Below are positions 1 to 64,000 of a DNA stretch of 64,000 nt, one piece after another. Below the pieces are notes generated by a model. That model did not search any database. It was not told the DNA's origin and saw nothing but the letters and a program-made list of their open reading frames with translations. Source of the stretch: an uncultured Prevotella sp. GTDB taxonomy: Bacteria > Bacteroidota > Bacteroidia > Bacteroidales > Bacteroidaceae. The stretch spans positions 80,304 to 144,303 of the forward strand of contig CAMOVK010000001.1 of the NCBI GenBank assembly GCA_946627325.1. Direction: 5' to 3'. Each line of letters opens with the position of its first letter. Positions within the stretch are counted from its first letter, which is position 1. A program made the position numbers and the translations under genes.

Positions 1-580
1 CGTTATATGCCAGTTGGAAAGGAAATTTCTCAACCTTTGGTTTCTCGCCGTTCGCCAATTGACGATGTTGCTCTTGCAGTTCAGCCATGGCTTGAGCTCC
101 TGCGCCGCTCGCACTCTGATAGGATGCAACTCGGATGCGACGGATATGAGAAAGGCGCTCGATAGGCATTAGGGCGCAAACCATCATTATCGTGGTGCAA
201 TTGGGATTGGCAATGATGTTACGGGGATGGTGGAACGCATCGGTTGGATTGCACTCTGGCACCACGAGTGGAACATCATCGTCCATGCGAAAGGCATTGC
301 TATTGTCAATCATAACAGCTCCATGCTTAGTAATCGTATTGGCAAAGGCTTTCGACACACCGCTGCCCGCTGAGGCAAAAACAATATCGATACCCGAAAA
401 ATCGCTTTCACTCGAAAGAAGTTCCACCTCAATATCCTGACCGCGGAAAGCATATCGATGACCTCGACTACGCTCAGAACCAAACAATCGCAGACTATCA
501 ACAGGGAAATTCCTGTCGTTGAGTACTTGAAGAAGTTCCTGACCGACGGCACCACTGGCGCCTACTATCGCAATATTCAT
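1..580 (-). CDS. asd: aspartate-semialdehyde dehydrogenase (runs off the window start)
   Basis: Manual translation from ATG at 580: [17 protein letters not shown]...[22 protein letters not shown]...IIANPNCTT. Not in the ORF track because it is truncated by the window edge. Confidence 0.95.
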
Positions 581-623
581 ATATAATACTCGTTTAGAGT
601 TTAGTTAAATTAAGCATAAAACA

Positions 624-1115
624 TTATTCTTCCCGCTCTGTCTGTCGCCACAAACAATAGGGGAACGCAACTAACGAAGAGTTATAGTAACGCTTATCGC
701 CCGTCACTTCTCTACCGATGAAATCGGGCTTTTCGAAGATTTCATCCTCACTGCCTAACTCCACCTCGGCTATGACAAGTCCCTCGTTGTTGCCAGAGAA
801 CTCATCAACCTCGAAAGTGTGTTTACCTACATCTATAAGATATCGAGTCTTTTCAATGAAAGCACCCTCACAGAGTTTCATTAGTTCGGCTGCTTCAGAA
901 GGCTCAATCTGTTTTTCAAATTCATAACGCGAGAAGCCATGTGTTATTCTGCTCTTAATAGTCAGAAAAGCCTTATCGTCGCGCTGACGAATTCGAACAG
1001 ATACTGTTTTTGCAGGTATATAACCCTGACGTATCTTATAGCTCACTCGAGCACGAGAGCGATAGTCGAAGCCTCGTTTGACCAAGAACTTTCGCTCTAT
1101 TTCCATCCCGCTCAT
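624..1115 (-). CDS. CYTH domain protein (triphosphate tunnel metalloenzyme)
   Basis: EIERKFLV N-terminal motif; RIR, EKTRY, EVDEF and AEVEL motifs. Confidence 0.9.
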   Translation of the reverse strand: MSGMEIERKFLVKRGFDYRSRARVSYKIRQGYIPAKTVSVRIRQRDDKAFLTIKSRITHGFSRYEFEKQIEPSEAAELMKLCEGAFIEKTRYLIDVGKHTFEVDEFSGNNEGLVIAEVELGSEDEIFEKPDFIGREVTGDKRYYNSSLVAFPYCLWRQTEREE

Positions 1116-1119
1116 AGCT

Positions 1120-1266
1120 TTAACTCATAATCGATGACATCCAAACAACGAGTAACAGACCAACTATAATAAGCAGAGATACTATGATTTTCACTACTTT
1201 GTTTGCTTGTTCTTCTTGCTTTCTTTCGCGGGCTGCTTTACGAGCCATCTTTTTTCCTTTACTCAT
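1120..1266 (-). CDS. small (48 aa) single-pass membrane protein
   Basis: Manual translation MSKGKKMARKAARERKQEEQANKVVKIIVSLLIIVGLLLVVWMSSIMS*. Basic N-terminus plus a hydrophobic helix; fills the gap between prfB and the CYTH gene, co-oriented. Confidence 0.7.
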   Translation of the reverse strand: MSKGKKMARKAARERKQEEQANKVVKIIVSLLIIVGLLLVVWMSSIMS

Positions 1267-1309
1267 GATATTTAGAATTATTGGTTTTATATATTGATAG
1301 CTTATGAAT

Positions 1310-2428
1310 TCAATCTTCTACCACAGGAAATTCCATGAGGTATGCCTTAATAAATCCGTCGATTTTGCCATCCATCACACCATCGACATCAGTAGTCTGG
1401 TAATTGGTGCGATGGTCTTTCACGCGCCTATCGTCGAAAACATAACTTCGTATCTGACTACCCCACTCTATCTTCTTTTTGCCTGCTTCTATCTTTGCTT
1501 GTGCTTCAAGACGCTTTTTCATCGCTCGGTCGTAGAGCTGCGACTTGAGTAATCGCATGGCATTGTTACGGTTCTCAAGTTGCTTGCGACTCTCGGTATT
1601 CTCAATAAGAATTTCCTCTTCTTCGCCAGTATCGGGATCTACATATTGATAACGTAATCTGACACCTGTCTCTACCTTGTTGACATTCTGTCCACCAGCA
1701 CCCGATGAGCGGAAAGTATCCCACGAAACCTTCGAAGGATCGACATATACCTCTATGGTATCATCTACCAACGGCGAGACAAAGACAGATGCAAAACTGG
1801 TCATTCGCTTGCCTTGAGCGTTGAATGGAGACACCCTGACGAGTCGGTGGACACCGCTCTCGCTCTTGAGATAACCATAGGCGCACTCACCTCCTTCTAT
1901 CTCCATAGTAACAGTCTTTATACCCGCCTCATCGCCTTCTTGCAAATTACTTATCGTAACCTTATGCCCATGCGACTCTGCCCATCGCATATACATTCGC
2001 ATAAGCATCTGTGCCCAATCTTGACTCTCTGTTCCTCCAGCACCTGAATTTATCTTCAAAACACAGTCCATGGGGTCTTCTTTCTGTCGAAGCATATTCT
2101 TCAACTCAAGTTTCTCTATTCCCTCGATGGCGCGTTGATAGTCGCGGTCAACCTCTTCTTCGGTTACCATGTCGTCGTGATAGAAGTCGAAAGCAAGCTG
2201 AAGTTCATCGGCAGCATTGCGAACCTCGGCATACCCATCTATCCAACGCTTAATATCCTTAACCTTTTTCATCTGTTCTTGAGCCCGCTTAGGGTCGTCC
2301 CAGAAGTCAGGAGCCTGAGTACGGAGGTTCTCTTCTTCGTATTCCACTCGTTTTTTGTCTATTTCGAGATAGCGATTAAGCGCTTCAGCACGCTCGAGAA
2401 TATCTTTCAATTGTTCTTGGGTAATCAT
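1310..2428 (-). CDS. prfB: peptide chain release factor 2
   Basis: GGQ motif (SSGAGGQNVNKVET), SPF motif (RVSPFN), WGSQIRSY. Confidence 0.97.
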   Translation of the reverse strand: MITQEQLKDILERAEALNRYLEIDKKRVEYEEENLRTQAPDFWDDPKRAQEQMKKVKDIKRWIDGYAEVRNAADELQLAFDFYHDDMVTEEEVDRDYQRAIEGIEKLELKNMLRQKEDPMDCVLKINSGAGGTESQDWAQMLMRMYMRWAESHGHKVTISNLQEGDEAGIKTVTMEIEGGECAYGYLKSESGVHRLVRVSPFNAQGKRMTSFASVFVSPLVDDTIEVYVDPSKVSWDTFRSSGAGGQNVNKVETGVRLRYQYVDPDTGEEEEILIENTESRKQLENRNNAMRLLKSQLYDRAMKKRLEAQAKIEAGKKKIEWGSQIRSYVFDDRRVKDHRTNYQTTDVDGVMDGKIDGFIKAYLMEFPVVED

Positions 2429-2451
2429 TTCCTTAAAAGCGATGATTAGTG

Positions 2452-4266
2452 TTATTCGTCTTCTTTATACATCTCGTCGATAACTGCTGCATAGTTTTTC
2501 GCCAATACCTTACGGCGAATTTTCAGTGTATTAGTCAGTTCTCCTGTCTCCATAGAGAAGTTATTGGGCAAGAGTCGGAATCGTTTTATCTTTTCATATC
2601 CTGCCAATCCTTGCTGCAACATATCGATTCTTTCAGTCATCATTCGCATTATCTGACTATTTTTGCAGAGGTCTTCCCTACTATTGAACATGATATTATT
2701 GTCGCGTGCATATTCTTCGAGAAGTTGGTAGTCGGGCACTATAAGCGCAGAAACGAACTTCCGTTGGTCGGCGATGACTGAAATCTGCTCGATAAACTTA
2801 TCTACCAACATTCGTGACTCAATCATTTGAGGCGCGATGTATTTACCATTTGAAGTCTTAAAGAGGTCTTTTATGCGCTCTGTAAGGAAGAGTTCTTTTC
2901 CCTCGATGAAACCAGAATCGCCTGTTTTGAAGTATCCTTCCTCGTCGAAAACTTTCTGATTGAGGTCGTCGCGTTTATAGTATCCTCGTGTGATAGTTGG
3001 TCCTTTGAGCATTATTTCGTTATCGGCACCAATCTTTACCTTGATGCTATGAATAGGTATGCCTACGCTTCCTACTGTGAAAGGTTCTTTCATGTGCAGA
3101 CACGAAACTGTTGCCAGACTTTCAGTCAACCCATATCCCACCATCATAAAGATGCCTATTGAATGTATAAATTCCTCTACTTCGGGAGCTACTCTCGACC
3201 CAGCAGTGGGGAAGAAGTGTGGTTTATCAAGTCCTAACTGCTGTCTAATCAGTTTGAAAAGTGTTCTGTTAAAGAATGCGTATTCGGCTGCGAGTAGCGG
3301 AGAAGGGCGTTTACCTCGTGCCAAACACTCTATGTTGTACTTTCTTCCTACTCGCAATGCTTTCTTGAAGAGTGCTTTCTTTGCTGTTCCAGCATTATCT
3401 ATTTTGGCTTGAACACCAGCATATACCTTTTCCCAGAAACGCGGGACTGCACACATACACGTTGGTTTTGTCTCTCGCATTGACTGTTGTATCTCTCGCG
3501 GATTTGTGTTTACAATAAACTCTGCGCCTTCTGTCATTGCGAAAAAAGTCCATCCTCGTTCAAAGATGTGTGTGAAAGGCAGAAAGTTCATCACTCTGTC
3601 TGTTTCTCCTACAGGCACACATCGGTGGTTTGCATCAAACGCCGCATGATACTGTGAGTATGTCAACACTACTCCTTTCGATTCCCCTGTAGTGCCAGAG
3701 GTGTATAGTATGTTTGCTATGTCATCGTCGTTTGCTTCTTTATATAATTGTTCCACCTGTGGTTGTCGAGGGCATCCGTCGCCGAGTTTAATAAATTCGT
3801 CGAACGTAATGGTGTTTGGGTCTTGTTTATTTATGTTGACTGCGCGGTCGAAAACAACTATTCTCTCGAGTGTAGGACAAAGTGGCAATGTTCGGTAAGC
3901 CTTGTCGTATTGTTCCTGTTCTCCTACGAACAGCAATCTTATGCGTGCATCGTTAACGATAAATTGCAGTTGTTGCTCCGAGCTTGTTGAATAGAATGGC
4001 ACTGTCACTGCTCTTATTCCAAATGCTCCAAAATCGACAAAGTGGCAGTGGATTGAGTTTTGTGCGAACACACCGATATTCTCTTGTACGGCAATGCCGA
4101 GATTAAGCAGTGCATTAGACACTTTTATAACGTTTTCCGAGAACTCTTTCCACGACATTTTTTTCCACTCTTTGCTTCCGAATTCCTGGTAATTGAGTGC
4201 TGTTTTTTCGCCATATTTCTCGGCTTGTTTTATGACCAATTGTGAGAGATGACAATGTGTTTGCAT
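2452..4266 (-). CDS. long-chain fatty acid--CoA ligase (AMP-binding)
   Basis: YTSGTTGESKG, GYGLTES, FKTGD, RIKDLFKTSNGKYIAP. Confidence 0.92.
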   Translation of the reverse strand: MQTHCHLSQLVIKQAEKYGEKTALNYQEFGSKEWKKMSWKEFSENVIKVSNALLNLGIAVQENIGVFAQNSIHCHFVDFGAFGIRAVTVPFYSTSSEQQLQFIVNDARIRLLFVGEQEQYDKAYRTLPLCPTLERIVVFDRAVNINKQDPNTITFDEFIKLGDGCPRQPQVEQLYKEANDDDIANILYTSGTTGESKGVVLTYSQYHAAFDANHRCVPVGETDRVMNFLPFTHIFERGWTFFAMTEGAEFIVNTNPREIQQSMRETKPTCMCAVPRFWEKVYAGVQAKIDNAGTAKKALFKKALRVGRKYNIECLARGKRPSPLLAAEYAFFNRTLFKLIRQQLGLDKPHFFPTAGSRVAPEVEEFIHSIGIFMMVGYGLTESLATVSCLHMKEPFTVGSVGIPIHSIKVKIGADNEIMLKGPTITRGYYKRDDLNQKVFDEEGYFKTGDSGFIEGKELFLTERIKDLFKTSNGKYIAPQMIESRMLVDKFIEQISVIADQRKFVSALIVPDYQLLEEYARDNNIMFNSREDLCKNSQIMRMMTERIDMLQQGLAGYEKIKRFRLLPNNFSMETGELTNTLKIRRKVLAKNYAAVIDEMYKEDE

Positions 4267-4318
4267 GGTTTTGTTGTTTTTATGCTTGGTTTATTATTGT
4301 CTTTTCTAATTCTTTCAG

Positions 4319-5929
4319 TTATCGTGCGAGCCAGGCTTCAGGGTTCAGAAGCGATGTTTCCTTTCTCAATTGGAATTGCAGTATATTGTCCGACGCTACT
4401 GTTCCTATAACCTGCCTTGCAGAAACTTTTTGTCCACGAGACACATTTACTGATTTCAGATTTACATATACCGACAGGTAGCTTCCGTGTCGGATGAGTA
4501 CTCCCCATTGCCCTGCTGCGTTGAACACTCCCGACACTTCTCCGTCGAAAATTGAACGAGCCTGACATCCTGGTTTTCCTTGTATGTTAATGCCTCTGCT
4601 GTCGAGTTTTACTCCTTTCAGTCCTTCGACGTTATATTGTCCGAAGTGTGTCACTATCTTGTAACTTCCTGTTATCGGCATAGGCAATCTTCCTTTGTTG
4701 TTTACGAAAGACCCGTTTAGTTGTCTGTCAGCCGATGTTACAAATCCAGCTGATGCATTTTCGTTTTTAGCGTTTTCTATTTCTTTTTTCTGTCGTTCAG
4801 CCTCTGCTTTTGCTTTTCTTTCTGCTGCTTGTCTTTCTGCTTCAGCCTCCTTTGCTTCTTGTTGAGCCTTTATTCTCGCTTGTTCATCGTTTTTCTTTTT
4901 TGCTTCTTCTGCGCGTTTTTTTGCTTCTTCTTCTCGTGCTTTTGCTTCTTTTATTCGTCGTTCTGCCTCTCTTGCTGCCTTTTCTGCTTCTGCTTTTTTC
5001 CGTGCAATTTCAGCCGCTCTTTTCTTTGCTGCTTCTGCTTCTGCTTTCTTTCTGGCTTCTTCTGCTGCTCGTTTGCGTGCTTTTTCCACTTCAATTGCTA
5101 CCAATCGGTCAATTTCAGCGTTGAGTTGTGCTTGTTTTTTCTGTTGTTCTGCAATTATATTTTGTATTGTTTTCTGTTGTTGTTGCAGTGATTTCACTAC
5201 CGATTGTTGTTCTGTTTGCTTTTGTTCGAGGTCGGCTTGTGCTCGTTTTCCCTGTGCTATAAGACTGTTTTTCTGTTGTCTTGCGGATGCTAACTCTTGT
5301 TTTTTCAGGTTTATTTCTTCTTGTTTAGTCTTTATCATTTCTCCTTGCGCACGTTGATACGCTGCATATTCGCGTACAAACCGTAGTCTGCGATAGGTCT
5401 GTGTTAGGTTTTTAGCACTGAATATAAACAATAGTTTGTCTTGTATTTTTCGGTGTTTTGACATATATTGCACCGATTTGATGTATCGTTTTTTTCTTTC
5501 TTGCAGTTGTTTTTCGAGGTTTGCCAGTTGCGTTTCGAGCATCTCGATATTTCCATTCAGTTTTTCAACATCGGTCTGATAGTCGGCTATTGCTTGTTTT
5601 TTTGCATCGATTTCGCCGTTGATTGTCAATAGGTTTTTAAGTCTTTTTTCTACATCAGCTTTGTTCGACTGCAATTGCCGTTGTTGTTCTTTAATCTTTT
5701 GTTGTACCTGTGTCTTTTGGTTTTGAAGTCCTTTTATTTCTTTTGTTTGGTATTGTGCTGCGTTTGGTTTCTTTTGTTGCTTTTTTGCAGGTTGTTTTTT
5801 GTTTGTTGTTTTCTTTGTTTGCGTTGTTGCGGGCTTTTTCTGTCGCACTGCTGACGTCTTTTTTTGTTGGGCGTTAACTGTCAGTGCGATGCAGATTATG
5901 CACAATATGGTTGTCAGTCGGGTTTTCAT
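4319..5929 (-). CDS. EnvC-like murein hydrolase activator (coiled coil plus degenerate M23 domain)
   Basis: Signal peptide, long coiled coil, C-terminal GRLPMPITG...GINI...VIGTV...LQFQLR lacking the M23 zinc-binding His residues. Confidence 0.88.
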   Translation of the reverse strand: MKTRLTTILCIICIALTVNAQQKKTSAVRQKKPATTQTKKTTNKKQPAKKQQKKPNAAQYQTKEIKGLQNQKTQVQQKIKEQQRQLQSNKADVEKRLKNLLTINGEIDAKKQAIADYQTDVEKLNGNIEMLETQLANLEKQLQERKKRYIKSVQYMSKHRKIQDKLLFIFSAKNLTQTYRRLRFVREYAAYQRAQGEMIKTKQEEINLKKQELASARQQKNSLIAQGKRAQADLEQKQTEQQSVVKSLQQQQKTIQNIIAEQQKKQAQLNAEIDRLVAIEVEKARKRAAEEARKKAEAEAAKKRAAEIARKKAEAEKAAREAERRIKEAKAREEEAKKRAEEAKKKNDEQARIKAQQEAKEAEAERQAAERKAKAEAERQKKEIENAKNENASAGFVTSADRQLNGSFVNNKGRLPMPITGSYKIVTHFGQYNVEGLKGVKLDSRGINIQGKPGCQARSIFDGEVSGVFNAAGQWGVLIRHGSYLSVYVNLKSVNVSRGQKVSARQVIGTVASDNILQFQLRKETSLLNPEAWLAR

Positions 5930-5950
5930 TTCGATGTTTATGGTGTAATT

Positions 5951-6835
5951 TTACAGACTTGTAAGTCGTTTTATAGCTTGTTCGACGGTTATTTGTTTGT
6001 ATTTTGATGATACGCTTGTATTTGTTTCGAAGTCTCCGTTTGTATCGATTTTTTTCATTTTTAGCGCCACTGAGAATGATGTTTTTTTGCCCATTTCATC
6101 GCTTGCTGTAAGTGTGAAACTATGATTTTGTGGATATTGTTTTGTTCCTACAGCGGTGAAATTGCTATATTTCCATTGCAACGATGATTGTCCATTTGTT
6201 CCGCTTTGATATACAGCGTCGGTTTGTGTGATGCGTCCTGTATTTTTGTCTGCGGTCCATTGATATTTCATTTTTCCATCTTCGAGTTTCACTGGTACGT
6301 TGTTTTCTGCGTTTGTCAGTTCGGCTGCAAATTGTTCGAGCATTTGCTGACTTACTCTTTGTGTTCCTGGCATAAACAGTTGGTTCCAGAAGAGAGCTTG
6401 TAGCGAATAGAAATTGAGTCCGTTTCTACGTAGGAAGTCTATTTCATTGTATGTTGCTTTGATATATTCCTTTGTTGGTCTGATTAGTATCAGCACGTAT
6501 TGTGGTGTCATTTCGATGCGTCCTACTTCTACGAGTCCGAGTGGTGCGAGTTGTATTCTTATCACTTCGTCGCGTCGCATATGTATTTGTCCGTCAACTG
6601 ATATGTCGCGGTCTCCTTTTTTTAGGTTGAAATTGATTTTCGATGAGATGTTTTTTGTATATACGGCGTTGTCTGACACCTTTTCTACGAATGTCAGTTC
6701 TGCCTTTCTATTGCTGTTGTCAGCGGTTGTATGTGTTTGTGTTTCTTTTCCGTTGGTTGTAGCCTGTTGTTGCGTTCCGCAGGCAATAAAGATTGCGGAC
6801 AGTGCTGCTGAAATGATAAAAAATTGCGGTTTCAT
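5951..6835 (-). CDS. DUF4292-like lipoprotein
   Basis: Lipobox (FIAC), FYSLQALFWN motif; usual Bacteroidales dut-TPR-DUF4292-envC gene order. Confidence 0.75.
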   Translation of the reverse strand: MKPQFFIISAALSAIFIACGTQQQATTNGKETQTHTTADNSNRKAELTFVEKVSDNAVYTKNISSKINFNLKKGDRDISVDGQIHMRRDEVIRIQLAPLGLVEVGRIEMTPQYVLILIRPTKEYIKATYNEIDFLRRNGLNFYSLQALFWNQLFMPGTQRVSQQMLEQFAAELTNAENNVPVKLEDGKMKYQWTADKNTGRITQTDAVYQSGTNGQSSLQWKYSNFTAVGTKQYPQNHSFTLTASDEMGKKTSFSVALKMKKIDTNGDFETNTSVSSKYKQITVEQAIKRLTSL

Positions 6836-6851
6836 CGTTGTTTTTTACTTT

Positions 6852-8594
6852 TTATCTGTTCTTTTTGAGTTTTTCTTCTATTGTTTTTGATGTTTTGTCT
6901 TTGTTGTATGCTTTTTGCCAATAGTCGATAGCCTCATCTTTTAGGTTGCAGTGATAGTATATGTCTCCTGCATGGTCGTATTCTGTTGCTGAAATTTCTT
7001 TCGACTCTGCTATTGCTCTGTCGATATATGCTCTTGCTTCTTCGTATCTTTCGAGTTTGAAGAGCACCCATGCGTAAGTGTCAAGATACGTTGCATTTGT
7101 TGGTTCAGCCTTGATTGTCTTTTGACTCATTGATTCTGCCTTTTCGAGGTTTTCTCCTTTTATTGCGAGGAAGTAGGCATAATTATTCATGCATGAATAG
7201 TTTTCCTTGTTCCAATGCAGGCTGCTGTCGTATGCGGCAAATGCTTCGGCGTATCGTTCTTTTGAGTGTAGTATGTCTCCTATGAGTGCATAGAAGTCGG
7301 ATACTAATTTCGGGTTGTCGTTTGAGTCCACTTGATCTATTCCTTTTTGGAATGTTTCGAGTGCTCTGTCGTCGTCGTTGTGTGTGTAGTAGTTCAGTCC
7401 GAGGAAGTAGTAAAATGCCATTTCATCGGGGTTGTAGTTTATTCCTGCCTGGCATACTTTTGTCAGTTCGTTTTCGTCTCCTTTCTCCCAGAGTTGCATT
7501 GCCAATCTTATTCTCGCCGTTGCGAAGTCTGGTTGCAGTGCGAGCAGTTGACGATTTATGTTTATCATTGTGTCGATTGGTGCTTTACGCATTTCGAGAT
7601 ACTGTGCTTTAGTCAGCCAGAAGTTGAACTCTGATGGTTCTTTTGCTATCAGCGAGTCGAGCAATTGGTATATTTCCTCGTGGTTTCGGCTGGTAATTTC
7701 GTTGTTTCTGATGTATTGTGTTAGCACTTCGTCGCGTGTGCTCATTGGTATTTTCTTGTCGAAAATTATGTCGCGTGCTATGGAGTCTGCCTGTTGTTTA
7801 TTGTTGGTTTCATTATAATAGTCGATGAGTGCTATTCGTGCTGCGATATTGGTAGGTTCGTTTCGCAGTATGAAAGTGTATTCCTCGTATGCCTCGTTTG
7901 CTTTTCCGTCGTTCATGAGCCAGTTTCCGAGCAGCACTCGATAGTTTGGTTCGTAGGGGTGTGTATCAACAAACTTGCGCAGCGTGGCGAGTTCTTGGTC
8001 TTTTTGCCCCATCATCGAGTAGGCCTGCATCTTCATAAACGTGGTTGTTTCCTTGCTTCCATTGATTGCTTCCATTCGATTTACCACTCTCAAGAAATTG
8101 TCGTAGTCTTCGAGGTTGATGTAGATTCGAGAAAGGATGTCGAGCGTTTCGTCGCTTGGGTTAGGCATTGCAGCGAGTCGCTCGTACACTTCGGCTGCCT
8201 CCTTCAGTTTCATTTCTCGAATGAGTACTCTGCCATAATTGTCGATATACGATTTGTTTGTGGGGTCGAGTGTGTATGTTTTTCTGATATATGCCATTGC
8301 CTTATCCACGCTATCGCACATTTCGCAATAGTTGGCAAGGTAGTCATAAACTTCTGCTATGGTTGTGTCTAGCGCCAGACATTTGTAGAACAGTGTTTTT
8401 GCCGAGTCGATATTGCCTGCAAGGTGTTGGTTGATTGCTTCGTAGTAGGTCTCGTCGAACAGGCGTCGTTGCTCTGGCGAGAGTTGTTGACGCATAGGTC
8501 TGACGACCGTCTGCTTGGCACTTCCGCATGCCAACATTGCTATCGCTACTACGATTACAAGCGATGAAATGGCGAAAAATCTGACGTTTCTCAT
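6852..8594 (-). CDS. tetratricopeptide-repeat lipoprotein
   Basis: Lipobox (LAC); multiple TPR-like helices; NNYAYFLA...YLDTYAWVLFK C-terminal TPRs. Confidence 0.88.
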   Translation of the reverse strand: MRNVRFFAISSLVIVVAIAMLACGSAKQTVVRPMRQQLSPEQRRLFDETYYEAINQHLAGNIDSAKTLFYKCLALDTTIAEVYDYLANYCEMCDSVDKAMAYIRKTYTLDPTNKSYIDNYGRVLIREMKLKEAAEVYERLAAMPNPSDETLDILSRIYINLEDYDNFLRVVNRMEAINGSKETTTFMKMQAYSMMGQKDQELATLRKFVDTHPYEPNYRVLLGNWLMNDGKANEAYEEYTFILRNEPTNIAARIALIDYYNETNNKQQADSIARDIIFDKKIPMSTRDEVLTQYIRNNEITSRNHEEIYQLLDSLIAKEPSEFNFWLTKAQYLEMRKAPIDTMININRQLLALQPDFATARIRLAMQLWEKGDENELTKVCQAGINYNPDEMAFYYFLGLNYYTHNDDDRALETFQKGIDQVDSNDNPKLVSDFYALIGDILHSKERYAEAFAAYDSSLHWNKENYSCMNNYAYFLAIKGENLEKAESMSQKTIKAEPTNATYLDTYAWVLFKLERYEEARAYIDRAIAESKEISATEYDHAGDIYYHCNLKDEAIDYWQKAYNKDKTSKTIEEKLKKNR

Positions 8595-8625
8595 TGTCTG
8601 ACTATCTGAAATCTGCCACGATGAG

Positions 8626-9063
8626 TTATTTCACTCCAGTGTGTCCGTAACCTCCAGCACCGCGTTCGGTCTCGTCGAGGTCGTCCACTTCAACCAGATT
8701 TACTTGTTCGTAGCGCGCTACTACCATTTGGGCTATGCGTTCACCTGCATTTACGACAAAGTCTTTGTCGGAGAAATTCACGAGCAACACCATCAGTTCG
8801 CCACGATAATCGGCATCAATCGTGCCTGGTGTGTTCAAAACTGTTATGCCATGCTTCAAAGCTAAACCACTACGCGGACGTATCTGCGCCTCTGTTCCCT
8901 CAGGAAGGGCGATGTAGAGCCCCGTCGGGATGAGCCTGCGCTCGAGTGGGCGGAGGGTTATGGGCGAATCGATATTAGCGCGAAGGTCGAGCCCCGCACT
9001 CTGACTTGTTGCATAAAATGGCAGGGGTTGACTGCCTTTGTTTACGATTTTAACTTCGGTCAT
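8626..9063 (-). CDS. dut: dUTP diphosphatase
   Basis: [26 protein letters not shown] and [10 protein letters not shown] motifs. Confidence 0.97.
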
Positions 9064-9088
9064 AAGTGAAAATAATTCTTGCTTTGTG

Positions 9089-9096
9089 CAAAGTTA
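9089..9096 (-). promoter_or_regulatory. Bacteroidetes -7 promoter box (TAACTTTG) for the dut operon
   Basis: Matches TAnnTTTG about 25 nt upstream of the dut ATG. Confidence 0.6.
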
Positions 9097-9145
9097 GTTA
9101 AAAGTTATGATTAGAACAAAATTCGGTATCTATTTTTTCCATTTT

Positions 9146-9233
9146 GGAAAGTATGCTTTTTCGGCTCGGAAAGTATGTCTTTTCAACTCGGAAAGCATAT
9201 CTTTTCGACTCGAAAAGACGTGCTTTCCAAATC
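9146..9233. repeat. array 1: four 22-bp palindromic units
   Basis: GGAAAGTATGCTTTTTCGGCTC / GGAAAGTATGTCTTTTCAACTC / GGAAAGCATATCTTTTCGACTC / GAAAAGACGTGCTTTCCAAATC. Confidence 0.93.
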
Positions 9234-9342
9234 GAGTTTGTAAACTGCTGAAAATCAACGGATAAAGAATCTGATTTGAGCAGAAATTATTTCCGGCAAA
9301 AAAAACATATCAACTTTCGGACAATAATCGGAAAACAATCAT

Positions 9343-9350
9343 TAAATTTG
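9343..9350 (+). promoter_or_regulatory. Bacteroidetes -7 promoter box (TAAATTTG) for folP-cdaA
   Basis: TAnnTTTG match upstream of the ATG at 9375. Confidence 0.6.
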
Positions 9351-9374
9351 CATACCATTTCATTTCTATCATTG

Positions 9375-10238
9375 ATGACCACTTTTTCTCCAGTCACTAC
9401 AATCTGCTGCCGCGGCAGACTTCTCGACTTCTCGACGCCTATTGTCATGGGCATACTCAACACGACGCCCGACTCGTTTTTTGCCGGCAGTCGCCGACAG
9501 ACGGAACACGAGATAGCCGCAAGGGCTGACGAAATCGTCGCTCAAGGAGCAACCATCATCGACATAGGAGCATTCTCCACACGTCCTGGTGCAGACATAG
9601 TGAGCAAGGAAGAGGAAACAGCCCGACTCCGACGAGCGTTGGAAATAGTCAGGCGATGCCAGCCCGATGCCATCGTAAGCATAGACACCTACCGCCCTGA
9701 AGTGGCACAAATGTGCGTAGAAGAATATGGTGCCGACATAATAAACGACGTGTCAGAAGGCGGACTTGCAACCACAGCCGACAGTAATGCGAAACAAAAG
9801 CACAACGAAGTGCCTCAAATGTTCAAAACGATAGCACAACTGAGAGTGCCTTACATTCTGACATCGGTACAAAACAACATAAACACCATGCTCAAAAGAG
9901 CAGCCGAAGAAATAACAATGCTACATAATCTGGGAGCAACCGACATCATCTTCGACCCCGGACTGGGATTTGGAAAAACACTCGACGACAACTATAAAAT
10001 ACTCAACCAACTCGAAAAGACAACCATTCTCAACAAGCCATTGCTCGTAGGAGCATCGCGAAAATCAATGATATGGCGACTGCTCGACACCGATGCAAAC
10101 AACGCACTCAACGGAACAACCACCATCAACACCATCGCACTCATGAAAGGAGCATCCATACTACGCGTTCACGACGTAAAAGAAGCGATGGAATCGATAA
10201 AAATCGTAGAAAAACTAAAAACGTCAAACAATATATAA
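9375..10238 (+). CDS. folP: dihydropteroate synthase
   Basis: MGILNTTPDSF, DIGAFSTRPG, DPGLGFGK, GASRKS, LRVHDV. Start placed at the ATG at 9375, downstream of the -7 box. Confidence 0.95.
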   Translation: MTTFSPVTTICCRGRLLDFSTPIVMGILNTTPDSFFAGSRRQTEHEIAARADEIVAQGATIIDIGAFSTRPGADIVSKEEETARLRRALEIVRRCQPDAIVSIDTYRPEVAQMCVEEYGADIINDVSEGGLATTADSNAKQKHNEVPQMFKTIAQLRVPYILTSVQNNINTMLKRAAEEITMLHNLGATDIIFDPGLGFGKTLDDNYKILNQLEKTTILNKPLLVGASRKSMIWRLLDTDANNALNGTTTINTIALMKGASILRVHDVKEAMESIKIVEKLKTSNNI

Positions 10239-10269
10239 CAAAACGAAAAACCATACACATTATTAAATT

Positions 10270-11049
10270 ATGCTATCATTTCTCGACTTCGGAATAAAAG
10301 ATTTCATCGACATTTTGCTCGTAGCAACTCTGCTCTACTACGCCTACAGGCTGATGAAAGAGTCGCGCTCGATAAACATATTCACTGGAATACTCATCTT
10401 CATAATCATCTGGCTCGTTGTAAGTCAGATACTCGAGATGAAACTTCTCGGAGCAATCCTCGACAAAATGGTCAGCTACGGAGTCATAGCACTACTCATT
10501 ATCTTCCAAGACGAGATAAGAAAATTCCTCAACACCATAGGTGCACATCAGCGATTTAATCGCGTACTGCGATGGTTACGACCACGACACGGAAAAGAAA
10601 CGACCGACATGAGCAGCTATATGCCAGTAGTCATAGCCTGTATGAATATGGCAAAAGGAAAAGTAGGAGCACTAATCGTAGTCGAACGAGAAACCCCATT
10701 AGACGAAGTAATAAAATCAGGAGAAACAATCGACGCAAACATCAATCAAAGACTCATCGAAAACATATTCTTCAAGAACTCACCGCTACACGACGGAGCG
10801 ATGATTCTACGTCGGAAACGCATCTGCGCCGCAGGCTGCATACTGCCCGTTTCCCACAACAACGACATACCAAAACACCTCGGACTGCGACACCGAGCAG
10901 CCTTGGGAATGGCAGAAGAAAGCGACGCAATAGCAATCGTAGTCTCTGAAGAAACAGGACACATAGCTGTAGCAATGAATGGAACCATACGAGAAAGACT
11001 CTCGGCAGAAGAACTCGAAAGCCTACTCACACAAGAATTAACAAAGTAG
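10270..11049 (+). CDS. cdaA: diadenylate cyclase CdaA
   Basis: Three N-terminal TM helices; SPLHDGA and GLRHRAA motifs. Confidence 0.93.
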   Translation: MLSFLDFGIKDFIDILLVATLLYYAYRLMKESRSINIFTGILIFIIIWLVVSQILEMKLLGAILDKMVSYGVIALLIIFQDEIRKFLNTIGAHQRFNRVLRWLRPRHGKETTDMSSYMPVVIACMNMAKGKVGALIVVERETPLDEVIKSGETIDANINQRLIENIFFKNSPLHDGAMILRRKRICAAGCILPVSHNNDIPKHLGLRHRAALGMAEESDAIAIVVSEETGHIAVAMNGTIRERLSAEELESLLTQELTK

Positions 11050-11119
11050 CATTTTGTAGTTTCAGCGTTTTTTCGTACCTTCGCGCCCCAATTTATCAAG
11101 TAACATTTAAGTAATAATT

Positions 11120-12316
11120 ATGAAGATTTTAGTACTCAACTGCGGATCGTCGTCAATCAAGTATGCACTCTACAACATGGACGATCGCTCAGTTATGGCG
11201 CAAGGAGGTGCCGAACGCGTTGGATTAGACGGAGCATTCGTCAAAGTGAAACTGCCAAACGGCGAAAAACGAGAAATAAAACACGACATTCCAGAACACA
11301 CAGCAGGCGTAAATTTCATCTTCAAACTGCTTACCGACCCTGAAATAGGAGCAATCAAATCATTAGACGAAATCGACGCCGTAGGTCATCGTATGGTACA
11401 CGGAGGAGAAAAGTTTGCAAAAAGCACACTTATAAACGACGAAGTACTCGCCGCATACGAAGATTGCATAGAGCTGGCACCACTACATAACCCAGCAAAC
11501 CTAAAAGGAGTGAAAGCCGTTCAAGAACTAATGCCAAACCTGCCACAAGTAGGTGTGTTCGACACAGCATTCCATCAAACCATGCCACAACGTGCTTTCA
11601 TGTATGCACTGCCTTACGAACTATACGAGAAATATGGCGTACGCCGCTACGGATTCCACGGCACAAGCCACAGATATGTGTCAGCACGCGCTTGCGAATT
11701 CCTCGGACTTGACTACCAAAAACAACGCATCATCACTTGCCACATAGGCAATGGAGGCTCAGTGGCTGCCATCGAAAACGGAAAGAGCATCGACACATCA
11801 ATGGGACTGACACCGCTCGAAGGCGTAATGATGGGTACTCGAGCCGGAAACGTTGACGCAGGAGCAGTGCTCTATCTGCAAAACAAACTCGGACTTAATG
11901 CCGATGCCATGTCAGACCTGCTCAACAAGCAGAGCGGAGTGCTGGGTATCAGCGGTGTTTCGAGCGACATGAGAGAAATAGAAGCACAGTCGGCAAAAGG
12001 GAACAAACGCGCACAACTCGCACTCGACATGTATTTCTATGCCGTAAAGAAATACGTTGGAGCTTACGCAGCAGTAATGGGAGGATGCGACATCATAGTA
12101 TTCACAGCCGGAGTGGGCGAAAATCAGAGCGATTTGCGTGAAGAAGTGTGCCGTAACATGGAGTTTATGGGAGTGAAAATCGATGTGGAGAAAAACCTAA
12201 ACACACGAGGAGAAGAAGCAATCATATCTACCCCAGACAGCAAAGTAAAGGTCGTTATCATACCAACCGACGAGGAACTGATGATAGCAACCGACACTAT
12301 GGAACTCGTGAAATAA
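11120..12316 (+). CDS. ackA: acetate kinase
   Basis: LVLNCGSSSIK, HRMVHGG, APLHN, FDTAFH, YGFHGTSH, TDEE. Confidence 0.97.
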   Translation: MKILVLNCGSSSIKYALYNMDDRSVMAQGGAERVGLDGAFVKVKLPNGEKREIKHDIPEHTAGVNFIFKLLTDPEIGAIKSLDEIDAVGHRMVHGGEKFAKSTLINDEVLAAYEDCIELAPLHNPANLKGVKAVQELMPNLPQVGVFDTAFHQTMPQRAFMYALPYELYEKYGVRRYGFHGTSHRYVSARACEFLGLDYQKQRIITCHIGNGGSVAAIENGKSIDTSMGLTPLEGVMMGTRAGNVDAGAVLYLQNKLGLNADAMSDLLNKQSGVLGISGVSSDMREIEAQSAKGNKRAQLALDMYFYAVKKYVGAYAAVMGGCDIIVFTAGVGENQSDLREEVCRNMEFMGVKIDVEKNLNTRGEEAIISTPDSKVKVVIIPTDEELMIATDTMELVK

Positions 12317-12361
12317 TCACACATACATTCTGAACAGTATATTACATTCTCAATTATTGAC

Positions 12362-15013
12362 ATGAAACGATTGTTGATAGCAGCCTTTGCCATGGCAATG
12401 ACTGTGGCAGCAGCTTTCGCACAGAGCAACAACCATTTTGTAACAGATGATGCTCGGCGAACAAAAATAGAGAACGACTTCACTGAAAAGATGAAGCAAG
12501 TAGGCAAACAGTTCTTCAATCTGAAGGGTAAAAAATACACACAGGAAGAGGAAGGTGCCCTGAAATTTCTCTATGCCTATATGCCCACTGCCGACGTGAC
12601 AGACTATCCAACGGATTTCTTCCTGAAAAACGTGAGATGTTCGTTTGCAGCACGACAACAAATGGCATGGGGAAAAGACGTGCCCGAACTGCTATTCCGA
12701 CACTTCGTACTGCCCGTTCGTGTCAATAATGAGAATCTCGACTCATCGAGATGGGTGTTTTTCGACGAACTGAAAGCAAGGGTTGAAGGCATGACGATGA
12801 AAGATGCAATACTGGAAGTAAACCACTGGTGTCATGAACGTGTGACATATCAACCTTCCGATGCTCGCACATCATCACCATTAGCATCTATTCGCTCCGC
12901 TTACGGACGATGCGGAGAAGAGTCAACATTCACCGTTGCAGCACTGAGGTCAATAGGAATACCTGCCCGGCAAGTATATACACCACGTTGGGCACATACC
13001 GATGACAACCATGCATGGGTAGAAGCGTGGGCTGACGGGCAATGGTTCTTCCTCGGAGCATGCGAACCCGAACCAGTATTAAACCTCGGATGGTTCAACG
13101 CTCCTGCGTCAAGAGCAATGCTGATGCACACCCGCGCATTTGGCGACTATAACGGACCAGAAGAGGTAGTACTGCGAACAAGCAACTTTACAGAGATAAA
13201 TCTGATTGACAACTATGCGCAAACGGCTCTCATTAGCTTTCGCATAATTGACCGCGACAACAACCCTGTAGAAGGTGCAAAGGTTGAATTCAAAATCTAT
13301 AACTATGCCGAATTCTATACAGCAGTAACGAAATACACTGACAAAGACGGCAAAACATTCCTCACATCAGGGCTGGGCGACCTTGTAGTATGGGCTTCGA
13401 AAGACGGAAATTATGGCTTCAAACGTGCCCGTTTCGGCAAAGATACCAATGTAGAGATATGCCTTTCCCGCTCAACCGACGGCGATAAAATGCAGAAAAT
13501 TTTCGAACTCGACTCCATGGATATAGTGCCACCAGCCGAAAAAGTGCGCCTCCCAGAAGTAAGCGAAGAACAAATAGCAATCAACAAACGACGCTTCGAC
13601 CAAGAAGACTCTATTCGCACAGCATACATGGCAACATTCCTTGACAGCGCAAAGGCATCTCGCATAAGTCAGAAAGGATGGAAGTATCTGGTTAAAGCTC
13701 GTGGCAATCACCGCGTTATAGCCGATTTCATCGGGCGACATCAAGACAATTACCCTCGCGTGGATAGTCTGCTCGCATCGTTAAGCGATAAAGACCTGCG
13801 CGATATGCCAATGGAAATACTCGAAGACAACTACCTCGCTAGAAGCAGTCAACTCTGTCCGCGAGTCGAAGACGAAATGATTATCTTGCCATATAAACAT
13901 CTGTTGCAAGACGTTTTCAGCAAGAAAGAAGTCGAGAAATTCCGCTCCGACCCTTCTTTGCTCGTCAGTTGGGTAAAGAAAAATATCCGTTTGAACCCTG
14001 ACAGCCGTGCCATGCGAATAGCACAAACACCTGTCGGAGTATGGCAATCACGATTTACCGATAAGCGTTCACGAGATATCTTCTTCGTTTCACTTGCCCG
14101 TTCGATTGATATTGAAGCCCGACGCGATGTCGTTACAGGGAAAGTTCAATACAAAAATGGCGCCAACTGGATTGACGTAGATTTCGATTCCACCGAGCAG
14201 ACATCAGCACCTACAGGCACACTAATACTCCGTTTTACCCCCAACGCTATCGTTGACGACCCGAAATACTACAGCCATTTCACCATATCGCGTATCGTTG
14301 ACGGTTCTGCACAATTGCTCGCCTTCGACGAAGGACAAGTGGATATGGGTGGAGGAACATCGTGGAGCAACACTTTCCGCGACGGAACTAGTCTCGATGA
14401 AGGCACCTACATCCTTATATCTGGCATGCGTATGGCTAACGGATCAGTGCTTACGACCAATCAGACATTTAATATCCGACGTGGCGAAACAACCACACTC
14501 GACCTTCATCTGCGTCAAAGCGACGAAGAAGTATCAGTGATTGGCTCATTCGACTCTGAAACTAAGTTCCAAATAATCGACCAGCAGACCTTCAATATCA
14601 TAGACGGACAAGCACCTGTGAGCATTCTTTCGCAGACAGGACGTGGATATTTCGTAGTCGGACTGATAGGTGTTGGACAGGAACCAACTAACCATGCACT
14701 ACGCGACATAGCCAAAATGAAGTCGCAACTCGATGCATGGGGACGTCCTTTCGTTTTACTTTTCGAAAGCGAAGACGATGCCCGCAAGTTCCATCACGAT
14801 GGTCTGGCTGAGGGATTACCATCGAAAACAATCTTCGGAATTGACACCGATGGACAAATCAGGCATCAAATAGCCGCGCAGATGAAACTACAAAACGAGA
14901 AACAACTGCCTATATTCATTATCGCAGACACGTTCAACCGCGTCGTATTCTGTACACAAGGATATACAATCGGACTTGGTGAGACACTCCTTTCGACTGC
15001 AAAAAAACTCTAA
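12362..15013 (+). CDS. secreted transglutaminase-like domain protein
   Basis: Signal peptide; GRCGEES (Cys) and NHAWVEAW (His) motifs; a second degenerate domain. Confidence 0.85.
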   Translation: MKRLLIAAFAMAMTVAAAFAQSNNHFVTDDARRTKIENDFTEKMKQVGKQFFNLKGKKYTQEEEGALKFLYAYMPTADVTDYPTDFFLKNVRCSFAARQQMAWGKDVPELLFRHFVLPVRVNNENLDSSRWVFFDELKARVEGMTMKDAILEVNHWCHERVTYQPSDARTSSPLASIRSAYGRCGEESTFTVAALRSIGIPARQVYTPRWAHTDDNHAWVEAWADGQWFFLGACEPEPVLNLGWFNAPASRAMLMHTRAFGDYNGPEEVVLRTSNFTEINLIDNYAQTALISFRIIDRDNNPVEGAKVEFKIYNYAEFYTAVTKYTDKDGKTFLTSGLGDLVVWASKDGNYGFKRARFGKDTNVEICLSRSTDGDKMQKIFELDSMDIVPPAEKVRLPEVSEEQIAINKRRFDQEDSIRTAYMATFLDSAKASRISQKGWKYLVKARGNHRVIADFIGRHQDNYPRVDSLLASLSDKDLRDMPMEILEDNYLARSSQLCPRVEDEMIILPYKHLLQDVFSKKEVEKFRSDPSLLVSWVKKNIRLNPDSRAMRIAQTPVGVWQSRFTDKRSRDIFFVSLARSIDIEARRDVVTGKVQYKNGANWIDVDFDSTEQTSAPTGTLILRFTPNAIVDDPKYYSHFTISRIVDGSAQLLAFDEGQVDMGGGTSWSNTFRDGTSLDEGTYILISGMRMANGSVLTTNQTFNIRRGETTTLDLHLRQSDEEVSVIGSFDSETKFQIIDQQTFNIIDGQAPVSILSQTGRGYFVVGLIGVGQEPTNHALRDIAKMKSQLDAWGRPFVLLFESEDDARKFHHDGLAEGLPSKTIFGIDTDGQIRHQIAAQMKLQNEKQLPIFIIADTFNRVVFCTQGYTIGLGETLLSTAKKL

Positions 15014-15024
15014 ACTTCAGTTGT

Positions 15025-15915
15025 TTAGAAATAAATAATCACCGCAAAGAGTGCTATCCAGCCTACTATACACCCTTGAATGAAGCGGTCGGAAAGCAGA
15101 ACTCGAGTAGGACTGCCACTCTCGGCATCTACTATCGTAAGCTGAAGATAGCGTATAATGCCTGCAAGCACAAATATCGACGTCAGATAAACATAATTGC
15201 TTTCGTATCGCTCGACAACGTCGGGCGATACTGTGTACATGACATAGCAAATCATTGTGATTGATGCAACAACGCTGATAATCTGATTTACGAAAGTCAG
15301 ATTATAGCGATTGACATTGTCGCGCATCATTTTTCCACTCTCTTCGTAAATCAACACATCGTCGCGACGTTTAGCAAACGCGAGGAAAAGAGCCAGAAGG
15401 AAAGTCATCAGTATAAGCCAATGTGAGATATAGATGCCGCCTGCCACTCCTCCAGCCAAGACTCTCAAGACGTAGCCCACTGCTATCGTAAACACATCAA
15501 CGATGGCTATCCGTTTCAGACGTATGCAATAAGCCACGTTTATGGCTATATAGGCTACGATTACTGCCGTAAGTGAGACATGAGAGTCACTTCCAAGCCC
15601 TACGAACGATACGCTTTGAGCAAGGAGAATAGACACAATAAAACATATAGACATTACCAAATAGGCTTTTCCTAAAGTCACTTTTCCACTCGCGATGGGT
15701 CGCATTCGCTTTAAGGGATGTTGCTTGTCAGACTCTCGGTCGTATATATCGTTAAGGCAATAAATACCACTTGCGGCTAAACAGAATGCTAAAAAAGCCA
15801 AAAACGATGACAACAGACAATCGATATCTGTAAGACGACGGTCAAAAAACAATGGCAAAAAGACGAAAAAGTTTTTCGCCCACTGTTCTATACGCAGAAG
15901 TTTGATTATTGGCAT
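15025..15915 (-). CDS. UbiA-family polyprenyl-phosphate phosphoribosyltransferase (DPPR-synthase type)
   Basis: RIEQWAKN, YCLNDIYDRESDKQHPLKRMRPIASG, FAKRR, SPT motifs; multi-pass membrane protein. Confidence 0.88.
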   Translation of the reverse strand: MPIIKLLRIEQWAKNFFVFLPLFFDRRLTDIDCLLSSFLAFLAFCLAASGIYCLNDIYDRESDKQHPLKRMRPIASGKVTLGKAYLVMSICFIVSILLAQSVSFVGLGSDSHVSLTAVIVAYIAINVAYCIRLKRIAIVDVFTIAVGYVLRVLAGGVAGGIYISHWLILMTFLLALFLAFAKRRDDVLIYEESGKMMRDNVNRYNLTFVNQIISVVASITMICYVMYTVSPDVVERYESNYVYLTSIFVLAGIIRYLQLTIVDAESGSPTRVLLSDRFIQGCIVGWIALFAVIIYF

Positions 15916-18086
15916 GGCTTCATCAGTTTATAATTATCGCGTTCCCATACGTTCTCATACTTTCCTTTTGAATACAGATAGTCACAAGTACGGGTAAATG
16001 TTTCACGCTCCTCATTGGTGTTTATCAGTATATAAGGCAGTGTATGTGTTTGACCAAAGGCTACGTCGATGTATCGTTTGTTCATCTCATGACTTGTGAA
16101 AACGTCGGAATATACGCCGTATGGTTTGCATCCAGTCAACGAAATGATTGGCAGTGGATAGTTTGTTATCATGTAACTACCAACAGGTACGAACTGCGGG
16201 AGTTCTCTTAGCAACATATTATAATCGTTTGCCAAGTTGCTTGATGAATATATTCCCTTTGCCATATTACTATCCACTGCCGTCTGACAGTCGGCTATAC
16301 TCCCCTCTTCCATCATCTCTCGCTTCACGATAATCGTCATAAAGGCTATCGATATTGCTATATAGGCTACTATCAAGGCTGATTTCTGCCGTTTGAACCG
16401 TTCTATCAGCATACTTACAGCGATGGGTACGGGCAACAGACAGAGGTATTGACCAAAGAAAGTGATACCTCCATTGCTTCCTATGGGATAGACAATTGGG
16501 ACGAAGAGGGCAAGTAGCAGCAATCGATAAATGTCCGATTTTCGGTCTGTAGCCGTCACCACGGCAGCCACCGATATCGCTATCAGTATGCTCGCAGCGG
16601 GCTCCCAGAAATAGATGTCCACTATCATCACTGCAGATAGTATGGCGAAAGCCGTCATGCGTTGCTTCGCCTGCCACCGGTTGTGAGCCCAAACGAAGAG
16701 CCCTGCTATGCAGATGAAAAGGCATGAGGATGCCGCCACAGATTTATAATACGAATAAAGGGCTATCAATACAGCCTTTATTGAGTGCGGGTCGTCGCCG
16801 TCGGAACCGATTTTTGTTAAGTCGGCGAGAGCCAGTCTGAAACTGTCGAAATAGCCTGTCGCTATCAATCCTACTTCAATCAGCCCTATTCCCGCTGCCA
16901 GTCCTCCTACCCACGCTATCCAGTCTTTTATTGATGGGCTCTCTGTTCGCGATAGTTTCGATATCACTATTGCGTAAATCGGCAACAAAACAAATGCTAT
17001 ATTGACTATACGGAAGAAGAATGCCATTCCTATCAGCAATCCTGAGACAGCATAGTATATTCGTTTTTCTCGTCCTTTGTCTATCATTATGACCGCTCCT
17101 ACGAGCAGTGCAGCTGAGTAGTCGTTGTAGTTTACTTCCATATATCCCTCAGTCATGCCGAGAACGGCAAGAGCCAAGCCAGCAAACACATAGCGGACAG
17201 GTATCCTACGGTGCAACGACAAGGCAATTATTGCAACCATAATCGCTGTCAGCCCCACGTGTATCAGTCGCAGGGTTACAACATTGTAACTATTTATCCA
17301 TGAGCATATTGCTCCTGTGACGTTGTAGGTCAGAATCCATTGACTGAGGTAATAGTTAGTGATTGGTTCGTCGTTGAAGTGTTGATAGCCTGCAAGGTAC
17401 ATTCCCACGTCGAGATACGACAGTCCGAAAGGTACTCTTGCCAGTAGTATCGTCATTGCTGCCACTATTAGCACTGCGCCTGTGGCGGTTGCCCAGCGTG
17501 TCGATGAAATTTTGACTGCGTGGTCAGCGAAGCGCAACAATTCGTCATCGCCCTTGCTGTCGCCATAAGCGTAGAGTTCGTAATCGTTGCGGTTGGGCTC
17601 TTTTGCTAATAGTCGATTGACCTTTTCTTTGCCTTTACAATTCGGAGAAAGAAAGCGACCAGTTATCTTCCCATCGTTGTCAACTTCTATTTTTGTTCCT
17701 ATCACTTCTGCTCCCCACGACTTTATCCACTGCTCGATGCTTGCACTGACGATGTAAACCTTGTCGCCCTGTTGCTGATGGCATTGCAAGCGGTCGGTCA
17801 TCTCCTTGTTTTCGTATTTCGAAACTTTCTCTTTGAACTGCTGGCAGAGGTTGTTGAAATCGGAAAAAGCGTCCCCCTTAAAAAAGAAAGAAAACAGTTT
17901 TTGCTTTGTTTTGCCACTTTCAACAAGACCTAATTTCATAAGTATTATGAGTGGTGCAAATAGCAATAAGCCGCAGAGGAGTTTCCAACCGCCTTTCGAG
18001 AAGCGAATGAATTCTATCAGTGAGTTGCATTTGAGCAGCGTTCCATCATAGTCGAAGACTGCTATTCTTTGCTTTTCTTCGGTCAT
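15906..18086 (-). CDS. HAD-IB phosphatase fused to a multi-pass (GT-C-like) membrane domain
   Basis: N-terminal FDYDGTL, IVSAS, K and AYGDSKGD HAD motifs (about 195 aa), then about 12 hydrophobic segments and a soluble C-terminus. Confidence 0.8.
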   Translation of the reverse strand: MTEEKQRIAVFDYDGTLLKCNSLIEFIRFSKGGWKLLCGLLLFAPLIILMKLGLVESGKTKQKLFSFFFKGDAFSDFNNLCQQFKEKVSKYENKEMTDRLQCHQQQGDKVYIVSASIEQWIKSWGAEVIGTKIEVDNDGKITGRFLSPNCKGKEKVNRLLAKEPNRNDYELYAYGDSKGDDELLRFADHAVKISSTRWATATGAVLIVAAMTILLARVPFGLSYLDVGMYLAGYQHFNDEPITNYYLSQWILTYNVTGAICSWINSYNVVTLRLIHVGLTAIMVAIIALSLHRRIPVRYVFAGLALAVLGMTEGYMEVNYNDYSAALLVGAVIMIDKGREKRIYYAVSGLLIGMAFFFRIVNIAFVLLPIYAIVISKLSRTESPSIKDWIAWVGGLAAGIGLIEVGLIATGYFDSFRLALADLTKIGSDGDDPHSIKAVLIALYSYYKSVAASSCLFICIAGLFVWAHNRWQAKQRMTAFAILSAVMIVDIYFWEPAASILIAISVAAVVTATDRKSDIYRLLLLALFVPIVYPIGSNGGITFFGQYLCLLPVPIAVSMLIERFKRQKSALIVAYIAISIAFMTIIVKREMMEEGSIADCQTAVDSNMAKGIYSSSNLANDYNMLLRELPQFVPVGSYMITNYPLPIISLTGCKPYGVYSDVFTSHEMNKRYIDVAFGQTHTLPYILINTNEERETFTRTCDYLYSKGKYENVWERDNYKLMKPCQ

Positions 18087-18978
18087 CGTGGAGTTGATTT
18101 ACGAGTTCTTCTGTTGTTTGAAAGTGTCGTTCGTCGCGTAGTTTCATGTCGAAAGCTACTTCCAATTGTTTGCCGTATAAGTTGCCTTCGAAATCGAAGA
18201 TATTGATTTCGTAGGTTGTTGTCGTGCCGTTGAATGTTGGGCGTGTTCCTATATTCATCATTCCTTTGTAATGGTTTGTTGTCGTATAGGTGTCAATTAT
18301 CTTCACTTCAACGGCATATACTCCTGGTGGTGGTATGAGTTTTTGTTTGTCGATTGGGTTTATATTTGCTGTTGGAAATCCCATGAGTCGTCCTCGTCCA
18401 TCGCCTTCGATTACTGTTCCTTTAATGGTATATGGTCTGCCGAGCATCGTGCTTGCTTGTTCCATCTTGCCTTGCGCTATAATTCTTCTGATTACCGACG
18501 ACGACACTCTTACTTTTTCGTTGTCGATATTTATATCCATTGGTGTGGCGATGATTGTTTCGATTGTGGAATTCTGCGTCAGTTGTGTTCCTCGAGCTCC
18601 GAAACGGTTGTCGTAGCCCATAAGTATTGTTTTTACGTTTAGCTGCTTTAGTATTGTTTCTGCGAATTTGTCGGCAGTGAGTTTAGCCATTTCGGTTGTG
18701 AATGGTAAAACGACGCAGTAGTCAACCTTTTTGTTTTGTAGCAGCGAAAGTCGTTCTTCGGTAGTTGTGAGCAGTTCTGGTGTGTAGTCGGTTGCTACGA
18801 CTTGGCGGGGATGTCTGTCGAAAGTGATTATCATTGAACTGCAGTTTTTCCTTTTTGCGGTGTTCTGCAGTTGTTGTATTACGTATTGATGCCCCTTGTG
18901 GACTCCATCGAAAAATCCGATGGAGGCTACTACAGGAGCATCTATTTTTGTTTGCTTGTCAAAAAAGATTGTTTCCAT
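18046..18978 (-). CDS. ribF: bifunctional riboflavin kinase / FAD synthetase
   Basis: IGFFDGVHKGH, VSSSVIR, GFPTAN, NIGTRPT. Alternative start at 19011. Confidence 0.95.
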   Translation of the reverse strand: METIFFDKQTKIDAPVVASIGFFDGVHKGHQYVIQQLQNTAKRKNCSSMIITFDRHPRQVVATDYTPELLTTTEERLSLLQNKKVDYCVVLPFTTEMAKLTADKFAETILKQLNVKTILMGYDNRFGARGTQLTQNSTIETIIATPMDINIDNEKVRVSSSVIRRIIAQGKMEQASTMLGRPYTIKGTVIEGDGRGRLMGFPTANINPIDKQKLIPPPGVYAVEVKIIDTYTTTNHYKGMMNIGTRPTFNGTTTTYEINIFDFEGNLYGKQLEVAFDMKLRDERHFQTTEELVNQLHDDRRKAKNSSLRL

Positions 18979-19000
18979 ACCGACAGAGTATGAAACGTTC

Positions 19001-21001
<2,001 letters not shown>

Positions 21002-21022
21002 CTAATGTGTTTTAATAGTCTG

Positions 21023-21030
21023 CAAATTTA
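21023..21030 (-). promoter_or_regulatory. Bacteroidetes -7 promoter box (TAAATTTG) for gyrB-ribF
   Basis: TAnnTTTG match about 43 nt upstream of the gyrB ATG. Confidence 0.55.
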
Positions 21031-21139
21031 CGTTTTTATGCTCAAACAACCAAAAATTATGTTTCTTTTTTGTCTATATTTTGCTGGTTAAAATCACTTT
21101 GAAATGGATAGCAATTTGGGTAGTATTTACATAGAAATC

Positions 21140-21227
21140 GGAAAGCATATCTTTCCGATGCGAAAAGGCATGCTTTCCAAGCCGAAAAGCACGTCTTTCC
21201 AACACGAAAAGGATAGCTTTCCAAAAT
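21140..21227. repeat. array 2: four 22-bp palindromic units
   Basis: GGAAAGCATATCTTTCCGATGC / GAAAAGGCATGCTTTCCAAGCC / GAAAAGCACGTCTTTCCAACAC / GAAAAGGATAGCTTTCCAAAAT. Confidence 0.93.
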
Positions 21228-21270
21228 TGAACGCTACCCTCTTCATTTTCAATAGTTTAGCTCTGTGGTG

Positions 21271-22707
21271 TCAGAACGATATAGTTCCCTGAATATTTTC
21301 TGTCTGTTCGGGCTTATTTTGGTCGCTGACGTCGCCCTTACCTATCTTGCGTATCTCGTCGTTGCCTGTCTTTGTACGCTTGTAGGTGGGTGTGGTATCA
21401 ACGGCAAGGATAACATCATCGTTGTCAAGGTCTTCGAAACTGAAGATATAGACGTTCGAACGGCGCTTAGTGGGCTTCGTATTCGCACCACCACCGTAAT
21501 ACTGACCGCGACGTATATCACGCTCCTTCTTTTGTTGCTCTTCTTGAATTTCCTTGTCTATTTGCTCTTGTGTGCGAGCTTGCAAGCGATTTTCCATACC
21601 ATCGACGATACTGATTCCGAAACCAGTGGCAAGGATTGTAATCTTAACCTTGCTGCCCAAAGACTGGTCGATGGTCATACCCCATTTTATTTCGAAATCG
21701 GTACCAAATTTCGCCATGAAGTTATGGATATAGTTCATCTCTTCCATCATAAGTCCCGACGATGGGTCGTTATCTTCAGCAGCAAAAGCAATGTTGAGCA
21801 ATATCTTCTTCGAATTAAAAATATCGTTATCGTTGAGCAGTGGCGAGTTGAGTGCATCGTTGATGGCATCTTGCACTCGGCTCTCGCCTTCGCCATAGCC
21901 CATGGACATGATTGCCACACCTCCGTCTTTCAATACGGTGCGCACATCGTTGAAGTCGAGGTTTATTCGTCCGCGCGTAGTTATGATTTCCGCTATCGAC
22001 TTGGCTGCTATCGAGAGTATGTCGTCTGCCTTATCGAAAGAATTAAGCACCGACAGGTCGCTGTAAATCTCGCGCAAACGCTCATTATTGATGACCAACA
22101 ACGCGTCAACATGCTTTGCCATTTCTTCCACTCCATCGAGCGCTTTGTCGATTTTGGTAGGTCCTTCCCAAAGGAAAGGTATGGTGACGATTCCGACGGT
22201 CAGTATGTCTAACTCCTTAGATATGCGCGCTACGACTGGAGCTGCACCCGTTCCAGTTCCTCCGCCCATACCTGCTGTGATAAAGGTCATGCGTGTGCCG
22301 TCGTTGAGCATATTCTTTATCGACGCTGCTGTGTCTTCGGCTGCTTCACGGGCTTTTTCTGGCTTGTCACCAGCACCAAGACCTTCCTTACCCAACTGCA
22401 GATGTACTGGCACGGGACTATCGCTCAAAGCCTGACTGTCAGTGTTGCATACGGCGAAATCCACATCGTGTATTCCTTCCTTGTACATGTGGTTTACAGC
22501 ATTGCCTCCACCTCCACCTACTCCCACGACTTTGATGATGCATTTTTTTTTGTCGGGTTGTCCGAAATCGAGCGAGGGCTGCCCAGCTTGGAAGGTGTTG
22601 CGACTTTCGGTCGGCTGTGGGTTTGTCTGCTGCACAGGAGCATCGGTTCTATCGTCTATTGGGTCTCCAAAATCGAGAATTCCCATTGTATTATCTCTTT
22701 CTTTCAT
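21271..22707 (-). CDS. ftsZ: cell division protein FtsZ
   Basis: GVGGGGGNAV, AGMGGGTGTG, INLDFNDV. Confidence 0.97.
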   Translation of the reverse strand: MKERDNTMGILDFGDPIDDRTDAPVQQTNPQPTESRNTFQAGQPSLDFGQPDKKKCIIKVVGVGGGGGNAVNHMYKEGIHDVDFAVCNTDSQALSDSPVPVHLQLGKEGLGAGDKPEKAREAAEDTAASIKNMLNDGTRMTFITAGMGGGTGTGAAPVVARISKELDILTVGIVTIPFLWEGPTKIDKALDGVEEMAKHVDALLVINNERLREIYSDLSVLNSFDKADDILSIAAKSIAEIITTRGRINLDFNDVRTVLKDGGVAIMSMGYGEGESRVQDAINDALNSPLLNDNDIFNSKKILLNIAFAAEDNDPSSGLMMEEMNYIHNFMAKFGTDFEIKWGMTIDQSLGSKVKITILATGFGISIVDGMENRLQARTQEQIDKEIQEEQQKKERDIRRGQYYGGGANTKPTKRRSNVYIFSFEDLDNDDVILAVDTTPTYKRTKTGNDEIRKIGKGDVSDQNKPEQTENIQGTISF

Positions 22708-22763
22708 TGCGTATTCGTGTTTAGGATTGTCAAAATTAAGAAATATATGGTATATAAATTAGT

Positions 22764-24224
22764 TTAGTCGGTCTTGTCGTTTACTATCTGAATGACAAAC
22801 TTCTTGAAGCCTCCCACAATCTTGCTGAAAATGTTGTTAGATGGTCTGCTATCGCCTTTGTCACCATCTTCGGAATCAACATCGTTGTCGTCGCCGGTAT
22901 TTGAACCGTTAGCTCTCTCCTTACTGATACGTTCGGCTTCAGCTTGCTCCATCTCCTTGCCTGTAGGTATCACGCCTCGTTCGGTCTCGCCAGGCTTTCT
23001 CGGAGGGCGCTGCTCTTGATGTTCACCTTCAGTAAGGGCGTCATCTTCAAAGATATTCTTAGTAGCCTCTGTCAAATCCTTACCCGCACAATTCATGTTG
23101 CCACGCGCCAAGAGACCTAAGATGGTGTTCATCATGCAGTTTTCCGACTTTATGTCGGCATCACTCGTATTGATGGTACACGTCACGCTGCGTGCTATAC
23201 GCACTTTTTCCATCTTCGTATAAATGCGGAATGCTCTGTCGATGTTCCGCAAATTTGCTCCTCCGCCTGTGATTATTATACCTCCGAGAAGCCTATCTGC
23301 ATACTCACCAGGCACTTGAGACTTGACATTCTCTATGATTTCCTGCACTCTTCCTTCGATAATCTCGAGGAATTTGCGCTTTTCTACCGAGCGGTCGGTG
23401 TCAATAGGTATCATCTCGGCGGTGTCGAGTTCAGCTTCGTCGGTCCAAGCCGAGCCATACTGCAACTTCAAACGCTCTGCATCGCTCTCCTCGAGTTGAA
23501 GCGAAGAAATATCTTTTGTTATGTTATTACCTCCCAGCGGTATCACAGCGAGGTGGCGGAGTATGTTTTTATAATATACCGACACCGTCGTTGTGTCTGC
23601 TCCAAGGTCAACAAGCATACATCCGATACGCTTTTCCGACTCCGTCAGCACGCTATCGGCAAGCATGAGGGGCGCAAGAAGCATGTCGGCGATAGGTATT
23701 CCTGCAGTCTCGAAGCAAAGGTTCAGATTTTTATAGAACGACTTTCTCCAAAGGATATTCAATATGTTTCCTTCCAGATGGGTACATGGTATGCCAACAG
23801 GGTCTAACTGATGCTGTGTTCCGACACGATATTCTTGTGCTTCAGCATATAGGATTTCCTGGTCTGGATACGACATCGCACGATTGGTATCCATGAGTTC
23901 ATCTACTATTTGCTGCGTCACTATCTCTTCTTTGTCAAACGAACGGACAATGACATTCTTGATGCTTCGAATCGATTGTCCTCCCACTCCGATATATACC
24001 TGTGCTATCTCGGTGCGCAACTGTTGTCGTAAGCGCTCGATAATGTTGCTCAGACAAGCACAAGTCTTATCGATATTGTAAATCACTCCCTTTCGGATAC
24101 ACTGCCGTGAGTCCTCCTTTACGACTGCGAGGATAGTGATACTACCATCGGCATTCTTTCTTCCGGCTATTCCGGTAATTTTAGACGAGCCTAATTCTAT
24201 GGCTACTACGAAATCTTTTACCAT
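22764..24224 (-). CDS. ftsA: cell division protein FtsA
   Basis: IELGSSKI, VDLGADTT, PLGGNNIT, ITGGGA; dcw position. Confidence 0.95.
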   Translation of the reverse strand: MVKDFVVAIELGSSKITGIAGRKNADGSITILAVVKEDSRQCIRKGVIYNIDKTCACLSNIIERLRQQLRTEIAQVYIGVGGQSIRSIKNVIVRSFDKEEIVTQQIVDELMDTNRAMSYPDQEILYAEAQEYRVGTQHQLDPVGIPCTHLEGNILNILWRKSFYKNLNLCFETAGIPIADMLLAPLMLADSVLTESEKRIGCMLVDLGADTTTVSVYYKNILRHLAVIPLGGNNITKDISSLQLEESDAERLKLQYGSAWTDEAELDTAEMIPIDTDRSVEKRKFLEIIEGRVQEIIENVKSQVPGEYADRLLGGIIITGGGANLRNIDRAFRIYTKMEKVRIARSVTCTINTSDADIKSENCMMNTILGLLARGNMNCAGKDLTEATKNIFEDDALTEGEHQEQRPPRKPGETERGVIPTGKEMEQAEAERISKERANGSNTGDDNDVDSEDGDKGDSRPSNNIFSKIVGGFKKFVIQIVNDKTD

Positions 24225-24228
24225 ATAT

Positions 24229-25146
24229 TCAGTTTTGAGTTTTATTGTTTTCTTGATTGTTTGGTTGTTTGTTTTGTTCTTGAGAGGTTGTTTCCTGCGA
24301 AGGAGTTTCTTCTGTCGCAGTCTGTTCGGTCAGTGTGTTTGTTCCAGAATTTTCGTGTTCATTGTTTCGTTTACAAATAATCTGGTTGTCGAATTCGATG
24401 TCTATATACTTATAACGTTGCCATCCCACCTTTGTCAGTCCATACCGATAGAATTTTTCGAGTCGCTCGAGTTTTACCTGAAGCATTTCTTCTATGGCTT
24501 TGTTTCTCCGTTTCGCATCGTTTATTTCGGGCAGTCTTCCTATTTTTACGATGTGGTTTCCTACTCTTGGTACGAGTTCAACGGACATATTTGGTAGTAT
24601 ATTGATTTGTTCTATTTGGTTTCTCCACAATTCGCTTGCCATGATATGCTTTGCGAGTGGTGTAATATATAGTCTTGCGTATCGTCTGTTTATTTTTCCA
24701 GTTGCTATTATTAGGTCTGAAGTATATTTTGAATTGGGCATGATTCCTCCTTTATCGTCTAAGTAGTAGTCGTCGGAAGAGTCGCTTTTGATTCTCACGA
24801 GCGGTGTTCGTTGTGTGATTTTTATATAGAATATTCCTCCTATTGTTTTGTAACATTCTGCTGTATTTACGAAAGGGGCTTCCTTCAGGTAGTCTTCTAC
24901 TTGTCTTGGGTCTATGCGTGTTAGTGGATTATTCTTTGGGAATAGTTGTTTTTCGTTCAGCATTTGTTTTATTTCCTCTGGTTTGAGGAATGCGTTTACG
25001 CTTTCATCTGCTATGTCGATTGCTACATTATTGCATAGTTTCCCGTCGTCTTTCGGGTTGTTGAAAGCCGTAATTGCGAGCAGCAGGTATATTGCCAGCA
25101 GGGTGTCGAGAGTGATTATTGATGTTTTTTTCCAGTTAATTTTCAT
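24229..25146 (-). CDS. ftsQ: cell division protein FtsQ
   Basis: N-terminal TM helix; QRTP...; located between murC and ftsA. Confidence 0.85.
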   Translation of the reverse strand: MKINWKKTSIITLDTLLAIYLLLAITAFNNPKDDGKLCNNVAIDIADESVNAFLKPEEIKQMLNEKQLFPKNNPLTRIDPRQVEDYLKEAPFVNTAECYKTIGGIFYIKITQRTPLVRIKSDSSDDYYLDDKGGIMPNSKYTSDLIIATGKINRRYARLYITPLAKHIMASELWRNQIEQINILPNMSVELVPRVGNHIVKIGRLPEINDAKRRNKAIEEMLQVKLERLEKFYRYGLTKVGWQRYKYIDIEFDNQIICKRNNEHENSGTNTLTEQTATEETPSQETTSQEQNKQPNNQENNKTQN

Positions 25147-25158
25147 CTATGTGCTGTG

Positions 25159-26529
25159 TCAGTGTTTTATATTTTTCATTATTTCTGGCATTTTCATGTC
25201 GAGGTCTCCTGCTCCGAGAATTACGAGTACGTCGAATTTGCGTTTTGCTACGTAATCTACTACTTTGTCGAGAGGTATTATTTCTCGTTTGATATCTGGT
25301 CTTAGGCAGTCGTATATGATTTTCGATGTTACTCCCTCGATTGGTTTTTCTCTTGCGGGGTATATGTCGGTAAGTACCACTTCGTCGAGTATGTTCAGTG
25401 CTTCTGCAAATTCTCGATAGAAGTCTTTTGTTCTCGAGTATAGATGTGGTTGGAATATCACTGTTATTGTTCTATCGTTATAGATTTGTCGGAGGCTTTT
25501 TGCACTTTCGAGTATTTCTTTTGGATGGTGTGCGTAGTCGCTTATCAGTACGAGTTCTGGTGTTTTTATTTTGAAGTCGAATCGTCGTTCTGCTCCTTGG
25601 AATGTTTTCATTCCGTTTTTCAGTTCATCTGCATTGCATCCGACGAGTTGTGCCATTGCCATTGCTCCGATGCTGTTTTCGATATTGATTGGTATTGGCA
25701 GTCCGAGTTGTATGTTGCTGACCGACTCTATTGGGCTTACGAAATCGAAGCTTATTTCTCCGTTTTCGATGCGTATGTTTTCGGCATGGAAGTCTCCTTT
25801 GTCTCGGCTATATGTGTATAGTGTCACTCTTTCTGCCAGTCGAGGTTTCATTTCTACTCCTTCTCTCATGATGAGTGCTCCTCCTGGTCTTATCAGTGAT
25901 GAGTAGTGAGCAAATCCTTCGAGATAGTTTTCCTTTGTTCCGTAGATGTCGAGGTGGTCTGGGTCGGTCGAAGTGATTACTGAAATGTATGGGTGCAGCC
26001 AGTGGAATGATCGGTCGTATTCGTCGGCTTCGATTACTACATAATCGCTGTCGGATAGTATGTAGTTTGTTCCATAGTTTTTTGATATTCCTCCGAGGAA
26101 TGCGTTGCAATCGATATGGCTTTGATGTAGAATATGTGCGCACATTGTTGATGTGGTTGTCTTTCCATGTGTTCCGGCTACGCAGAGTGCTTTATGTGCG
26201 TCGGTCAGTCGTCCGAGTACCTGTGCTCTTTTTTCGATGTAGAATCCTTCGCGTCGGAAGTATTGTAGTTCGGCATGCTCCTGTGGTACTGCTGGTGTAT
26301 ATACGACAAGTGTTGACTCTCTTTTTTTGCATTTTCTTGGTATAGCTTCTACGTTTTCTTCGTAGTGTATGTCGGCTCCTTCGTTTTGGAGTTGCATAGT
26401 GAGTTCGGTTGGAGTTTTGTCGTATCCAGCCACGACGAGTCCTTTATGCAAGAAGTATCGTGCTATGGCGCTCATTCCGATTCCTCCTACTCCTATGAAA
26501 TATACTGCTTTTATCTGATTGAAGTCCAT
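25159..26529 (-). CDS. murC: UDP-N-acetylmuramate--L-alanine ligase
   Basis: FIGVGGIGMS, AGTHGKTTT, EADEYD, DYAHHP, FQPHLYSRT. Confidence 0.97.
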   Translation of the reverse strand: MDFNQIKAVYFIGVGGIGMSAIARYFLHKGLVVAGYDKTPTELTMQLQNEGADIHYEENVEAIPRKCKKRESTLVVYTPAVPQEHAELQYFRREGFYIEKRAQVLGRLTDAHKALCVAGTHGKTTTSTMCAHILHQSHIDCNAFLGGISKNYGTNYILSDSDYVVIEADEYDRSFHWLHPYISVITSTDPDHLDIYGTKENYLEGFAHYSSLIRPGGALIMREGVEMKPRLAERVTLYTYSRDKGDFHAENIRIENGEISFDFVSPIESVSNIQLGLPIPINIENSIGAMAMAQLVGCNADELKNGMKTFQGAERRFDFKIKTPELVLISDYAHHPKEILESAKSLRQIYNDRTITVIFQPHLYSRTKDFYREFAEALNILDEVVLTDIYPAREKPIEGVTSKIIYDCLRPDIKREIIPLDKVVDYVAKRKFDVLVILGAGDLDMKMPEIMKNIKH

Positions 26530-26543
26530 TCTCTTTGGGTTGG

Positions 26544-27665
26544 TTATATGTTTGTTGTCATTCGTGCAAGTTTCAACACTTCGTCTGCGATTATTTCTGC
26601 TGAGTTTGGCAGTGCCATTGTCAGGATGTTTTCGGATAGTTTTTTGAGTTTTTCTTCGTCGTTTATTGTTTCCAGTGCGAGTTTGAGTAATTTTTCGGTT
26701 GCGCAGCAGTCTTTTACCATTAGTGCTGCCTTTCGGTTGACGAGTGCCATTGCATTCTTTGTCTGGTGGTCTTCTGCTACGTTTGGACTTGGCACTAGAA
26801 CTACTGGTTTTCCTATGAGGCAGAATTCGCTTATTGAGCTTGCTCCTGCTCTGCTCACGACGAGGTCGGCTGCTTGATAGGCTGCTCCCATGTCGGCGAT
26901 GAAATCTACCACTTTAAGGTTGGTTATCTCTCCGTATTCGGCTACAGTTTGTTTTACGGCTTGGTGATAGTATTTTCCTGTTTGTAGTATCACTTGCACG
27001 TCGGTTTGTTTTATTTCATCAAGGTGTTGTGTGATGCTTTCGTTGATTGTTCTGGCTCCAAGACTTCCTCCTACGAGCAGTAGTGTGCGACGTGCTGGGT
27101 CGAGTCCGAAACTGCGTATTGCTTCTTCTCTACTGAGGTTTGTCGTAATCAGTGATTGTCTGACGGGGTTTCCAGTGAGCAGTATTTTATCTTTTGGAAA
27201 GAATCTCTCCATACCTTCGTAGGCTACACAGATGCGTTTGGCTTTTTTTGCGAGCAGCTTATTGGTCACTCCTGCATAACTGTTCTGTTCCTGTATGAGG
27301 CATGGTATGTTCATTGCTGCAGCTGTATTGAGAGTTGGCCCACTTGCATAGCCTCCCACTCCCACTGCTACTTGTGGGCGAAATTCTTTCAGAAATCGGC
27401 GTGCCATTCGCTGGCTCTGCCATATTTTCCATAAGACTACAACGTTGCGGAGCAGGTTTTTGCGGTCGAAACCACAGATGGGCAATCCTATTATTTCGTA
27501 TCCTGCATCGGGTACTCGCTGCATTTCCATGCGCCCGAGTGCACCCACGAAGCGTATGTCGGCATCGGGACGCTTTGCCTTTATGGCATTAGCAATGGAT
27601 ATGGCTGGGAATATGTGCCCGCCAGTGCCGCCTCCGCTTATTACGATTCTCGTCTTTTCGCTCAT
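26544..27665 (-). CDS. murG: undecaprenyl-PP-MurNAc-pentapeptide N-acetylglucosaminyltransferase
   Basis: GGGTGGHIFP, GGYAS, EQNS, GNPVR, GGSLGA, SRAGA, HQTKNA. Confidence 0.97.
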   Translation of the reverse strand: MSEKTRIVISGGGTGGHIFPAISIANAIKAKRPDADIRFVGALGRMEMQRVPDAGYEIIGLPICGFDRKNLLRNVVVLWKIWQSQRMARRFLKEFRPQVAVGVGGYASGPTLNTAAAMNIPCLIQEQNSYAGVTNKLLAKKAKRICVAYEGMERFFPKDKILLTGNPVRQSLITTNLSREEAIRSFGLDPARRTLLLVGGSLGARTINESITQHLDEIKQTDVQVILQTGKYYHQAVKQTVAEYGEITNLKVVDFIADMGAAYQAADLVVSRAGASSISEFCLIGKPVVLVPSPNVAEDHQTKNAMALVNRKAALMVKDCCATEKLLKLALETINDEEKLKKLSENILTMALPNSAEIIADEVLKLARMTTNI

Positions 27666-27730
27666 GTTGGTTATCGTTTTACTTATCGTTAGTTTATCAA
27701 TTGGTTTTGTATGTCTATTCTTTCTGATTT

Positions 27731-27818
27731 GGGGAGATATGCTTTCCGTTGTGGGGAGATATGCTTTTCGACTTGGAAAGACGTGCTTTCCGATGCGAAA
27801 AGACGTGCTTTCCGAACT
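27731..27818. repeat. array 3: four 22-bp palindromic units (inside the dcw operon)
   Basis: GGGGAGATATGCTTTCCGTTGT / GGGGAGATATGCTTTTCGACTT / GGAAAGACGTGCTTTCCGATGC / GAAAAGACGTGCTTTCCGAACT. Confidence 0.92.
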
Positions 27819-27827
27819 CGTTTAGTA

Positions 27828-29117
27828 TCAGCCCGTTACAGACGCTGTATCTTCATCCTTCTTTTTTGCCCATAGGCTTACGCTTAATATAGCTCCGATG
27901 TATATGCAGTTGATGATTGTCGATGTTCCTCCTCGGCTGATTAGCGGCAGGGGCTGCCCTGTCACGGGCGCCAGTCCTACGGCAACCATCATGTTGATTA
28001 GTGCTTGGAGTGCTAAAAGCAGTGCTAATCCCATTGATAGCAGCGCAGGGAAGGTGTTCTCGCATCGATTGGCTATCCTTCCTACGCGGAACAATAGGAT
28101 TACGTATAGGAATGCTACGAATATGGCTCCGCCCAACCCCATCTCCTCGATGATGATAGCATAGATGAAATCGGAATATGCCTGTGGCAGGAAGTCGCGC
28201 TCAACACTATTACCTGGACCACGTCCTGTTATTCCCGACGAAGCTATGGCTATGCTCGAATGTCCCTCTTGGGCAAGCGAGTCGAGATTATAGTCATCAG
28301 GAGCGACCTCTGTTTTGACAAGAAACTTATTAAGTCGGTTTCGCCATGTTTTTGCTCTATGCAGTATGCTGCGGCTTTTCTTCTTCGAAGCGACCTTAGC
28401 AGCATCTGTGGCTTCGTTGGAATAGGCTTCAGCTATTACTTCTTGATTATCTGCCTGTGCCGTATCACTGCTCTCTGACTTATCGGCTGCAGCGGCAAGG
28501 AACATTCCGCCAATGATTAAGGCAATAGCTATAGTGCAAAAACCGAACAATTTCCCCAGCTGCGACATTGGAACCCTGCCTATAAACATCATTATTACCA
28601 CGACGGTAAACAATAACGCGGCTGTAGAAAGATTTTCCAATCCGATGGGCAAAATCAAACAGGCACTCATAATCAATATGTAAGGCATTGCCTTCTTGTC
28701 GGCTCCGTTTTCTGTTTGCATAGCACTCAGAATTTGAGCCACTGCCAATATGAGCGAACCCTTAGCTATCTCTGAAGGCTGAAACTGGAAAACACCTAAA
28801 TCAATCCATCGGCTACCCTCGTTGATGGTACTACCCATAATCAGCACCCATAACAATCCTATAATCGACAAACCAAGCAGAATGGGAGTGGCTATCTTGT
28901 AGTACTGGCAGCGAATGTTCATCACTATGACCGTACAAAGCCAGCCCACAGCAAAGATTGAAAAGTGGCGAATGATAGGACCCATATATCCCCGACTCTT
29001 ATAAGACAGTGAACTCGAAGCGCTATACACCTCGACTATGGAAATGATAAAGAGGAAAAAGAATACCATCCATATCACCTTGTCGCCCTTAAATATATTG
29101 TTTATTTTCTTACTCAT
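27828..29117 (-). CDS. ftsW: SEDS peptidoglycan glycosyltransferase FtsW
   Basis: RWI...FQPSEIAK, SDFIYAIIIEE, PVTGQPLPLISRGGTS. Confidence 0.95.
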   Translation of the reverse strand: MSKKINNIFKGDKVIWMVFFFLFIISIVEVYSASSSLSYKSRGYMGPIIRHFSIFAVGWLCTVIVMNIRCQYYKIATPILLGLSIIGLLWVLIMGSTINEGSRWIDLGVFQFQPSEIAKGSLILAVAQILSAMQTENGADKKAMPYILIMSACLILPIGLENLSTAALLFTVVVIMMFIGRVPMSQLGKLFGFCTIAIALIIGGMFLAAAADKSESSDTAQADNQEVIAEAYSNEATDAAKVASKKKSRSILHRAKTWRNRLNKFLVKTEVAPDDYNLDSLAQEGHSSIAIASSGITGRGPGNSVERDFLPQAYSDFIYAIIIEEMGLGGAIFVAFLYVILLFRVGRIANRCENTFPALLSMGLALLLALQALINMMVAVGLAPVTGQPLPLISRGGTSTIINCIYIGAILSVSLWAKKKDEDTASVTG

Positions 29118-29135
29118 GTATGTCGTGTGAGAGAA

Positions 29136-30473
29136 TTATAACAGGTTTCTGGCTAATGTCTTGAATTGCTCGCCTCTGTCTTCCATATTACGGAAGAGGT
29201 CGAACGATGCACAGCAGGGGCTTAGCAGCACCGTATCGCCTGGCTGAGCGAGCGAATAGCAGGCTTCGACGCAGTCTTTCATGTTGTTGGTGTCGCGGGT
29301 AGGCAGACCGAGAGAATCGAAAAAGTCGTGCAACTTGCTGTTGTCGGCTCCGAGATAGACCACTGCCCTGCACTTCTCCTTGACCAACTCGCGTATAGGC
29401 TCATAGTCGTTACCCTTGTCCTTACCACCTATAATCAGTATAGTTGGCGTCTTCATGCTCTCAAGTGCATACCAGCAGGCATCAACGTTGGTCGCTTTGG
29501 AGTCGTTGATAAACGTCACTCCACCTACTCGTGTCACGTATTCCAAGCGATGCTCTACACCCTTAAAACTGCTCAAAGCCTTGCGCAGGTCGTCCTTATC
29601 CACACCCGCAATGTTGGCAGCAATGCCAGCAGCCAGCGAATTGTAGATATTATGCTTACCTGTGAGGCTCAATTGCTCCTGCTCCATATTGAAGGGAGTA
29701 GGATATTCTATCTTATACTGACCTTCTTCAATGTAACCAATCACACCCTTGCGCTTAATTTCGGCAAACGGACAAACGGCTGCAGCAATCTGATACTTGT
29801 CTAACTCGCGCTGAATGATAGGATCATCAGCCCAGAATATGAAAGCGTCGTCAGACGTCTGATTGCGTATTATGCGCATCTTGGCATCAACATAGTTCTG
29901 CATCTCGCCTCCATAGCGGTCAAGATGGTCGGGAGTGATGTTCAGAAGAACGGCTATGTTGGCACGAAAGTCGTACATATTGTCGAGCTGGAACGAACTC
30001 AACTCTATGATATAGCAATCGTGTGGGTCTTCAGCCACTTGCAAAGCAAGCGAGCGACCTATATTGCCAGCCAGACCAACGTCGTAACCAGCATTGTGGA
30101 AGATGTGGTAAATGAGCGAAGTAGTAGTGGTCTTGCCGTTAGAACCCGTGATGCAAATCATCTTCGAGTTCGTATATCTACCTGCAAACTCTATCTCACT
30201 AATGATGGGAACACCTCTCCTTATAGCCTCTGCCACCATCGGAGCCTCGTCGGGAATACCCGGACTCTTGATGATTTCTTTGGCATTAAGAATAAAATCT
30301 GCAGTGTGCTGACACTCCTCCCACGCTATCTGCCGATCATCGAGCATTTGCTTATATCGTGGCTTGATTTGTCCCATGTCGGAAACAAACACATCGAAGC
30401 CTTCTTTCTTAGCTAAAACAGCAGCACCAACGCCGCTCTCGGCAGCACCAAGTATTACAATCCTATCGCTCAT
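29136..30473 (-). CDS. murD: UDP-MurNAc-L-Ala--D-glutamate ligase
   Basis: ITGSNGKTTT, ELSSFQL, NDSKATN, LLSPCCASFD. Confidence 0.97.
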   Translation of the reverse strand: MSDRIVILGAAESGVGAAVLAKKEGFDVFVSDMGQIKPRYKQMLDDRQIAWEECQHTADFILNAKEIIKSPGIPDEAPMVAEAIRRGVPIISEIEFAGRYTNSKMICITGSNGKTTTTSLIYHIFHNAGYDVGLAGNIGRSLALQVAEDPHDCYIIELSSFQLDNMYDFRANIAVLLNITPDHLDRYGGEMQNYVDAKMRIIRNQTSDDAFIFWADDPIIQRELDKYQIAAAVCPFAEIKRKGVIGYIEEGQYKIEYPTPFNMEQEQLSLTGKHNIYNSLAAGIAANIAGVDKDDLRKALSSFKGVEHRLEYVTRVGGVTFINDSKATNVDACWYALESMKTPTILIIGGKDKGNDYEPIRELVKEKCRAVVYLGADNSKLHDFFDSLGLPTRDTNNMKDCVEACYSLAQPGDTVLLSPCCASFDLFRNMEDRGEQFKTLARNLL

Positions 30474-30478
30474 ATATC

Positions 30479-31747
30479 CTATCTTATCTTCAGTGTTATT
30501 ATAGTCATAGCAGCCAGAATGATGCTAATAATCCAGAAACGAATGGTTATCTTAGACTCTGTAAACACATCCTTTGGTTTGGTTATCAGGTAATGGCAGT
30601 CGCTTTCAAGTTTTTCTTCCTCCATGCGAAAGTGGTCGTGGAGAGGCGCACGCTTAAAGATACGTTGCTTTCTACCGTGCTTCTTACCACGTTTATAATA
30701 TGCTACCTGCATCATTACGCTCAAACTCTCTACAAAGAACACTCCGCAGAGAATTGGCAACATCAACTCCTTGTGAATTATTATCGCACATACTGCAATA
30801 ATACCGCCTATCGTCAACGAACCAGTATCGCCCATGAACACCTGCGCTGGGTAACTGTTGAACCAGAGAAATCCAATCAACGCTCCAATGAAGGCACACA
30901 TAAAGACTACCAACTCTTGCGAGCCAGGAATATACATAATGTTCAAATACGACGCAAACTCAATATGCGAACTGACGTAGGCAAATATACCAAGAGCCAC
31001 GCCGATTATCGCACTATTGCCTGCACACATACCATCCATACCGTCGTTTAAGTTGGCACCATTACTTACTGCCGTCACTACAAAGATGGTCATTATCACA
31101 AACAAAACCCATCCTGCTGCCGTACTATGTTCACCCATGAAACCGACAACTCGAGAATAGTCGAGATTGTGACCTTTAACAAAGGGTATTGTAGTCTTCA
31201 ACGACTTCGACGGCTCTGAACGATGCTTAACAACAGTCTCCATTCCTTGACGCTCAATGGCGATATTTTCGTTGATTTTAGCATCGGGACTTGCCCACAA
31301 GACTAAACCAACAATAAGTCCAAGACCTACCTGACCTATGATTTTGAACTTCCCACGAAGACCATCCTTCTTGTGGCGGAATATCTTTATATAGTCATCA
31401 AGCCCTCCCAGCACTCCAAGCCACACCGTAGTAATTATCATTAACAACAGGTAGATGTTGCGCATACGACCCAACAACAATACTGGGACAAGTATTGAAA
31501 TTATAATGATAACCCCTCCCATCGACGGAGTTCCCGCCTTCTTCAAGCCAAAGGGATCGATTGAATTTTTACGAGCGGTCTCGGTAATCTGCTTCTTGCG
31601 CAGTTCATTTATTGCCCATTTGCCAAAGTAGATACTAATGACAAGCGACAAGATAAGAGCTAACAAAGCCCTGAACGAGATGTAGCCCCAAATATGAGAG
31701 CCTGTCACACCAAATTGGTCTAAATATCTGAATAAATAGTATAGCAT
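30479..31747 (-). CDS. mraY: phospho-N-acetylmuramoyl-pentapeptide transferase
   Basis: GTPSMGG, DDYIK, NLNDGMDG, FMGDTGS, APLH. Confidence 0.97.
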   Translation of the reverse strand: MLYYLFRYLDQFGVTGSHIWGYISFRALLALILSLVISIYFGKWAINELRKKQITETARKNSIDPFGLKKAGTPSMGGVIIIISILVPVLLLGRMRNIYLLLMIITTVWLGVLGGLDDYIKIFRHKKDGLRGKFKIIGQVGLGLIVGLVLWASPDAKINENIAIERQGMETVVKHRSEPSKSLKTTIPFVKGHNLDYSRVVGFMGEHSTAAGWVLFVIMTIFVVTAVSNGANLNDGMDGMCAGNSAIIGVALGIFAYVSSHIEFASYLNIMYIPGSQELVVFMCAFIGALIGFLWFNSYPAQVFMGDTGSLTIGGIIAVCAIIIHKELMLPILCGVFFVESLSVMMQVAYYKRGKKHGRKQRIFKRAPLHDHFRMEEEKLESDCHYLITKPKDVFTESKITIRFWIISIILAAMTIITLKIR

Positions 31748-31757
31748 AATGTTCTGT

Positions 31758-33230
31758 TTAATTATTGAATATCTCTGTAACTACTTCCTTATCGTCGAAA
31801 TGGTGCTTCACTCCCTGTATCTCCTGATAGTCCTCATGACCTTTTCCTGCAATTAGAATTACGTCGCCACGACTGGCAAGCATCACAGCTGTGCGTATCG
31901 CCTCACGACGATCTGTCACGATTAGAGTCTTCTTTCGCTGTTGAGGCGTTAACCCTGCAACCATGTCGTTGATAATTTCTTGAGGGTCTTCGAACCTCGG
32001 ATTGTCACTTGTGAGAATAAGTTTATCGCTCTGGCGAGCCGCCTCGGCTGCCATCAAAGGGCGCTTACCCTTGTCGCGATTACCTCCAGCACCACAGACA
32101 GTGATGATTTGCGGACGCTCAGCAGTGCCCCTAACACGGCTATCTACAACCTCGCCTATAGCAGAAAGCACATTGCTCAACGCATCGGGAGTATGAGCAT
32201 AATCGATAACTGCCGTTACTCCTTCCTTAGAATGAACGGGCTGCAATCTGCCACTGACACTCTTCAGTGTGCTCATCACTACCAACACATCGGCAGGAGA
32301 TTTACCTAAGCTGACAGCGGTACCATAAACAGCAAGCAGATTGCTTACATTGAACTTACCTATAAACTGCACTCCGACCTCTTGACCATTGATTTCGAGA
32401 TACATTCCTTCAAAGTGACACTCGAGAATGTGTGCCTTGAAATCCGCCATCTTACGCGTAGAGTAGGTTTTGACAATGGCTTTGGTGTTTTGAACCATGA
32501 ATACTCCGTTCTTATCGTCAGCGTTAATGATGGCGAAACTGCCCTTTGGCAACATGTCGAAAAACATCTTCTTGGCATCGCGATAAGCCTCAAAGGTCTT
32601 GTGATAGTCAAGGTGATCACGTGTAAGGTTGGTAAACACACCACCTGCAAATGTCAACCCGCCTATTCGCTGCTGGTGTATCGCGTGAGAGGAACACTCC
32701 ATAAAGGCATATTCACATCCGCGTTCCACCATCGAAGATAGTAGTTTGTTAAGTTCGATGGCGTCTGGCGTAGTATGATCGGCAGGTATAGCATCGTCGT
32801 CGATATAGTTGCAAACGGTTGAAAGCAGCCCACAATGATGTCCCATCTGTCGGAACATATTGAAGAGTAGGGTCGCTATCGTAGTTTTTCCGTTTGTCCC
32901 TGTCACACCGATTAATTTAAGATGCTTTGATGGATTGCCGTAAAATGTAGTGGCAAGAGTGCCTACAACGTCTTGAGTGGAATCCACCTTGACGTAGGTC
33001 ACATCGTCTTTCCGCATTTCAGGTATATCTTCGCAAACAATGGCGGCAGCTCCGTTGTTCTCGGCTTTATCGATAAACTGATGCCCATCAGTCATTGTTC
33101 CGCGCATTGCTACAAAGAGATGCCCCTTGTCTATGCGTCGAGAATCAATGTTTATGCCTGTTATTTCTCTATCGAGAGAACCAAATACGGCAATGGGATT
33201 GATTTTTCCTATGATTTGTTTAAGTGTCAT
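31758..33230 (-). CDS. murE: UDP-MurNAc-dipeptide--meso-DAP ligase
   Basis: [38 protein letters not shown]. Confidence 0.97.
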
Positions 33231-33383
33231 TTGAAGTTATAGGATTATCGTTTATTAGTTTTTATGTTGCTCTTTCCAATCGTTGGTTTTGTTATTTGCT
33301 TTTATTTATTTTACTATTTGTTGTCTATACTTATATAATATAATAATGTACGCGAGAATGTTCAACTATTGTTTGGTGATGTT

Positions 33384-35525
33384 TTAACCCAATTCGAGTA
33401 TGCATTTTTCTCCTTTTTTTATTTTGTTTCCTGCGTTAATGCTTTGTCCTTTCACTTTTCCACGTCCCCTAATCAGCACCTTTACTCCGCGACTCTCTAT
33501 AATATATACTGCGTCGCGTGCTCCCATGCCCATCACATTGGGCATTATTTCATCACTACAATCGGATTTTTGGATTATTTTTATCGTTTTATTATTGTCA
33601 GCGACGGCTTCTCCCCATACGTTTTGCTCATCGTTCTTGTATCGACTCCGTCCGCCTTCTGTTTTAAATCCCAAAGAGGAAAGCACATAGTCGGCTGCGA
33701 GCATATTGCCTGTTTTCACTTCGGGCATCTTCAATTTGTCATGCACCTGTATGTCTGCGATGCTCTGTTTTATGTTTTGTGCCATGATTCCCTCTGCTAT
33801 TCGCTTTGCAACAGCGCCACTATGAAGTCCGCCCGATGCAGGTAAACCGCTTTTTTGTATGCAAACGATAACGCTATAGCGCGGTTTGTCTGCGGGGAAA
33901 TATCCTGCAAAACTTACTAAGTAACCTGTCTTTCCGCTGCTATTCCATATCTGTGCCGTTCCCGTTTTTCCAGCCATAGCGAATGCTTTAGGTCGAGCGG
34001 CTTTACCTGTTCCTTCGGTAACCACTTTTGCGAGCAATGTCTGTATGATTTTAAGTGTCTGATCTTTGCAGATTCTCTCTCTCATAACCTCTGGCTTTAT
34101 GCTATCGGTTACTTCTCCGTCCTTAATGATTTGCTTTATAAATCTTGGCTGCATCATTCTGCCGTTGTTTGCGATAGCATTGTAGAATGTAAGTGTTGAT
34201 ATTGGGGGCACTTGCGTTTCATATCCGATACTCATCCAGGGCAGTGCCGTTTTGCTCCAGTTGACGTATTGTTTGCCTTTTTTGTCTTTTTGTGGCATTC
34301 TTATTTTTGCTGGTGTTGCTCCGTTGATTGGTATCTGCAGGTTATCAGCCAGCCCAGTTTTATAAATTCCTTCTATGAAACGCTCTGGATTTGAGCCGTA
34401 GTATTTGTCGATGATATAGCTTATTCCTATGTTTGAACTGACCTTTAGAGCTTTTGCGAAGTTTATTGTTCCATATCCGCCTTTTCTCCAGTTGTGGTCT
34501 TTCATGTCTCTCCCGTGCATTTTCATTATTCCTCCGCCTGTATTTATGAGTGCGGTGGTGTCGCACACTCCGTCGTCGAGTGCAACCATCATTGAGGCTG
34601 TTTTGAACACAGAACCTGGTTCCATGAGGTCGCTGACAGCGTGGTTTCTTACTTCACGGTATTCTCCATCGCTGCATCGTTCGAGGTTTACTATGGCTTT
34701 CACATCTCCAGTTGTTACTTCCATAACGATAGCCACTCCTACATTTGCTCCTATGTCAACCAACATGTCTTCGAGGCATCGTCCTGCAAGGTCTTGCATG
34801 CCGACGTCGAGAGTTGTAACAATGTCTGATCCGTCAACGGGGTCTATGTCGGCTATATTAAGAAATACGTTTCTCACCTTTCTTCTGTGTTGCAATCCTG
34901 GTGTTCCACGTAGTAGTGAGTCGTAGAAGAGTTCGAGACCGTATCGTGCGGAGTCTTTTCCTGGATATAGGTCGCCTATGGTTCTGGAAGCCAAGTCGCC
35001 GAATGGTCGCTGACGTGCTGTGATGTCTTCAACGTGAAATCCGCCCCTGTATGGTGTAAGGTTGAATACTGGCAGTTTCTTTACACTCATGTATGTGTTG
35101 TAATCAACTCGTTTTGGCCAGATTTTCCAGTTCATGCTTTTCCTCTGGCGTCCTTCTTCGAGGTGGTCTTTGAATTCTTGTGCTGATTTTTCGGGAAAGA
35201 TTTTGTGTAGTCTTTCGCATATTACATCTACGCTGTCGCACCATAATGAGTCTTTCATTTCACCTCCTGCTTGAAAGTCCATATACAACACATACTTTGG
35301 CAGCGAGCTTGAGAGTAGTTGCATATCGCTGCTAAAGATATTTCCCCTTTGTGGTTTTATTCGTATTGAGTCAATCCTTTTTTGCTGTGCCACTGTCATC
35401 CAATAGTCGGCTTTTGCTGTCATTTTATGGAAAGCCTTAACGACCACAGCTACTGCTCCTATAGTTATCAGTACGGCTATGAGAGTGTAGCGTGGCATTA
35501 TTTTGTTGTAATTAAACTTACTCAT
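33384..35525 (-). CDS. ftsI: FtsI / class B penicillin-binding protein with PASTA domain
   Basis: EPGSVFK (SxxK), SSN, KTGTAQ; C-terminal MPNVMGM PASTA domain. Confidence 0.93.
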   Translation of the reverse strand: MSKFNYNKIMPRYTLIAVLITIGAVAVVVKAFHKMTAKADYWMTVAQQKRIDSIRIKPQRGNIFSSDMQLLSSSLPKYVLYMDFQAGGEMKDSLWCDSVDVICERLHKIFPEKSAQEFKDHLEEGRQRKSMNWKIWPKRVDYNTYMSVKKLPVFNLTPYRGGFHVEDITARQRPFGDLASRTIGDLYPGKDSARYGLELFYDSLLRGTPGLQHRRKVRNVFLNIADIDPVDGSDIVTTLDVGMQDLAGRCLEDMLVDIGANVGVAIVMEVTTGDVKAIVNLERCSDGEYREVRNHAVSDLMEPGSVFKTASMMVALDDGVCDTTALINTGGGIMKMHGRDMKDHNWRKGGYGTINFAKALKVSSNIGISYIIDKYYGSNPERFIEGIYKTGLADNLQIPINGATPAKIRMPQKDKKGKQYVNWSKTALPWMSIGYETQVPPISTLTFYNAIANNGRMMQPRFIKQIIKDGEVTDSIKPEVMRERICKDQTLKIIQTLLAKVVTEGTGKAARPKAFAMAGKTGTAQIWNSSGKTGYLVSFAGYFPADKPRYSVIVCIQKSGLPASGGLHSGAVAKRIAEGIMAQNIKQSIADIQVHDKLKMPEVKTGNMLAADYVLSSLGFKTEGGRSRYKNDEQNVWGEAVADNNKTIKIIQKSDCSDEIMPNVMGMGARDAVYIIESRGVKVLIRGRGKVKGQSINAGNKIKKGEKCILELG

Positions 35526-36105
35526 TTCCGATGTTAATTATGTATGGAGGTTGTTGTGATATTTTTAGTGTTGTGTCGTTGTTGTTTTTTAGTTGTTCGA
35601 GCACATTGCTTTCACGCGACAGTTCAGTCAGTTCGCTTGATATTGATAGTGCTTTATATCTTGAGTTGACCAGTTGTTGTTTGAGTCGGGCTATGTCGAT
35701 TTGTTTTTGCTGGCAGCTGTACCTGTTTGTCACGTAAACGATTGTGAACATAACTATTATCAGTATTAGCAGAATCTGTCTTCTAACGAGATGGGCTGAT
35801 AGTATATCACCACCGAGAATTTTTGCCAGAGTGAAGTATCTTGATGCAGGCTGCTCGTCTTCTCGTGCGTTTTCCTTTATGACATTCTTCAGTTCTTCGA
35901 GGTCTTGCTTTTTTTTCTCGTCGATTATTTCTTCTTGCGAACTTGCTTCCTCGTCGTTGGTTTCCGATGGTTGGCTGGTCATTTCGCTTGATTGCTGTTC
36001 GTTGTCTGCATCGACTTCAGTATTTTCGGCAGCACTCGTTTCGGTGTTGTCATCAGGAGTTTCCTTTAGGCTTTCGTCTTGATGTATGTCGTTTTCTATG
36101 TTCAT
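35518..36105 (-). CDS. ftsL: FtsL-like cell division protein with acidic N-terminal extension
   Basis: ILGGDIL plus TM helix plus coiled coil; between rsmH and ftsI. Confidence 0.8.
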   Translation of the reverse strand: MNIENDIHQDESLKETPDDNTETSAAENTEVDADNEQQSSEMTSQPSETNDEEASSQEEIIDEKKKQDLEELKNVIKENAREDEQPASRYFTLAKILGGDILSAHLVRRQILLILIIVMFTIVYVTNRYSCQQKQIDIARLKQQLVNSRYKALSISSELTELSRESNVLEQLKNNNDTTLKISQQPPYIINIGNE

Positions 36106-37022
36106 ATTTTTTCTGCTATTCTCAATTTCGCGCTTCTTGAGCGTGGATTTCGTTGTATTTCGTCGTCATCGGGCGTAATGACTTTGTTGTTTATCATTTT
36201 CAGCGGTGCTTGTCGGCGACCGTAGAAGTCGGTTTCGAGTTTTCCTTCTGCATTTCCCGAACGTATATAGTTTTTCACTATTCTGTCTTCGAGTGAGTGA
36301 TATGTAATGACCGACAATCGTCCTCCTGTCCGAAGCAGGTTTGTAGCTGCCTGCAGCATTTCCTTTAAGGCAGTCATTTCGTCGTTCACTTCTATTCTCA
36401 GTGCTTGAAACAATCGAGCGAGGTCTTTTTTTTCTCGGTCTTTTCCGATGTGCTTTTCGACTACTTGTGCGAGTTGTTGTGTGGTTTGTATTGTTGTTTT
36501 CTGTCTCTCTTGACAGATTGTTGCCGCCAGTCGGCGTGCTTGCCGAAGTTCGCCATAGAGGTAGAAGATGTCGGCGAGCTGTTGTTCAGAGTATCGATTC
36601 AGTATCTCTGCGGCAGTCATTCCTGCTCTTGCGTTCATGCGCATATCGAGTGGAGCGTCTTGCCTGAACGAGAAACCTCTACTGAAGTCGTCGAAGTGGT
36701 GCGATGACACTCCGAGGTCGGCTATCAGTCCGTCGATATATTCCTCTTCGTAGTAGCGCATCCAGTTGTGCAGATAGCGAAAGTTGGTACGCACAAAGAT
36801 AAAGTTGCCTTTTTTATTGCTAAACTTTGCATTTCGTTCTGCATCGGCGTCTTGGTCGAGACCGTAAAGTCTGCCTTCTGACGACAGGTTTTTCAGTATT
36901 TCCTGAGAGTGGCCACCGCCTCCAAAAGTGACGTCAACATAGACGCCCTCTGGCTTTATCGCTAACCCGTTGACGCTTTCTTTGAGCAGCACGGGCGTGT
37001 GGTAGATGTTGTCGTTAGTCAT
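36102..37022 (-). CDS. rsmH: 16S rRNA (C1402) N4-methyltransferase
   Basis: HTPVLL, DVTFGGGGHS, DLGVSS, PLDMRM, NPRSRSAKLR. Start set at the ATG at 37022, which overlaps the mraZ stop. Confidence 0.96.
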   Translation of the reverse strand: MTNDNIYHTPVLLKESVNGLAIKPEGVYVDVTFGGGGHSQEILKNLSSEGRLYGLDQDADAERNAKFSNKKGNFIFVRTNFRYLHNWMRYYEEEYIDGLIADLGVSSHHFDDFSRGFSFRQDAPLDMRMNARAGMTAAEILNRYSEQQLADIFYLYGELRQARRLAATICQERQKTTIQTTQQLAQVVEKHIGKDREKKDLARLFQALRIEVNDEMTALKEMLQAATNLLRTGGRLSVITYHSLEDRIVKNYIRSGNAEGKLETDFYGRRQAPLKMINNKVITPDDDEIQRNPRSRSAKLRIAEKI

Positions 37023-37482
37023 TTGCGGCTGGTTCGTTGCTGTCTGCCATGAGTTGTTCGATGGCATTGCTGAATTCATCGTCGCCGACAAATGGGGCTT
37101 CGGCATTCTGTTTACTCCATATCTCGATGGTGTTTCCCACACCGATGAATACAATCTCTTGCTCGATTTCAGCCATTGCGAGATAGCGTTTAGGTATGAG
37201 GAAACGTCCGTTACCATCGAGCGTGACCTCAATCGCTTCTCTAACAAATTGTCGGAAGATGTTTTGCTGGTGTTTGTTCCATCTATTCAGCCTACTGCGC
37301 AACGCATCTTCCTGCTCGTTCCAAACGCTTTGGGGATAGAGAACCAGACAGTTTTGAAAGATATCTTTTCTTAACATCAGACTCTCTTCGCCTGCTGTTT
37401 GCAGCACGCGGCGGAAAGTCGAGGGCAGAAAAGCTCTTCCCTTCGTATCTGTCTTGGCTTCTATGTTTCCGAGAAATCGCAT
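37015..37482 (-). CDS. mraZ: transcriptional regulator MraZ
   Basis: DTKGRAFLP, LDGNGRFLIP, IEIW; first gene of the dcw cluster. Confidence 0.95.
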   Translation of the reverse strand: MRFLGNIEAKTDTKGRAFLPSTFRRVLQTAGEESLMLRKDIFQNCLVLYPQSVWNEQEDALRSRLNRWNKHQQNIFRQFVREAIEVTLDGNGRFLIPKRYLAMAEIEQEIVFIGVGNTIEIWSKQNAEAPFVGDDEFSNAIEQLMADSNEPAAND

Positions 37483-37549
37483 TTTGAACGCTTAATTTTC
37501 AGTCGTTTTTTCAACTTTTGGGTTTACGCTACAAAATTATAAAATAATT

Positions 37550-37578
37550 CCCCACTTCCCACCACTTTTCTCCACTTT
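37550..37578 (-). promoter_or_regulatory. MraZ-binding direct repeats (dcw boxes)
   Basis: Minus strand AAAGTGGAGAAAAGTGGTGGGAAGTGGGG gives three GTGG boxes at 10-bp period, just upstream of the -7 box TAATTTTG (37532-37539). Confidence 0.8.
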
Positions 37579-37847
37579 ATTTTCATATTTTCTAAAATTT
37601 AACTTTCGTTTACTTTTCAACGAATTAACGAAACTTATTTTTACATATTCTCGCTCAAATCGATTGTTTTGTTAATATACCTTTTATTTGTTAAAAACGC
37701 AAGCTAAAAGAAACCTTATTTTTGAAAACTTCCAGAATAAACTCTTAAAAATAGCGATTTTTGACTCAGAAAGCCAAACGTCTGATTATCAACACTTAAG
37801 CTTTAGATATTGAAAAATCGCAGAATAAAGCGAGAGATATTAAACTG

Positions 37848-38001
37848 CAAAAGATACATCTTTCAAGGCGCAAAACCGACTTATTTGAATGTTGCCACAA
37901 GTGTTTTGACACCGAAAAATCATACTTTTCAAAACGAATACATATGCTTTCCGACTCGGCGAGCACGTATATTTAAGTCGAAAAGCATATCTTTTCGGCT
38001 A
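37848..38001. repeat. array 4: degenerate 22-bp units (4 recognisable, up to 7 in phase)
   Basis: From 37914: GAAAAATCATACTTTTCAAAAC / GAATACATATGCTTTCCGACTC / GGCGAGCACGTATATTTAAGTC / GAAAAGCATATCTTTTCGGCTA. Also CAAAAGATACATCTTTCAAGGC at 37848, exactly 66 bp earlier. Confidence 0.75.
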
Positions 38002-38213
38002 AACAGGGATTTATTTTCTCGTAGATTTGCAATTACATTGGAGTTTTCGATTTAACATTTGAGAATTGAAAAGGTGGTATTTGTTAAATTTTGCAAACGT
38101 TACAAATTGATTCAAAATCACGATTTATCACGTTTTTTACACAAAACTGCACAAGTGTTACAAAAATGTGAAGATTTTTTAGCGAAAAAATGTGAAATTT
38201 GAATAATAATACC

Positions 38214-38221
38214 TACATTTG
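38214..38221 (+). promoter_or_regulatory. Bacteroidetes -7 promoter box (TACATTTG)
   Basis: TAnnTTTG match upstream of the acyltransferase ATG at 38270. Confidence 0.55.
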
Positions 38222-38269
38222 CATGGTAATTTGCCTGAAAGGACATATACAAATATAAATATGTGAAAG

Positions 38270-39127
38270 ATGATAGACGTTAGTCAGAAAACAATTGATA
38301 TCGACGCCATACTACGCAGCAAGATGGGCAAAAACGCATCCCACGTACCAGGATTTCTCAAGCAATGGCTAAAGAAAATCATACACCAAGACGAGGTGAA
38401 CGAATTTCTTTGGGACAATAAAGACAAGACAGGCGTAGAATGGTTGTGGGCTGTTGTCAATTATCTTGATATGCATCTCGACGTAAAAGGCGAGGATAAC
38501 CTGCCCGATGCCACTGACGGACGTTTGTACACTTTCGTCTCTAACCATCCACTCGGAGGAATTGACGGAGTAGCTCTCGGCGCAGTCATAGGCTCGCATT
38601 ATGATGGACAATTCAAGTATCTTGTGAACGACCTGCTTATGAATCTGCCTGGACTGGCACCGCTCTGTATTCCTATAAACAAAACAGGTCACCAGAGTCG
38701 CAATTTCCCAGCAATGGTTGAAGCAGGATTTAATGCCAATAATCACATATTGATGTTTCCCGCAGGACTTTGCTCACGCAAAATAAACGGAAAAATAGAA
38801 GACCTCGAGTGGAAAAAAGCATTCGTCACAAAAAGCGTTGAGCATCAACGCGATGTAATTCCAATTCATTTCAGCGGACAAAACTCAAACAAATTCTACC
38901 GAATAGCAAACATCTGCAAACGACTGGGAATAAAATTCAACATTGCCATGTTATTCCTCGTAGATGAAATGTACAAAAACCGACACAAATCATTCACCAT
39001 AACCATAGGAAAACCCATATCGTGGGAAACATTTTCGAAAGAAAAAACACCGATGAAATGGGCAAATTTGGTAAAAAAACGAGTTTACCAACCAGACCTT
39101 TTAACTACCACCGCCCCACTCCATTGA
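38270..39127 (+). CDS. PlsC-family acyltransferase (GlsA/ChoB-like glycine-lipid O-acyltransferase)
   Basis: NHPLGGID (HX4D) and FPAG motifs; paired with the downstream GNAT gene, divergent from mraZ. Confidence 0.85.
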   Translation: MIDVSQKTIDIDAILRSKMGKNASHVPGFLKQWLKKIIHQDEVNEFLWDNKDKTGVEWLWAVVNYLDMHLDVKGEDNLPDATDGRLYTFVSNHPLGGIDGVALGAVIGSHYDGQFKYLVNDLLMNLPGLAPLCIPINKTGHQSRNFPAMVEAGFNANNHILMFPAGLCSRKINGKIEDLEWKKAFVTKSVEHQRDVIPIHFSGQNSNKFYRIANICKRLGIKFNIAMLFLVDEMYKNRHKSFTITIGKPISWETFSKEKTPMKWANLVKKRVYQPDLLTTTAPLH

Positions 39128-39294
39128 CAGCAATTCACCACACAGAAAACCTTAAAAAAGTCGTTGAACAAAACAACAAAAAACAACAAGGGCAAAACAG
39201 GAAATAAGAAACACTAAACATAACGAATAAATATCATCCCATATTCTCACCAAAAAAGGCAGATTGAGAATAGGATAACATACAAAATCGACCT

Positions 39295-40299
39295 ATGCAA
39301 CAGATAATTCCTCCCGTTGACAAAGCACTGCTCAGGCGCGAGCTAACAGCCGATAAGCAACTACGAATGACCAATAAGAGCAACAACGAAATCTACATCG
39401 TTGACTACCACAATGCACCAAACGTAGTAAGAGAAATAGGCCGCCAACGTGAGGAGGTGTTCAGAGCTGCCGGAGGAGGAACTGGAAAAGCTCTCGACCT
39501 CGACCAGTTCGACACGATGGAAAACTGCTACAAGCAACTCATCGTATGGAACCCAGAAGAAGAAGAAATTATCGGAGGATACAGATACAAAAAAGGAAAC
39601 GAGGTAGATTTCGATTCCGATGGGCAACCAATACTTGCCACAGGGCACATATTCCACTTTTCTGACGAATTCATCAAGGATTATCTGCCATGGACCATTG
39701 AACTCGCACGCTCATACGTCACACTACCATACCAAAGCTCGAAAATGGGCTCGAAAAGTCTATTTGCACTCGACAACCTATGGGACGGACTGGGAGCACT
39801 GACAGTAATAATGCCAGACGTAAAATACTTCTTCGGAAAAATGACGATGTACCCATCATACGTCAGAAAAGGAAGAGACATGATTTTATATTTCCTGCGA
39901 AAACATTTCAGCGACAAAGACCGACTGATAATACCGATGAAACCGCTGAAAATCGAAAGCGACGAAGAGGAACTCGAACAACTCTTCTGCGAAAACAGTT
40001 TCAAGGAAAACTACAAAATTCTAAACCGAGAAATACGCAACCTCGGAATAAATATCCCACCACTCGTTAATGCCTACATGGGATTAAGTCCAACAATGCG
40101 AATGTTCGGAACAGCCATCAACGACGGATTCGGCGACGTAGAAGAAACGGGAATACTCATAGCTGTTGACGAAATCCTTGAACAAAAACGCATACGACAT
40201 ATCGACTCATACATCAAAGAACATCCAGAAGCATTGCGCATAACATCAGGAGCAAACAAAATATTTTTCGAAGATAAACAAACTAAAAATATACAATAG
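39295..40299 (+). CDS. GNAT-family N-acyltransferase (GlsB/ChoA/OlsB-like, often annotated 'hemolysin')
   Basis: REEVFRAAGGGTG, D.FD, IIGGYR, ELARS, LWDGL, IPPLVNAY. Confidence 0.85.
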   Translation: MQQIIPPVDKALLRRELTADKQLRMTNKSNNEIYIVDYHNAPNVVREIGRQREEVFRAAGGGTGKALDLDQFDTMENCYKQLIVWNPEEEEIIGGYRYKKGNEVDFDSDGQPILATGHIFHFSDEFIKDYLPWTIELARSYVTLPYQSSKMGSKSLFALDNLWDGLGALTVIMPDVKYFFGKMTMYPSYVRKGRDMILYFLRKHFSDKDRLIIPMKPLKIESDEEELEQLFCENSFKENYKILNREIRNLGINIPPLVNAYMGLSPTMRMFGTAINDGFGDVEETGILIAVDEILEQKRIRHIDSYIKEHPEALRITSGANKIFFEDKQTKNIQ

Positions 40300-40432
40300 T
40301 TTGCACATTAGAAAAATATAACTATTTTTGCGAACGAATTTAGTAAACCTGATAGCCATACCGACACTAAAGGGGTTGAGTCAGTGTGGCATATCTACAA
40401 ACCAAACAAAAACCCCAATAAACAAAAACAAC

Positions 40433-42544
40433 ATGAAGAAAATTTTTACTCTAATTGCAATTGCCTGCTTTGCGCTGACAATTTCTGCACAGCCAGGAGG
40501 CAGAAAAAAGGCTTGGGAAGACTACGGAGAGCTCGTACAAATCTTCTACGAAGACTTCTCAAACATGACAACTGGTAGCGTCGGAGCACCAGACTTCAAC
40601 ACAACCGACATGTATATCGATCCACCAACGGAATATCCTTTTTGGTGGAACATCAATCCCAAGTACATGACAACAGGCAATACCGATACGACAAAACCCA
40701 ACTGGGGTGGTATGAACGTATGGCCTGCAGGTGGATGCATCTACCTTGAATCAACTGTAGATACGGAAGGAGCACGAATATCGCTTCCTAACATCGATGG
40801 TTCAGCAAGAGGCGGACGAGTAATCTTGCGATTCAAGGCTCGTACAGACGACGGAAAGATATGCGACGCTGGCTTCATTGAAGGTGCCGAAACCAACAAC
40901 ATGGGAAAAGAGTGGAGAAACTTCCCACAAAGACCGCTCGGAACAGTCACATCAGAATGGACAACATTCGAATTCATGTTCGAAGAAGTGGGAACATCAA
41001 GCATATTCATTATAGGAGCTGCTCTTAATTTTGGGGATAATCTCAACCCAATATACATTGACGACGTAGAGCTGTTGCAAATCGAACCAAACGTGGAAGC
41101 ACCAGTGCCACTGCCACATAGCAACTATGTAGGTTCAGGACTCACCGCATCGTTCCAAGCAAACTGGAATGCAGTGGAAGGCGCAGAGAAATACCTGATT
41201 AGCGTATTCCAAAAAGATAGATTTAACAACCCAACCAACTACTTCCTTACCGACCAAGAAGCAGATGGCACATCTTATATCGTTGAAGGTGTAGCATCAG
41301 GCGCAACATATTACTACACAGTATCTGCAGTACAGGGAAGCAACGTTTCACTGCCATCAGCAGCAATGCCAGTAGTAGATATTGCACAGCCGGAAAACCT
41401 TGTATCAACAGAAATCGAAAACGGCAAATACACCGCTTCATGGACACCTGTACCAACAGCCGAAGTGTATGACTATTTGGCATACTACGAGCGTACAGTG
41501 GATACAGATAAGACTATCGCTGTAACCGATGAGCCAATCGCAGACCTCAAGTTCCCAGCAAACATGCAAGGCGACTTAGCAGGTCAATCATCAACCTACA
41601 CATCAGAAGGACTCATTGACGCAACAAACAAGTTCCGCAATCAGAACTACGACTTCGACACTAACTACATGTCACACCTCGACCGCTACAACATGACAGA
41701 CTTCAAACAAGCAGGATGGCTCTCAACAATGTCATTCCCTATGAAAGACTGTCTGAAACTCGACGGATGGTGCTACCAATTTGGTCTCGGCGATGCTGGA
41801 CTACAATCATCTGACATCGACCTGTCAAACAATAACGGAGAATTCGACATTGAGTTCGAAAGTTATGGATTTATCGATGAATTCGAAACAATGACAACCC
41901 CAGTTGTTGCAGTATTCAACTACGATAACGAATCACGCGAATACAAACAGTCAGAACTCGTTTATTGCGAACAAAGTGCTGAAGCATGGGAAACAAAAAC
42001 AGCACACCTGACCACTGGTTCTGAGCGCACAATCGTAGGTATCTTCGCTGTAAGAGGAGCCGAAAACCTGCTACTGAAAAACCTGAAGATAAACCAAGAA
42101 GTTAAAGCAGGTGACACAATGCTCGACCCATTCTATGCAGATCTGCGCACATCAAAAACAGAAATAGAAGTAGAATTGCCTGGTCAAGTTGTTGACGCAA
42201 ATGTTTATCACAAAGTTAAAGCTATCCGCACAACTACTACCGACAACCCCAACAAAGCATTCGACGAGGTTATCGGACAGTTTGGCAACCTCGAATATGT
42301 AGGCAAGGGAACATCTACAGGTATTTGTCTGCCTAACGTTACACTCTCAGGTGCAACCGTTCAGTTGTTCGGTGGACAACTCGTTGTAAACAACGAAGGT
42401 AGAAACCGAGTAGAAGTGTATAACCTCGCAGGTGAAAAAGTGTTTGAAGACCGCACAGGAAATGCTAACGTAAACATTCCTGTACAACAACACGGCACAT
42501 ACATTGTCAAAGTTGGACGACAGACAGTGAAGGTGGTTCTCTAA
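40433..42544 (+). CDS. secreted protein with FN3-like domains and T9SS-type C-terminal domain
   Basis: Signal peptide MKKIFTLIAIACFALTISA (ATG 40433); FQANWNAVEGAEKY...TYYYTVSA FN3-like segment; tail VYNLAGEKV...GTYIVKV...KVVL. Confidence 0.75.
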   Translation: MKKIFTLIAIACFALTISAQPGGRKKAWEDYGELVQIFYEDFSNMTTGSVGAPDFNTTDMYIDPPTEYPFWWNINPKYMTTGNTDTTKPNWGGMNVWPAGGCIYLESTVDTEGARISLPNIDGSARGGRVILRFKARTDDGKICDAGFIEGAETNNMGKEWRNFPQRPLGTVTSEWTTFEFMFEEVGTSSIFIIGAALNFGDNLNPIYIDDVELLQIEPNVEAPVPLPHSNYVGSGLTASFQANWNAVEGAEKYLISVFQKDRFNNPTNYFLTDQEADGTSYIVEGVASGATYYYTVSAVQGSNVSLPSAAMPVVDIAQPENLVSTEIENGKYTASWTPVPTAEVYDYLAYYERTVDTDKTIAVTDEPIADLKFPANMQGDLAGQSSTYTSEGLIDATNKFRNQNYDFDTNYMSHLDRYNMTDFKQAGWLSTMSFPMKDCLKLDGWCYQFGLGDAGLQSSDIDLSNNNGEFDIEFESYGFIDEFETMTTPVVAVFNYDNESREYKQSELVYCEQSAEAWETKTAHLTTGSERTIVGIFAVRGAENLLLKNLKINQEVKAGDTMLDPFYADLRTSKTEIEVELPGQVVDANVYHKVKAIRTTTTDNPNKAFDEVIGQFGNLEYVGKGTSTGICLPNVTLSGATVQLFGGQLVVNNEGRNRVEVYNLAGEKVFEDRTGNANVNIPVQQHGTYIVKVGRQTVKVVL

Positions 42545-42619
42545 TAAAGGAACGACGACCTTAAAAGGTCATTCGCAAACACAAATAGAAGATTTAACAT
42601 TCATAAAAAAATAAAAATT

Positions 42620-45154
42620 ATGAGACACTTTATTCGTACATTTTCGGTCTTATTACTTCTCGTTGCAGGAGTATTAAGCGCAGGCGCACAGGGTGTACAG
42701 AGCTTCCGTGACCTGCTGACGGCTGGCGCATCTGCACCAAGCGAAATTCAATTGCCCAGCAATGCGCAGGTATTGAAACTCGACAACAAACGCGCGCTCC
42801 TTTGGGATGGAACAGCAGGACTCCTCCTCTACATTGACAATCCCTCTGGAGTATTTACCAACCTCGAATACGGTACTCCATATTACGACGGCTATACCGC
42901 TTATTCTATTAGCGGTACTATGAACGCCGTATATGAAGACTACTACTATGACTTCTACATCAGTTCAAACAGCTCTGCTGCACTAACATTCGGAGAAAAA
43001 GGAACTCTGACACCTAAAGTAGTCACTGGACAGGAAGCAATCAATGCAAACCGCCAGAACTTCTACTGCTACGTTCAGATGCACGGAACGATGGACAACA
43101 ACAAGTTCATTGCTGATGACGGAACGGAGTTTTATATCGTGGAAACCTACAACACAGGTGTTATAGGTAAGTCTGGAGCTGGCACACTGAAAGCTGTTGT
43201 TGGTGATATCACCATGACAAACAGCATGGACTTCCTGACTATCATTGAGTCACAAGCTTGGACAGCCGACGAAAGCTCATCGTTCGATGCCGAAGTGAAG
43301 AGCCTTGGCGAATTAAAATCATTAGGTTACGGAGATGTTCGTTTCAAATTCGAAGAGGATAAAGTTAAGGTTCTTAGCCTACTTAATAACGACGGTTATG
43401 TTAACCTTTACCTTTGGGATGGCAGCGATGGTGTTCTGGTCAATGGCTACCTCAATGACAGCGGAGACTTAGATTTCGCACCGGGAACTATTCTCAATGG
43501 TGGAATTGAAGCAATGTATATGGGTTCTTATGGAAATTCACTTTACTATGCTCCTAATTATTATTCAAACCACACCAAACTGTTCACTCCTGGAAATGTC
43601 ACAAGTTTCTCACCAATAAAGAAAACACTTGCTGAAGTACATGAGACTAACACCTCAACAACCTACGAATTCTCTTATCTCGCAATTAAGGGAAAAATCG
43701 TTGAAGGTAATTTGGTTGATGGCGACGTATCAATACCGCTCCTCAACACAGCTTGTCCTACTGCCGATTTGATGAAATATGAAGGCAAGACAGGTACGTT
43801 CTATGGTCTCTACCAGAGCCAAGGCGGCGAATACCTTCTCCCCATCAGTGAATACTACTTCCTCGAAGAAGATACTCCAACAGAGAAAAAAGTTTATTCG
43901 ATAGCAGAACTTCGCCAAGTTTCTGACAACGACACTTATACTCTCCCTCTGGCAGCCGAGAACGACTATCAGATGCAAGTGCTCGCAGTCAATGGTTCGA
44001 TTGTTTATCTCTGGGATGGCGAGAATGGTCTCGTTGCTATTGACCCAACAGAAAGCTTCCAACAGCAGCATGTAGGAACATTCATGTATGGTGATGTGAA
44101 ATTCGAAGTAAGCAATCCTTATGGTGATGGTAATGAATATGTTATCAACTTTGCATCTATCCAGCAATTCTCAGAAGTTGCCGACTTCCTCCCTGCAGTA
44201 GAGAGAACGACTCCAGTAGAAGGCGATTTCGTTAAATTCTCTGCAACAATAGAAGGCGATACTGACGAAGGAGGATGGCAAAGCATTACTGTTAACGACA
44301 AGAAATACTGGATCTCTGACGATTTGATTGACGTAGAAGGTACTCTCGCTGACTACGTTGGCAAGACTGGAACAATCACCGCTATCTTCACAGGCGATTA
44401 CGAAGAGGAAGGATTCCTTTCTGTTTATCCTGACAACTGGTTTGTTGAAGACACTCCAGAATATGAAGAACTGACCTCACTCGATGCTATCTATAAGCAG
44501 ACAGAGGCTGGCAAGTATAAGTTCAACGTTCCAGCTGACGGCGACTATAAGGTTCAATTCCTTGCTCTCAACGGCGATAAGGTTTATCTCTACGACGGAA
44601 CAGACGTATTCCGCTTCACTCTTGCTTCTGTAGCAAATGCTCCTCGCAAGGTAAAGATCATAAGTGTTGCAGATCGTGTAGGTGCTTATGTCAGTGGCGA
44701 AATGATTATCTCTCTCGGTGGAGAAGAAGACCTGCTCGACCCAAGCACTATTAATTTCAGCGAGAAACAGGAACTGATGGCTCCTATAGCTAAGACCTAC
44801 GTCACAAAACGCTACGACTACATCGAGTACGAGTCAACTGTTGAGATGTCTGGTAATACACCTGTAGCAAGTATCGACAATCAATACTTTGTTCTTTCTG
44901 ACGAACTCATCGATGAAACCATTGATTTCAAAGCTATGGAAGGCGAAACAGGCAAGATGAAACTGATAATCGACGGAATGTATGCTTACGTTTATCCGAG
45001 CGACTGGATTACTACTGTAGAAACTGGCATCAACGAGGTTGAGACAGCCGACAGCGCTGCTACTGTTTACTCAATCGACGGACGCCGTGTTCAGAAAGCC
45101 AACCTCCAGAGAGGCATCTACATCCAGAACGGTAAAAAAGTTGCAATTAAGTAA
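42620..45154 (+). CDS. secreted four-repeat (OB-fold-like) protein with short T9SS-like tail
   Basis: Signal peptide; four repeats of S(L/I/F)xEL...V.L(W/Y)DG; tail TGINEV...VYSIDGRRV...RGIYIQNGKKV. Confidence 0.75.
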   Translation: MRHFIRTFSVLLLLVAGVLSAGAQGVQSFRDLLTAGASAPSEIQLPSNAQVLKLDNKRALLWDGTAGLLLYIDNPSGVFTNLEYGTPYYDGYTAYSISGTMNAVYEDYYYDFYISSNSSAALTFGEKGTLTPKVVTGQEAINANRQNFYCYVQMHGTMDNNKFIADDGTEFYIVETYNTGVIGKSGAGTLKAVVGDITMTNSMDFLTIIESQAWTADESSSFDAEVKSLGELKSLGYGDVRFKFEEDKVKVLSLLNNDGYVNLYLWDGSDGVLVNGYLNDSGDLDFAPGTILNGGIEAMYMGSYGNSLYYAPNYYSNHTKLFTPGNVTSFSPIKKTLAEVHETNTSTTYEFSYLAIKGKIVEGNLVDGDVSIPLLNTACPTADLMKYEGKTGTFYGLYQSQGGEYLLPISEYYFLEEDTPTEKKVYSIAELRQVSDNDTYTLPLAAENDYQMQVLAVNGSIVYLWDGENGLVAIDPTESFQQQHVGTFMYGDVKFEVSNPYGDGNEYVINFASIQQFSEVADFLPAVERTTPVEGDFVKFSATIEGDTDEGGWQSITVNDKKYWISDDLIDVEGTLADYVGKTGTITAIFTGDYEEEGFLSVYPDNWFVEDTPEYEELTSLDAIYKQTEAGKYKFNVPADGDYKVQFLALNGDKVYLYDGTDVFRFTLASVANAPRKVKIISVADRVGAYVSGEMIISLGGEEDLLDPSTINFSEKQELMAPIAKTYVTKRYDYIEYESTVEMSGNTPVASIDNQYFVLSDELIDETIDFKAMEGETGKMKLIIDGMYAYVYPSDWITTVETGINEVETADSAATVYSIDGRRVQKANLQRGIYIQNGKKVAIK

Positions 45155-45193
45155 AATAAAAAGCGAAAGCTAAGACACTTTTGCTAACATATC

Positions 45194-45231
45194 AATAATG
45201 GCTGCTGAAGTATGTTTCAGCAGCCATTATT
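45194..45231. terminator. intrinsic terminator between convergent genes, likely bidirectional
   Basis: Perfect 16-bp inverted repeat AATAATGGCTGCTGAA-gtatgt-TTCAGCAGCCATTATT. Confidence 0.85.
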
Positions 45232-45275
45232 TTAATAAAGTAATATAAGAACGTAAGGGTAACAGCTAAAACTTC

Positions 45276-46610
45276 CTACAGCAGCGCCTGTAGGGTTGTC
45301 AGTCGATAGCTGTTACTACCTTTTATGAGTATAAGTGCATTGATGATATTTTCTTGCTTCAATGCTTCTGCTGCTTCATCGGTCGTTGCGAACTTCCGAT
45401 AGTGACACTTTATAGGCATGAAAGCCTCGCCTATCAACCACACATTCTTTACCGACATTTGTCGTATGTGATTGACCAAGCGTCGGTGTTCCTCATCGCT
45501 TGCCGCACCGAGTTCGTTCATTTGAGCCAAAATCATCATCTTATTGTCGGCTTCAATCTGTTCGAAATTGTCCAATGCTGCCGCCATCGATGTTGGATTA
45601 GCATTGTAGGCATCGACTATGAGCTTATTGCGATTGGTCTCTACCAGCTGCGAACGATTGTTAGTAGGTTGATATTCTTCGAGAGCCTCACATATCTTCT
45701 CTGCCTCTATGCCGAAGTTCACTCCTACTGCAACAGCAGCCAGCACATTGTTTATATTGTACTTGCCTATCAGTTGTGTCCTCACCGTGTTCCATTTACC
45801 TGCCGAAGGGTCGTTGTCGCTATCTATTATGGGTTTCTTCCATCGCATTTCCAACATCGGACTGCAGGCAGTCACCTCGCCAACGATACATCCTTCGGAG
45901 TTCTGCAGATTGGTAGAATAAGGTGTAACCCACACGTTGTCGGGCAGTATCTCCATAAGATTATCGTCGTCGGCATTGATGAAGATGGTTGATTCTTCGC
46001 GTCGTGCGAGGTCGGAGTATAGTTCGCCTTTTGTTTTCACCACTCCCTTGAACGAGCCAAAGCCCTGCAAGTGAGCCAGTCCCACATTGGTTATCAGTCC
46101 ATGTGTAGGTTCGGCAGTCTCAGCGAGGGTTTTTATGTCGCCTGGATGGCTTGCCCCCATCTCCACTATTGCTATCTCCGTTTGTCGGTCTATACGCAGC
46201 AGCGTTTTCGGAACACCCACATCGTTGTTGTAGTTGCCTTCGGTAGCCATCACGTTGTATTTCTTTCTCAGCACTGCAGCAATGAGTTCCTTTGTCGTAG
46301 TTTTGCCATTAGTCCCCGTAATGCCTATTACTGGTATGTCAAACTGTCTGCGATGCTCTCTTGCAAGGTCTTTATAAGTCTGCAAGGCATCTTTTACCAA
46401 TATATATCTGTCGTCGCCTTCTTCGACATAGTCACCGTTGTCGATTACGGCATATCTGCAACCACTCTCCAATGCCTTATGCGCGAATTTGTTTCCATCG
46501 AACGATTCGCCTTTCAAGGCTATGAACATTGAGCCTTCGGGGCAGTTTCGGCTGTCTGTTGTAAGGCTGCCACACTGACAATATAATGAATACAATTCCT
46601 TGATAGTCAT
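45276..46610 (-). CDS. murF: UDP-MurNAc-tripeptide--D-Ala-D-Ala ligase
   Basis: [33 protein letters not shown]. Confidence 0.96.
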   Translation of the reverse strand: MTIKELYSLYCQCGSLTTDSRNCPEGSMFIALKGESFDGNKFAHKALESGCRYAVIDNGDYVEEGDDRYILVKDALQTYKDLAREHRRQFDIPVIGITGTNGKTTTKELIAAVLRKKYNVMATEGNYNNDVGVPKTLLRIDRQTEIAIVEMGASHPGDIKTLAETAEPTHGLITNVGLAHLQGFGSFKGVVKTKGELYSDLARREESTIFINADDDNLMEILPDNVWVTPYSTNLQNSEGCIVGEVTACSPMLEMRWKKPIIDSDNDPSAGKWNTVRTQLIGKYNINNVLAAVAVGVNFGIEAEKICEALEEYQPTNNRSQLVETNRNKLIVDAYNANPTSMAAALDNFEQIEADNKMMILAQMNELGAASDEEHRRLVNHIRQMSVKNVWLIGEAFMPIKCHYRKFATTDEAAEALKQENIINALILIKGSNSYRLTTLQALL

Positions 46611-46751
46611 AGTTTATTTATATGATTTATTTTTGCAAAGGTAAGAAAAAGCCAGCTTTTCTTCCAATCTTATCATCATTTATGCAGGAAAAGCGACTGT
46701 ATTTTCAATCAAGAGCCTTGCCTTTCCACATATTTTTCTTACTTTTGCCGT

Positions 46752-48089
46752 ATGAATTGGCAACAACTGATAACCAACAAGCGTCTCGGTCAGGAGTATC
46801 GACACGCTGACCGCTTCGACGACCGTTCTGAGTTCAAGCGCGACTACGACCGTCTTATCTTCTCGGCTCCTTTCCGCCGACTTCAGAACAAGACGCAGGT
46901 ATTCCCCCTTCCTGGCAGCATTTTCGTTCACAACCGATTGACCCACTCACTCGAGGTGTCGTCGCTGGGTATGTCGTTAGGCAACGATGTGTCACGTATT
47001 CTCGTCGAGCGCCACCCCGAATTGCGTGGCACCCTGTTCGAAGAGATTGGCACCATCGTTTCTGCCGCCTGCCTTGCTCACGACTTGGGTAATCCTCCCT
47101 TTGGTCATTCTGGCGAGAAAGCCATTCAGACCTATTTTACCGAAGGCAGTGGCAGCGACCTCCAGAAAGCCGTATCGCCTGAGTTTTGGAACGATGTTAC
47201 TCGCTTCGATGGCAATGCCAACGCCTTCCGTCTGCTCACCCATCGGTTCTGCGGGCGTCGCGAGGGCGGCTTCGTCATGACCTATAGCACCCTTGCCAGC
47301 ATCGTGAAGTATCCTTTCTCATCGTCTGTTGCCACGAAAAACAAGTTTGGTTTCTTCACTCCCGAAGCCCCACTCTATCGTCGCATAGCCGACGAACTAT
47401 GCATACCGCTTATTAGCGATGCCAGTTCCAACGGCGAGCGATGGGCGCGCTATCCGCTCGTCTATCTTGTTGAAGCAGCCGACGACATCTGTTACGAGAT
47501 TATGGACATAGAAGATGCCCACAAACTGAAGGTTCTCTCCTTTGAAGAGACGTGCGACTTGCTACTCGGTTTCTTCGACAAAGAACAGCAGGAAGCCATC
47601 GTTCAGCGCATCGACGAGGAACATATCACCGACAACAACGAGAAAATCGTTTATATGCGAGCCCGCGTCATCGGTTTGTTAGAGCGCGAATGTGTCAAGG
47701 CGTTTGTTGAAAACGAAGAGGCTATCCTTGCTGGCACATTCAGCGGCAGCCTGATAGAAAACATCTCAGAGCAGCCTCGCGAGGCTTACCAGCGCTGTAC
47801 GCGCCTGTCCGTTGAACGCATCTATAAAAGTAAACCAGTACTCGATGTCGAACTGTCGGGTTACAAAATAATGGAAACGCTCATGCAAGTGATGGTCGAT
47901 GCCGTGCTCTACCCCGACCGCTACTATTCGAAACAACTCATCATGCGCGTCTCCAGCCAATACGACATCCATGCCCGCGACCTCGAAACGCGCCTAATGG
48001 CTGTCATCGACTACATCACTGGCATGACTGACGTATATGCTCTCGACGTATATCAGAAGATAAACGGCATCTCCCTGCCAGTAGTCTAA
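46752..48089 (+). CDS. dgt: dGTP triphosphohydrolase (HD family)
   Basis: RRLQNKTQVF, HNRLTHSLEV, AHDLGNPPFGHSGE, EAADDICY, DYITGMTD. Confidence 0.93.
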   Translation: MNWQQLITNKRLGQEYRHADRFDDRSEFKRDYDRLIFSAPFRRLQNKTQVFPLPGSIFVHNRLTHSLEVSSLGMSLGNDVSRILVERHPELRGTLFEEIGTIVSAACLAHDLGNPPFGHSGEKAIQTYFTEGSGSDLQKAVSPEFWNDVTRFDGNANAFRLLTHRFCGRREGGFVMTYSTLASIVKYPFSSSVATKNKFGFFTPEAPLYRRIADELCIPLISDASSNGERWARYPLVYLVEAADDICYEIMDIEDAHKLKVLSFEETCDLLLGFFDKEQQEAIVQRIDEEHITDNNEKIVYMRARVIGLLERECVKAFVENEEAILAGTFSGSLIENISEQPREAYQRCTRLSVERIYKSKPVLDVELSGYKIMETLMQVMVDAVLYPDRYYSKQLIMRVSSQYDIHARDLETRLMAVIDYITGMTDVYALDVYQKINGISLPVV

Positions 48090-48138
48090 AAAAAAATCTT
48101 TCAACATATTGTAACACAACAAGTTACTCTTTCGACGT

Positions 48139-48226
48139 GGAAAGCATATCTTTTCGCATCGGAAAGCATGTCTTTTGGACTTGGAAAGCACGTCTTTCCA
48201 AAACGAAAAGACGTGCTTTCCAAAAT
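48139..48226. repeat. array 5: four 22-bp palindromic units
   Basis: GGAAAGCATATCTTTTCGCATC / GGAAAGCATGTCTTTTGGACTT / GGAAAGCACGTCTTTCCAAAAC / GAAAAGACGTGCTTTCCAAAAT. Confidence 0.93.
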
Positions 48227-48473
48227 CGTTAGAATAGATATACAAAATCAGAACTATAAAAAACAACCTACCGATTGTGGAAAATTAAAAAATTACCTCT
48301 TATATTTTGATAATTTATTTTATATTTCTATCTTCGCACAAATTTTGCTTTTCGGCAACATGATTTTGCAAAATCGCGATTAAGCGAGCACAGTCGGAAC
48401 TCGTTCTGAACATGTCGAGCGTTAGCAATTTAAGCAAATTAACAACCAAAATTCACTATAAACTAATAAAACG

Positions 48474-51400
48474 ATGAAAAAGATTCTTACTCTACTCGTT
48501 GTAGCAATGGTTTCGTTCATAGGAGCCAACGCACAACCACGGGTAAAAGGACCTGTTGCACCGATGAAGAACACTTCAGCAGCTGCATCTTTTACCTACG
48601 AAAACCTGAAATCTACCAACTATTTGCCTCTCGTTCAAGGACCTAAGAAGGCAAAGTTTGGCGGCACTGACGGATTTGTCGATGCGTATTCATTCATACT
48701 CTACGACAATCGTTTTCGCAGCTACGTGCTATCAAAGTTCAACACAGAAGACCCTACCGCCTACAAACGCGTTCGCGACTATGGTACAACTCAGGGCTCT
48801 GACGTGTTCCAGACAGCCACATTCGTAGGCGACCGCATCTTCGCAGAGCGTTGCTATCTGCAATGGATGGGCTACTGGCAGCCACGTTCCTTCGGATGGC
48901 TCGACCCAGAGACAACAGAGTTTGAAGAAGTATTCTCATGGACAGACTCCTACTACACACTCTTCCGCGACATGACCTACGACCCCGTTTCCGACAAGAT
49001 TTACCTTATCGACGCTGAAGACGGCTTCGAAGTGTCTCACATATACATGATAGACCCCAACAACCCACAAGCACCAGAAAAAGTGTGCACCATGAACTAC
49101 GGTCTGACAACGATCGCTGCCGACAACGGATACCTCTATGGTATCATACCTAACAGCCTCGACGAGAATAACAAAGACCAGTATGGCCTTTATCAACCAA
49201 AAGCCAACACACGTCTTGTGAAAATCAATACCGCATCGATAAACAAGGCGACACAGACCTGCGAAGTGGAAGAAATCCGCGCTTCAGGCATGAACATTTC
49301 CATCGCTTTCAATGATGGACAAAACCGCCCATCAATCTATTGGCAGTCAATGGAGTTCGACAAAATCAACCATCGCCTGTGGTGGATGACTACGACTCAC
49401 AACGGACAGGCTCTAGCCATCGAAATCAACCCCAAGACTGGCTCCATCATCTCTCGCACAAACTTCACTACAAACCCTCAGATGATAGCACTCGCCATCC
49501 CTTATCAGACAGCAGCCGACGGAGCACCATCGTATGTGCGCAATCTGAATGTGACACCTGGAGCACAAGGAGCATCATTAGCTACATTCACATGGGACAA
49601 CCCATCGCAAACCTACATGAACGAAAACCTCACTCAGCTGACAGGAATAAAGGTATATCGCGACGGAGAACTCATCCAAACCATTCCTTCGTTCACACCA
49701 GGTCTCACAATGTTATTTGAAGACACTGACGTGCCTACTGGAAACCACAACTACAAATTCCTCGCCTACAACAACGCTGGCGACGGAATCTACAAAGACA
49801 TCGACGTATTCGTTGGTCACGACACTCCTGCAAAGGTTGATATGCTCACTCTCGTAGCTGAGGGAACAGGCGGAAAAATCACATGGAATGCACCTACAGA
49901 AGGACGCTACGGTGGCTGGATAGATGCATCTACACTGAAATACAAAATCGTCAGACTGCCAGACAATGTAACAGTGGCAGAAGACCTTACTGCAACATCG
50001 TTCGTTGACAATAATATCACTCGCTTCGATGGCTACTCTTACGTTGTCACACCATCTACCGCTGACGGCGAAGGCGAATCAGCAACATCGAACGTACTGC
50101 CTCTCGGACCAGCACTCGACGTTCCTTATACCAGCGCATTGAACACACAGCAACTCTTCAATATGTGGACCGTTATCGACAACAACCAAAACGGACTGGG
50201 CGACGGTGTATCATGGGAATTTGACGCATTCAGAAAAGTGGCTCGCTACTATGGCAACCTCAATCAGGCAAACGACTATCTCATCTCGCCGAAATTCAAC
50301 TTCGAACCAGGAAAAGAATATCAGATACGCTATACATACTACTCGATGAACTGGGTTCATCCTGTAACAATGGAACCACTGATGGAGGAAATGGAAGTGT
50401 ACTACGGAACCGAGCCTACAGCAGAAGGCATGAACCAATTGCTATTCGCTACTGGCGAATTCAACACAGGTTCTGAAATCTACCTGTATGGCAAGAACAA
50501 CTTCACTCCACAGACTACCACCGGACACGTTGCATTCAAGTCCGTTACTCCTGGCGACCGCGGAATAACATTCCTTAAAGACTTCTCTATCCGCGAACAC
50601 AGCACAACCGACCTTTCTGTAACAAAAGTAAACATCTCAGGAGTAGCTAATGCCAACGTTCTGCAAGAAGCTAACGTAGAAGTAACCAACGAAGGTACAC
50701 AGACACAAAGCAACTACACCGTGCAGATTATCGACGCAGAAACAGAGCAAGTGCTTGGCACCGCTAACGGAGTATCAGTCAACCCTGATGAGCACGTAAA
50801 CGTCAAAGTAGGATGGATGCCAACAGTTTCAGGCAACATGAATCTGACTGCACGAGTTGTTCTCGAAGGCGACACTTATCCCGAAGACAACACTTGGAAA
50901 TCGCCAGTTGTCGTAAACGTAACCGAAAGCGACGGAGTTCTATGGTTCGCTGCCAACGAAGACCACAAGAGATGGGACGAAGGCTACAACGATTGGCTGG
51001 GTATAGGATGGAACGGACCAATGCACCTGACCTATAACTACAGTCAAGTGCAAAACCTCTTCCTTGAGTCAGAACTGCGCAAAGACGTGATATTGGAAGG
51101 ACTGCAATTCGTTTATGACGGCAACGCTGGCTTAAAAGGCATGTCGTTCGGACTGAAAGTGAGCATCAAGAAGACCGACCGCACTTCGATGGAGAACGTA
51201 AACGACGCTGGTATGGGCGACTTCGATCCTAGCTCAGGTTGGACAGTAGTATTCGATGGTGAAGTAACATTCGAAAGCGCAAGCGAAAACAGCCCGATGA
51301 CAATCATGTTCGACACACCATTCAAGTATGAAAGTGGCAACATCATTGTTAAATACGAGCGCACAACAACAGGCGCTATCGATGGAGAGATAGCTCCCTA

Positions 51401-51767
51401 CTGGCACTTCTACCAGTACGGCTACGACAAACCACGTCGCTTAGCATTCTATCACGGCAATTCTACCAACGTAAACTCCGACATGGTATTTACCGACTGG
51501 GAATGTCCACACACTCGATTCGCATACTCTCTTAACCCAGAATCAGTGAAAGGCACAGAGAATGCAGGACTCACTATAGCAATCGATGGCAATAACCTAA
51601 GCTTCGGTAAGGCTTGCAACGTTGAAGTATTCAACACTGCTGGTGCAAGAGTGATGAGCGCACAAGGTGTAAACCGCATCAACACCCGCTCACTGGCAAA
51701 GGGAATCTACACCGTAAGAGCAACCATCGACGGCAAGGTAATCAATAAGAAAATCGCAGTAAAATGA
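48474..51767 (+). CDS. large secreted multidomain protein (propeller-like, FN3, adhesin-like, CARDB-like, T9SS CTD)
   Basis: Signal peptide; DMTYDP and SMEFD propeller-like blades; TWDNP/TWNAP FN3-like; WTVID...ANDYLISP adhesin-like; DLSV...VEVTNEG CARDB-like; KGIYTV...KKIAVK tail. Confidence 0.75.
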   Translation: MKKILTLLVVAMVSFIGANAQPRVKGPVAPMKNTSAAASFTYENLKSTNYLPLVQGPKKAKFGGTDGFVDAYSFILYDNRFRSYVLSKFNTEDPTAYKRVRDYGTTQGSDVFQTATFVGDRIFAERCYLQWMGYWQPRSFGWLDPETTEFEEVFSWTDSYYTLFRDMTYDPVSDKIYLIDAEDGFEVSHIYMIDPNNPQAPEKVCTMNYGLTTIAADNGYLYGIIPNSLDENNKDQYGLYQPKANTRLVKINTASINKATQTCEVEEIRASGMNISIAFNDGQNRPSIYWQSMEFDKINHRLWWMTTTHNGQALAIEINPKTGSIISRTNFTTNPQMIALAIPYQTAADGAPSYVRNLNVTPGAQGASLATFTWDNPSQTYMNENLTQLTGIKVYRDGELIQTIPSFTPGLTMLFEDTDVPTGNHNYKFLAYNNAGDGIYKDIDVFVGHDTPAKVDMLTLVAEGTGGKITWNAPTEGRYGGWIDASTLKYKIVRLPDNVTVAEDLTATSFVDNNITRFDGYSYVVTPSTADGEGESATSNVLPLGPALDVPYTSALNTQQLFNMWTVIDNNQNGLGDGVSWEFDAFRKVARYYGNLNQANDYLISPKFNFEPGKEYQIRYTYYSMNWVHPVTMEPLMEEMEVYYGTEPTAEGMNQLLFATGEFNTGSEIYLYGKNNFTPQTTTGHVAFKSVTPGDRGITFLKDFSIREHSTTDLSVTKVNISGVANANVLQEANVEVTNEGTQTQSNYTVQIIDAETEQVLGTANGVSVNPDEHVNVKVGWMPTVSGNMNLTARVVLEGDTYPEDNTWKSPVVVNVTESDGVLWFAANEDHKRWDEGYNDWLGIGWNGPMHLTYNYSQVQNLFLESELRKDVILEGLQFVYDGNAGLKGMSFGLKVSIKKTDRTSMENVNDAGMGDFDPSSGWTVVFDGEVTFESASENSPMTIMFDTPFKYESGNIIVKYERTTTGAIDGEIAPYWHFYQYGYDKPRRLAFYHGNSTNVNSDMVFTDWECPHTRFAYSLNPESVKGTENAGLTIAIDGNNLSFGKACNVEVFNTAGARVMSAQGVNRINTRSLAKGIYTVRATIDGKVINKKIAVK

Positions 51768-52237
51768 AAAAAACAATAGTATCGATGCTTGTAGCGCTCA
51801 CTTTCGCAGTGGGCGCACAGGCACAAGACAAAGTCGTAGTCAACAAACATAATGGCGACTCGCAGTCGTTCGAAATGTCGAATGTAAGAAAAATCACACT
51901 CTCGGAAACGGGAATGAACATTATAGGTACTGACGGAACAACAAATGCCACAGTGAACTACATCGACATTAAAACCATTACGTTTGAACTCGTGAACGGT
52001 ATCGAACAAGTAGTCAACACCGAACAGGGTAAACTGACTCTTCTGAAAGACGGAAACTATATCCGCATCAAAGGATTCAATGGCGAAAACGGCAAAGTAG
52101 CAATCTATAAATCCGATGGTACAATGGTAGATACTGCCACCTTCACAGGCGCAGATTACGCTATCGGAATAGAAGACTTGCCTCGCGGATTGTATATACT
52201 CAACGTAAACGGACAATCACTCAAATTCACACGCTAA
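51764..52237 (+). CDS. small secreted protein with T9SS-type CTD
   Basis: Signal peptide; tail LPRGLYILNVNGQSLKF; ATGA overlap with the upstream gene. Confidence 0.75.
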   Translation: MKKTIVSMLVALTFAVGAQAQDKVVVNKHNGDSQSFEMSNVRKITLSETGMNIIGTDGTTNATVNYIDIKTITFELVNGIEQVVNTEQGKLTLLKDGNYIRIKGFNGENGKVAIYKSDGTMVDTATFTGADYAIGIEDLPRGLYILNVNGQSLKFTR

Positions 52238-53487
52238 TGAAAAGGTTTATTTCATTATTACTTTTTGCACTCATAACCATTGCCGGGATGGCTCAAACCA
52301 ATCCCAACCGACTAATCGTAGTCGATAAAAATGGCGGGTATGAGGGATATGTAATCAACCGATTAGACAGCATTGTTTTCAGAACAGTCAGTGGCGAAGT
52401 GAAAGCCAACATAGATTTTCTCGGTTACGAGAAAAACGCTCAAGGCAACGACGTCGTTAAATGCAACGTTACACGCACTGCAGCCTGCAACGGTTTCAAA
52501 ATACTTGTGCATCCTAAATCGGTTATTGACCAGTACAAAAACGACGACGCACTTGCACGTTATGTCGATAAAAACGTACAGAACACCTACTATCAAGACT
52601 TCGCCAACGCTGAGCTGACAGGATTCGACTTCGAACTACAAGCCAATACGGCTTACTCTATAGTAACCGTTGGAATCGACGAATATGGCATAGCAAGCGA
52701 CGTATCACGCACCGACTTCACCACTCCGGCTGCAAACGTGGTAGGAAACCCATCTGTCACATGGGAAGTAATTGAAAACACGAAGAATTCGTTCAAACTC
52801 GAAGTTGTTCCAAACGCCGACTGCGCTGGTTACTACGTATGCCGTTTTGACAAGGGAACAGCCGAAGAGCAGTTCAACACCTTTGGTGCTTGGTTTGGAT
52901 TTGCCAACATGGGCGACATGATTAAGTCTTGGAGCCGCCAGAAGTACACAACTCAAGAAGTACACGAATGGACTGATTGCTCCCCTTCTACAGCCTACGA
53001 GGTATATATTCTGCCTGTTGATGTAAACGACGAATATGGCTCAATGGTCATTGCAGAAGTGACTACAGCAGGTCAGGGAGGTACTGGCACAGCAGAAGTG
53101 ACTATTACTATCGGTGATTTTGGATACGAATTAGACGATAATGGAACAAAGATGTATTGGCAAAAGGTAACATACACACCTAACGACCAGACACTTCTCT
53201 TCCGCGATATGGTTATCACAAAAGAGGCTTACGACAATGAATTCGGCGACGAAGGCATACTCAACTACCTCAAGGAAGACAAACCATACGCTGGTTGGGA
53301 CCAATACACCACCGATGAAGCACAATGGAACGCTGAACCAAACACCGACTACATCGCTTTTGCTATCGCAAAGAATGCCAACGAAGAATGGGGACCACTC
53401 GCAAGAAAAGAGTTCCACACTCCTGCTGGCACAGGCGTAGCTCCACGATTTAAAAGCAACAACAAACTGACACTTATCCAACGATAA
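52237..53487 (+). CDS. secreted hypothetical protein with three FN3-like repeats
   Basis: Signal peptide; repeated (A/P)(N/S)T.Y.(I/V)... motifs; TAATG coupling to the upstream gene. Confidence 0.7.
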   Translation: MKRFISLLLFALITIAGMAQTNPNRLIVVDKNGGYEGYVINRLDSIVFRTVSGEVKANIDFLGYEKNAQGNDVVKCNVTRTAACNGFKILVHPKSVIDQYKNDDALARYVDKNVQNTYYQDFANAELTGFDFELQANTAYSIVTVGIDEYGIASDVSRTDFTTPAANVVGNPSVTWEVIENTKNSFKLEVVPNADCAGYYVCRFDKGTAEEQFNTFGAWFGFANMGDMIKSWSRQKYTTQEVHEWTDCSPSTAYEVYILPVDVNDEYGSMVIAEVTTAGQGGTGTAEVTITIGDFGYELDDNGTKMYWQKVTYTPNDQTLLFRDMVITKEAYDNEFGDEGILNYLKEDKPYAGWDQYTTDEAQWNAEPNTDYIAFAIAKNANEEWGPLARKEFHTPAGTGVAPRFKSNNKLTLIQR

Positions 53488-53500
53488 AACGATAATCAAC

Positions 53501-53542
53501 AAAAAAAAATCGCGTCAATCAAAAAAAGACGCGATTTTTTTT
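53501..53542 (+). terminator. intrinsic terminator of the 48474-53487 operon
   Basis: AAAAAAAAATCGCGTC-loop-GACGCGATTTTTTTT. Confidence 0.8.
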
Positions 53543-53570
53543 GCACATATAATTTTTATCCTTATATTTG
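53540..53570 (+). promoter_or_regulatory. Bacteroidetes sigma-A promoter with no downstream ORF
   Basis: TTTG (53540-53543), 19 nt spacer, TATATTTG (53563-53570). Confidence 0.65.
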
Positions 53571-53575
53571 CAAAC

Positions 53576-53683
53576 GACAAATAGAAACAAAATTTTTCAT
53601 AATTTAGTTAGAGTAATCAGGTTTGTAGAATCAATTTTTAAGTGAATTAAAAGAGCCGTCCTCGTGAGAAGATGGCTCTTTTG
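53576..53683 (+). ncRNA. candidate ~110-nt small RNA
   Basis: Bounded by a consensus promoter and its own terminator (AAGAGCCGTC-CTCGTGAGAA-GATGGCTCTT-TT); no ORF. Start coordinate is approximate. Confidence 0.55.
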
Positions 53684-53715
53684 CATTTTCTTATCCTACA
53701 AAAAACTTAACAACA

Positions 53716-53752
53716 AAATTGGGATGCGTCCGTCAGCGACGCATCCCAATTT
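53716..53752 (-). terminator. intrinsic terminator of the 53777-57448 gene
   Basis: AAATTGGGATGCGTC-cgtcagc-GACGCATCCCAATTT perfect 15-bp stem. Confidence 0.85.
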
Positions 53753-53776
53753 GGAATTAAATGACTTTATCAGTGT

Positions 53777-56700
53777 TTATTTCATCACTTTCACAGTCTT
53801 GACTGTACCATCTGCTTGACGTGTCTGCTTAATGAGCAGTCCGCGAGCACTGCTATCAACTCTGCGACCCATTGTGTCGTAGTAGATTGCATTAGCGTCG
53901 TCGGCAGAAATCTCATTGATACCAGTCGCATCCTTCTTGATTACGAAATCGCCAAAGATGTGGAAATAGCTGATAGAATTCTTCTTAGTAGAGATTACTA
54001 TCCAGTCGTTTCCAGTCATTGTTGAAGTCGCCTCGTCGAAATTCATCACAACATCTTGGAGTGCTAAAGTTGAGCTATTCGCTCCAAGGAAATAAGAAGT
54101 GTAGTCGTAATTAGTTCCTGAGTATGTGATTGTGAAATCACCAAGCAACTGACCAGTAGCAAATGTCACTTTGTCACCATCGCGAACACCTTTCACCCAT
54201 GCATCTGGCTGATAATAGTAGCTGATGCCTTGAACATATACGTCATTTCCATCGAAGCCCACTTTAACAGTGTTGCTAACAGGTGAAGACGTATCAATGT
54301 CGCCTGTACCTGTCAGGGTGATTTCGTTTCCTTCGAACAAGTAGTCTTCTGTCTGCAGTCCGGCAGGAGGAGTAACAACGGTGTCGGGTTCTGGTTTGTT
54401 CTTAAACAGTATGAGTCCCGTATAGTAAGCATAGAGATTTCCTGATTCTGGGTCAGGAGCGATTGTTGGGTCAACACCTGCAACGGTTGTAAGTGTTCCA
54501 TTTTCTGCATCGTAAGTGAATGCGAAGTCTTTGATGCCAAATGGTGATACCGACTCGCTACCTACCACGTAGAAGATAGACTCTTCACCTGAAGAGTTGG
54601 TTTGCTTACCTGTGAATTGTCCGCTTATGAAATCAACAGTCGTACCTGTCATCGTTCCCTTAATCCAAGACTCTGGGTTGTAAACATCGATACCCTGGAT
54701 ATATACATCGTTGCCATCGAATGCTACTTGATACTTGTATTCTGACTTTTCAATATCTTCTGACGTCCATCCTCCACTATAAGTCCAGAAATCACCACGT
54801 CCGAACCACTCTTCAGGAGTAACTCCTACAGGAAGTTCAACGAGCTTATATGGATTTTCTTCTATAACATAAGAGAATGTAAGTTCTGGCATCTCTAAAT
54901 TGTTCGCCAAAATAGCTCCTGCTGGTATTGTCAGGGTGTAGTTACCTGCATCTGTAATCTTAGTGTCCAGAGTAATGATAACAGTTTTATTATCATCTGA
55001 CATTGATAAAGCACCTTGCGTTACTGGTTCTGTTTCACCTTCTTTCAGTACAGTTACCAGTCCTGCATCTTGCTTGCAATCTGCTGTGAAGTCGCCGAAG
55101 GTCAGTTGAAGTTCGTTGAGTTCTTCTACTACACCCTCTTCTGGAGTGATTGTCATCACGTCGATTGGTTGAGTAAGGTCGTAGAATACTTCAATCGAAT
55201 TAATTCTGAGCTGCAGATTGCTTGCGTTGGATACATTTATGAAGTCAATCTTGTTGGCTTTGCCTTCCCAAACCCATCTATTATCTACATCTTCTTGTGT
55301 TATTCCTTCAGGAGTTGATTCTACTACACCACCATAGTTAGGCGTATAGTTAATCTTTACCTTAATAATCTTCTCGCCTTCGATAGTGAACGTGTTGTTC
55401 TTATAAACTCGAGCATTTTGGCCACTATCGTAGTATTTTGGATTATTATTTCCTTCGCCCTTTGCAAAAGTCAAGGTATATCCTTCGTCAATGGTATATG
55501 AAGTAAGGTCAGCTGCATTGTCAAGTCCTTGTTCACTTGCTACCCAACCTGCATAACCAGTCAGATAATCCTTGATGTCTAACCAAATTATTTCAGACTC
55601 GTTAGTTTCGTTTCCACCAGTGTAAATTGACTGTACACCGATACGGTTATAGGCTTCGAAATCGTGCTTGAATATTATGACATTGTTGCCTGCATTGTTC
55701 TTACCGATAGTAGCGTAGTCAGTGAAGTCGTACGGAATGACTGTCATTGGCTCTGTCAGTGCTGTATAATACTCTGGGAGGAATTCTACAACCTCTACCT
55801 CATGTTCAATATCGCTATATACTTTGTATGCCAATTCGCCAGTGATAAGTTCTTCGCCCTGAGTACCTGTAGTAGGTACGTTGAATACGAGTACTCCTTC
55901 GCTGAACGACGATATCGTTGGGTCAGCTGGTACAGCTGCTGGATTAGGCTTCACCTCGTATCGTGGTATATAAGCTCGCAAGAAGTAAGAGAATGCTGTC
56001 TTACTAATGGTTATTGCGAAGTTACCTGTAGATTCAAGCCATTTCTCATCAGCATTGTAAGTAAACTCAATCTTGTCGGCGAACACACCAACTCCTTCTT
56101 CATCTACAGTAAACGGCATATAGTAAATGTTTTCGTAACTACCATACGAACCTAGGTATTGCTTGTTGGCAAACGTGATAGTTTCGCCATTTAGTTCTCC
56201 CTTAATCCATACGTCAGGCAGAGCATTCCATACTCCTTTCATATATACATCGTTGCCATCGAAACCAATCGCGACGTCGTATTCCATATCGCGTTCGGTT
56301 CCATCGTATGTCGATTTATAAAGGAATTTGTAGTATTCTATTTCCAAGTTTTCTGGAACTGTTACCAGCTCGTCAACCTCCTGAGAGAAAGACGCTCCTG
56401 CTGAAGCATATTTGAAGTAAGACATAGAATTCTTCTTACCATTGAATATCATCATCTTATCAGAGATATAGTTTGCCTTTCCATCGTAGTTGAAGATAAT
56501 GTCGTGACCATACGACGAACTTGCATATCCACCAACGTAAACAGGGCTTGAGCCGTTGAGTCCTAAGAATTGTCCGTTAGCAATGACGATGTTACCATTT
56601 TCATCCTTTGTTCCTTTCAGCCATGCAGTAGGATTGATATCGGTTATTCCTTGCATATATACATCGTTGCCATCGAATACTATCTTTGCCTCTTCGTTTA

Positions 56701-57448
56701 CATAACTTGTCCATTGCTGCTTATAATAAACGCTTGCAGTGAACTTCCAAGTTTCTGGTTCTATGCCTGCTGGAGGCTCAGTAAGAGTCTCTTTCGGATA
56801 TATATATATGTAATATGTGTAATAGTGTCTATTGCTCCATACACCAGTTGGTGTTTTTGACACTGCTACATATCCATTGCCTGAATACTTGTTTTCAGCC
56901 TCGTCGTAGGTCATAGTGAATGTCTCCAAGTCGGCTGCTGAGCTGCTCATACCACCAACATAGTATGGCTTCACGTTATTTGGATCGCTATCGTCGGTGC
57001 CGAGATATTGTCCAGACTGGAAAGTGACTGTTACAGTTCCATCAGTAGTACTCTTGGTACCTTTCATCCATGCGCTTGGTAATTCCGAGACGAAACCTTG
57101 TATATACACATCGTCACCAGATACACCCACATTAACAGTATAGAACTGTATTGGATAACCAGGCTTATTCATTGACAGCGACATTTCTGTTGTTGTCATT
57201 CCTTCTGGAGGAGTAACAGCTACAGGGTCGCCCTCAGCCTTACGCATCTTCGATTGTTGGGCTGGGGCAGCAACAATCGTTTCATCGATAGGCATAAGCA
57301 TCTCTTGAGGAGCTGCTTGCGCCTCGTTCAACTGCTTGAAGTCGTTCTTAACGACCTGCGACTGACTGCTTTCTACCGACTGTCCAAAGGCAGTGAGAGA
57401 ACAAATCATCGCAACAAGCATAAATGCAAATCGTTGAATTGTCTTCAT
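53777..57448 (-). CDS. large secreted repeat protein with short T9SS-like tail
   Basis: Signal peptide; five copies of (F/S)DG(N/D)DVY(I/M/V)(Q/K)G...W.KG...F..(G/K)Q..G; tail TGINEI...YYDTMGRRV...KTVKVMK. Confidence 0.8.
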   Translation of the reverse strand: MKTIQRFAFMLVAMICSLTAFGQSVESSQSQVVKNDFKQLNEAQAAPQEMLMPIDETIVAAPAQQSKMRKAEGDPVAVTPPEGMTTTEMSLSMNKPGYPIQFYTVNVGVSGDDVYIQGFVSELPSAWMKGTKSTTDGTVTVTFQSGQYLGTDDSDPNNVKPYYVGGMSSSAADLETFTMTYDEAENKYSGNGYVAVSKTPTGVWSNRHYYTYYIYIYPKETLTEPPAGIEPETWKFTASVYYKQQWTSYVNEEAKIVFDGNDVYMQGITDINPTAWLKGTKDENGNIVIANGQFLGLNGSSPVYVGGYASSSYGHDIIFNYDGKANYISDKMMIFNGKKNSMSYFKYASAGASFSQEVDELVTVPENLEIEYYKFLYKSTYDGTERDMEYDVAIGFDGNDVYMKGVWNALPDVWIKGELNGETITFANKQYLGSYGSYENIYYMPFTVDEEGVGVFADKIEFTYNADEKWLESTGNFAITISKTAFSYFLRAYIPRYEVKPNPAAVPADPTISSFSEGVLVFNVPTTGTQGEELITGELAYKVYSDIEHEVEVVEFLPEYYTALTEPMTVIPYDFTDYATIGKNNAGNNVIIFKHDFEAYNRIGVQSIYTGGNETNESEIIWLDIKDYLTGYAGWVASEQGLDNAADLTSYTIDEGYTLTFAKGEGNNNPKYYDSGQNARVYKNNTFTIEGEKIIKVKINYTPNYGGVVESTPEGITQEDVDNRWVWEGKANKIDFINVSNASNLQLRINSIEVFYDLTQPIDVMTITPEEGVVEELNELQLTFGDFTADCKQDAGLVTVLKEGETEPVTQGALSMSDDNKTVIITLDTKITDAGNYTLTIPAGAILANNLEMPELTFSYVIEENPYKLVELPVGVTPEEWFGRGDFWTYSGGWTSEDIEKSEYKYQVAFDGNDVYIQGIDVYNPESWIKGTMTGTTVDFISGQFTGKQTNSSGEESIFYVVGSESVSPFGIKDFAFTYDAENGTLTTVAGVDPTIAPDPESGNLYAYYTGLILFKNKPEPDTVVTPPAGLQTEDYLFEGNEITLTGTGDIDTSSPVSNTVKVGFDGNDVYVQGISYYYQPDAWVKGVRDGDKVTFATGQLLGDFTITYSGTNYDYTSYFLGANSSTLALQDVVMNFDEATSTMTGNDWIVISTKKNSISYFHIFGDFVIKKDATGINEISADDANAIYYDTMGRRVDSSARGLLIKQTRQADGTVKTVKVMK

Positions 57449-57665
57449 AATTGTGAGATTTTAAAAGTTAGTATTGTTAAAAAATAAGTATTACCTATCA
57501 CAAAATTATATATAAAAAATAAAAAGAACAAATAATTGTAAATAATTCTTTCAAAAAAATCATTTTTTGTTACAAAAACGCGACAAAATGTTGCAATTTA
57601 ACACTCTACACTCGTGGAAGTGAATATTTTTCTGTGATAATCGTCAATAATATAATTAAATAATG

Positions 57666-57673
57666 TATATTTG
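57666..57673 (+). promoter_or_regulatory. Bacteroidetes -7 promoter box (TATATTTG) for the S41 operon
   Basis: TAnnTTTG match about 60 nt upstream of the ATG at 57735. Confidence 0.55.
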
Positions 57674-57734
57674 CAGTCAGATACTTGACTTTACAAGGAA
57701 ATCAACTCTTAAATAAACTATCAAACGAGTAATT

Positions 57735-59396
57735 ATGACGCGTCGACTGCTGACATTCAACATAGTTTTTTCGCTCGTTATGTTATTTTCTCCAACAGCG
57801 ACGAAAGCTCAAAATGATCATTATTTTGAAGTATCAAAACATCTTCAGATATTCAACGACCTTTATAAACACCTCAATCTGCTATATGTGGATAGTATCA
57901 CTCCGAGCGAGAACATCTCCACAGCCATCAATGCCATGCTTGCACGGCTCGACCCTTACACAGAATACTACTCCGACGATAAAGCGAGCGAGCTCAAAGA
58001 GATGCTCACAGGCAAATTTGCTGGCATAGGTTCAGTCATCAGATACAATCAACAACTGAAAAATGTGGTCATCGAAGAACCTTCAGAAGGTATGCCAGCA
58101 GCTGAGGCTGGACTGCGTAAGGGAGACATAATCGTATCAATCAACGACTCGTCAATGGCAGGTAAGACGGTACAGTACGTTACTAAACGACTGAGAGGTG
58201 AAGCTGGCACGACTGTAAAAATCACGCTTAAGCGTCCTTCTACAGGCAAGACCTTTGGTGTGAGCATTGTTCGACGACTGATAGAGGAGCAAGCCGTGCC
58301 CTACTATGGCATGGTAAGCGAGGATGTGGGATATGTGCGATTTACTGCATTCATTGAAGATTGCTCTAAAAACGTTCGCCGCGCCATTATCGACTTGAAA
58401 GAACAAGGCTGCAAGAAGCTCATCCTCGACCTTCGTGGCAATGGAGGCGGGTCAGAGATAGAAGCAGTAAAGACTGTTAATATCTTTATCAATAAAGACG
58501 AACTCATAGTGAGCAATCGTGGCAAACTGGAACAAGTAAATCGCGACTATCGTACCACCGTTGAACCACTCGACACCGAAATGCCAGTAATAGTACTTGT
58601 CGATGATGGCACAGCAAGTGCTGCAGAGATTGTTAGTGGTGCATTGCAAGACCTCGACCGCGCCGTCATTATGGGAAGTCGCACCTTCGGCAAAGGCTTG
58701 GTACAAATTCCCGTTGACCTTGCATACGGTGCCCAAATGAAAATCACTACAAGCAAGTATTTCATACCCTCAGGCAGATGCATTCAGGCGATTGATTACA
58801 GAAGAGCCAAGGGCGGATATACAGAACATATACCCGACTCGCTGACTAAAGTGTTCCACACCCGCGCTGGCAGAGAGGTGCGAGATGGCGGAGGAATAAA
58901 GCCTGATATAGAGATTGCACCCGACTCAATGGCAAACATAACTGCATATCTCACCTTTAGCGACACCACTGAAGTCATGCGCAACTATGTACTCGACTAC
59001 ATTACAAACCATCCCTCTATATGCCCACCTGCAGAATTTCAACTCTCAGACTCCGACTTCGAAGAGTTCAAACGCAGAGTGCTGGCAAGCGGATTTACTT
59101 ACGACCGACAGAGCGAGAAATACATAGTAGAACTTGAAAAACTAATCCGCTTTGAAGGATACTACGACGATGCACGCGAAGAGATTGAAGCCTTGAAACA
59201 AAAACTACAACACAACGTAGAGAAAGACCTCGACTACAACCGCCAACAGATATGCCGCATGATAGAAAGCGACATAGTAGCTGCATACTATTACAATCGC
59301 GGGCAAATAGAACAGTCGATTCGTTTCGACAAGCAAATAACAAAAGCGAAAGAATTGTTCGACAACATAGAAGACTATTATAATATACTTAAATGA
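57735..59396 (+). CDS. S41 family C-terminal processing peptidase (PDZ)
   Basis: LDPYT, GIG PDZ, ILDLRGNGGG, TASAAEIVSGALQD, TFGKG, GGIKPD. Confidence 0.93.
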   Translation: MTRRLLTFNIVFSLVMLFSPTATKAQNDHYFEVSKHLQIFNDLYKHLNLLYVDSITPSENISTAINAMLARLDPYTEYYSDDKASELKEMLTGKFAGIGSVIRYNQQLKNVVIEEPSEGMPAAEAGLRKGDIIVSINDSSMAGKTVQYVTKRLRGEAGTTVKITLKRPSTGKTFGVSIVRRLIEEQAVPYYGMVSEDVGYVRFTAFIEDCSKNVRRAIIDLKEQGCKKLILDLRGNGGGSEIEAVKTVNIFINKDELIVSNRGKLEQVNRDYRTTVEPLDTEMPVIVLVDDGTASAAEIVSGALQDLDRAVIMGSRTFGKGLVQIPVDLAYGAQMKITTSKYFIPSGRCIQAIDYRRAKGGYTEHIPDSLTKVFHTRAGREVRDGGGIKPDIEIAPDSMANITAYLTFSDTTEVMRNYVLDYITNHPSICPPAEFQLSDSDFEEFKRRVLASGFTYDRQSEKYIVELEKLIRFEGYYDDAREEIEALKQKLQHNVEKDLDYNRQQICRMIESDIVAAYYYNRGQIEQSIRFDKQITKAKELFDNIEDYYNILK

Positions 59397-60817
59397 AAAA
59401 TCAGTACATTTATGGGGTTATAGCGATAGTTGCCGCGGCTATCGTCGTTGCCTATTTCTCAATTGGCAACCCCTATAACAACGCGCCAATGAAGGCTGAA
59501 GCCGATTCGCTCACACGGGCATCGATGATGGCACTCAACGTTGACAGCTTTGCCAAAGCGTACCATTGTTTGAGCGAAGCACAAACAATCTACAATGCCA
59601 TCGACGACAAAGCTGGGCAAATGACGGTCAAGGCAAATATGGCAATCGTCTATTACGGATTAGAACTATACGAAGATGCTAAACGAGAAATAGACATAGT
59701 AGAAAAAAACGTAAACCTTATCGACACCACACGACAAGTAATCTTCTATCGCATAAAGGCTATCGTAGAAACGATAGTAGAAAAAAACTACAATAAAGCC
59801 ATCGAAAGTATGCAGAAAGCCATAGCCATCGACAGGGCTATGGACAGCAAAATCAGCGCTATGCAAGACATGGCAAACCTCGCAGAGATATACATCTACA
59901 ACCAACAAAACGACAAGGCTAAGCAAACAATAGGCGAGATTGAAAAAATGGACACTATCGCACCCGACGACTACTCGTCGCAATTCTATTTCTGCAAGGG
60001 GAAACTCTACTTCACTGAACAAGATTACGACCAAGCATATCAAGTACTACAACGCTGTCTCGACTACAGTACGCGTTTCAATCAACCACACCTGCGATTG
60101 CAAGCACTCGACATCCTCTGCAGCATCGATAGCCTGCGCGACGACAAAGCAAACTACATCAACAACATCAAGAGTCGTATAAGTCTGAACGATAGCCTGA
60201 GCGGAAGCCGAATTACTCACCAAATAGCACGACTGCAAGAGCAACAACGCATAGAGATAGAGCATAAAAACATCGACAAGCAGCGCACACTACTCACGGT
60301 ATATATATTTGCAGGATTTATCATAGCAGCAATGCTCGCACTGATTTTCTTCATGCTTTACAGGCAAACGAAGGCACGAAACAGAGTAGTGAAGCTTGAA
60401 GCAGAGAAATTGGACTCTGAGATTATACTCGAACGAATGCAGAACGAACTGCTGCGACTCAAAGTAAATCAAAACGACGAAGAACTAAAAGAAGCTCGCA
60501 AGGAAAATCTTGCCATGTCGCTACAATTAGCATCTCTAAAGGACGATGATGCTTCAGGCGAACTGCAAACATTCGACGATACTTTCAGAAAACTAAACGA
60601 GAGTTTCGGTAACCAGTTGCGTGAGCGCTATCCGAACCTCACCAACAATGAGCAACGATTCCTCTGCTTGATTAAGTTAGGCATGACCTCTTCCGAAATG
60701 ATGTCGGTGCTGAATGTTTCGCAGAGCGGCATATACAAAATGCGTTATCGGTTGAAAAAGAAACTCAACCTGCGTGGCGATGAAACGATTGAAAAATTAC
60801 TCGCTACAATAGACTAA
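59393..60817 (+). CDS. membrane-anchored TPR protein with C-terminal LuxR-type HTH
   Basis: N-terminal TM/signal, TPR-like helices, second TM helix, coiled coil, YPNLTNNEQRFLCLIKLGM...YKMRYRLKKKL. Confidence 0.8.
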   Translation: MKNQYIYGVIAIVAAAIVVAYFSIGNPYNNAPMKAEADSLTRASMMALNVDSFAKAYHCLSEAQTIYNAIDDKAGQMTVKANMAIVYYGLELYEDAKREIDIVEKNVNLIDTTRQVIFYRIKAIVETIVEKNYNKAIESMQKAIAIDRAMDSKISAMQDMANLAEIYIYNQQNDKAKQTIGEIEKMDTIAPDDYSSQFYFCKGKLYFTEQDYDQAYQVLQRCLDYSTRFNQPHLRLQALDILCSIDSLRDDKANYINNIKSRISLNDSLSGSRITHQIARLQEQQRIEIEHKNIDKQRTLLTVYIFAGFIIAAMLALIFFMLYRQTKARNRVVKLEAEKLDSEIILERMQNELLRLKVNQNDEELKEARKENLAMSLQLASLKDDDASGELQTFDDTFRKLNESFGNQLRERYPNLTNNEQRFLCLIKLGMTSSEMMSVLNVSQSGIYKMRYRLKKKLNLRGDETIEKLLATID

Positions 60818-60850
60818 TGAGTAAATAAAGACAAAACGCTAACTATCCCT

Positions 60851-62275
60851 TTATTCCTTTTTCTTGCATCGTCCGCATCCAGTGCCATCAAAACAGTGGG
60901 TGCATAGTCGGTGCTTGGGTAAACCTATCGACTTCACAAGCGCTTCAAGCGGGTTGAAAGAAAGCGACGTCAGACCCAATCGGCGACCAATCTCCTCCAC
61001 CATGCGCTTATATTCTGGCGAATCAGTAACGGTGTATCGAGCAAAGTCGGTAAACTCCTCGCCTTCAAAGTCACGTATAATGCGACGACTAATAAGTTCA
61101 AGGTCGGTTCTTGATGCCGAGAAACCAATAAATGGACAGCCATAAACCAGCGGAGGACACGATATTCGAGCATGAACCTCACGCGCTCCACAATCGAAGA
61201 ATGTGCGCACATTGTCGCGCAACTGCGTACCTCTAACTATCGAATCATCGCAGAAAACCACACGGTTATCTTTTAGAAGGGTTTCGTTTGGTATGAGTTT
61301 CATTTTAGCCACCAACTCGCGCCTCACCTGTTTACCTGGAGTGAAACTGCGCGGCCATGTGGGAGTATATTTCAACACAGCCGACTGATAAGGTATCTTG
61401 TGACCTTTAGCATATCCAAGCGCCATACCTACTCCAGAGTCAGGTATGCCGCAAACTATGTCTGCTTCAGTTTTATCAGCCTCGCCAAGCATTCGTCCAC
61501 ACTCCTCGCGAACTTTTTCCGTATTGACTCCTTCATAGTTGCTTGCTGGGAAGCCATAATAAACCCACAGAAAAGAGCATATCTGCATATCTTTCTGAGG
61601 TTCTTGAAGCACTTCGATGCCATGAGGGCGAAGGCGTACAATCTCGCCAGCACCTACATCGCGCACCACCTTAAAGTCGAGATTAGGGAAACTCGTTGAT
61701 TCGCTCGTTGCAGCAAACGCACCATCTTTCTGACCTATCACAATCGGTGTACGCCCCATATAATCACGAGCAGCAATGATGCCATCTTCGGTAAGAACAA
61801 GCATAGAGCACGAACCCTCCACCTTTTCATACACGAGGTTTATTCCTTCAACGAACGATTTACCCATATTGATAAGCAGTGCTACGAGCTCTGTCTGATT
61901 GATATTGTTGGCAGACATCTCGCTGAAATGCATTTTTTCAGCAAGGAGTTCGGCTGCTATATCGCGGATATTATTAATTTTTGCCACTGTCACTACAGCA
62001 TACCTGCCCAGATGGGAATTTACTATGATTGGTTGGGGGTCGGTGTCACTTATTACTCCGAGCCCTTGGCAGCCTACGAACTTATCGAGTTCGTCTTCAA
62101 ACTTTGAGCGGAAATAGTCGCGCTCGAGGCTGTGAATCTTTCTCGAGAAGCCCTTTTCGGGGTCGAATGTTACCATACCTGCACGCTTTGTGCCGAGATG
62201 TGAATTGTAGTCAGTTCCGTAAAACAAATCGTTTACGCAGCTCTTAACAGAGATAGTGCCAAAAAAACCACCCAT
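60851..62275 (-). CDS. purF: amidophosphoribosyltransferase
   Basis: GIPDSG, RSF, DDSIVRGT PRPP-binding loop, CPP...C, CTHC. Start MGGFFG at 62275. Confidence 0.92.
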   Translation of the reverse strand: MGGFFGTISVKSCVNDLFYGTDYNSHLGTKRAGMVTFDPEKGFSRKIHSLERDYFRSKFEDELDKFVGCQGLGVISDTDPQPIIVNSHLGRYAVVTVAKINNIRDIAAELLAEKMHFSEMSANNINQTELVALLINMGKSFVEGINLVYEKVEGSCSMLVLTEDGIIAARDYMGRTPIVIGQKDGAFAATSESTSFPNLDFKVVRDVGAGEIVRLRPHGIEVLQEPQKDMQICSFLWVYYGFPASNYEGVNTEKVREECGRMLGEADKTEADIVCGIPDSGVGMALGYAKGHKIPYQSAVLKYTPTWPRSFTPGKQVRRELVAKMKLIPNETLLKDNRVVFCDDSIVRGTQLRDNVRTFFDCGAREVHARISCPPLVYGCPFIGFSASRTDLELISRRIIRDFEGEEFTDFARYTVTDSPEYKRMVEEIGRRLGLTSLSFNPLEALVKSIGLPKHRLCTHCFDGTGCGRCKKKE

Positions 62276-62534
62276 AGCAAAATCAGTGTGTGTGTTAAAA
62301 ATTCCTCGCAAAGGTAAAATTAAAATAGACAAACTGCAAAATATACTTCTATTTTTCGACTATATCTATTCCTAGATAGCCACTACAATATTATTGCATG
62401 AAAACAAAAAAAACATTACTTTTGCGGCGCAAAAAAGCCTGATTGGAGAAAATCAACCGACAAGATTCGCTTGTTGTTGACATCCTATTCACTATAAACA
62501 GCAGAAACTTACCTAAAGAACGCCACAAGAGATT

Positions 62535-63344
62535 ATGCCAACGTCAGGAAACATCCAGTTCACTGTCAATTCCGGCTATAAAAGTCCATTCCTATTCGCC
62601 GACACCACGTTGTTCGAGACTATTAGCATCGACCGATATGGAGTGGCTGCCGACCCCGTTCCTTACTCTCGAGGCAAAGACAACGCCATTACATCGTTGC
62701 TGATAATATGTCTTATAATAGCCGCAGTAGCCGTAGGCAAATCGAAACATTTCATTATAAGAAATACTAAAAAATTCTTTTCTGCAAACGATGGCAGACA
62801 AAGAAAACTCATGGCAAACGAAACAGCAAGCGAGGTGAATTTCCAATTAATTCTGGCAACTATCACTTGTGCACTGCTTGCAATCGTTTTCTACTTCTTC
62901 TCATCGGAGGATGTAGCTGATATAGTTGGTCAGCCTGTGCAATACTGGTCGCTAACGCTTTACTTTGCTGCATTTCTGATATATATGATAATACGTTTTG
63001 GACTTTACAACTGCATTGGTTGGGTATTCTTCTCTCCCAGCCAAAATCAGCAATGGAACATGTCGCTATTGCTCATCACAGCCCTCGAAGCCGTGGCACT
63101 ACTACCTATTGTGATGCTCATAACATATTTTAATATGGATATTCAGACTGCTATAAATTATGTAATAATTGCCTACATAATCTTCTCTACAATTACTTTC
63201 TTCAAGGCTTATCTCATCTTTTTCCGCAGAAAAGGTGGTTTTTTCCAAATGATTTTATACTTTTGTGCGCTCGAAATTGTACCCTTCGTAATGTTAATAG
63301 GAGGGCTATTCGAACTGAATAACATACTGAAGATAAGTAATTAA
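62535..63344 (+). CDS. DUF4271-like membrane protein
   Basis: GVAADPVPY, multiple TM helices, ILYFCALEIVP motif; upstream of hemD as usual in Bacteroidales. Confidence 0.8.
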   Translation: MPTSGNIQFTVNSGYKSPFLFADTTLFETISIDRYGVAADPVPYSRGKDNAITSLLIICLIIAAVAVGKSKHFIIRNTKKFFSANDGRQRKLMANETASEVNFQLILATITCALLAIVFYFFSSEDVADIVGQPVQYWSLTLYFAAFLIYMIIRFGLYNCIGWVFFSPSQNQQWNMSLLLITALEAVALLPIVMLITYFNMDIQTAINYVIIAYIIFSTITFFKAYLIFFRRKGGFFQMILYFCALEIVPFVMLIGGLFELNNILKISN

Positions 63345-63353
63345 ACTGCTCAA

Positions 63354-64000
63354 ATGATTAAGAAAATTCTTGTTTCACAGCCGCAGCCATCAAGCGAGAA
63401 ATCGCCATACTACGACATAGCCAAAGACTTTGGAGTAGAAATAGTTTTCCGACCTTTCATCAAGGTTGAAGGGCTGACTGCCAAAGAGTTCAGACAGCAG
63501 AAAGTGAACATCCTCGAACACTCGGCAGTAATCTTTACATCACGCCATGCCATTGACAATTACTTCACGATAGCAAAAGAAATGCGCATTGCTATACCAC
63601 AAACAATGAAGTATTTCTGCGTGACTGAACAAATAGCACTATACATCCAAAAATACGTACAGTACAGAAAACGAAAGATATTCTATGGCACTTCAGGCAA
63701 AATGCCCGACCTTGTACAGCTCATGCTAAAGCATAAAGAAGAGAATTTCCTGCTGCCCATGAGCGACGTTCACAACAATGAAGTGCCTGATATGCTTACG
63801 AGTAAAGGACTGAAGCACACCGAATGCATCATGTATCGCACCGTAAGCAACGATTTCACACAAGAAGAAATAGATAGTTTCGACTACGATATGATGATAT
63901 TCTTCAGCCCTGCAGGTATCCATTCGCTGTCGAAAAACTTCCCCAACTTCAAACAAGGGAAGATAAAAATCGCAGCCTTCGGACCGACAACGGCAAAAGA
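63354..64000 (+). CDS. hemD: uroporphyrinogen-III synthase (runs off the window end)
   Basis: Manual translation MIKKILVSQPQPSSEKSPYYDIAKDFGVEIVFRPFIKVEG...IFTSRHAID...MYRTVSND...FFSPAGI. Confidence 0.9.
   Translation, partial: MIKKILVSQPQPSSEKSPYYDIAKDFGVEIVFRPFIKVEGLTAKEFRQQKVNILEHSAVIFTSRHAIDNYFTIAKEMRIAIPQTMKYFCVTEQIALYIQKYVQYRKRKIFYGTSGKMPDLVQLMLKHKEENFLLPMSDVHNNEVPDMLTSKGLKHTECIMYRTVSNDFTQEEIDSFDYDMMIFFSPAGIHSLSKNFPNFKQGKIKIAAFGPTTAK

Follow-up and report, generated by a model that had tools for sequence, protein, structure and literature searches.

Evenly spaced palindrome arrays centre a sawtooth of silent-site A/T skew in a Prevotella lineage

Strand skew in bacterial chromosomes is normally put down to one replication origin and to gene direction. 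In an uncultured gut Prevotella sp. (assembly GCA_946627325.1, labelled G000; 73% complete), short palindrome arrays add a third layer. The question arose from one 64,000-nt stretch of contig CAMOVK010000001.1 (positions 80,304-144,303), termed the window, for which a sequence-only reading had described a sawtooth skew phased to such arrays, with the + strand T/G-rich to their left and A/C-rich to their right. Is the sawtooth real, what are the arrays, and what process could connect the two? An open-access literature search found no paper on array-centred skew. In the window, the described pattern is largely present: keto skew (G+T-A-C) is positive in all five left intervals (0.08 to 0.26) and negative in four of the five right ones, the exception being 21.3-24.2 kb (+0.06), which had already been called weak.

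The genome contains 92 arrays in 1.42 Mb, tiling the chromosome at intervals of about 11 kb, and 87 of the 92 hits in a period-22 repeat scan were arrays already known. Exactly four 22-bp near-palindromes make up 77 of the 92. Most arrays (83/92) lie outside called ORFs, the other nine lying inside ORFs, several of which are short, and the commonest context is a divergent gene pair (31/84). The units are of mixed orientation, with at most 13+5+2+2+2+1 of 77 arrays having no opposed units, and A-tracts in the element are phased every 11 bp. The flanks are polar, since an IHF-like motif occurs on one side only. The IHF label of this motif (TTGA-www-TCAR-N4-TTA type) follows the usual consensus; its strict form matches 17 of 77 arrays, 14 of them at a single fixed offset, and always on one side at most, and a looser form is general among the arrays, where binding is predicted. 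An Rfam scan of the window gave no match at the gathering threshold. The spacing of arrays is underdispersed: none of 56 spacings is below 6.5 kb, compared to 23.5 expected (minimum 14 in 2000 shuffles).

When silent-site skew is plotted against signed distance from the array for each gene strand, A/T skew at fourfold-degenerate sites flips on both strands, and it is higher on the right than on the left at 77 of 81 testable arrays. The mean shift is 0.60, compared to 0.009 ± 0.047 (maximum 0.11) in 200 random site sets. This means that the sawtooth is real and genome-wide. On either side of an array, the outward-reading strand is depleted in T and enriched in A, while G versus C is little changed. 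At twofold sites the swing is 1.1 log units for T/C and 1.3 for A/G, in imperfectly mirrored profiles, with a G/C shift of about 0.1, and G/C skew at silent sites tracks gene strand only. The kind of bias first described, T/G against A/C, was therefore not borne out: the silent-site flip is an A/T flip, and a keto model, whose fit converged poorly, is far worse than A/T models.

The bias rises over about 1 kb, holds a plateau from 1 to 3.5 kb, and has faded by 5-8 kb; at the array itself, A/T skew is zero and silent-site GC is highest. With gene fixed effects (579 genes), the within-gene effect is +0.32 ± 0.05 at 1.5-3.5 kb, and GC at fourfold sites (GC4) is raised by 0.074 ± 0.014 within 750 bp. 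Upward flips across the genome fall within 1.5 kb of an array in 57 of 68 cases; of the remainder, several are no more than 2 kb from one or coincide with a degenerate array. The two sides of the polar element differ little in skew.

Models of fixed reach describe the skew best (AIC 75889 and 75979, compared to 76697 for an origin-like plateau and 76972 for a linear barrier). The expected reversal near midpoints between arrays was recovered in part: the best model has a sharp switch there, but how far the bias extends depends mainly on distance from the array, not on midpoints alone. In the best single-process fit, the tract starts about 1 kb before the array and ends near 5 kb, with 2.4-fold extra T loss at +0.75 to +2.5 kb. 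A model of T loss leads one of A gain by 155 log units, but in only 31 of 49 intervals (p 0.085, bootstrap -3 to 320), so that the chemistry is assigned only tentatively. Base composition is an equilibrium and cannot tell which strand is newly made.

Table 1. Arrays and skew footprints in the window (positions are those of the window; AT4, A/T skew at fourfold-degenerate sites)
Feature	Coordinates	Strand	Context	Details
Array 1	9144..9230		between dut (-) and folP (+)	four 22-bp near-palindromic units, YGRAAAG-N5-CTTTYCR plus 3-bp spacer; strand-adjusted silent AT skew left -0.56, right +0.47
Putative IHF-like flank motif	9241..9258	-	one side of array 1	gives the element its polarity
Array 2	21138..21225		between gyrB (-) and ftsZ (-)	strand-adjusted silent AT skew left -0.40, right +0.10
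Array 3	27728..27815		between murG (-) and ftsW (-), inside dcw run	left -0.67, right +0.46
Array 4, degenerate (3 units scored)	37911..37999		between mraZ (-) and glsA (+)	left -0.34, right +0.37
Array 5	48137..48223		between dGTPase gene (+) and 1097-aa ORF (+)	left -0.26, right +0.05
Left footprint, array 1	2452..8594	-		+ strand T-rich at silent sites, AT4 -0.37 to -0.77
Right footprint, array 1	9276..15013	+		+ strand A-rich at silent sites, AT4 +0.58, +0.74, +0.48, +0.26
Left footprint, array 2	15906..20980	-		AT4 -0.30, -0.60, -0.47
Both footprints, array 3	24229..33230	-	one co-oriented operon	AT4 -0.85 (murC) to +0.48 (murD)
Footprints, array 4	33384..42544			AT4 left -0.33 to -0.49, right +0.39 to +0.65
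Footprints, array 5	42620..53487			

The features of the window are collected in Table 1, in which array 3 is the cleanest same-strand test. All genes of the surrounding dcw run are on the - strand, and their fourfold-site AT skew, read on the + strand, is +0.04 in ftsZ, +0.02 in ftsA, -0.61 in ORF 24229-25146, -0.85 in murC and -0.68 in murG to the left of the array, followed on the right by -0.16 in ftsW, +0.48 in murD, +0.21 in mraY, +0.15 in murE and -0.47 in ftsI. A gradient is also found within a single gene, the 844-aa ORF at 42620-45154 in the footprint of array 5, where AT skew by quarter is +0.07, -0.13, -0.21 and -0.32.

Could gene strand, expression level, inversions or misassembly make the pattern? 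The abundance of divergent pairs would favour this, and gene strand does add some skew, with an R2 of 0.15 for per-gene AT skew (513 genes); distance from the array, however, gives an R2 of 0.50, and the flip is found within genes and in all four layouts of flanking genes (-+ 26/27, +- 17/18, -- 17/19, ++ 17/17). Strain contigs are colinear through arrays 1, 2 and 3, which excludes misassembly there, and the gene order of the dcw cluster is canonical, so that this explanation is scarcely credible. Since neither gene strand and expression nor rearrangement accounts for the skew, an array-anchored, bidirectional, strand-specific process is supported. To this extent the proposal that arrays may be entry sites for some such process is partly supported. 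On the inward strand, the strain SNPs (40 of 203 matches, polarised by hand) include 8 transversions that yield T and 1-2 that yield A, along with 7 C>T and 10 G>A; they are too few, are confounded with gene strand, and carry no weight here.

Arrays of this architecture are common in Prevotella, each lineage having sequences of its own. The exact motif of G000 is found in none of 400 congeners, nor in the genome or viral contig collections; its one match among metagenome contigs (L001) is 100% identical to contig C19 of this genome and is not independent. In the relative L008, an array of different sequence lies at the place matching array 2, after the cluster, and a 22-bp array also lies just upstream of murG, as array 3 does. 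G166 has a polar element of about 190 bp (length judged by eye) with the same AAAG-N5-CTTT 22-bp core. In G417, which has two motif families, none of 13 distances between arrays is below 4.3 kb, compared to 4.3 expected (p 0.004, at a threshold chosen post hoc). Among 12 array-bearing relatives, same-direction skew occurs in one, more weakly, and is not significant in the other 11. One of the 11 is G094, a skew-free genome with a umuC, whose arrays share the motif family and are similarly spaced. GC4 is higher near arrays in 11 of the 12. Outside this comparison were five sampled genomes with a single detected array, three whose fragments were too short (G013, G298, G236), and two that yielded no stretch (G005, G023). 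The strong sawtooth is seen only in this lineage.

Several known systems resemble the arrays in part. REP/BIME elements, including the IHF-binding BIME-1/RIB and associated with RAYT, are likewise dispersed intergenic palindrome clusters, and the putative IHF-like site would add to the likeness. The arrays differ from them in the fixed phasing of four units at two helical turns and in underdispersed spacing, and no Y1 (HUH) transposase was found in G000, while one is present in 8 of 15 congeners. REPs are not known to have a kilobase skew halo. Eukaryotic break hotspots of the PRDM9 type are marked by fast-evolving motifs and offer an analogy, without any claim of homology, in their lineage-specific motif, central GC gain and mirror-image strand asymmetry; the sites described here are known from composition, not from breaks. 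Replichore GC/AT skew and the strand-biased transversions of SOS/Pol V (bioRxiv 10.1101/2020.01.15.908301) also involve strand-specific mutation that fixes silent-site skew with a sign change at a defined site. The sawtooth differs in its period of about 11 kb, its restriction to A/T, its decay with distance, and its position atop an intact long-range GC skew. Moreover, Pol V bias is strongly context-specific in that study (bioRxiv 10.1101/2020.01.15.908301), unlike the array bias, in which dependence on neighbouring bases is not strong (1.4-2.7 log2 units across all 12 contexts).

The arrays are a genus-wide element and probably belong to the published PINSR class. In the portion of that account considered here (PMC4755523), PINSR repeats, which have a 188-bp consensus, are intergenic, non-coding, stranded, without terminal inverted repeats, and of unknown function; they number 177-184 per genome and are largely missing from strain-specific mobile regions. 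The arrays are alike in being dispersed, intergenic, stranded and non-coding, and with 92 in 1.42 Mb they come at about one copy per 15 kb; this likeness is one of description. That portion of the account includes no 22-bp units, even spacing or compositional footprint.

The reading that we favour, tentatively, takes the arrays to be protein-bound, evenly spaced sites that launch a strand-specific process to both sides, with a reach of about 4-5 kb. The most plausible candidate is displacement and re-synthesis of the outward-reading strand, primed by a nick or break and error-prone at A:T pairs in this lineage. A dimeric protein would bind the four dyads two helical turns apart, perhaps assisted by IHF/HU at the one-sided flank, and patch synthesis would begin at a nick or break close to the array. 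The patch polymerase might be Pol I or a repair polymerase, acting after AddAB/UvrD-type processing, and its A:T errors could come from misinsertion opposite A, from uracil-derived lesions, or from damage to the exposed template. The zero skew and the GC maximum in the middle of the array would both come from overlap of two opposite tracts. If each array covers about ±5 kb, so that a second one nearby brings no gain, regular spacing is to be expected, and in most relatives the same process would leave just a faint GC halo. PolA, an AddAB-like pair, MutS, MutL, UNG and UmuDC are present in G000; this 73% assembly yielded neither a binding protein nor a nickase or special polymerase, and searches of it for HU-HIG/HU_rel, Rep3, reverse transcriptase (PF00078) and Y1 transposase gave no convincing match. 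Also weighing against this reading are the imperfect mirroring of the A/G and T/C profiles, the larger skew of genes transcribed away from arrays, and the 11 of 12 relatives in which same-direction skew is not significant. HU-HIG proteins, which are fast-diverging and lineage-expanded in Bacteroidetes and which their authors, in the part of the study considered, judged unlikely to be sequence-specific transcription factors (PMC5499826), are DNA-binding candidates. One adjoins an array in G419, and only three classical HU/IHF-type genes matched, weakly, in G000.

Other readings share some of this evidence. If the arrays were auxiliary, iteron-like mini-origins, firing now and then and each copying only about ±5 kb, a different, A:T-biased polymerase would make the outward strand as its leading strand. 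The four units, 22-bp period, presumed IHF/HU help and lineage-specific sequence recall iteron plasmid origins such as pPS10, R6K, F and pSC101 (F and pPS10 have four iterons, and those of R6K and pPS10 are of 22 bp; PMC4980987), and the midpoint switch and even spacing agree. However, iterons are direct and of one orientation, while the arrays consist of palindromes in mixed orientation in about 90 chromosomal copies; Rep3 (PF01051) was found in neither G000 (73% complete) nor G014 (90%), with single hits in G417, G419 and G420; and the skew decays with distance rather than holding to the midpoint. Long-range GC4 skew also keeps its sign across arrays (-0.05, -0.12, -0.10 and -0.10 in pieces of contig C1), so the arrays are not main origins or termini, and mini-origins are an unlikely account. 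That the arrays are fork barriers or termini with dispersed initiation between them is highly improbable. Keto skew of this sign is terminus-like by the usual convention, but of the models compared the linear barrier has the poorest fit, skew vanishes at the array itself, GC skew shows no flip, and both sides are equal whatever the long-range GC skew (-0.32/+0.31 at 20 arrays under one sign, -0.25/+0.20 at 19 under the other).

The arrays might instead drive pervasive bidirectional transcription or anchor supercoil (gyrase or nucleoid) domains, with the exposed non-template outward strand losing T through transcription-associated damage. Skew is indeed larger in genes transcribed away from the array (+0.5) than towards it (+0.2), A-tracts are phased, and the spacing of about 11 kb matches the size of topological domains. 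Nevertheless, the outward bias persists in genes transcribed towards the array, and genes more than 6.5 kb away have almost no coding-strand AT skew in either orientation, leaving this explanation improbable. In a search for DNA runs, 13 held at least half of the test stretch, and no RNA run was among the holders listed. Slightly more doubtful is a role of the arrays as tags that mark self-DNA for uptake or transfer, in which a cut near the array would let one strand enter with fixed polarity and recombine over several kb, yielding even spacing, a GC halo and strand bias. Species-specific sequence dialects, the even spacing common to both motif families of G417, the raised GC4 of relatives and the presence of ComEC in 5/5 congeners fit such tags. 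Mismatch-repair preferences would predict a G/C skew, however, which is nearly absent; ComEC was not found in the incomplete G000 assembly, and a literature search found no paper on Prevotella uptake sequences.

Several single causes were rejected. Although dnaA was not found in G000, the assembly lacks the whole locus, neighbours included, and the gene is present in 39 of 40 relatives. Neither nth nor mutY was found, but the same pair is missing from 8 of 100 incomplete congeners, and the neighbourhood of nth is cut off by a contig edge. That Pol V alone is responsible is contradicted by umuC-like genes in 61 of 120 congeners, including the skew-free G094, and an origin in UV dimers or motif methylation by the lack of strong context dependence. 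As for a diversity-generating retroelement, with its A-specific mutagenesis, the incomplete assembly gave no reverse transcriptase match, and the footprint spans both gene orientations, unlike RNA-templated copying.

Beyond local re-synthesis in this genome, it is possible, and held still more tentatively, that programmed launch sites for local bidirectional re-synthesis or recombination, evenly spaced and with recognition sequences particular to each species, tile Prevotella chromosomes, and that a mutator state in this lineage makes the tracts visible as a sawtooth. If so, these would be a bacterial counterpart of hotspot or dormant-origin landscapes, with codon and amino-acid use reshaped genome-wide. 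The skew is the first functional handle found by this analysis on a Prevotella repeat class that is both very common and unexplained: the reach of about 5 kb is half of the array spacing, and the polarity of the skew points to the strand to assay. Skew-based origin calling and inference from codon bias can fail in such genomes. Half of the variance in silent A/T skew among genes is explained by the array layer, which shifts the composition of proteins as well, as is expected from mutation pressure (Thr 67.8 versus 61.1 per 1000).

In the source Prevotella genome (G000; 1.42 Mb in 54 contigs, 73% complete), A/T skew flips at the arrays well beyond the window. Skew was measured at fourfold-degenerate sites in 1080 genes, which were called by a simple ORF model rather than by Prodigal. 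When genes are split by strand, as the sequence-only reading had proposed, fourfold AT skew rises from left to right of the arrays from -0.22 to +0.54 in plus-strand genes and from -0.54 to +0.23 in minus-strand genes. With 11 arrays close to contig ends left out, 77 of the 81 with enough data shift in this common direction, by a mean of 0.60 compared to 0.009 ± 0.047 at random sites, which makes the window-wide sawtooth a genome-wide one. Moreover, of 68 upward flips in the genome, 57 have an array within 1.5 kb, and intergenic DNA 1–4 kb from arrays has skew of matching sign (0.13–0.16). The flip had been described as T/G against A/C; at silent sites it is A/T only, and fourfold GC skew by gene strand stays near -0.22 and +0.21 across arrays.

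Two simpler accounts of the flips fail. Gene strand does not fully predict the skew, accounting for an R2 of 0.15 compared to 0.50 for array distance (a curve fitted on this same genome), and the array-linked effect survives gene fixed effects and appears in all four flanking-gene layouts. At arrays 1, 2 and 3, inversion or misassembly breakpoints are contradicted by contigs of other strains, about 0.4% different, which span these arrays without rearrangement.

On the outward strand, which reads away from the array, the T share of silent sites drops from about 0.29 to 0.17–0.19, and that of A climbs from 0.34 to 0.43. The skew starts from zero at the array, reaches a plateau at 1–3.5 kb and has faded by 5–8 kb; silent-site GC is 0.46 within 1 kb compared to 0.375 beyond 3 kb. 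Because twofold sites shift as strongly as fourfold sites and G/C barely moves, the A:T pair behaves as if it were unstable when its T sits on the outward strand. The skew and the central GC peak are both reproduced by a single curve in which T loss is raised between about -1.25 and +5 kb. This model outscores the A-gain and T-to-A alternatives by 155 log units, a lead that is not robust by interval (31/49, p 0.085). The T/C and A/G curves are only inexact mirror images, and no strong neighbour-base preference was found in the A/T footprint.

The effect is anchored at arrays, two-sided, limited in reach, specific to A:T pairs and independent of fork direction and gene strand. Our preferred reading, to which we give somewhat less than an even chance, is that arrays are protein-bound launch sites of outward, strand-specific patch re-synthesis: a protein would bind the array, a nick or break would be made, and a patch would be re-synthesized outward. 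Nick-primed strand displacement, like gap filling after break resection, lays down one tract per strand, 5′ to 3′ outward from the start site. We favour patch re-synthesis because the footprint has this geometry and because skew, ramp and GC peak are explained jointly. The general enzymes required are present, none special to this genome. The sawtooth observation is confirmed and sharpened, and the proposed array-centred bidirectional process is supported in outline.

Bulk replication was rejected as the cause: along contig C1, net GC skew does not change sign through 13 arrays (it is +0.09 on C2 and +0.075 on C3), and the A/T footprint extends to both sides of arrays whichever sign the contig has. 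That each array is a mini-origin seems unlikely; fixed-reach models fit better than origin-like and barrier-like ones, although the two best models differ only slightly, which means little with non-independent sites. Arrays have some features of iteron origins and of REP/BIME elements, and either lack or do not clearly have the defining ones. We consider it similarly improbable that array-driven transcription or topology makes the skew. A role as DNA-uptake tags is slightly more doubtful still. Searches of the 73% complete assembly gave nothing convincing for HU-HIG, Rep3, RT, Y1 transposase or ComEC, and neither DinB nor dnaA was found in it, the latter, as far as can be told, through an assembly gap.

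In habit, the nearest described element is PINSR, a Prevotella repeat of unknown function (PMC4755523). No report of array-centred skew in bacteria was found in the open-access literature searched.

A weight-matrix scan found 96 clusters with a 22-bp period, 92 of at least two units and 77 of exactly four. Each unit consists of a 19-bp near-palindrome (YGRAAAG-N5-CTTTYCR) and a spacer of 3 bp; variants are mixed mosaic-like and in mixed orientation (median nearest-neighbour identity 84%). The element is polar: a motif that we take to be IHF-like lies 12–29 bp off one end, and past the opposite end there is one of AATAG type. Spacing has a median of 11.6 kb, and none of 56 spacings is below 6.5 kb (23.5 expected under random intergenic placement).

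Coordinates of individual features (G000 unless stated)
Feature	Location	Observation
Five ORFs (738, 844, 1097, 157, 416 aa)	window 40328-45154, 48474-53487	no NCBIfam or Pfam match at thresholds used
Upward flips, no array detected close by	C1 ~30000; C23 ~2200; C7 ~10000	arrays may once have been present here and been lost
The four arrays whose flip is reversed or absent	C2:62104; C35:2915; C22:2470; C18:3343	
Array with a shared flank	C22:2428	flank near-identical to that of C16:27986, which suggests a recent copy, surroundings not yet at equilibrium
Six-unit array	C25:340-471	exact 44-bp duplication, an instance of units gained through slippage or unequal exchange
umuD-umuC-like (Pol V) pair	L186:3400-5142 (C22)	amid core genes; array 1 kb away
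382-aa protein, N-terminal HU/IHF domain	L208:1507-2655 (C2)	remainder unannotated; directly after small HU/IHF gene; candidate array binder
Rep3-like gene	L181:6004-8738 (relative G417, C48)	directly adjoins dinB; array beside it

The exact two-unit motif occurs in none of 400 congeners, and a looser AAAG-N5-CTTT tandem occurs in 115 (at least 24 matches in 34). Of 80 murG loci, 17 have arrays of about four 22-bp units of unrelated sequence, in L008 at positions that match; such arrays number 5–19 per 100 kb in three genomes sampled over 400 kb; spacing is underdispersed in three of eight genomes tested (p < 0.02). Of the 12 relatives that have two arrays or more, G419 alone has AT skew in the same direction (0.10, z 3.1, compared to 0.32, z 10, in G000), and z lies between -1.5 and -2.3 in four; most samples, at 36–100 kb, would reveal an effect of G000 size and not a weak one. 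Silent GC is raised near arrays in 11 of the 12 (z > 2 in three, -2.1 in one). Within genes, nine relatives pooled give GC +0.04 ± 0.011 and AT +0.07 ± 0.02, with G014 opposite for both and G019 and G009 for GC. From this survey, the element occurs throughout the genus, other Prevotella plausibly have a faint halo, and only the G000 lineage has so far shown the strong sawtooth.

The host is a deep-branching Prevotella without close sequenced species: its MurG shares no more than 74% identity with relatives, mostly Prevotella. Sequencing runs containing window DNA are, where labelled, gut or sheep gut metagenomes, and the window, C1:80304-144303, carries core genes of ordinary kind, a canonical dcw run among them. 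Contig C2 is poorer in GC (41.6%) than C1, has its arrays further apart and shows a much weaker sawtooth. In the genome as a whole, genes transcribed away from arrays encode more Thr, Lys, Asn and Ile, and less Ser, Val, Cys and Phe, than those transcribed towards them. Relatives G417 and G421 have a pair similar to the HU/IHF genes of C2. In G417 (L102-L121), two unrelated 22-bp array families follow one common spacing rule, and all 13 rarer-family arrays keep at least 4.3 kb from the other family (p 0.004, post-hoc threshold).

Follow-up and report, generated by a model that had tools for sequence, protein, structure and literature searches.

Evenly spaced four-unit palindromic arrays in a gut Prevotella genome: candidate docking platforms for HU/IHF-family proteins

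The window, i.e. the whole stretch of 64 kb that was analysed, belongs to a gut Prevotella whose assembly comprises 1.42 Mb in 54 contigs and is 73% complete. It contains five intergenic arrays and several IHF-like sites beside them, which are located as follows.

9144..9230, unstranded: array 1, four 22-bp pseudo-palindromic units between the divergent genes dut and folP (94.7 bits)
9241..9265, unstranded: IHF-like palindrome of array 1, its centre and that of the last unit being 33 bp apart (16/17 positions)
21138..21224, unstranded: array 2, four units between the ftsZ 3' end and the gyrB start, both on the minus strand (101.9 bits)
21235..21259, unstranded: IHF-like palindrome of array 2 in the 33-bp register (15/17)
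27729..27815, unstranded: array 3, four units in the ftsW-murG gap within the dcw cluster (90.3 bits)
27828..27838, unstranded: half IHF-like site of array 3 in a 21-bp register, read from the sequence; it overlaps the stop codon of ftsW
37775..37799, unstranded: IHF-like palindrome near array 4, out of the usual register with it (16/17)
37912..37998, unstranded: array 4, degenerate (46 bits; unit scores 13, 14, -7, 25), between the divergent genes mraZ and glsA
48102..48126, unstranded: IHF-like palindrome left of array 5 in the 33-bp register (14/17)
48137..48223, unstranded: array 5, four units in the gap that separates the dGTPase stop from an unannotated 1097-aa ORF, with the two genes on the plus strand (96.8 bits)
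48234-48258, unstranded: weaker IHF-like palindrome of array 5 (12/17)

All five arrays are present where a sequence-only reading of the window had placed them. The degenerate one had been given a span of about 37848 to 38001, which includes looser units reaching upstream to about 37848, while the profile places the array itself at 37912-37998. At array 3, the positions of the 33-bp register score only 8 and 11 of 17 for an IHF-like site. From 48.2 kb to its end the window is free of arrays, and a 28-kb gap starts here.

The arrays are a real, genome-wide family. A profile search of all contigs at a cut-off of 35 bits, as had been proposed to find copies beyond the window, yields 95 arrays in the assembly, and three block-shuffled genomes contain no array scoring above 18 bits. 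The arrays are distributed over 39 of the 54 contigs including all large ones, none of the 95 is contained in a called gene, and exactly four 22-bp units are found in 79 of them. Unit centres and linkers had been thought to vary freely but are constrained, one 5-mer accounting for 96 of the 308 centres and two 7-mers for 64 of the 231 linkers. Column, covariation, flank, and folding tests were based on 77 clean arrays (the 18 of 95 without four clean units were omitted), and tests of intergenic type and against matched nulls on 85 arrays (10 at contig ends were omitted). The arrays tested are kept in strains from separate studies, and no empty site was found at four arrays in the sequencing runs of such strains. 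A metagenome scan returned two loci, one identical to this assembly and the other unrelated in context. Peptidase M15 was rejected as a partner gene: an array is found upstream of it here and in a few relatives, but the gene is missing from the array-rich genomes G125, G160, G139, and G121, and most of 30 loci do not have an array.

In this genome, an IHF-like palindrome adjoins most arrays in helical register, a feature that the sequence-only reading had missed. It is found at one exact offset in 55 of the 77 clean arrays against a background of 0.95%, and in six genomes it lies a multiple of 11 (+/-1) away from the nearest unit. The label refers to a likeness to the IHF consensus, and the motif scored is consensus-like. 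Both the IHF-like site and an 11-bp phasing of AA/TT are missing from some co-spaced families, and A-tract curvature was ruled out as a common feature, being absent in the C families. The side on which the IHF-like site is located relative to the local GC skew orientation (31 versus 19, on short contigs) is unconvincing.

The gaps between arrays have a median of 11.2 kb and range from 6.6 to 39 kb. The earlier estimate of one array per about 7-12 kb agrees with the median but not with the range or the 28-kb gap from 48.2 kb. None of 56 gaps is smaller than 6.5 kb, whereas 45-47% would be expected when intergenic regions are drawn at random (5000 draws for each of three size cut-offs). With a null matched for contig and gene orientation, 0 of 50 such gaps compare with means of 14-19 and a lowest draw of 3. 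Stretches without arrays, up to 39 kb long, contain ordinary genes, and no second array family was found to fill the large gaps of this genome, apart from a possible remnant at C16:10004. Relatives have unrelated array families that interleave and yet stay apart from one another: pooling them, gaps below 2.5 kb number 6 of 71 in G244 (21.6 expected), 1 of 33 in G265 (9.3 expected), and 2 of 43 in G166 (11.2 expected). Thus, the spacing is not a product of sequence homology.

A strict search pattern was rejected for relatives, with 0 of 40 matching because each species has its own consensus. A relaxed family pattern matches 88 of 300 congeners, and outside the genus, 2 of 200 further genomes from the order have a single match each. 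Because 212 of the 300 congeners have no match and most of 80 murG loci do not contain a 20-33-bp array, the arrays are not essential in the genus. Occupation of the same intergenic site across distant species is weak and mixed (P 0.008-1.0 in six end tests). The family A lattice, AA(A/T)(G/C)-N5-(C/G)(A/T)TT with a 22-bp period and an IHF-like site in 11-bp register, is present in this genome (G000) and in G166, G244, G265, G282, G157, G094, G019, and G125. Among the prophage loci tested, 24 of 29 have four units.

A 21-24-bp array is located within 400 bp upstream of 24 of 46 HU-HIG genes, compared to 1 of 48 for arrays downstream of such genes and to 10-13% when all genes are considered. 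Among the 24 upstream matches, two (L222, L256) resemble AT-rich noise. In an oral Prevotella prophage, this array type and an IHF-like site directly precede an HU-HIG gene. One HU-HIG clade is represented, by hand count, in 26 of 28 array-rich genomes versus 107 of 272 others. This comparison is partly circular, as array-rich genomes supplied 12 of the 16 alignment rows (of the other 16 array-rich genomes, 14 match), and related genomes are not independent. Most chromosomal members of this clade have no array directly upstream, and no HU-HIG gene was found in the present 73%-complete assembly or in the array-rich genomes G160 (97% complete) and G236 (83%). Array abundance does not track the total HU_rel count. 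Sequence-specific binding by HU-HIG was judged unlikely by Burroughs et al. in the part of their article available to us (PMC5499826). In this organism, the binder may be the canonical HU, the IHF-like protein from the HU-CCDC81 operon, or an HU-HIG encoded outside the assembly. A literature search, outside of which most subscription papers lay, found nothing on the lattice, the spacing, or the HU-HIG link.

The family is related to PINSR, a repeat described from Prevotella intermedia in 2016. Section 3.4 of that paper describes an intergenic repeat of about 180 copies without terminal inverted repeats and of unknown function, and the arrays here are also intergenic, of high copy number, and free of terminal inverted repeats. 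The PINSR primers match 29 and 28 of the 32 family-A arrays in G166, which share with the arrays here the AAAG/AAAC-N5-CTTT/GTTT 22-bp lattice and an in-register IHF-like site. However, neither published primer has a match in this genome (the 188-bp consensus being compared through the primers alone), and the PINSR copies are near-identical over 188 bp, whereas the copies here are about 72% alike and have no common tail. The earlier objection that the arrays might match an already described family holds in part, as a kin repeat is in print; its primers do not match this genome, and terminal inverted repeats and target duplications were not found here. The text on PINSR available to us mentions neither units, period, flanking motif, nor spacing, nor other families. 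The published PINSR positions include a single gap below 3 kb among 119, while 17 would be expected for a Poisson process.

The enterobacterial REP/BIME elements, hundreds of intergenic palindromic composites, are proposed to act as supercoil-diffusion barriers, and BIME-1 carries an IHF site as the arrays carry an IHF-like motif (available text of PMC2817692, PMC6907758). However, a GTAG foot before the hairpin is found in only 3 of 77 arrays, a Y1 (RAYT) transposase was not found in the 73%-complete assembly, hairpin covariation is absent, the lattice of the arrays is fixed at four 22-bp units, and their exclusion zone is hard. BrickBuilt of Porphyromonas gingivalis, with 19 copies, 1-23 direct 23-nt repeats, a leader, a tail, and IS5-type ends (PMC4596501), had been cited as context. 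It likewise lies between genes of a member of the Bacteroidales and has internal tandem repeats with a similar period, and the G244 MITE resembles it in that IS ends have captured a repeat. BrickBuilt is nonetheless a different element, given the 95 copies of four palindromic units without ends in this genome. The cyanobacterial HIP1 is also a dispersed motif distributed regularly along the chromosome, an 8-bp motif with a statistical periodicity of 18-94 kb and a proposed role in chromosome structure (PMC5861425, seen in part). The arrays differ from it as composites that measure about 120 bp and directly exclude their neighbours. The iterons of plasmid and lambda-type replication, parS, and matS are small groups of 19-22-bp boxes placed in helical register, often accompanied by an IHF site, and are confined to one origin or one chromosome region. 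The arrays here have no initiator gene nearby, and the parS/matS analogy drawn earlier is a poor fit because the arrays cover all large contigs.

The arrays could be relics of a non-autonomous mobile element without host function, their spacing resulting from insertion immunity or recombinational loss of close homologous pairs. An ISL3-ended MITE that shows 8-bp target duplications carries the homologous array in G244 and G265. Of the 28 homologous arrays of G244, 17 have one or both of the 14-bp terminal repeats nearby (6 have both), and several have 8-bp target duplications. Two G244 arrays are absent at the orthologous G265 site, and an ISL3 transposase fragment in G282 is flanked by the same ends. 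In the present genome, one array pair has about 310 bp in common at 87.5%, and nearest-neighbour identity is slightly higher than the column null (0.83 versus 0.78). However, neither carrier ends nor shared flanks were found in this genome, G094, G019, and G125. In line with what the sequence-only reading had noted for the window, the 73%-complete assembly yielded no terminal inverted repeats or target duplications and, in searches for Y1 and ISL3 transposases, no PF01610 or PF01797 match; an exact 12-nt bracketing inverted repeat is found at 6 of 95 arrays, each time a different one. The core is sharply conserved without conservation of the flanks, the unit number stays at four although one-unit deletions are seen, and carrier-less, sequence-unlike families still keep apart, which family-specific immunity and homologous recombination do not explain. 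We regard relics as rather unlikely; the domesticated non-autonomous element suggested earlier is borne out in part by the MITE of G244 and G265, but no such carrier was found here. REP-like RNA hairpins or extruded cruciforms serving as terminators, mRNA stabilisers, or gene-end insulators would fit the folding of the five window arrays as single strands, which is far better than that of shuffles (z -4.3 to -8.6), the shorter median distance to stops (49 bp) than to starts (172 bp), and the difference in RNA stability between the strands (8.9 versus 5.7-7.2 kcal/mol for nulls). However, the 77 clean arrays show no compensatory pairing. Variable paired positions are less complementary than chance within units (z -3.8 and -3.2) and between units 1 and 4 (z -2.0), and real arrays fold less stably than rebuilds from whole units (RNA -40.6 versus -43.6, DNA -21.8 versus -24.0). 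The more stable strand is not the sense one (coinciding in 12 versus 18), 30 of 85 arrays are located between divergent genes, and nothing in the window matches Rfam at the gathering score. A hairpin also leaves the kilobase-scale exclusion unexplained. We consider this reading improbable.

Tandem palindromic 17-bp boxes with 96 gene starts within 450 bp could suggest operators of a single transcription-factor regulon. It is, however, hard to reconcile with a regulon that 20 of 85 arrays are found between convergent genes, where there is no promoter, that the 96 downstream neighbours, inspected by eye, are housekeeping and secreted-protein genes with no relation to one another, and that the spacing is so even. 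A regulon is thus highly improbable, as the sequence-only reading had already argued. Docking sites for a protein other than HU, either as a platform for loading gyrase or SMC or as an iteron-like site recognised by a replication or restart factor, would share every point that speaks for a platform on duplex DNA. The failure to find an HU-HIG gene in this assembly, three viral loci in which palindromic 22-bp repeats lie within the gene for an O-like replication initiator, the modest enrichment of convergent regions (P=0.009), and the binding of gyrase by BIME-2 and of IHF by BIME-1 in Escherichia coli (available text of PMC2817692) are in line with it. However, no candidate gene adjoins any array (96 downstream neighbours and a list of 78 small basic proteins), the co-spaced families do not have the common A-tract phasing that a single shape-reading enzyme would need, and the upstream link to HU-HIG genes is left unexplained. 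We regard a non-HU protein as rather unlikely.

We favour, at roughly even chances, that the arrays are selected docking platforms for four HU/IHF-family dimers and anchor regular chromosome loops. Each unit would bind one dimer, with all four on one helical face, and the flanking motif may bind a Bacteroidetes IHF-alpha-like homodimer adding an in-phase bend. The four bound dimers would bend the DNA into a compact anchor, and the complex may act as loop anchor or supercoil barrier, with selection keeping about one anchor per chromosomal loop. Copies would spread through duplication or as passengers of mobile elements and then lose the carrier ends, and arrays too near another anchor would decay. 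Array score and gap to the neighbour do not correlate (rho -0.02), and there is thus no sign of decay near neighbours. Points that speak against this reading include the failure to find an HU-HIG gene in this assembly, G160, and G236, the long stretches free of arrays, the many congeners that lack a family match, the co-spaced families that lack the IHF-like site, and the good folding of the arrays as single strands. The protein platform with a chromosome-wide role that had been proposed earlier gains indirect support: the number of units is fixed, the IHF-like site is phased, arrays are kept apart by an exclusion zone, hairpin covariation is absent, and the neighbouring genes are unrelated.

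More tentatively, and we would rather doubt than assert this, several interchangeable four-box families read by HU-superfamily proteins, including fast-evolving HU-HIG paralogs, might constitute a sequence-encoded chromosome ruler. They would compete for slots, with one anchor per 5-12 kb fixing the boundaries of loops and supercoil domains, and prophages and MITEs would pick up and spread arrays. What determines supercoil-domain boundaries in Escherichia coli is listed as an open question in the part of PMC6907758 consulted. About 100-300 discrete, mappable, and regularly spaced sites per genome would offer a direct test of domain boundaries. In addition, the orphan PINSR repeat gains an anatomy and a wider family, and DNA targets are suggested for the HU-HIG proteins, whose expansion in Bacteroidetes lacks an explanation.

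The window lies, as C1:80304-144303, in a 1.42-Mb assembly that is 73% complete, whose MurG has its closest matches (73-74%) in uncultured Prevotella, whose congeners include a P. intermedia-type genome, and whose DNA is contained in sequencing runs from animal gut metagenomes. An array profile trained on 16 clear window units and iterated to convergence retrieves 95 arrays genome-wide at a cut-off of at least 35 bits, far beyond the five that the sequence-only reading had placed in the window and that are all confirmed. With the same profile, no array scores above 18 bits in three block-shuffled genomes. The unit is TYGRAAAG-N5-CTTTYCR with a period of 22 bp, present four times in 79 of the 95 arrays and two to seven times in the others, and dyad symmetry extends over the entire array. 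Based on our own, crude calls of 1083 genes, 85 arrays are intergenic, 10 are at contig ends, and none of the 95 is within a gene. The genes around the 85 are tandem (35), divergent (30), or convergent (20) and mutually unrelated, in line with the earlier claim that the arrays do not follow one regulon. It is very improbable that the units constitute a regulon. The window also contains several unannotated long ORFs (at 1310-8594 and 48474-57448), and the ORFs 48474-51767, 53777-57448, 12362-15013, and 42620-45154 have no NCBIfam match at 1e-10. A second dispersed motif of the assembly (50-100 bp, tandem at times; C10:31823+, C4:15178+, C9:37730+, C2:86032+, C41, C19, C37) resembles a Bacteroidetes promoter-region repeat.

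The 56 within-contig gaps between arrays have a minimum of 6591 bp and a median of 11150 bp (CV 0.46). When 95 intergenic regions are drawn randomly, 45-47% of the gaps are below 6.5 kb and the minimum gap never exceeds 2.3 kb in any draw; a contig- and orientation-matched null gives 14-19 short gaps in 50 versus 0 in 50 observed. The median fits the previously claimed spacing of ~7-12 kb, but gaps reach 16-39 kb. A hard upper limit is absent, these array-free stretches containing ordinary genes, and no second array family was found within them. The congeners G244, G265, and G166 each have three or four 22-bp families unrelated in sequence (family A is kin to the arrays of the assembly, B and C are not), and avoidance persists when the families are pooled. 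In G244 neighbouring arrays also tend to differ in family (15 same-family pairs vs 24.3 expected, P=0.008); for G265 and G166 such a preference is not clear (P=0.08 and P=0.28, respectively). This mutual avoidance of unrelated families is the strongest argument for a common function behind the spacing.

In its exact form the consensus is confined to the species, with 0 of 40 relatives containing it. Scanning relatives for a relaxed core, as had been suggested, gave matches in 88 of 300 congeners, at least 18 each in 28 of those 88, and one match each in 2 of 200 genomes from the rest of the order. Three congeners (G094, G019, G125) have the same architecture and do not share the flanks. The published primers for PINSR, the Prevotella intermedia repeat, match 29 and 28 of the 32 arrays of G166, and these arrays are PINSR, for which the consulted part of its description gives 177 and 184 intergenic copies without terminal repeats and without a reported function (PMC4755523). 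The arrays of the assembly do not show the diagnostic sequence features of REP/BIME, MITE, BrickBuilt, or PINSR proper. A literature search found no published description of the 22-bp lattice, the spacing exclusion, the HU-HIG link, or the ISL3-ended array-carrying MITE treated below. By analogy, and as far as the consulted parts of these sources go, a function has a precedent in the BIMEs of E. coli (PMC6907758, PMC2817692) and selected spacing has one in HIP1 (PMC5861425).

In seven loci from other genomes (L012, L024, L025, L026, L048, L049, L069), 22-bp arrays of unrelated sequence lie 5-7 kb downstream of murG, at ~16.3-17.9 kb, a position that would roughly match that of the array at 21138-21224 after ftsZ in the window. 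Palindromic 22-bp repeats within an O-like phage replication initiator gene (L136, L157, L185) are probably ordinary iterons. Intergenic tandem repeats of 8 bp, which may constitute a parallel system, occur in other Prevotella at several places along 21 kb:

L006:5905-6089, 8-bp tandem repeats
L027:5890-5984, 8-bp tandem repeats
L030:5769-5879, 8554-8725, and 14764-14919, 8-bp tandem repeats

The suggestion of a domesticated non-autonomous element holds in part. G265 (median protein identity 98%) lacks two family-A arrays at the sites orthologous to those of G244, where the arrays are carried by elements of ~630-650 bp that have terminal repeats of 14 bp and target duplications of 8 bp. The MITEs with ISL3-type ends, 8-bp target duplication, and family-A array are:

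G244:C1:83773-84400
G244:C1:146089-146740
L291, a compared locus

Often this MITE is accompanied by a 53-bp mini-element that consists of two ends facing each other. In the congener G282 a fragment of an ISL3 transposase lies between the same ends, and at least one end is kept at 17 of the 28 family-A arrays of G244. The ends are absent from families B and C, G166, and the assembly under study. A MITE can thus capture and spread an array, yet is not part of it. The ~310 bp common to one array pair of the assembly are a local duplication. Strain contigs from four sequencing runs in as many studies (~99.5% identical) span the window arrays at 9144-9230 and 21138-21224 gap-free in three runs each and that at 27729-27815 in one. 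The proposed search for empty sites revealed none, neither at the three arrays in these contigs nor at C15:7100, which is retained in 4 of 4 runs, in one of them short by exactly one 22-bp unit. It seems unlikely that the arrays are neutral MITE relics. RNA or cruciform hairpins would be consistent with the strong folding of the arrays and some strand asymmetry in folding, but the complementarity of variable paired positions is below chance and not above, arrays rebuilt from whole units are more stable than the real ones, and the sense strand is not the one that folds more stably (12 vs 18), which makes hairpins improbable.

A flanking palindromic motif resembles two overlapping copies of the IHF consensus. 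It is found at a single exact offset, mostly one-sided, in 55 of the 77 arrays with four clear units (background 0.95%). In 49 arrays, 33 bp separate the centre of the motif from that of the closest unit, and in six genomes this spacing equals a multiple of 11 (+/-1). According to the part of bioRxiv 2024.06.24.600358 consulted, an IHF-alpha-like protein but no IHF-beta is present in Bacteroidetes. Such a protein would suit a symmetric motif. The assembly encodes HU and a pair of IHF-like and HU-CCDC81-type proteins. Among genes for HU-HIG proteins, which belong to the HU superfamily, 24 of 46 are preceded by a 21-24-bp array at a distance of up to 400 bp, compared with 1 of 48 downstream and a background of 10-13% of all genes, or 20-23% of those with long upstream regions. 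The upstream array often belongs to a family peculiar to the subclade. Within L211-L260, from many Prevotella genomes, related HU-HIG genes have related upstream arrays in L231/L233, L249/L251, L229/L230, and L223/L224, and in L219 about seven units of a family dispersed genome-wide precede an HU-HIG-wHTH-type gene. The oral Prevotella prophages of L128, L171, and related viral loci, which form one lineage and do not count as independent cases, carry two family-A arrays ~22 kb apart. One of them, together with the IHF-like site, immediately precedes an HU-HIG gene; the other is located before a tail-related gene. By hand count, the clade of this HU-HIG protein is present in 26 of 28 array-rich genomes versus 107 of 272 others, a figure that is partly circular as 12 of 16 alignment rows came from array-rich genomes (14 of the other 16 match) and kin are not independent. 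The clade is absent from the congeners G160 and G236 and from the assembly (73% complete). Relatives usually have an HU-HIG gene after the peptidase M15 gene; at the M15 gene of the assembly (C15:7367-7963, with a cysteine-rich C-terminal extension and an array in front) there is none, and no insertion in four runs.

The consulted part of Burroughs et al. (PMC5499826) regards HU-HIG proteins as unlikely to be sequence-specific and proposes nucleoid tethering for the HU-CCDC81 pair. Docking sites for some other binder appear rather unlikely. With about an even chance, the arrays are evenly spaced docking platforms, on which a bending protein of the HU/IHF family would dock; the docked arrays may then act as loop anchors or supercoil barriers.

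Follow-up and report, generated by a model that had tools for sequence, protein, structure and literature searches.

Palindromic arrays lie at the centers of mirror-image zones of strand-biased composition in an uncultured Prevotella genome

The genome of an uncultured Prevotella species (G000) harbors short, quasi-palindromic arrays, each of which forms the center of a zone where composition is strand-biased regardless of gene direction; the zone extends for about 6 kb to either side, the two halves being mirror images. On both sides of an array the strand reading away from it is A/C-rich, and the strand pointing 3' toward it is T/G-rich. The window described here, a stretch of 64,000 nucleotides, contains five such arrays, one of which lies within the dcw operon (Table 1). 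No earlier description of array-centered strand-bias domains was found in the literature searched.

Table 1. Arrays, neighboring IHF-like sites and dcw genes in the window
Feature	Coordinates	Strand	Remarks
Array 1	9146..9228	.	Divergent dut-folP gap; DNA fold z -5.2
IHF-consensus-like site by array 1	9241..9258	-	Fixed register, 14/14 positions; predicted IHF site
Array 2	21140..21222	.	ftsZ-gyrB gap; lies 6.6 kb from array 3, closer than any other pair in the genome
ftsQ-like gene, murC, murG	24229..27665	-	Sense strand reads away from array 3
Array 3	27731..27813	.	ftsW-murG gap; eight alternating half-sites G(G/A)AAAG / CTTT(C/T)C with an 11-bp period, forming four imperfect 22-bp palindromic units; flip center
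IHF-consensus-like site by array 3	27826..27838	+	Exact WATCARN4TTR match, overlaps the ftsW stop codon; predicted IHF site
ftsW, murD, mraY, murE	27828..33230	-	Sense strand reads toward array 3
ftsI, ftsL-like gene, rsmH, mraZ	33384..37482	-	Sense strand reads away from array 4
Array 4	37914..37996	.	Degenerate, eight half-sites; divergent mraZ-glsA gap; full flip still centered there
Array 5	48139..48221	.	Co-oriented gap after dGTPase gene; DNA fold z -6.2

The skew switch within the dcw operon

A first-pass annotation of the window had reported, from six hand counts of G+T per 60 nt (42, 40, 22, 27, 28 and 48, all exact on recount), a sharp change in + strand G+T at array 3. The change is real, and the names given to the genes in this stretch (murC, murG, murD, murE and ftsI) are right. 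The third-position change point sought near 27.7 kb is present and coincides with array 3: a least-squares fit over 24,229-33,230 places it at 28,128, and the bootstrap 95% interval of 27,171-28,254 includes the array. The switch is a ramp across about +/-1.5 kb and not a step. The skew crosses back around 33,387, roughly halfway from array 3 to array 4, at a point without any array. A contig of an independent run covers 26,486-28,167 without gaps and with 8 differences, and the array 3 junction is therefore not misassembled.

The reported third-position contrast between murC and both murD and murE likewise holds. Fourfold sense counts are A127/C39/G16/T10 in murC, A24/C52/G37/T69 in murD and A57/C56/G36/T77 in murE, giving Fisher p values of 5e-27 for murC versus murD and 7e-20 for murC versus murE, with codons taken as independent. 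Fourfold A stands at 0.54, 0.66 and 0.49, and fourfold T at 0.13, 0.05 and 0.09, in the ftsQ-like gene, murC and murG, and the + strand silent-site residual over 24.5-27.0 kb is -0.39 to -0.50. In ftsW, murD, mraY and murE the values are 0.33, 0.13, 0.23 and 0.25 for A and 0.24, 0.38, 0.35 and 0.34 for T, with a residual of +0.08 to +0.38; over 34.0-36.5 kb, in the ftsI to mraZ stretch, the residual is -0.20 to -0.31. The names ftsQ and ftsL are given by position, and the former gene has no NCBIfam match at 1e-20. The fourfold change in this genome is nearly all between T and A, with G and C hardly shifting, whereas the twofold T/C and G/A families do shift.

The fourfold AT skew of murC minus that of murD is +1.34 here, compared with at most +0.56 in the dcw loci of 80 relatives (mean -0.09, sd 0.23), and relatives without an array at the ftsW-murG gap do not show the jump there.

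Skew flips at arrays throughout the genome

The direction of the flip in silent-site skew is the same at 66 of the 67 testable arrays. One array, C2:62103, flips oppositely. The mean flip is 0.39, and in the comparison with permuted intergenic positions that had been suggested at the outset it exceeds all 10,000 permutations (mean 0.13, maximum 0.25). Gene orientation is not the cause, as had been argued from the dcw operon alone, since flips are found in co-oriented (0.37, n=26), convergent (0.25, n=15) and divergent array gaps and on both replichore orientations; array-free divergent gaps give -0.09 (n=36). In the two inferred replichore orientations the flip is equal on both sides (-0.16/+0.15, n=11, and -0.20/+0.20, n=14). 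Fourfold A and T are 0.23 and 0.35 on the toward strand and 0.45 and 0.14-0.17 on the away strand.

The skew is zero at the array, peaks at about 2.2 kb and is gone by 6-7 kb, as seen in the longer intervals between arrays. Over 187,387 sites, an additive kernel of fixed range describes it better than a sawtooth scaled to array spacing (SSE 139,785 versus 140,875; null 144,059); two kernel fits reached degenerate parameters (the d*exp limit), and from these only the shape and SSE are used. In a blind search for flips, 56 of 62 lay no more than 2 kb from a scored array; one more lay on a degenerate array that the scan had missed. Flips are not correlated in size with the integrity of their arrays (rho 0.10, p 0.37, n=78), and degenerate arrays retain full flips; the right side of array 2 shows a weak flip. 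Chromosome-scale skew is weak (rms 0.03-0.06), and array-centered skew is about five times the replichore skew.

Make-up and spacing of the arrays

G000 contains 93 quasi-palindromic arrays of 83 bp with a 22-bp period, compared with none in 1.59 Mb of local shuffles. They are mostly intergenic (6 overlap an ORF call), show little enrichment in divergent gaps (30/84 arrays versus 86/291 of gaps) and have a copy number fixed at four units, in helical period. Their spacing is strongly under-dispersed, the minimum being 6.6 kb, a value that never exceeded 2.8 kb over 5,000 permutations, and the CV 0.45 versus 0.80. No two of the 46 full-length arrays are the same, each being a mosaic built from a few spacer variants, as is expected if array copies recombine, and several array families coexist within one genome. 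DNA fold z of the five window arrays ranges from -1.3 to -6.2 and is weakest at array 3 (-1.3).

A predicted motif resembling the IHF consensus, WATCARN4TTR, occurs beside 55/91 arrays, at a constant offset from them, versus 8/820 controls. The copy beside array 3 sits off the commonest register, and the flip is much the same on the side of the motif as on the other (0.19 versus 0.21, n=45). Genes of the HU/IHF family are present in G000. The motif is rare beside the arrays of other genomes (2/46 in G317, 0/14 in G321 and 0/7 in G426).

The array flanks have in common only this motif and 3-5 terminal bases. In the search for a target-site duplication, a shared 4-mer at any offset from 0 to 7 was found in at most 3/46 arrays, and a duplication of 5-9 bp in no more than one. 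REP foot tags are not a feature of the arrays, in that among 186 array flanks of 12 nt GTAG/GTGG is found in 8 and CGTC, also a REP foot tag, in 1. Searches for dif-like motifs gave matches at control level, and an Rfam search of the window at gathering score gave none.

Distribution among other genomes

The same polarity is seen in a separate Bacteroidaceae lineage, whose arrays differ in sequence and position. The array sequence of G000 is private, with 141 matches in G000; of 400 genomes of the genus, 6 have 1-6 matches and the others none. A sister species with this family was found in 0/40 relatives, and among 40 metagenome loci only L160 is close to G000. The flip varies with array family, being 0.50 (n=29) for the main family versus 0.16 (n=13) for the others in G317, and 0.23 (n=38) versus -0.07 (n=12) in G318. 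Arrays alone are insufficient, since 8 sampled genomes with similar 22-bp arrays are flip-free, including G426 inside a flip-positive clade. Similarly, when all arrays in the dcw loci of the 80 relatives are pooled, 13/21 flips are positive, and arrays are therefore not always tied to the effect.

G000 is 73% complete, and all the genomes used to score gene absence are incomplete. Within these limits, the Y1/RAYT transposase (PF01797) was not found in G000, G317, G318 or G426, with matches in 9/20 genomes, and sbcD was not found in G000, G317, G318, G319 or G321. The competence gene comEC is present in 16/20 genomes, including G317, G318, G319, G321 and flip-negative ones, and was not found in G000. 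Nor was dnaA found in G000, which lacks rplB as well; intact copies of dnaA are present in G317, G318 and G319. Loss of repair genes was rejected as a cause, as ung and mutS are each found in 19/20 genomes, every flip-positive one included, and a link to DUF6261 was likewise rejected, this being present in 3/20 genomes, none of them flip-positive. When G000 was compared with parts of G317-G319 for genes shared by transfer, the best 25 of 250 from these partial genomes were all housekeeping genes.

The substitution spectrum

The shift is a joint one: it affects all synonymous families as well as amino-acid usage and intergenic DNA, in keeping with mutation rather than codon selection, and each of the 12 flanking-base contexts shows it (log ratio 0.96-1.81). 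The spectrum was polarized by parsimony on the branch of G317. In this second lineage C>T is 0.31 (n=367) on the toward strand versus 0.17 (n=464) on the away strand and 0.22 far from arrays, an approximately twofold excess on the toward strand. G>A is 0.25 (n=253) toward versus 0.45 (n=274) away, T>C is 0.27 (n=88) versus 0.43 (n=87), and A>G is asymmetric in just one of the two site classes. Near and far from arrays alike, fourfold identity to relatives is 0.44-0.47 in all classes; a strong increase in the total rate is thus not visible, but these sites are near saturation. Overall, the results support the local, strand-asymmetric mutational process centered on the array that the first-pass annotation had put forward, and they are compatible with the array acting either as its cause or as a mere marker.

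Possible mechanisms

The explanation that we favor, quite possible though held tentatively, draws on meiotic hotspots and involves breaks or nicks at the arrays followed by 5'-3' strand removal and resynthesis. The breaks or nicks would fall on the array and its surroundings, and the strand with its 5' end at the array would be degraded outward for a few kb before being resynthesized. The opposite strand, left single-stranded or serving as a damaged template, would lose A and C, putatively through single-strand deamination (C>T, A>G). The dominant array family may be recognized by a sequence-specific protein, and gene conversion between arrays may shuffle their units. As to the cutter, our leading guess is a type II topoisomerase, as a candidate enzyme acting at a BIME-like site. 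Resection in the 5'-3' direction leaves single-stranded the strand that points 3' toward the center (PMC7615360), and the T/G-richness of this same strand at the arrays supports resection. The arrays indeed show mirror asymmetry with loss of C and A on the would-be 3'-overhang strand. The off-center peak and two-sided symmetry of the skew, the G317 spectrum, the dependence on array family, the blind search and the mosaic make-up of the arrays also speak for this model. The simplest version, hairpin cleavage, is removed by the failure to find RAYT and sbcD in these incomplete genomes, the most strongly flip-positive ones among them. Against deamination, fourfold G and C barely shift in G000, where pure C>T plus A>G predicts otherwise; against the model as a whole stand the 8 array-bearing, flip-free genomes, the independence of flip size from array integrity, the reversed flip of C2:62103, the confinement of A>G asymmetry to one site class and the lack of a visible strong rise in total rate.

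It is rather unlikely, though worth weighing, that the arrays are instead loading or anchoring sites for a chromosome-organizing or repair protein with domains of about 10 kb, from which an outward-moving enzyme repairs or shields the away strand without breaks, the array perhaps only marking the site. The strong under-dispersion, the fixed four units in helical period, the IHF-like site at a fixed offset, the full flips of degenerate arrays, the lack of raised total divergence and the lower C>T on the away strand of G317 than far from arrays all favor such anchoring. However, reversion under saturation can yield lowered C>T, the IHF-like site is lacking in G317, G321 and G426, and we know of no bacterial protein that tracks outward from such sites and shields one strand. 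Replication features, be they many small origins or two-way fork barriers, are an unlikely source. In their favor are the likeness of the 22-bp units and IHF-like site to iteron origins, the failure to find dnaA in G000 and the weak chromosome-scale skew, but dnaA is intact in three flip-positive relatives (its absence from G000 being uninformative at this completeness) and the weak global skew is shared by flip-negative G322. Iterons are direct, non-palindromic repeats with a cognate Rep initiator; the array units are quasi-palindromic. In G322, moreover, the T/G-rich strand is the one that carries dnaA, rplB and the three 5S rRNA genes and that, assuming fork co-orientation, is the leading strand, so that the A/C-rich away strand of the arrays has the opposite sign to an origin. 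Nor does array skew, zero at the array and of fixed range, scale with spacing.

Transforming DNA enters 3' end first, and were the arrays species-specific uptake or cut signals of natural transformation, the toward strand would be single-stranded and integrated over a few kb. This has the right sign and suits the even spacing, private sequence, family-specific effect and presence of comEC in G317, G318, G319 and G321; it is nonetheless improbable, with comEC also present in flip-negative genomes and not found in G000, several array families within one genome, and known uptake sequences being short and present in thousands of copies. Selection for a strand-specific composition or short polar motif that guides a translocase could be invoked for so large an effect (murC fourfold A:T is 127:10) and for the slight excess of coding sequence pointing away from arrays (86,592 codons versus 64,711 toward), yet a shift that extends to all flanking-base contexts, synonymous families, amino acids and intergenic DNA makes it very doubtful. 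Ordinary effects of transcription or expression, such as promoter-proximal codon usage or operon position, fit the location of the arrays in intergenic gaps, 30 of 84 of them divergent. This reading is largely refuted: convergent and co-oriented array gaps flip while array-free divergent gaps do not, the same genes are flat on average in the 80 relatives, and divergent gaps are scarcely commoner among arrays than among gaps at large.

Comparison with known systems

Meiotic DSB hotspots (PRDM9/SPO11) are alike in having a sequence-defined center, mirror-image asymmetry over kilobases and loss of C and A, with no asymmetry at the center itself and C>N and A>N peaks off-center (PMC7615360). They differ in being eukaryotic, programmed and transient, with a reach of 1-2 kb (PMC7615360), whereas the arrays are fixed, evenly spaced, intergenic elements of a bacterial chromosome with a reach of about 6 kb in G000, and breaks at them are putative.

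The REP/BIME elements of Proteobacteria are intergenic, present in about 100 copies, mosaic and species-specific, with short palindromic units and an IHF-type site nearby; BIMEs bind gyrase, REPs bind Pol I, and the foot tags listed are GTAG and GTGG (PMC2817692). The arrays too are extragenic palindromic units in high copy number. In contrast to REP/BIME, they have no GTAG-type tag, a linker-free and strict 22-bp period, regular spacing, no RAYT found and an IHF-like site outside the array rather than between REPs as in BIME-1. No skew domain flanking BIMEs was found in the literature. The BrickBuilt MITE of Porphyromonas gingivalis, also in the Bacteroidales, comprises dispersed, intergenic, imperfect tandem units of about two helical turns; these are 23-nt direct units, in 1-23 copies, inside 19 MITEs with leader, tail and TIR (PMC4596501). 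The arrays, by contrast, are fixed four-unit quasi-palindromes with no leader, tail or target duplication. The word "skew" is absent from the main text of the BrickBuilt paper (PMC4596501). Finally, replication asymmetry and multi-origin skew also entail a T/G versus A/C bias, ascribed to deamination of single-stranded DNA, with many changes of polarity (PMC3269012). Array-centered skew differs in its opposite sign, fixed range, roughly fivefold greater size than replichore skew and retention of dnaA in flip-positive relatives.

Implications

Strand bias in bacteria is normally explained by a single origin together with transcription, and in this genome there is a third, local source, which extends over the greater part of the chromosome and goes with a definable element of 83 bp. 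The flip is the first measurable consequence found for the widespread and unexplained 22-bp arrays of the Bacteroidales. It also sorts genomes into active and inactive, so that a reader or nuclease can be sought by comparison. In genomes of this kind, how far a gene lies from its nearest array is a confounder of inferences about codon usage, expression and horizontal transfer. More speculatively, some gut Bacteroidales may possess a grid of programmed break or recombination hotspots, with about one self-spacing array per 5-13 kb, recognized by a lineage-specific protein and subject to routine opening and bidirectional processing of the DNA, leaving a footprint that overrides replication and codon bias. 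If this were true, synonymous and even amino-acid usage would be set gene by gene.

Skew change in the dcw cluster

The window occupies positions 80304-144303 of contig C1 in G000, a 1.42-Mb genome in 54 contigs that is 73% complete, and in which a purpose-written ORF scorer called 1,079 genes. Its MurD shares 72-80% identity with records from Prevotella and other Bacteroidaceae, and a tree built from five proteins of 79 loci places the genome on a long branch among those of Prevotella.

The first-pass annotation had noted an abrupt change in strand composition within the one-strand dcw (cell division and wall) operon at array 3, the repeat in the ftsW-murG gap, and had ascribed it to a local strand-asymmetric mutational process centered on the array. 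This interpretation is upheld, and the phenomenon is far more general than was visible to that reader. The genes with NCBIfam support (ftsZ, ftsA, murC, murG, ftsW, murD, mraY, murE, ftsI, rsmH, and mraZ) all lie on the minus strand, the six G+T counts made by hand are exact on recount, and the described contrast in codon endings recurs at fourfold sites (A127:T10 in murC, A24:T69 in murD, A57:T77 in murE). A change point fitted over 24,229-33,230 falls at 28,128, with a bootstrap 95% interval (27,171-28,254) that spans array 3 at 27,731-27,813. The return of the skew is gradual, near 33.4 kb, roughly halfway between array 3 and array 4 in the mraZ-glsA gap. An independent contig crosses array 3 without a gap. 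The suggested comparison with relatives lacking the array gave a murC-murD difference of +1.34 in G000, against a mean of -0.09 and a maximum of +0.56 over 80 dcw loci. The change also tracks array position, which is ftsW-murG in G000 and murE-mraY in the related locus L048. The ftsQ-like (24,229-25,146) and ftsL-like (35,518-36,105) genes carry long A-rich, lysine-rich tails, as they do in several relatives.

The array element

Each array of about 83 bp consists of eight half-sites, G(G/A)AAAG and CTTT(C/T)C, which alternate with an 11-bp period; they form four imperfect palindromes of 22 bp, and the array as a whole has no polarity. G000 holds 93 arrays, compared with none in 1.59 Mb of local shuffles. 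Among the 56 spacings that could be measured, the shortest is 6.6 kb and the CV is 0.45; in 5,000 random placements over 291 gaps, the minimum never exceeded 2.8 kb and the CV never fell below 0.55. All 46 full-length arrays are distinct, each a mosaic of a few spacer variants, and no target duplication was found at them. A putative IHF site at a fixed offset matches the IHF consensus at 12 or more of 14 positions beside 55 of 91 arrays and in 8 of 820 control draws, usually on one side only. A further site resembling this consensus lies off the usual register at 37,775-37,792, some 120 bp to the left of array 4, and degenerate arrays often have a more distant one. A 12-half-site array at C25:342-468 contains an exact 44-bp duplication, and arrays are thus able to gain whole units.

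The array family is nearly private to its species, and a search of the window against Rfam gave no match for the array. Of the 40 metagenome loci (L146-L185) that match the strict motif, 39 come from other organisms (best identity to G000 65-76%), so a similar array family is present in at least one other lineage. The nearest element class is REP/BIME (PMC2817692), but the arrays were negative in its tag and RAYT (Y1 transposase) tests. BrickBuilt, the nearest Bacteroidales repeat (PMC4596501), is instead a 23-nt MITE minisatellite. The phenomenon lies outside every family tested, and no report of array-centered skew domains in bacteria was found in the literature searched, mainly open-access main texts.

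Skew zones across the genome

At 1-3 kb from an array, genes pointing away have sense fourfold A of 0.45 and T of 0.14-0.17, whereas those pointing toward it have A of 0.22-0.25 and T of 0.30-0.36; plus- and minus-strand genes are mirror images. Twofold sites agree (away versus toward, T 0.28 versus 0.50 and A 0.74 versus 0.49). Every synonymous family and each of the 12 flanking contexts shifts in concert, and so do amino-acid usage, with K, N, T, and I raised on the away strand, and intergenic DNA, with A at 0.367 and T at 0.283 at 1-2 kb. With distance from the array, the asymmetry rises from about zero to a peak near 2.2 kb and then disappears by 6-7 kb, long intervals included.

Where 4 kb was available on both sides, this change in silent-site skew, or flip, has the same direction at 66 of 67 arrays. 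Its mean is 0.37 at co-oriented (n=26), 0.25 at convergent (n=15), and 0.46 at divergent (n=20) array gaps, compared with -0.10 (n=88), -0.11 (n=19), and -0.09 (n=36), respectively, at gaps more than 3 kb from arrays. Permuting gaps, as had been proposed, placed the observed mean of 0.39 beyond all 10,000 permutations (mean 0.13, maximum 0.25). The sole exception, C2:62103, is an intact array with an opposite flip (-0.31, right side); adjacent C2 arrays are also weak, and the region may have been recently rearranged or transferred.

A blind matched filter returned 62 flips, with an array within 1 kb for 49 and within 2 kb for 56; one more falls on a degenerate array overlooked by the array scan, and three of the remaining five lie 2.5-2.9 kb from an array. 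Two flips, at C1 ~30,000 (z 8.2) and C7 ~10,600 (z 7.2), have no array within 10 kb and are candidates for lost arrays; z-scores and p-values assume independent codons, and per-array counts are the safer measure.

Distribution among relatives

Intergenic period-22 arrays of unrelated sequence are common at relatives' loci. G317 and G318 were picked for their oscillating dcw loci and tested over 390-450 kb each, a length to which the discovery locus contributes little; their flip has the polarity seen in G000, from which the G317 clade (support 1.0) is distinct. G436, G437, and G320 offered just 0-2 testable arrays each.

Mean flip per array in G000 and related genomes
Genome	Mean flip	Positive arrays	Flip	Remark
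G000	0.40	59/65	yes	
G317	0.34	36/44	yes	
G318	0.14	38/51	yes	
G319	0.11	8/11	yes	
G321	0.08	10/13	yes	
G429	0.11	4/4	yes	
G426	0.03	4/7	no	
G322	-0.04	6/17	no	
G431	-0.09	2/8	no	some arrays counted twice (dcw locus overlaps sampled stretches)
G432	0.00	6/8	no	
G323	0.03	4/6	no	some arrays counted twice (same overlap)
G435	-0.01	2/4	no	
G434	0.00	3/5	no	
G430	-0.06	1/7	no	some arrays counted twice (same overlap)

The means slightly below zero in G431, G430, and G322 come from small samples and possibly reflect a weak opposite effect. Stretches of G321 and G319 (L186-L205) contain many unrelated 22-bp families per genome with a weak flip, the 14 observed in G321 being mostly different from one another; G426 and G322 have a single dominant family and no flip. 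In five related genomes (L048, L049, L056, L032, L044) the murE-mraY gap holds a 22-bp array of five different sequences, at about 8.5-8.6 kb (4.2 kb in L032); either the sequence was replaced in place at constant period or the gap was hit repeatedly. Reach and spacing seem to scale together, at about 3 kb and 2-6 kb in parts of G317, and about 6 kb and at least 6.6 kb in G000.

Origin of the skew

The mechanism set out here is inferred. The strand with its 3' end toward the array is depleted in A, and in C at twofold sites. On the G317 branch, at sites near saturation, parsimony puts C>T on the toward strand at about 1.8 times its away-strand level; A>G is also in excess there, but less so and in just one of the two site classes. 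A break or nick at the array, with the 5'-ended strand removed outward, would give the right sign, symmetry, range, and fork-direction independence, and we tentatively regard it as the source of the zones, at somewhat less than an even chance. The two sides of arrays are equal in either inferred replichore orientation, and equal regardless of which side bears the IHF-like site. In G322 (titled Prevotella koreensis) the strand with dnaA, rplB, and three 5S genes is T/G-rich; given usual co-orientation, T/G-rich composition thus marks the leading strand, and arrays have the reverse sign to origins. G317, G318, and G319 retain an intact dnaA. Replication skew and deamination are treated in PMC3269012. 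At human meiotic hotspots, ssDNA lies on the forward strand left of the break, the center is symmetric, and the flanks show C>N and A>N that peak away from it, section 4 of PMC7615360 leaving the side per class unstated.

Several observations count against a break. Neither sbcD nor RAYT was found in the strongest flip-positive genomes, G000 being only 73% complete; total divergence shows no visible rise near arrays, at sites near saturation; fourfold G/C in G000 hardly changes; and flip size does not depend on array integrity. The strongest competing model, loading or protection without a break, is in our view rather unlikely. ung and mutS are present in every flip-positive genome. Conjugative nicking, strand displacement, and outward transcription would expose the away strand and would likewise have the wrong sign.

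With families set by sequence, the effect in G317 and G318 is larger for the dominant family than for minor ones. Since other genomes bear arrays without the flip and the effect differs by family, arrays are insufficient in themselves, and a lineage- and family-specific factor is needed.
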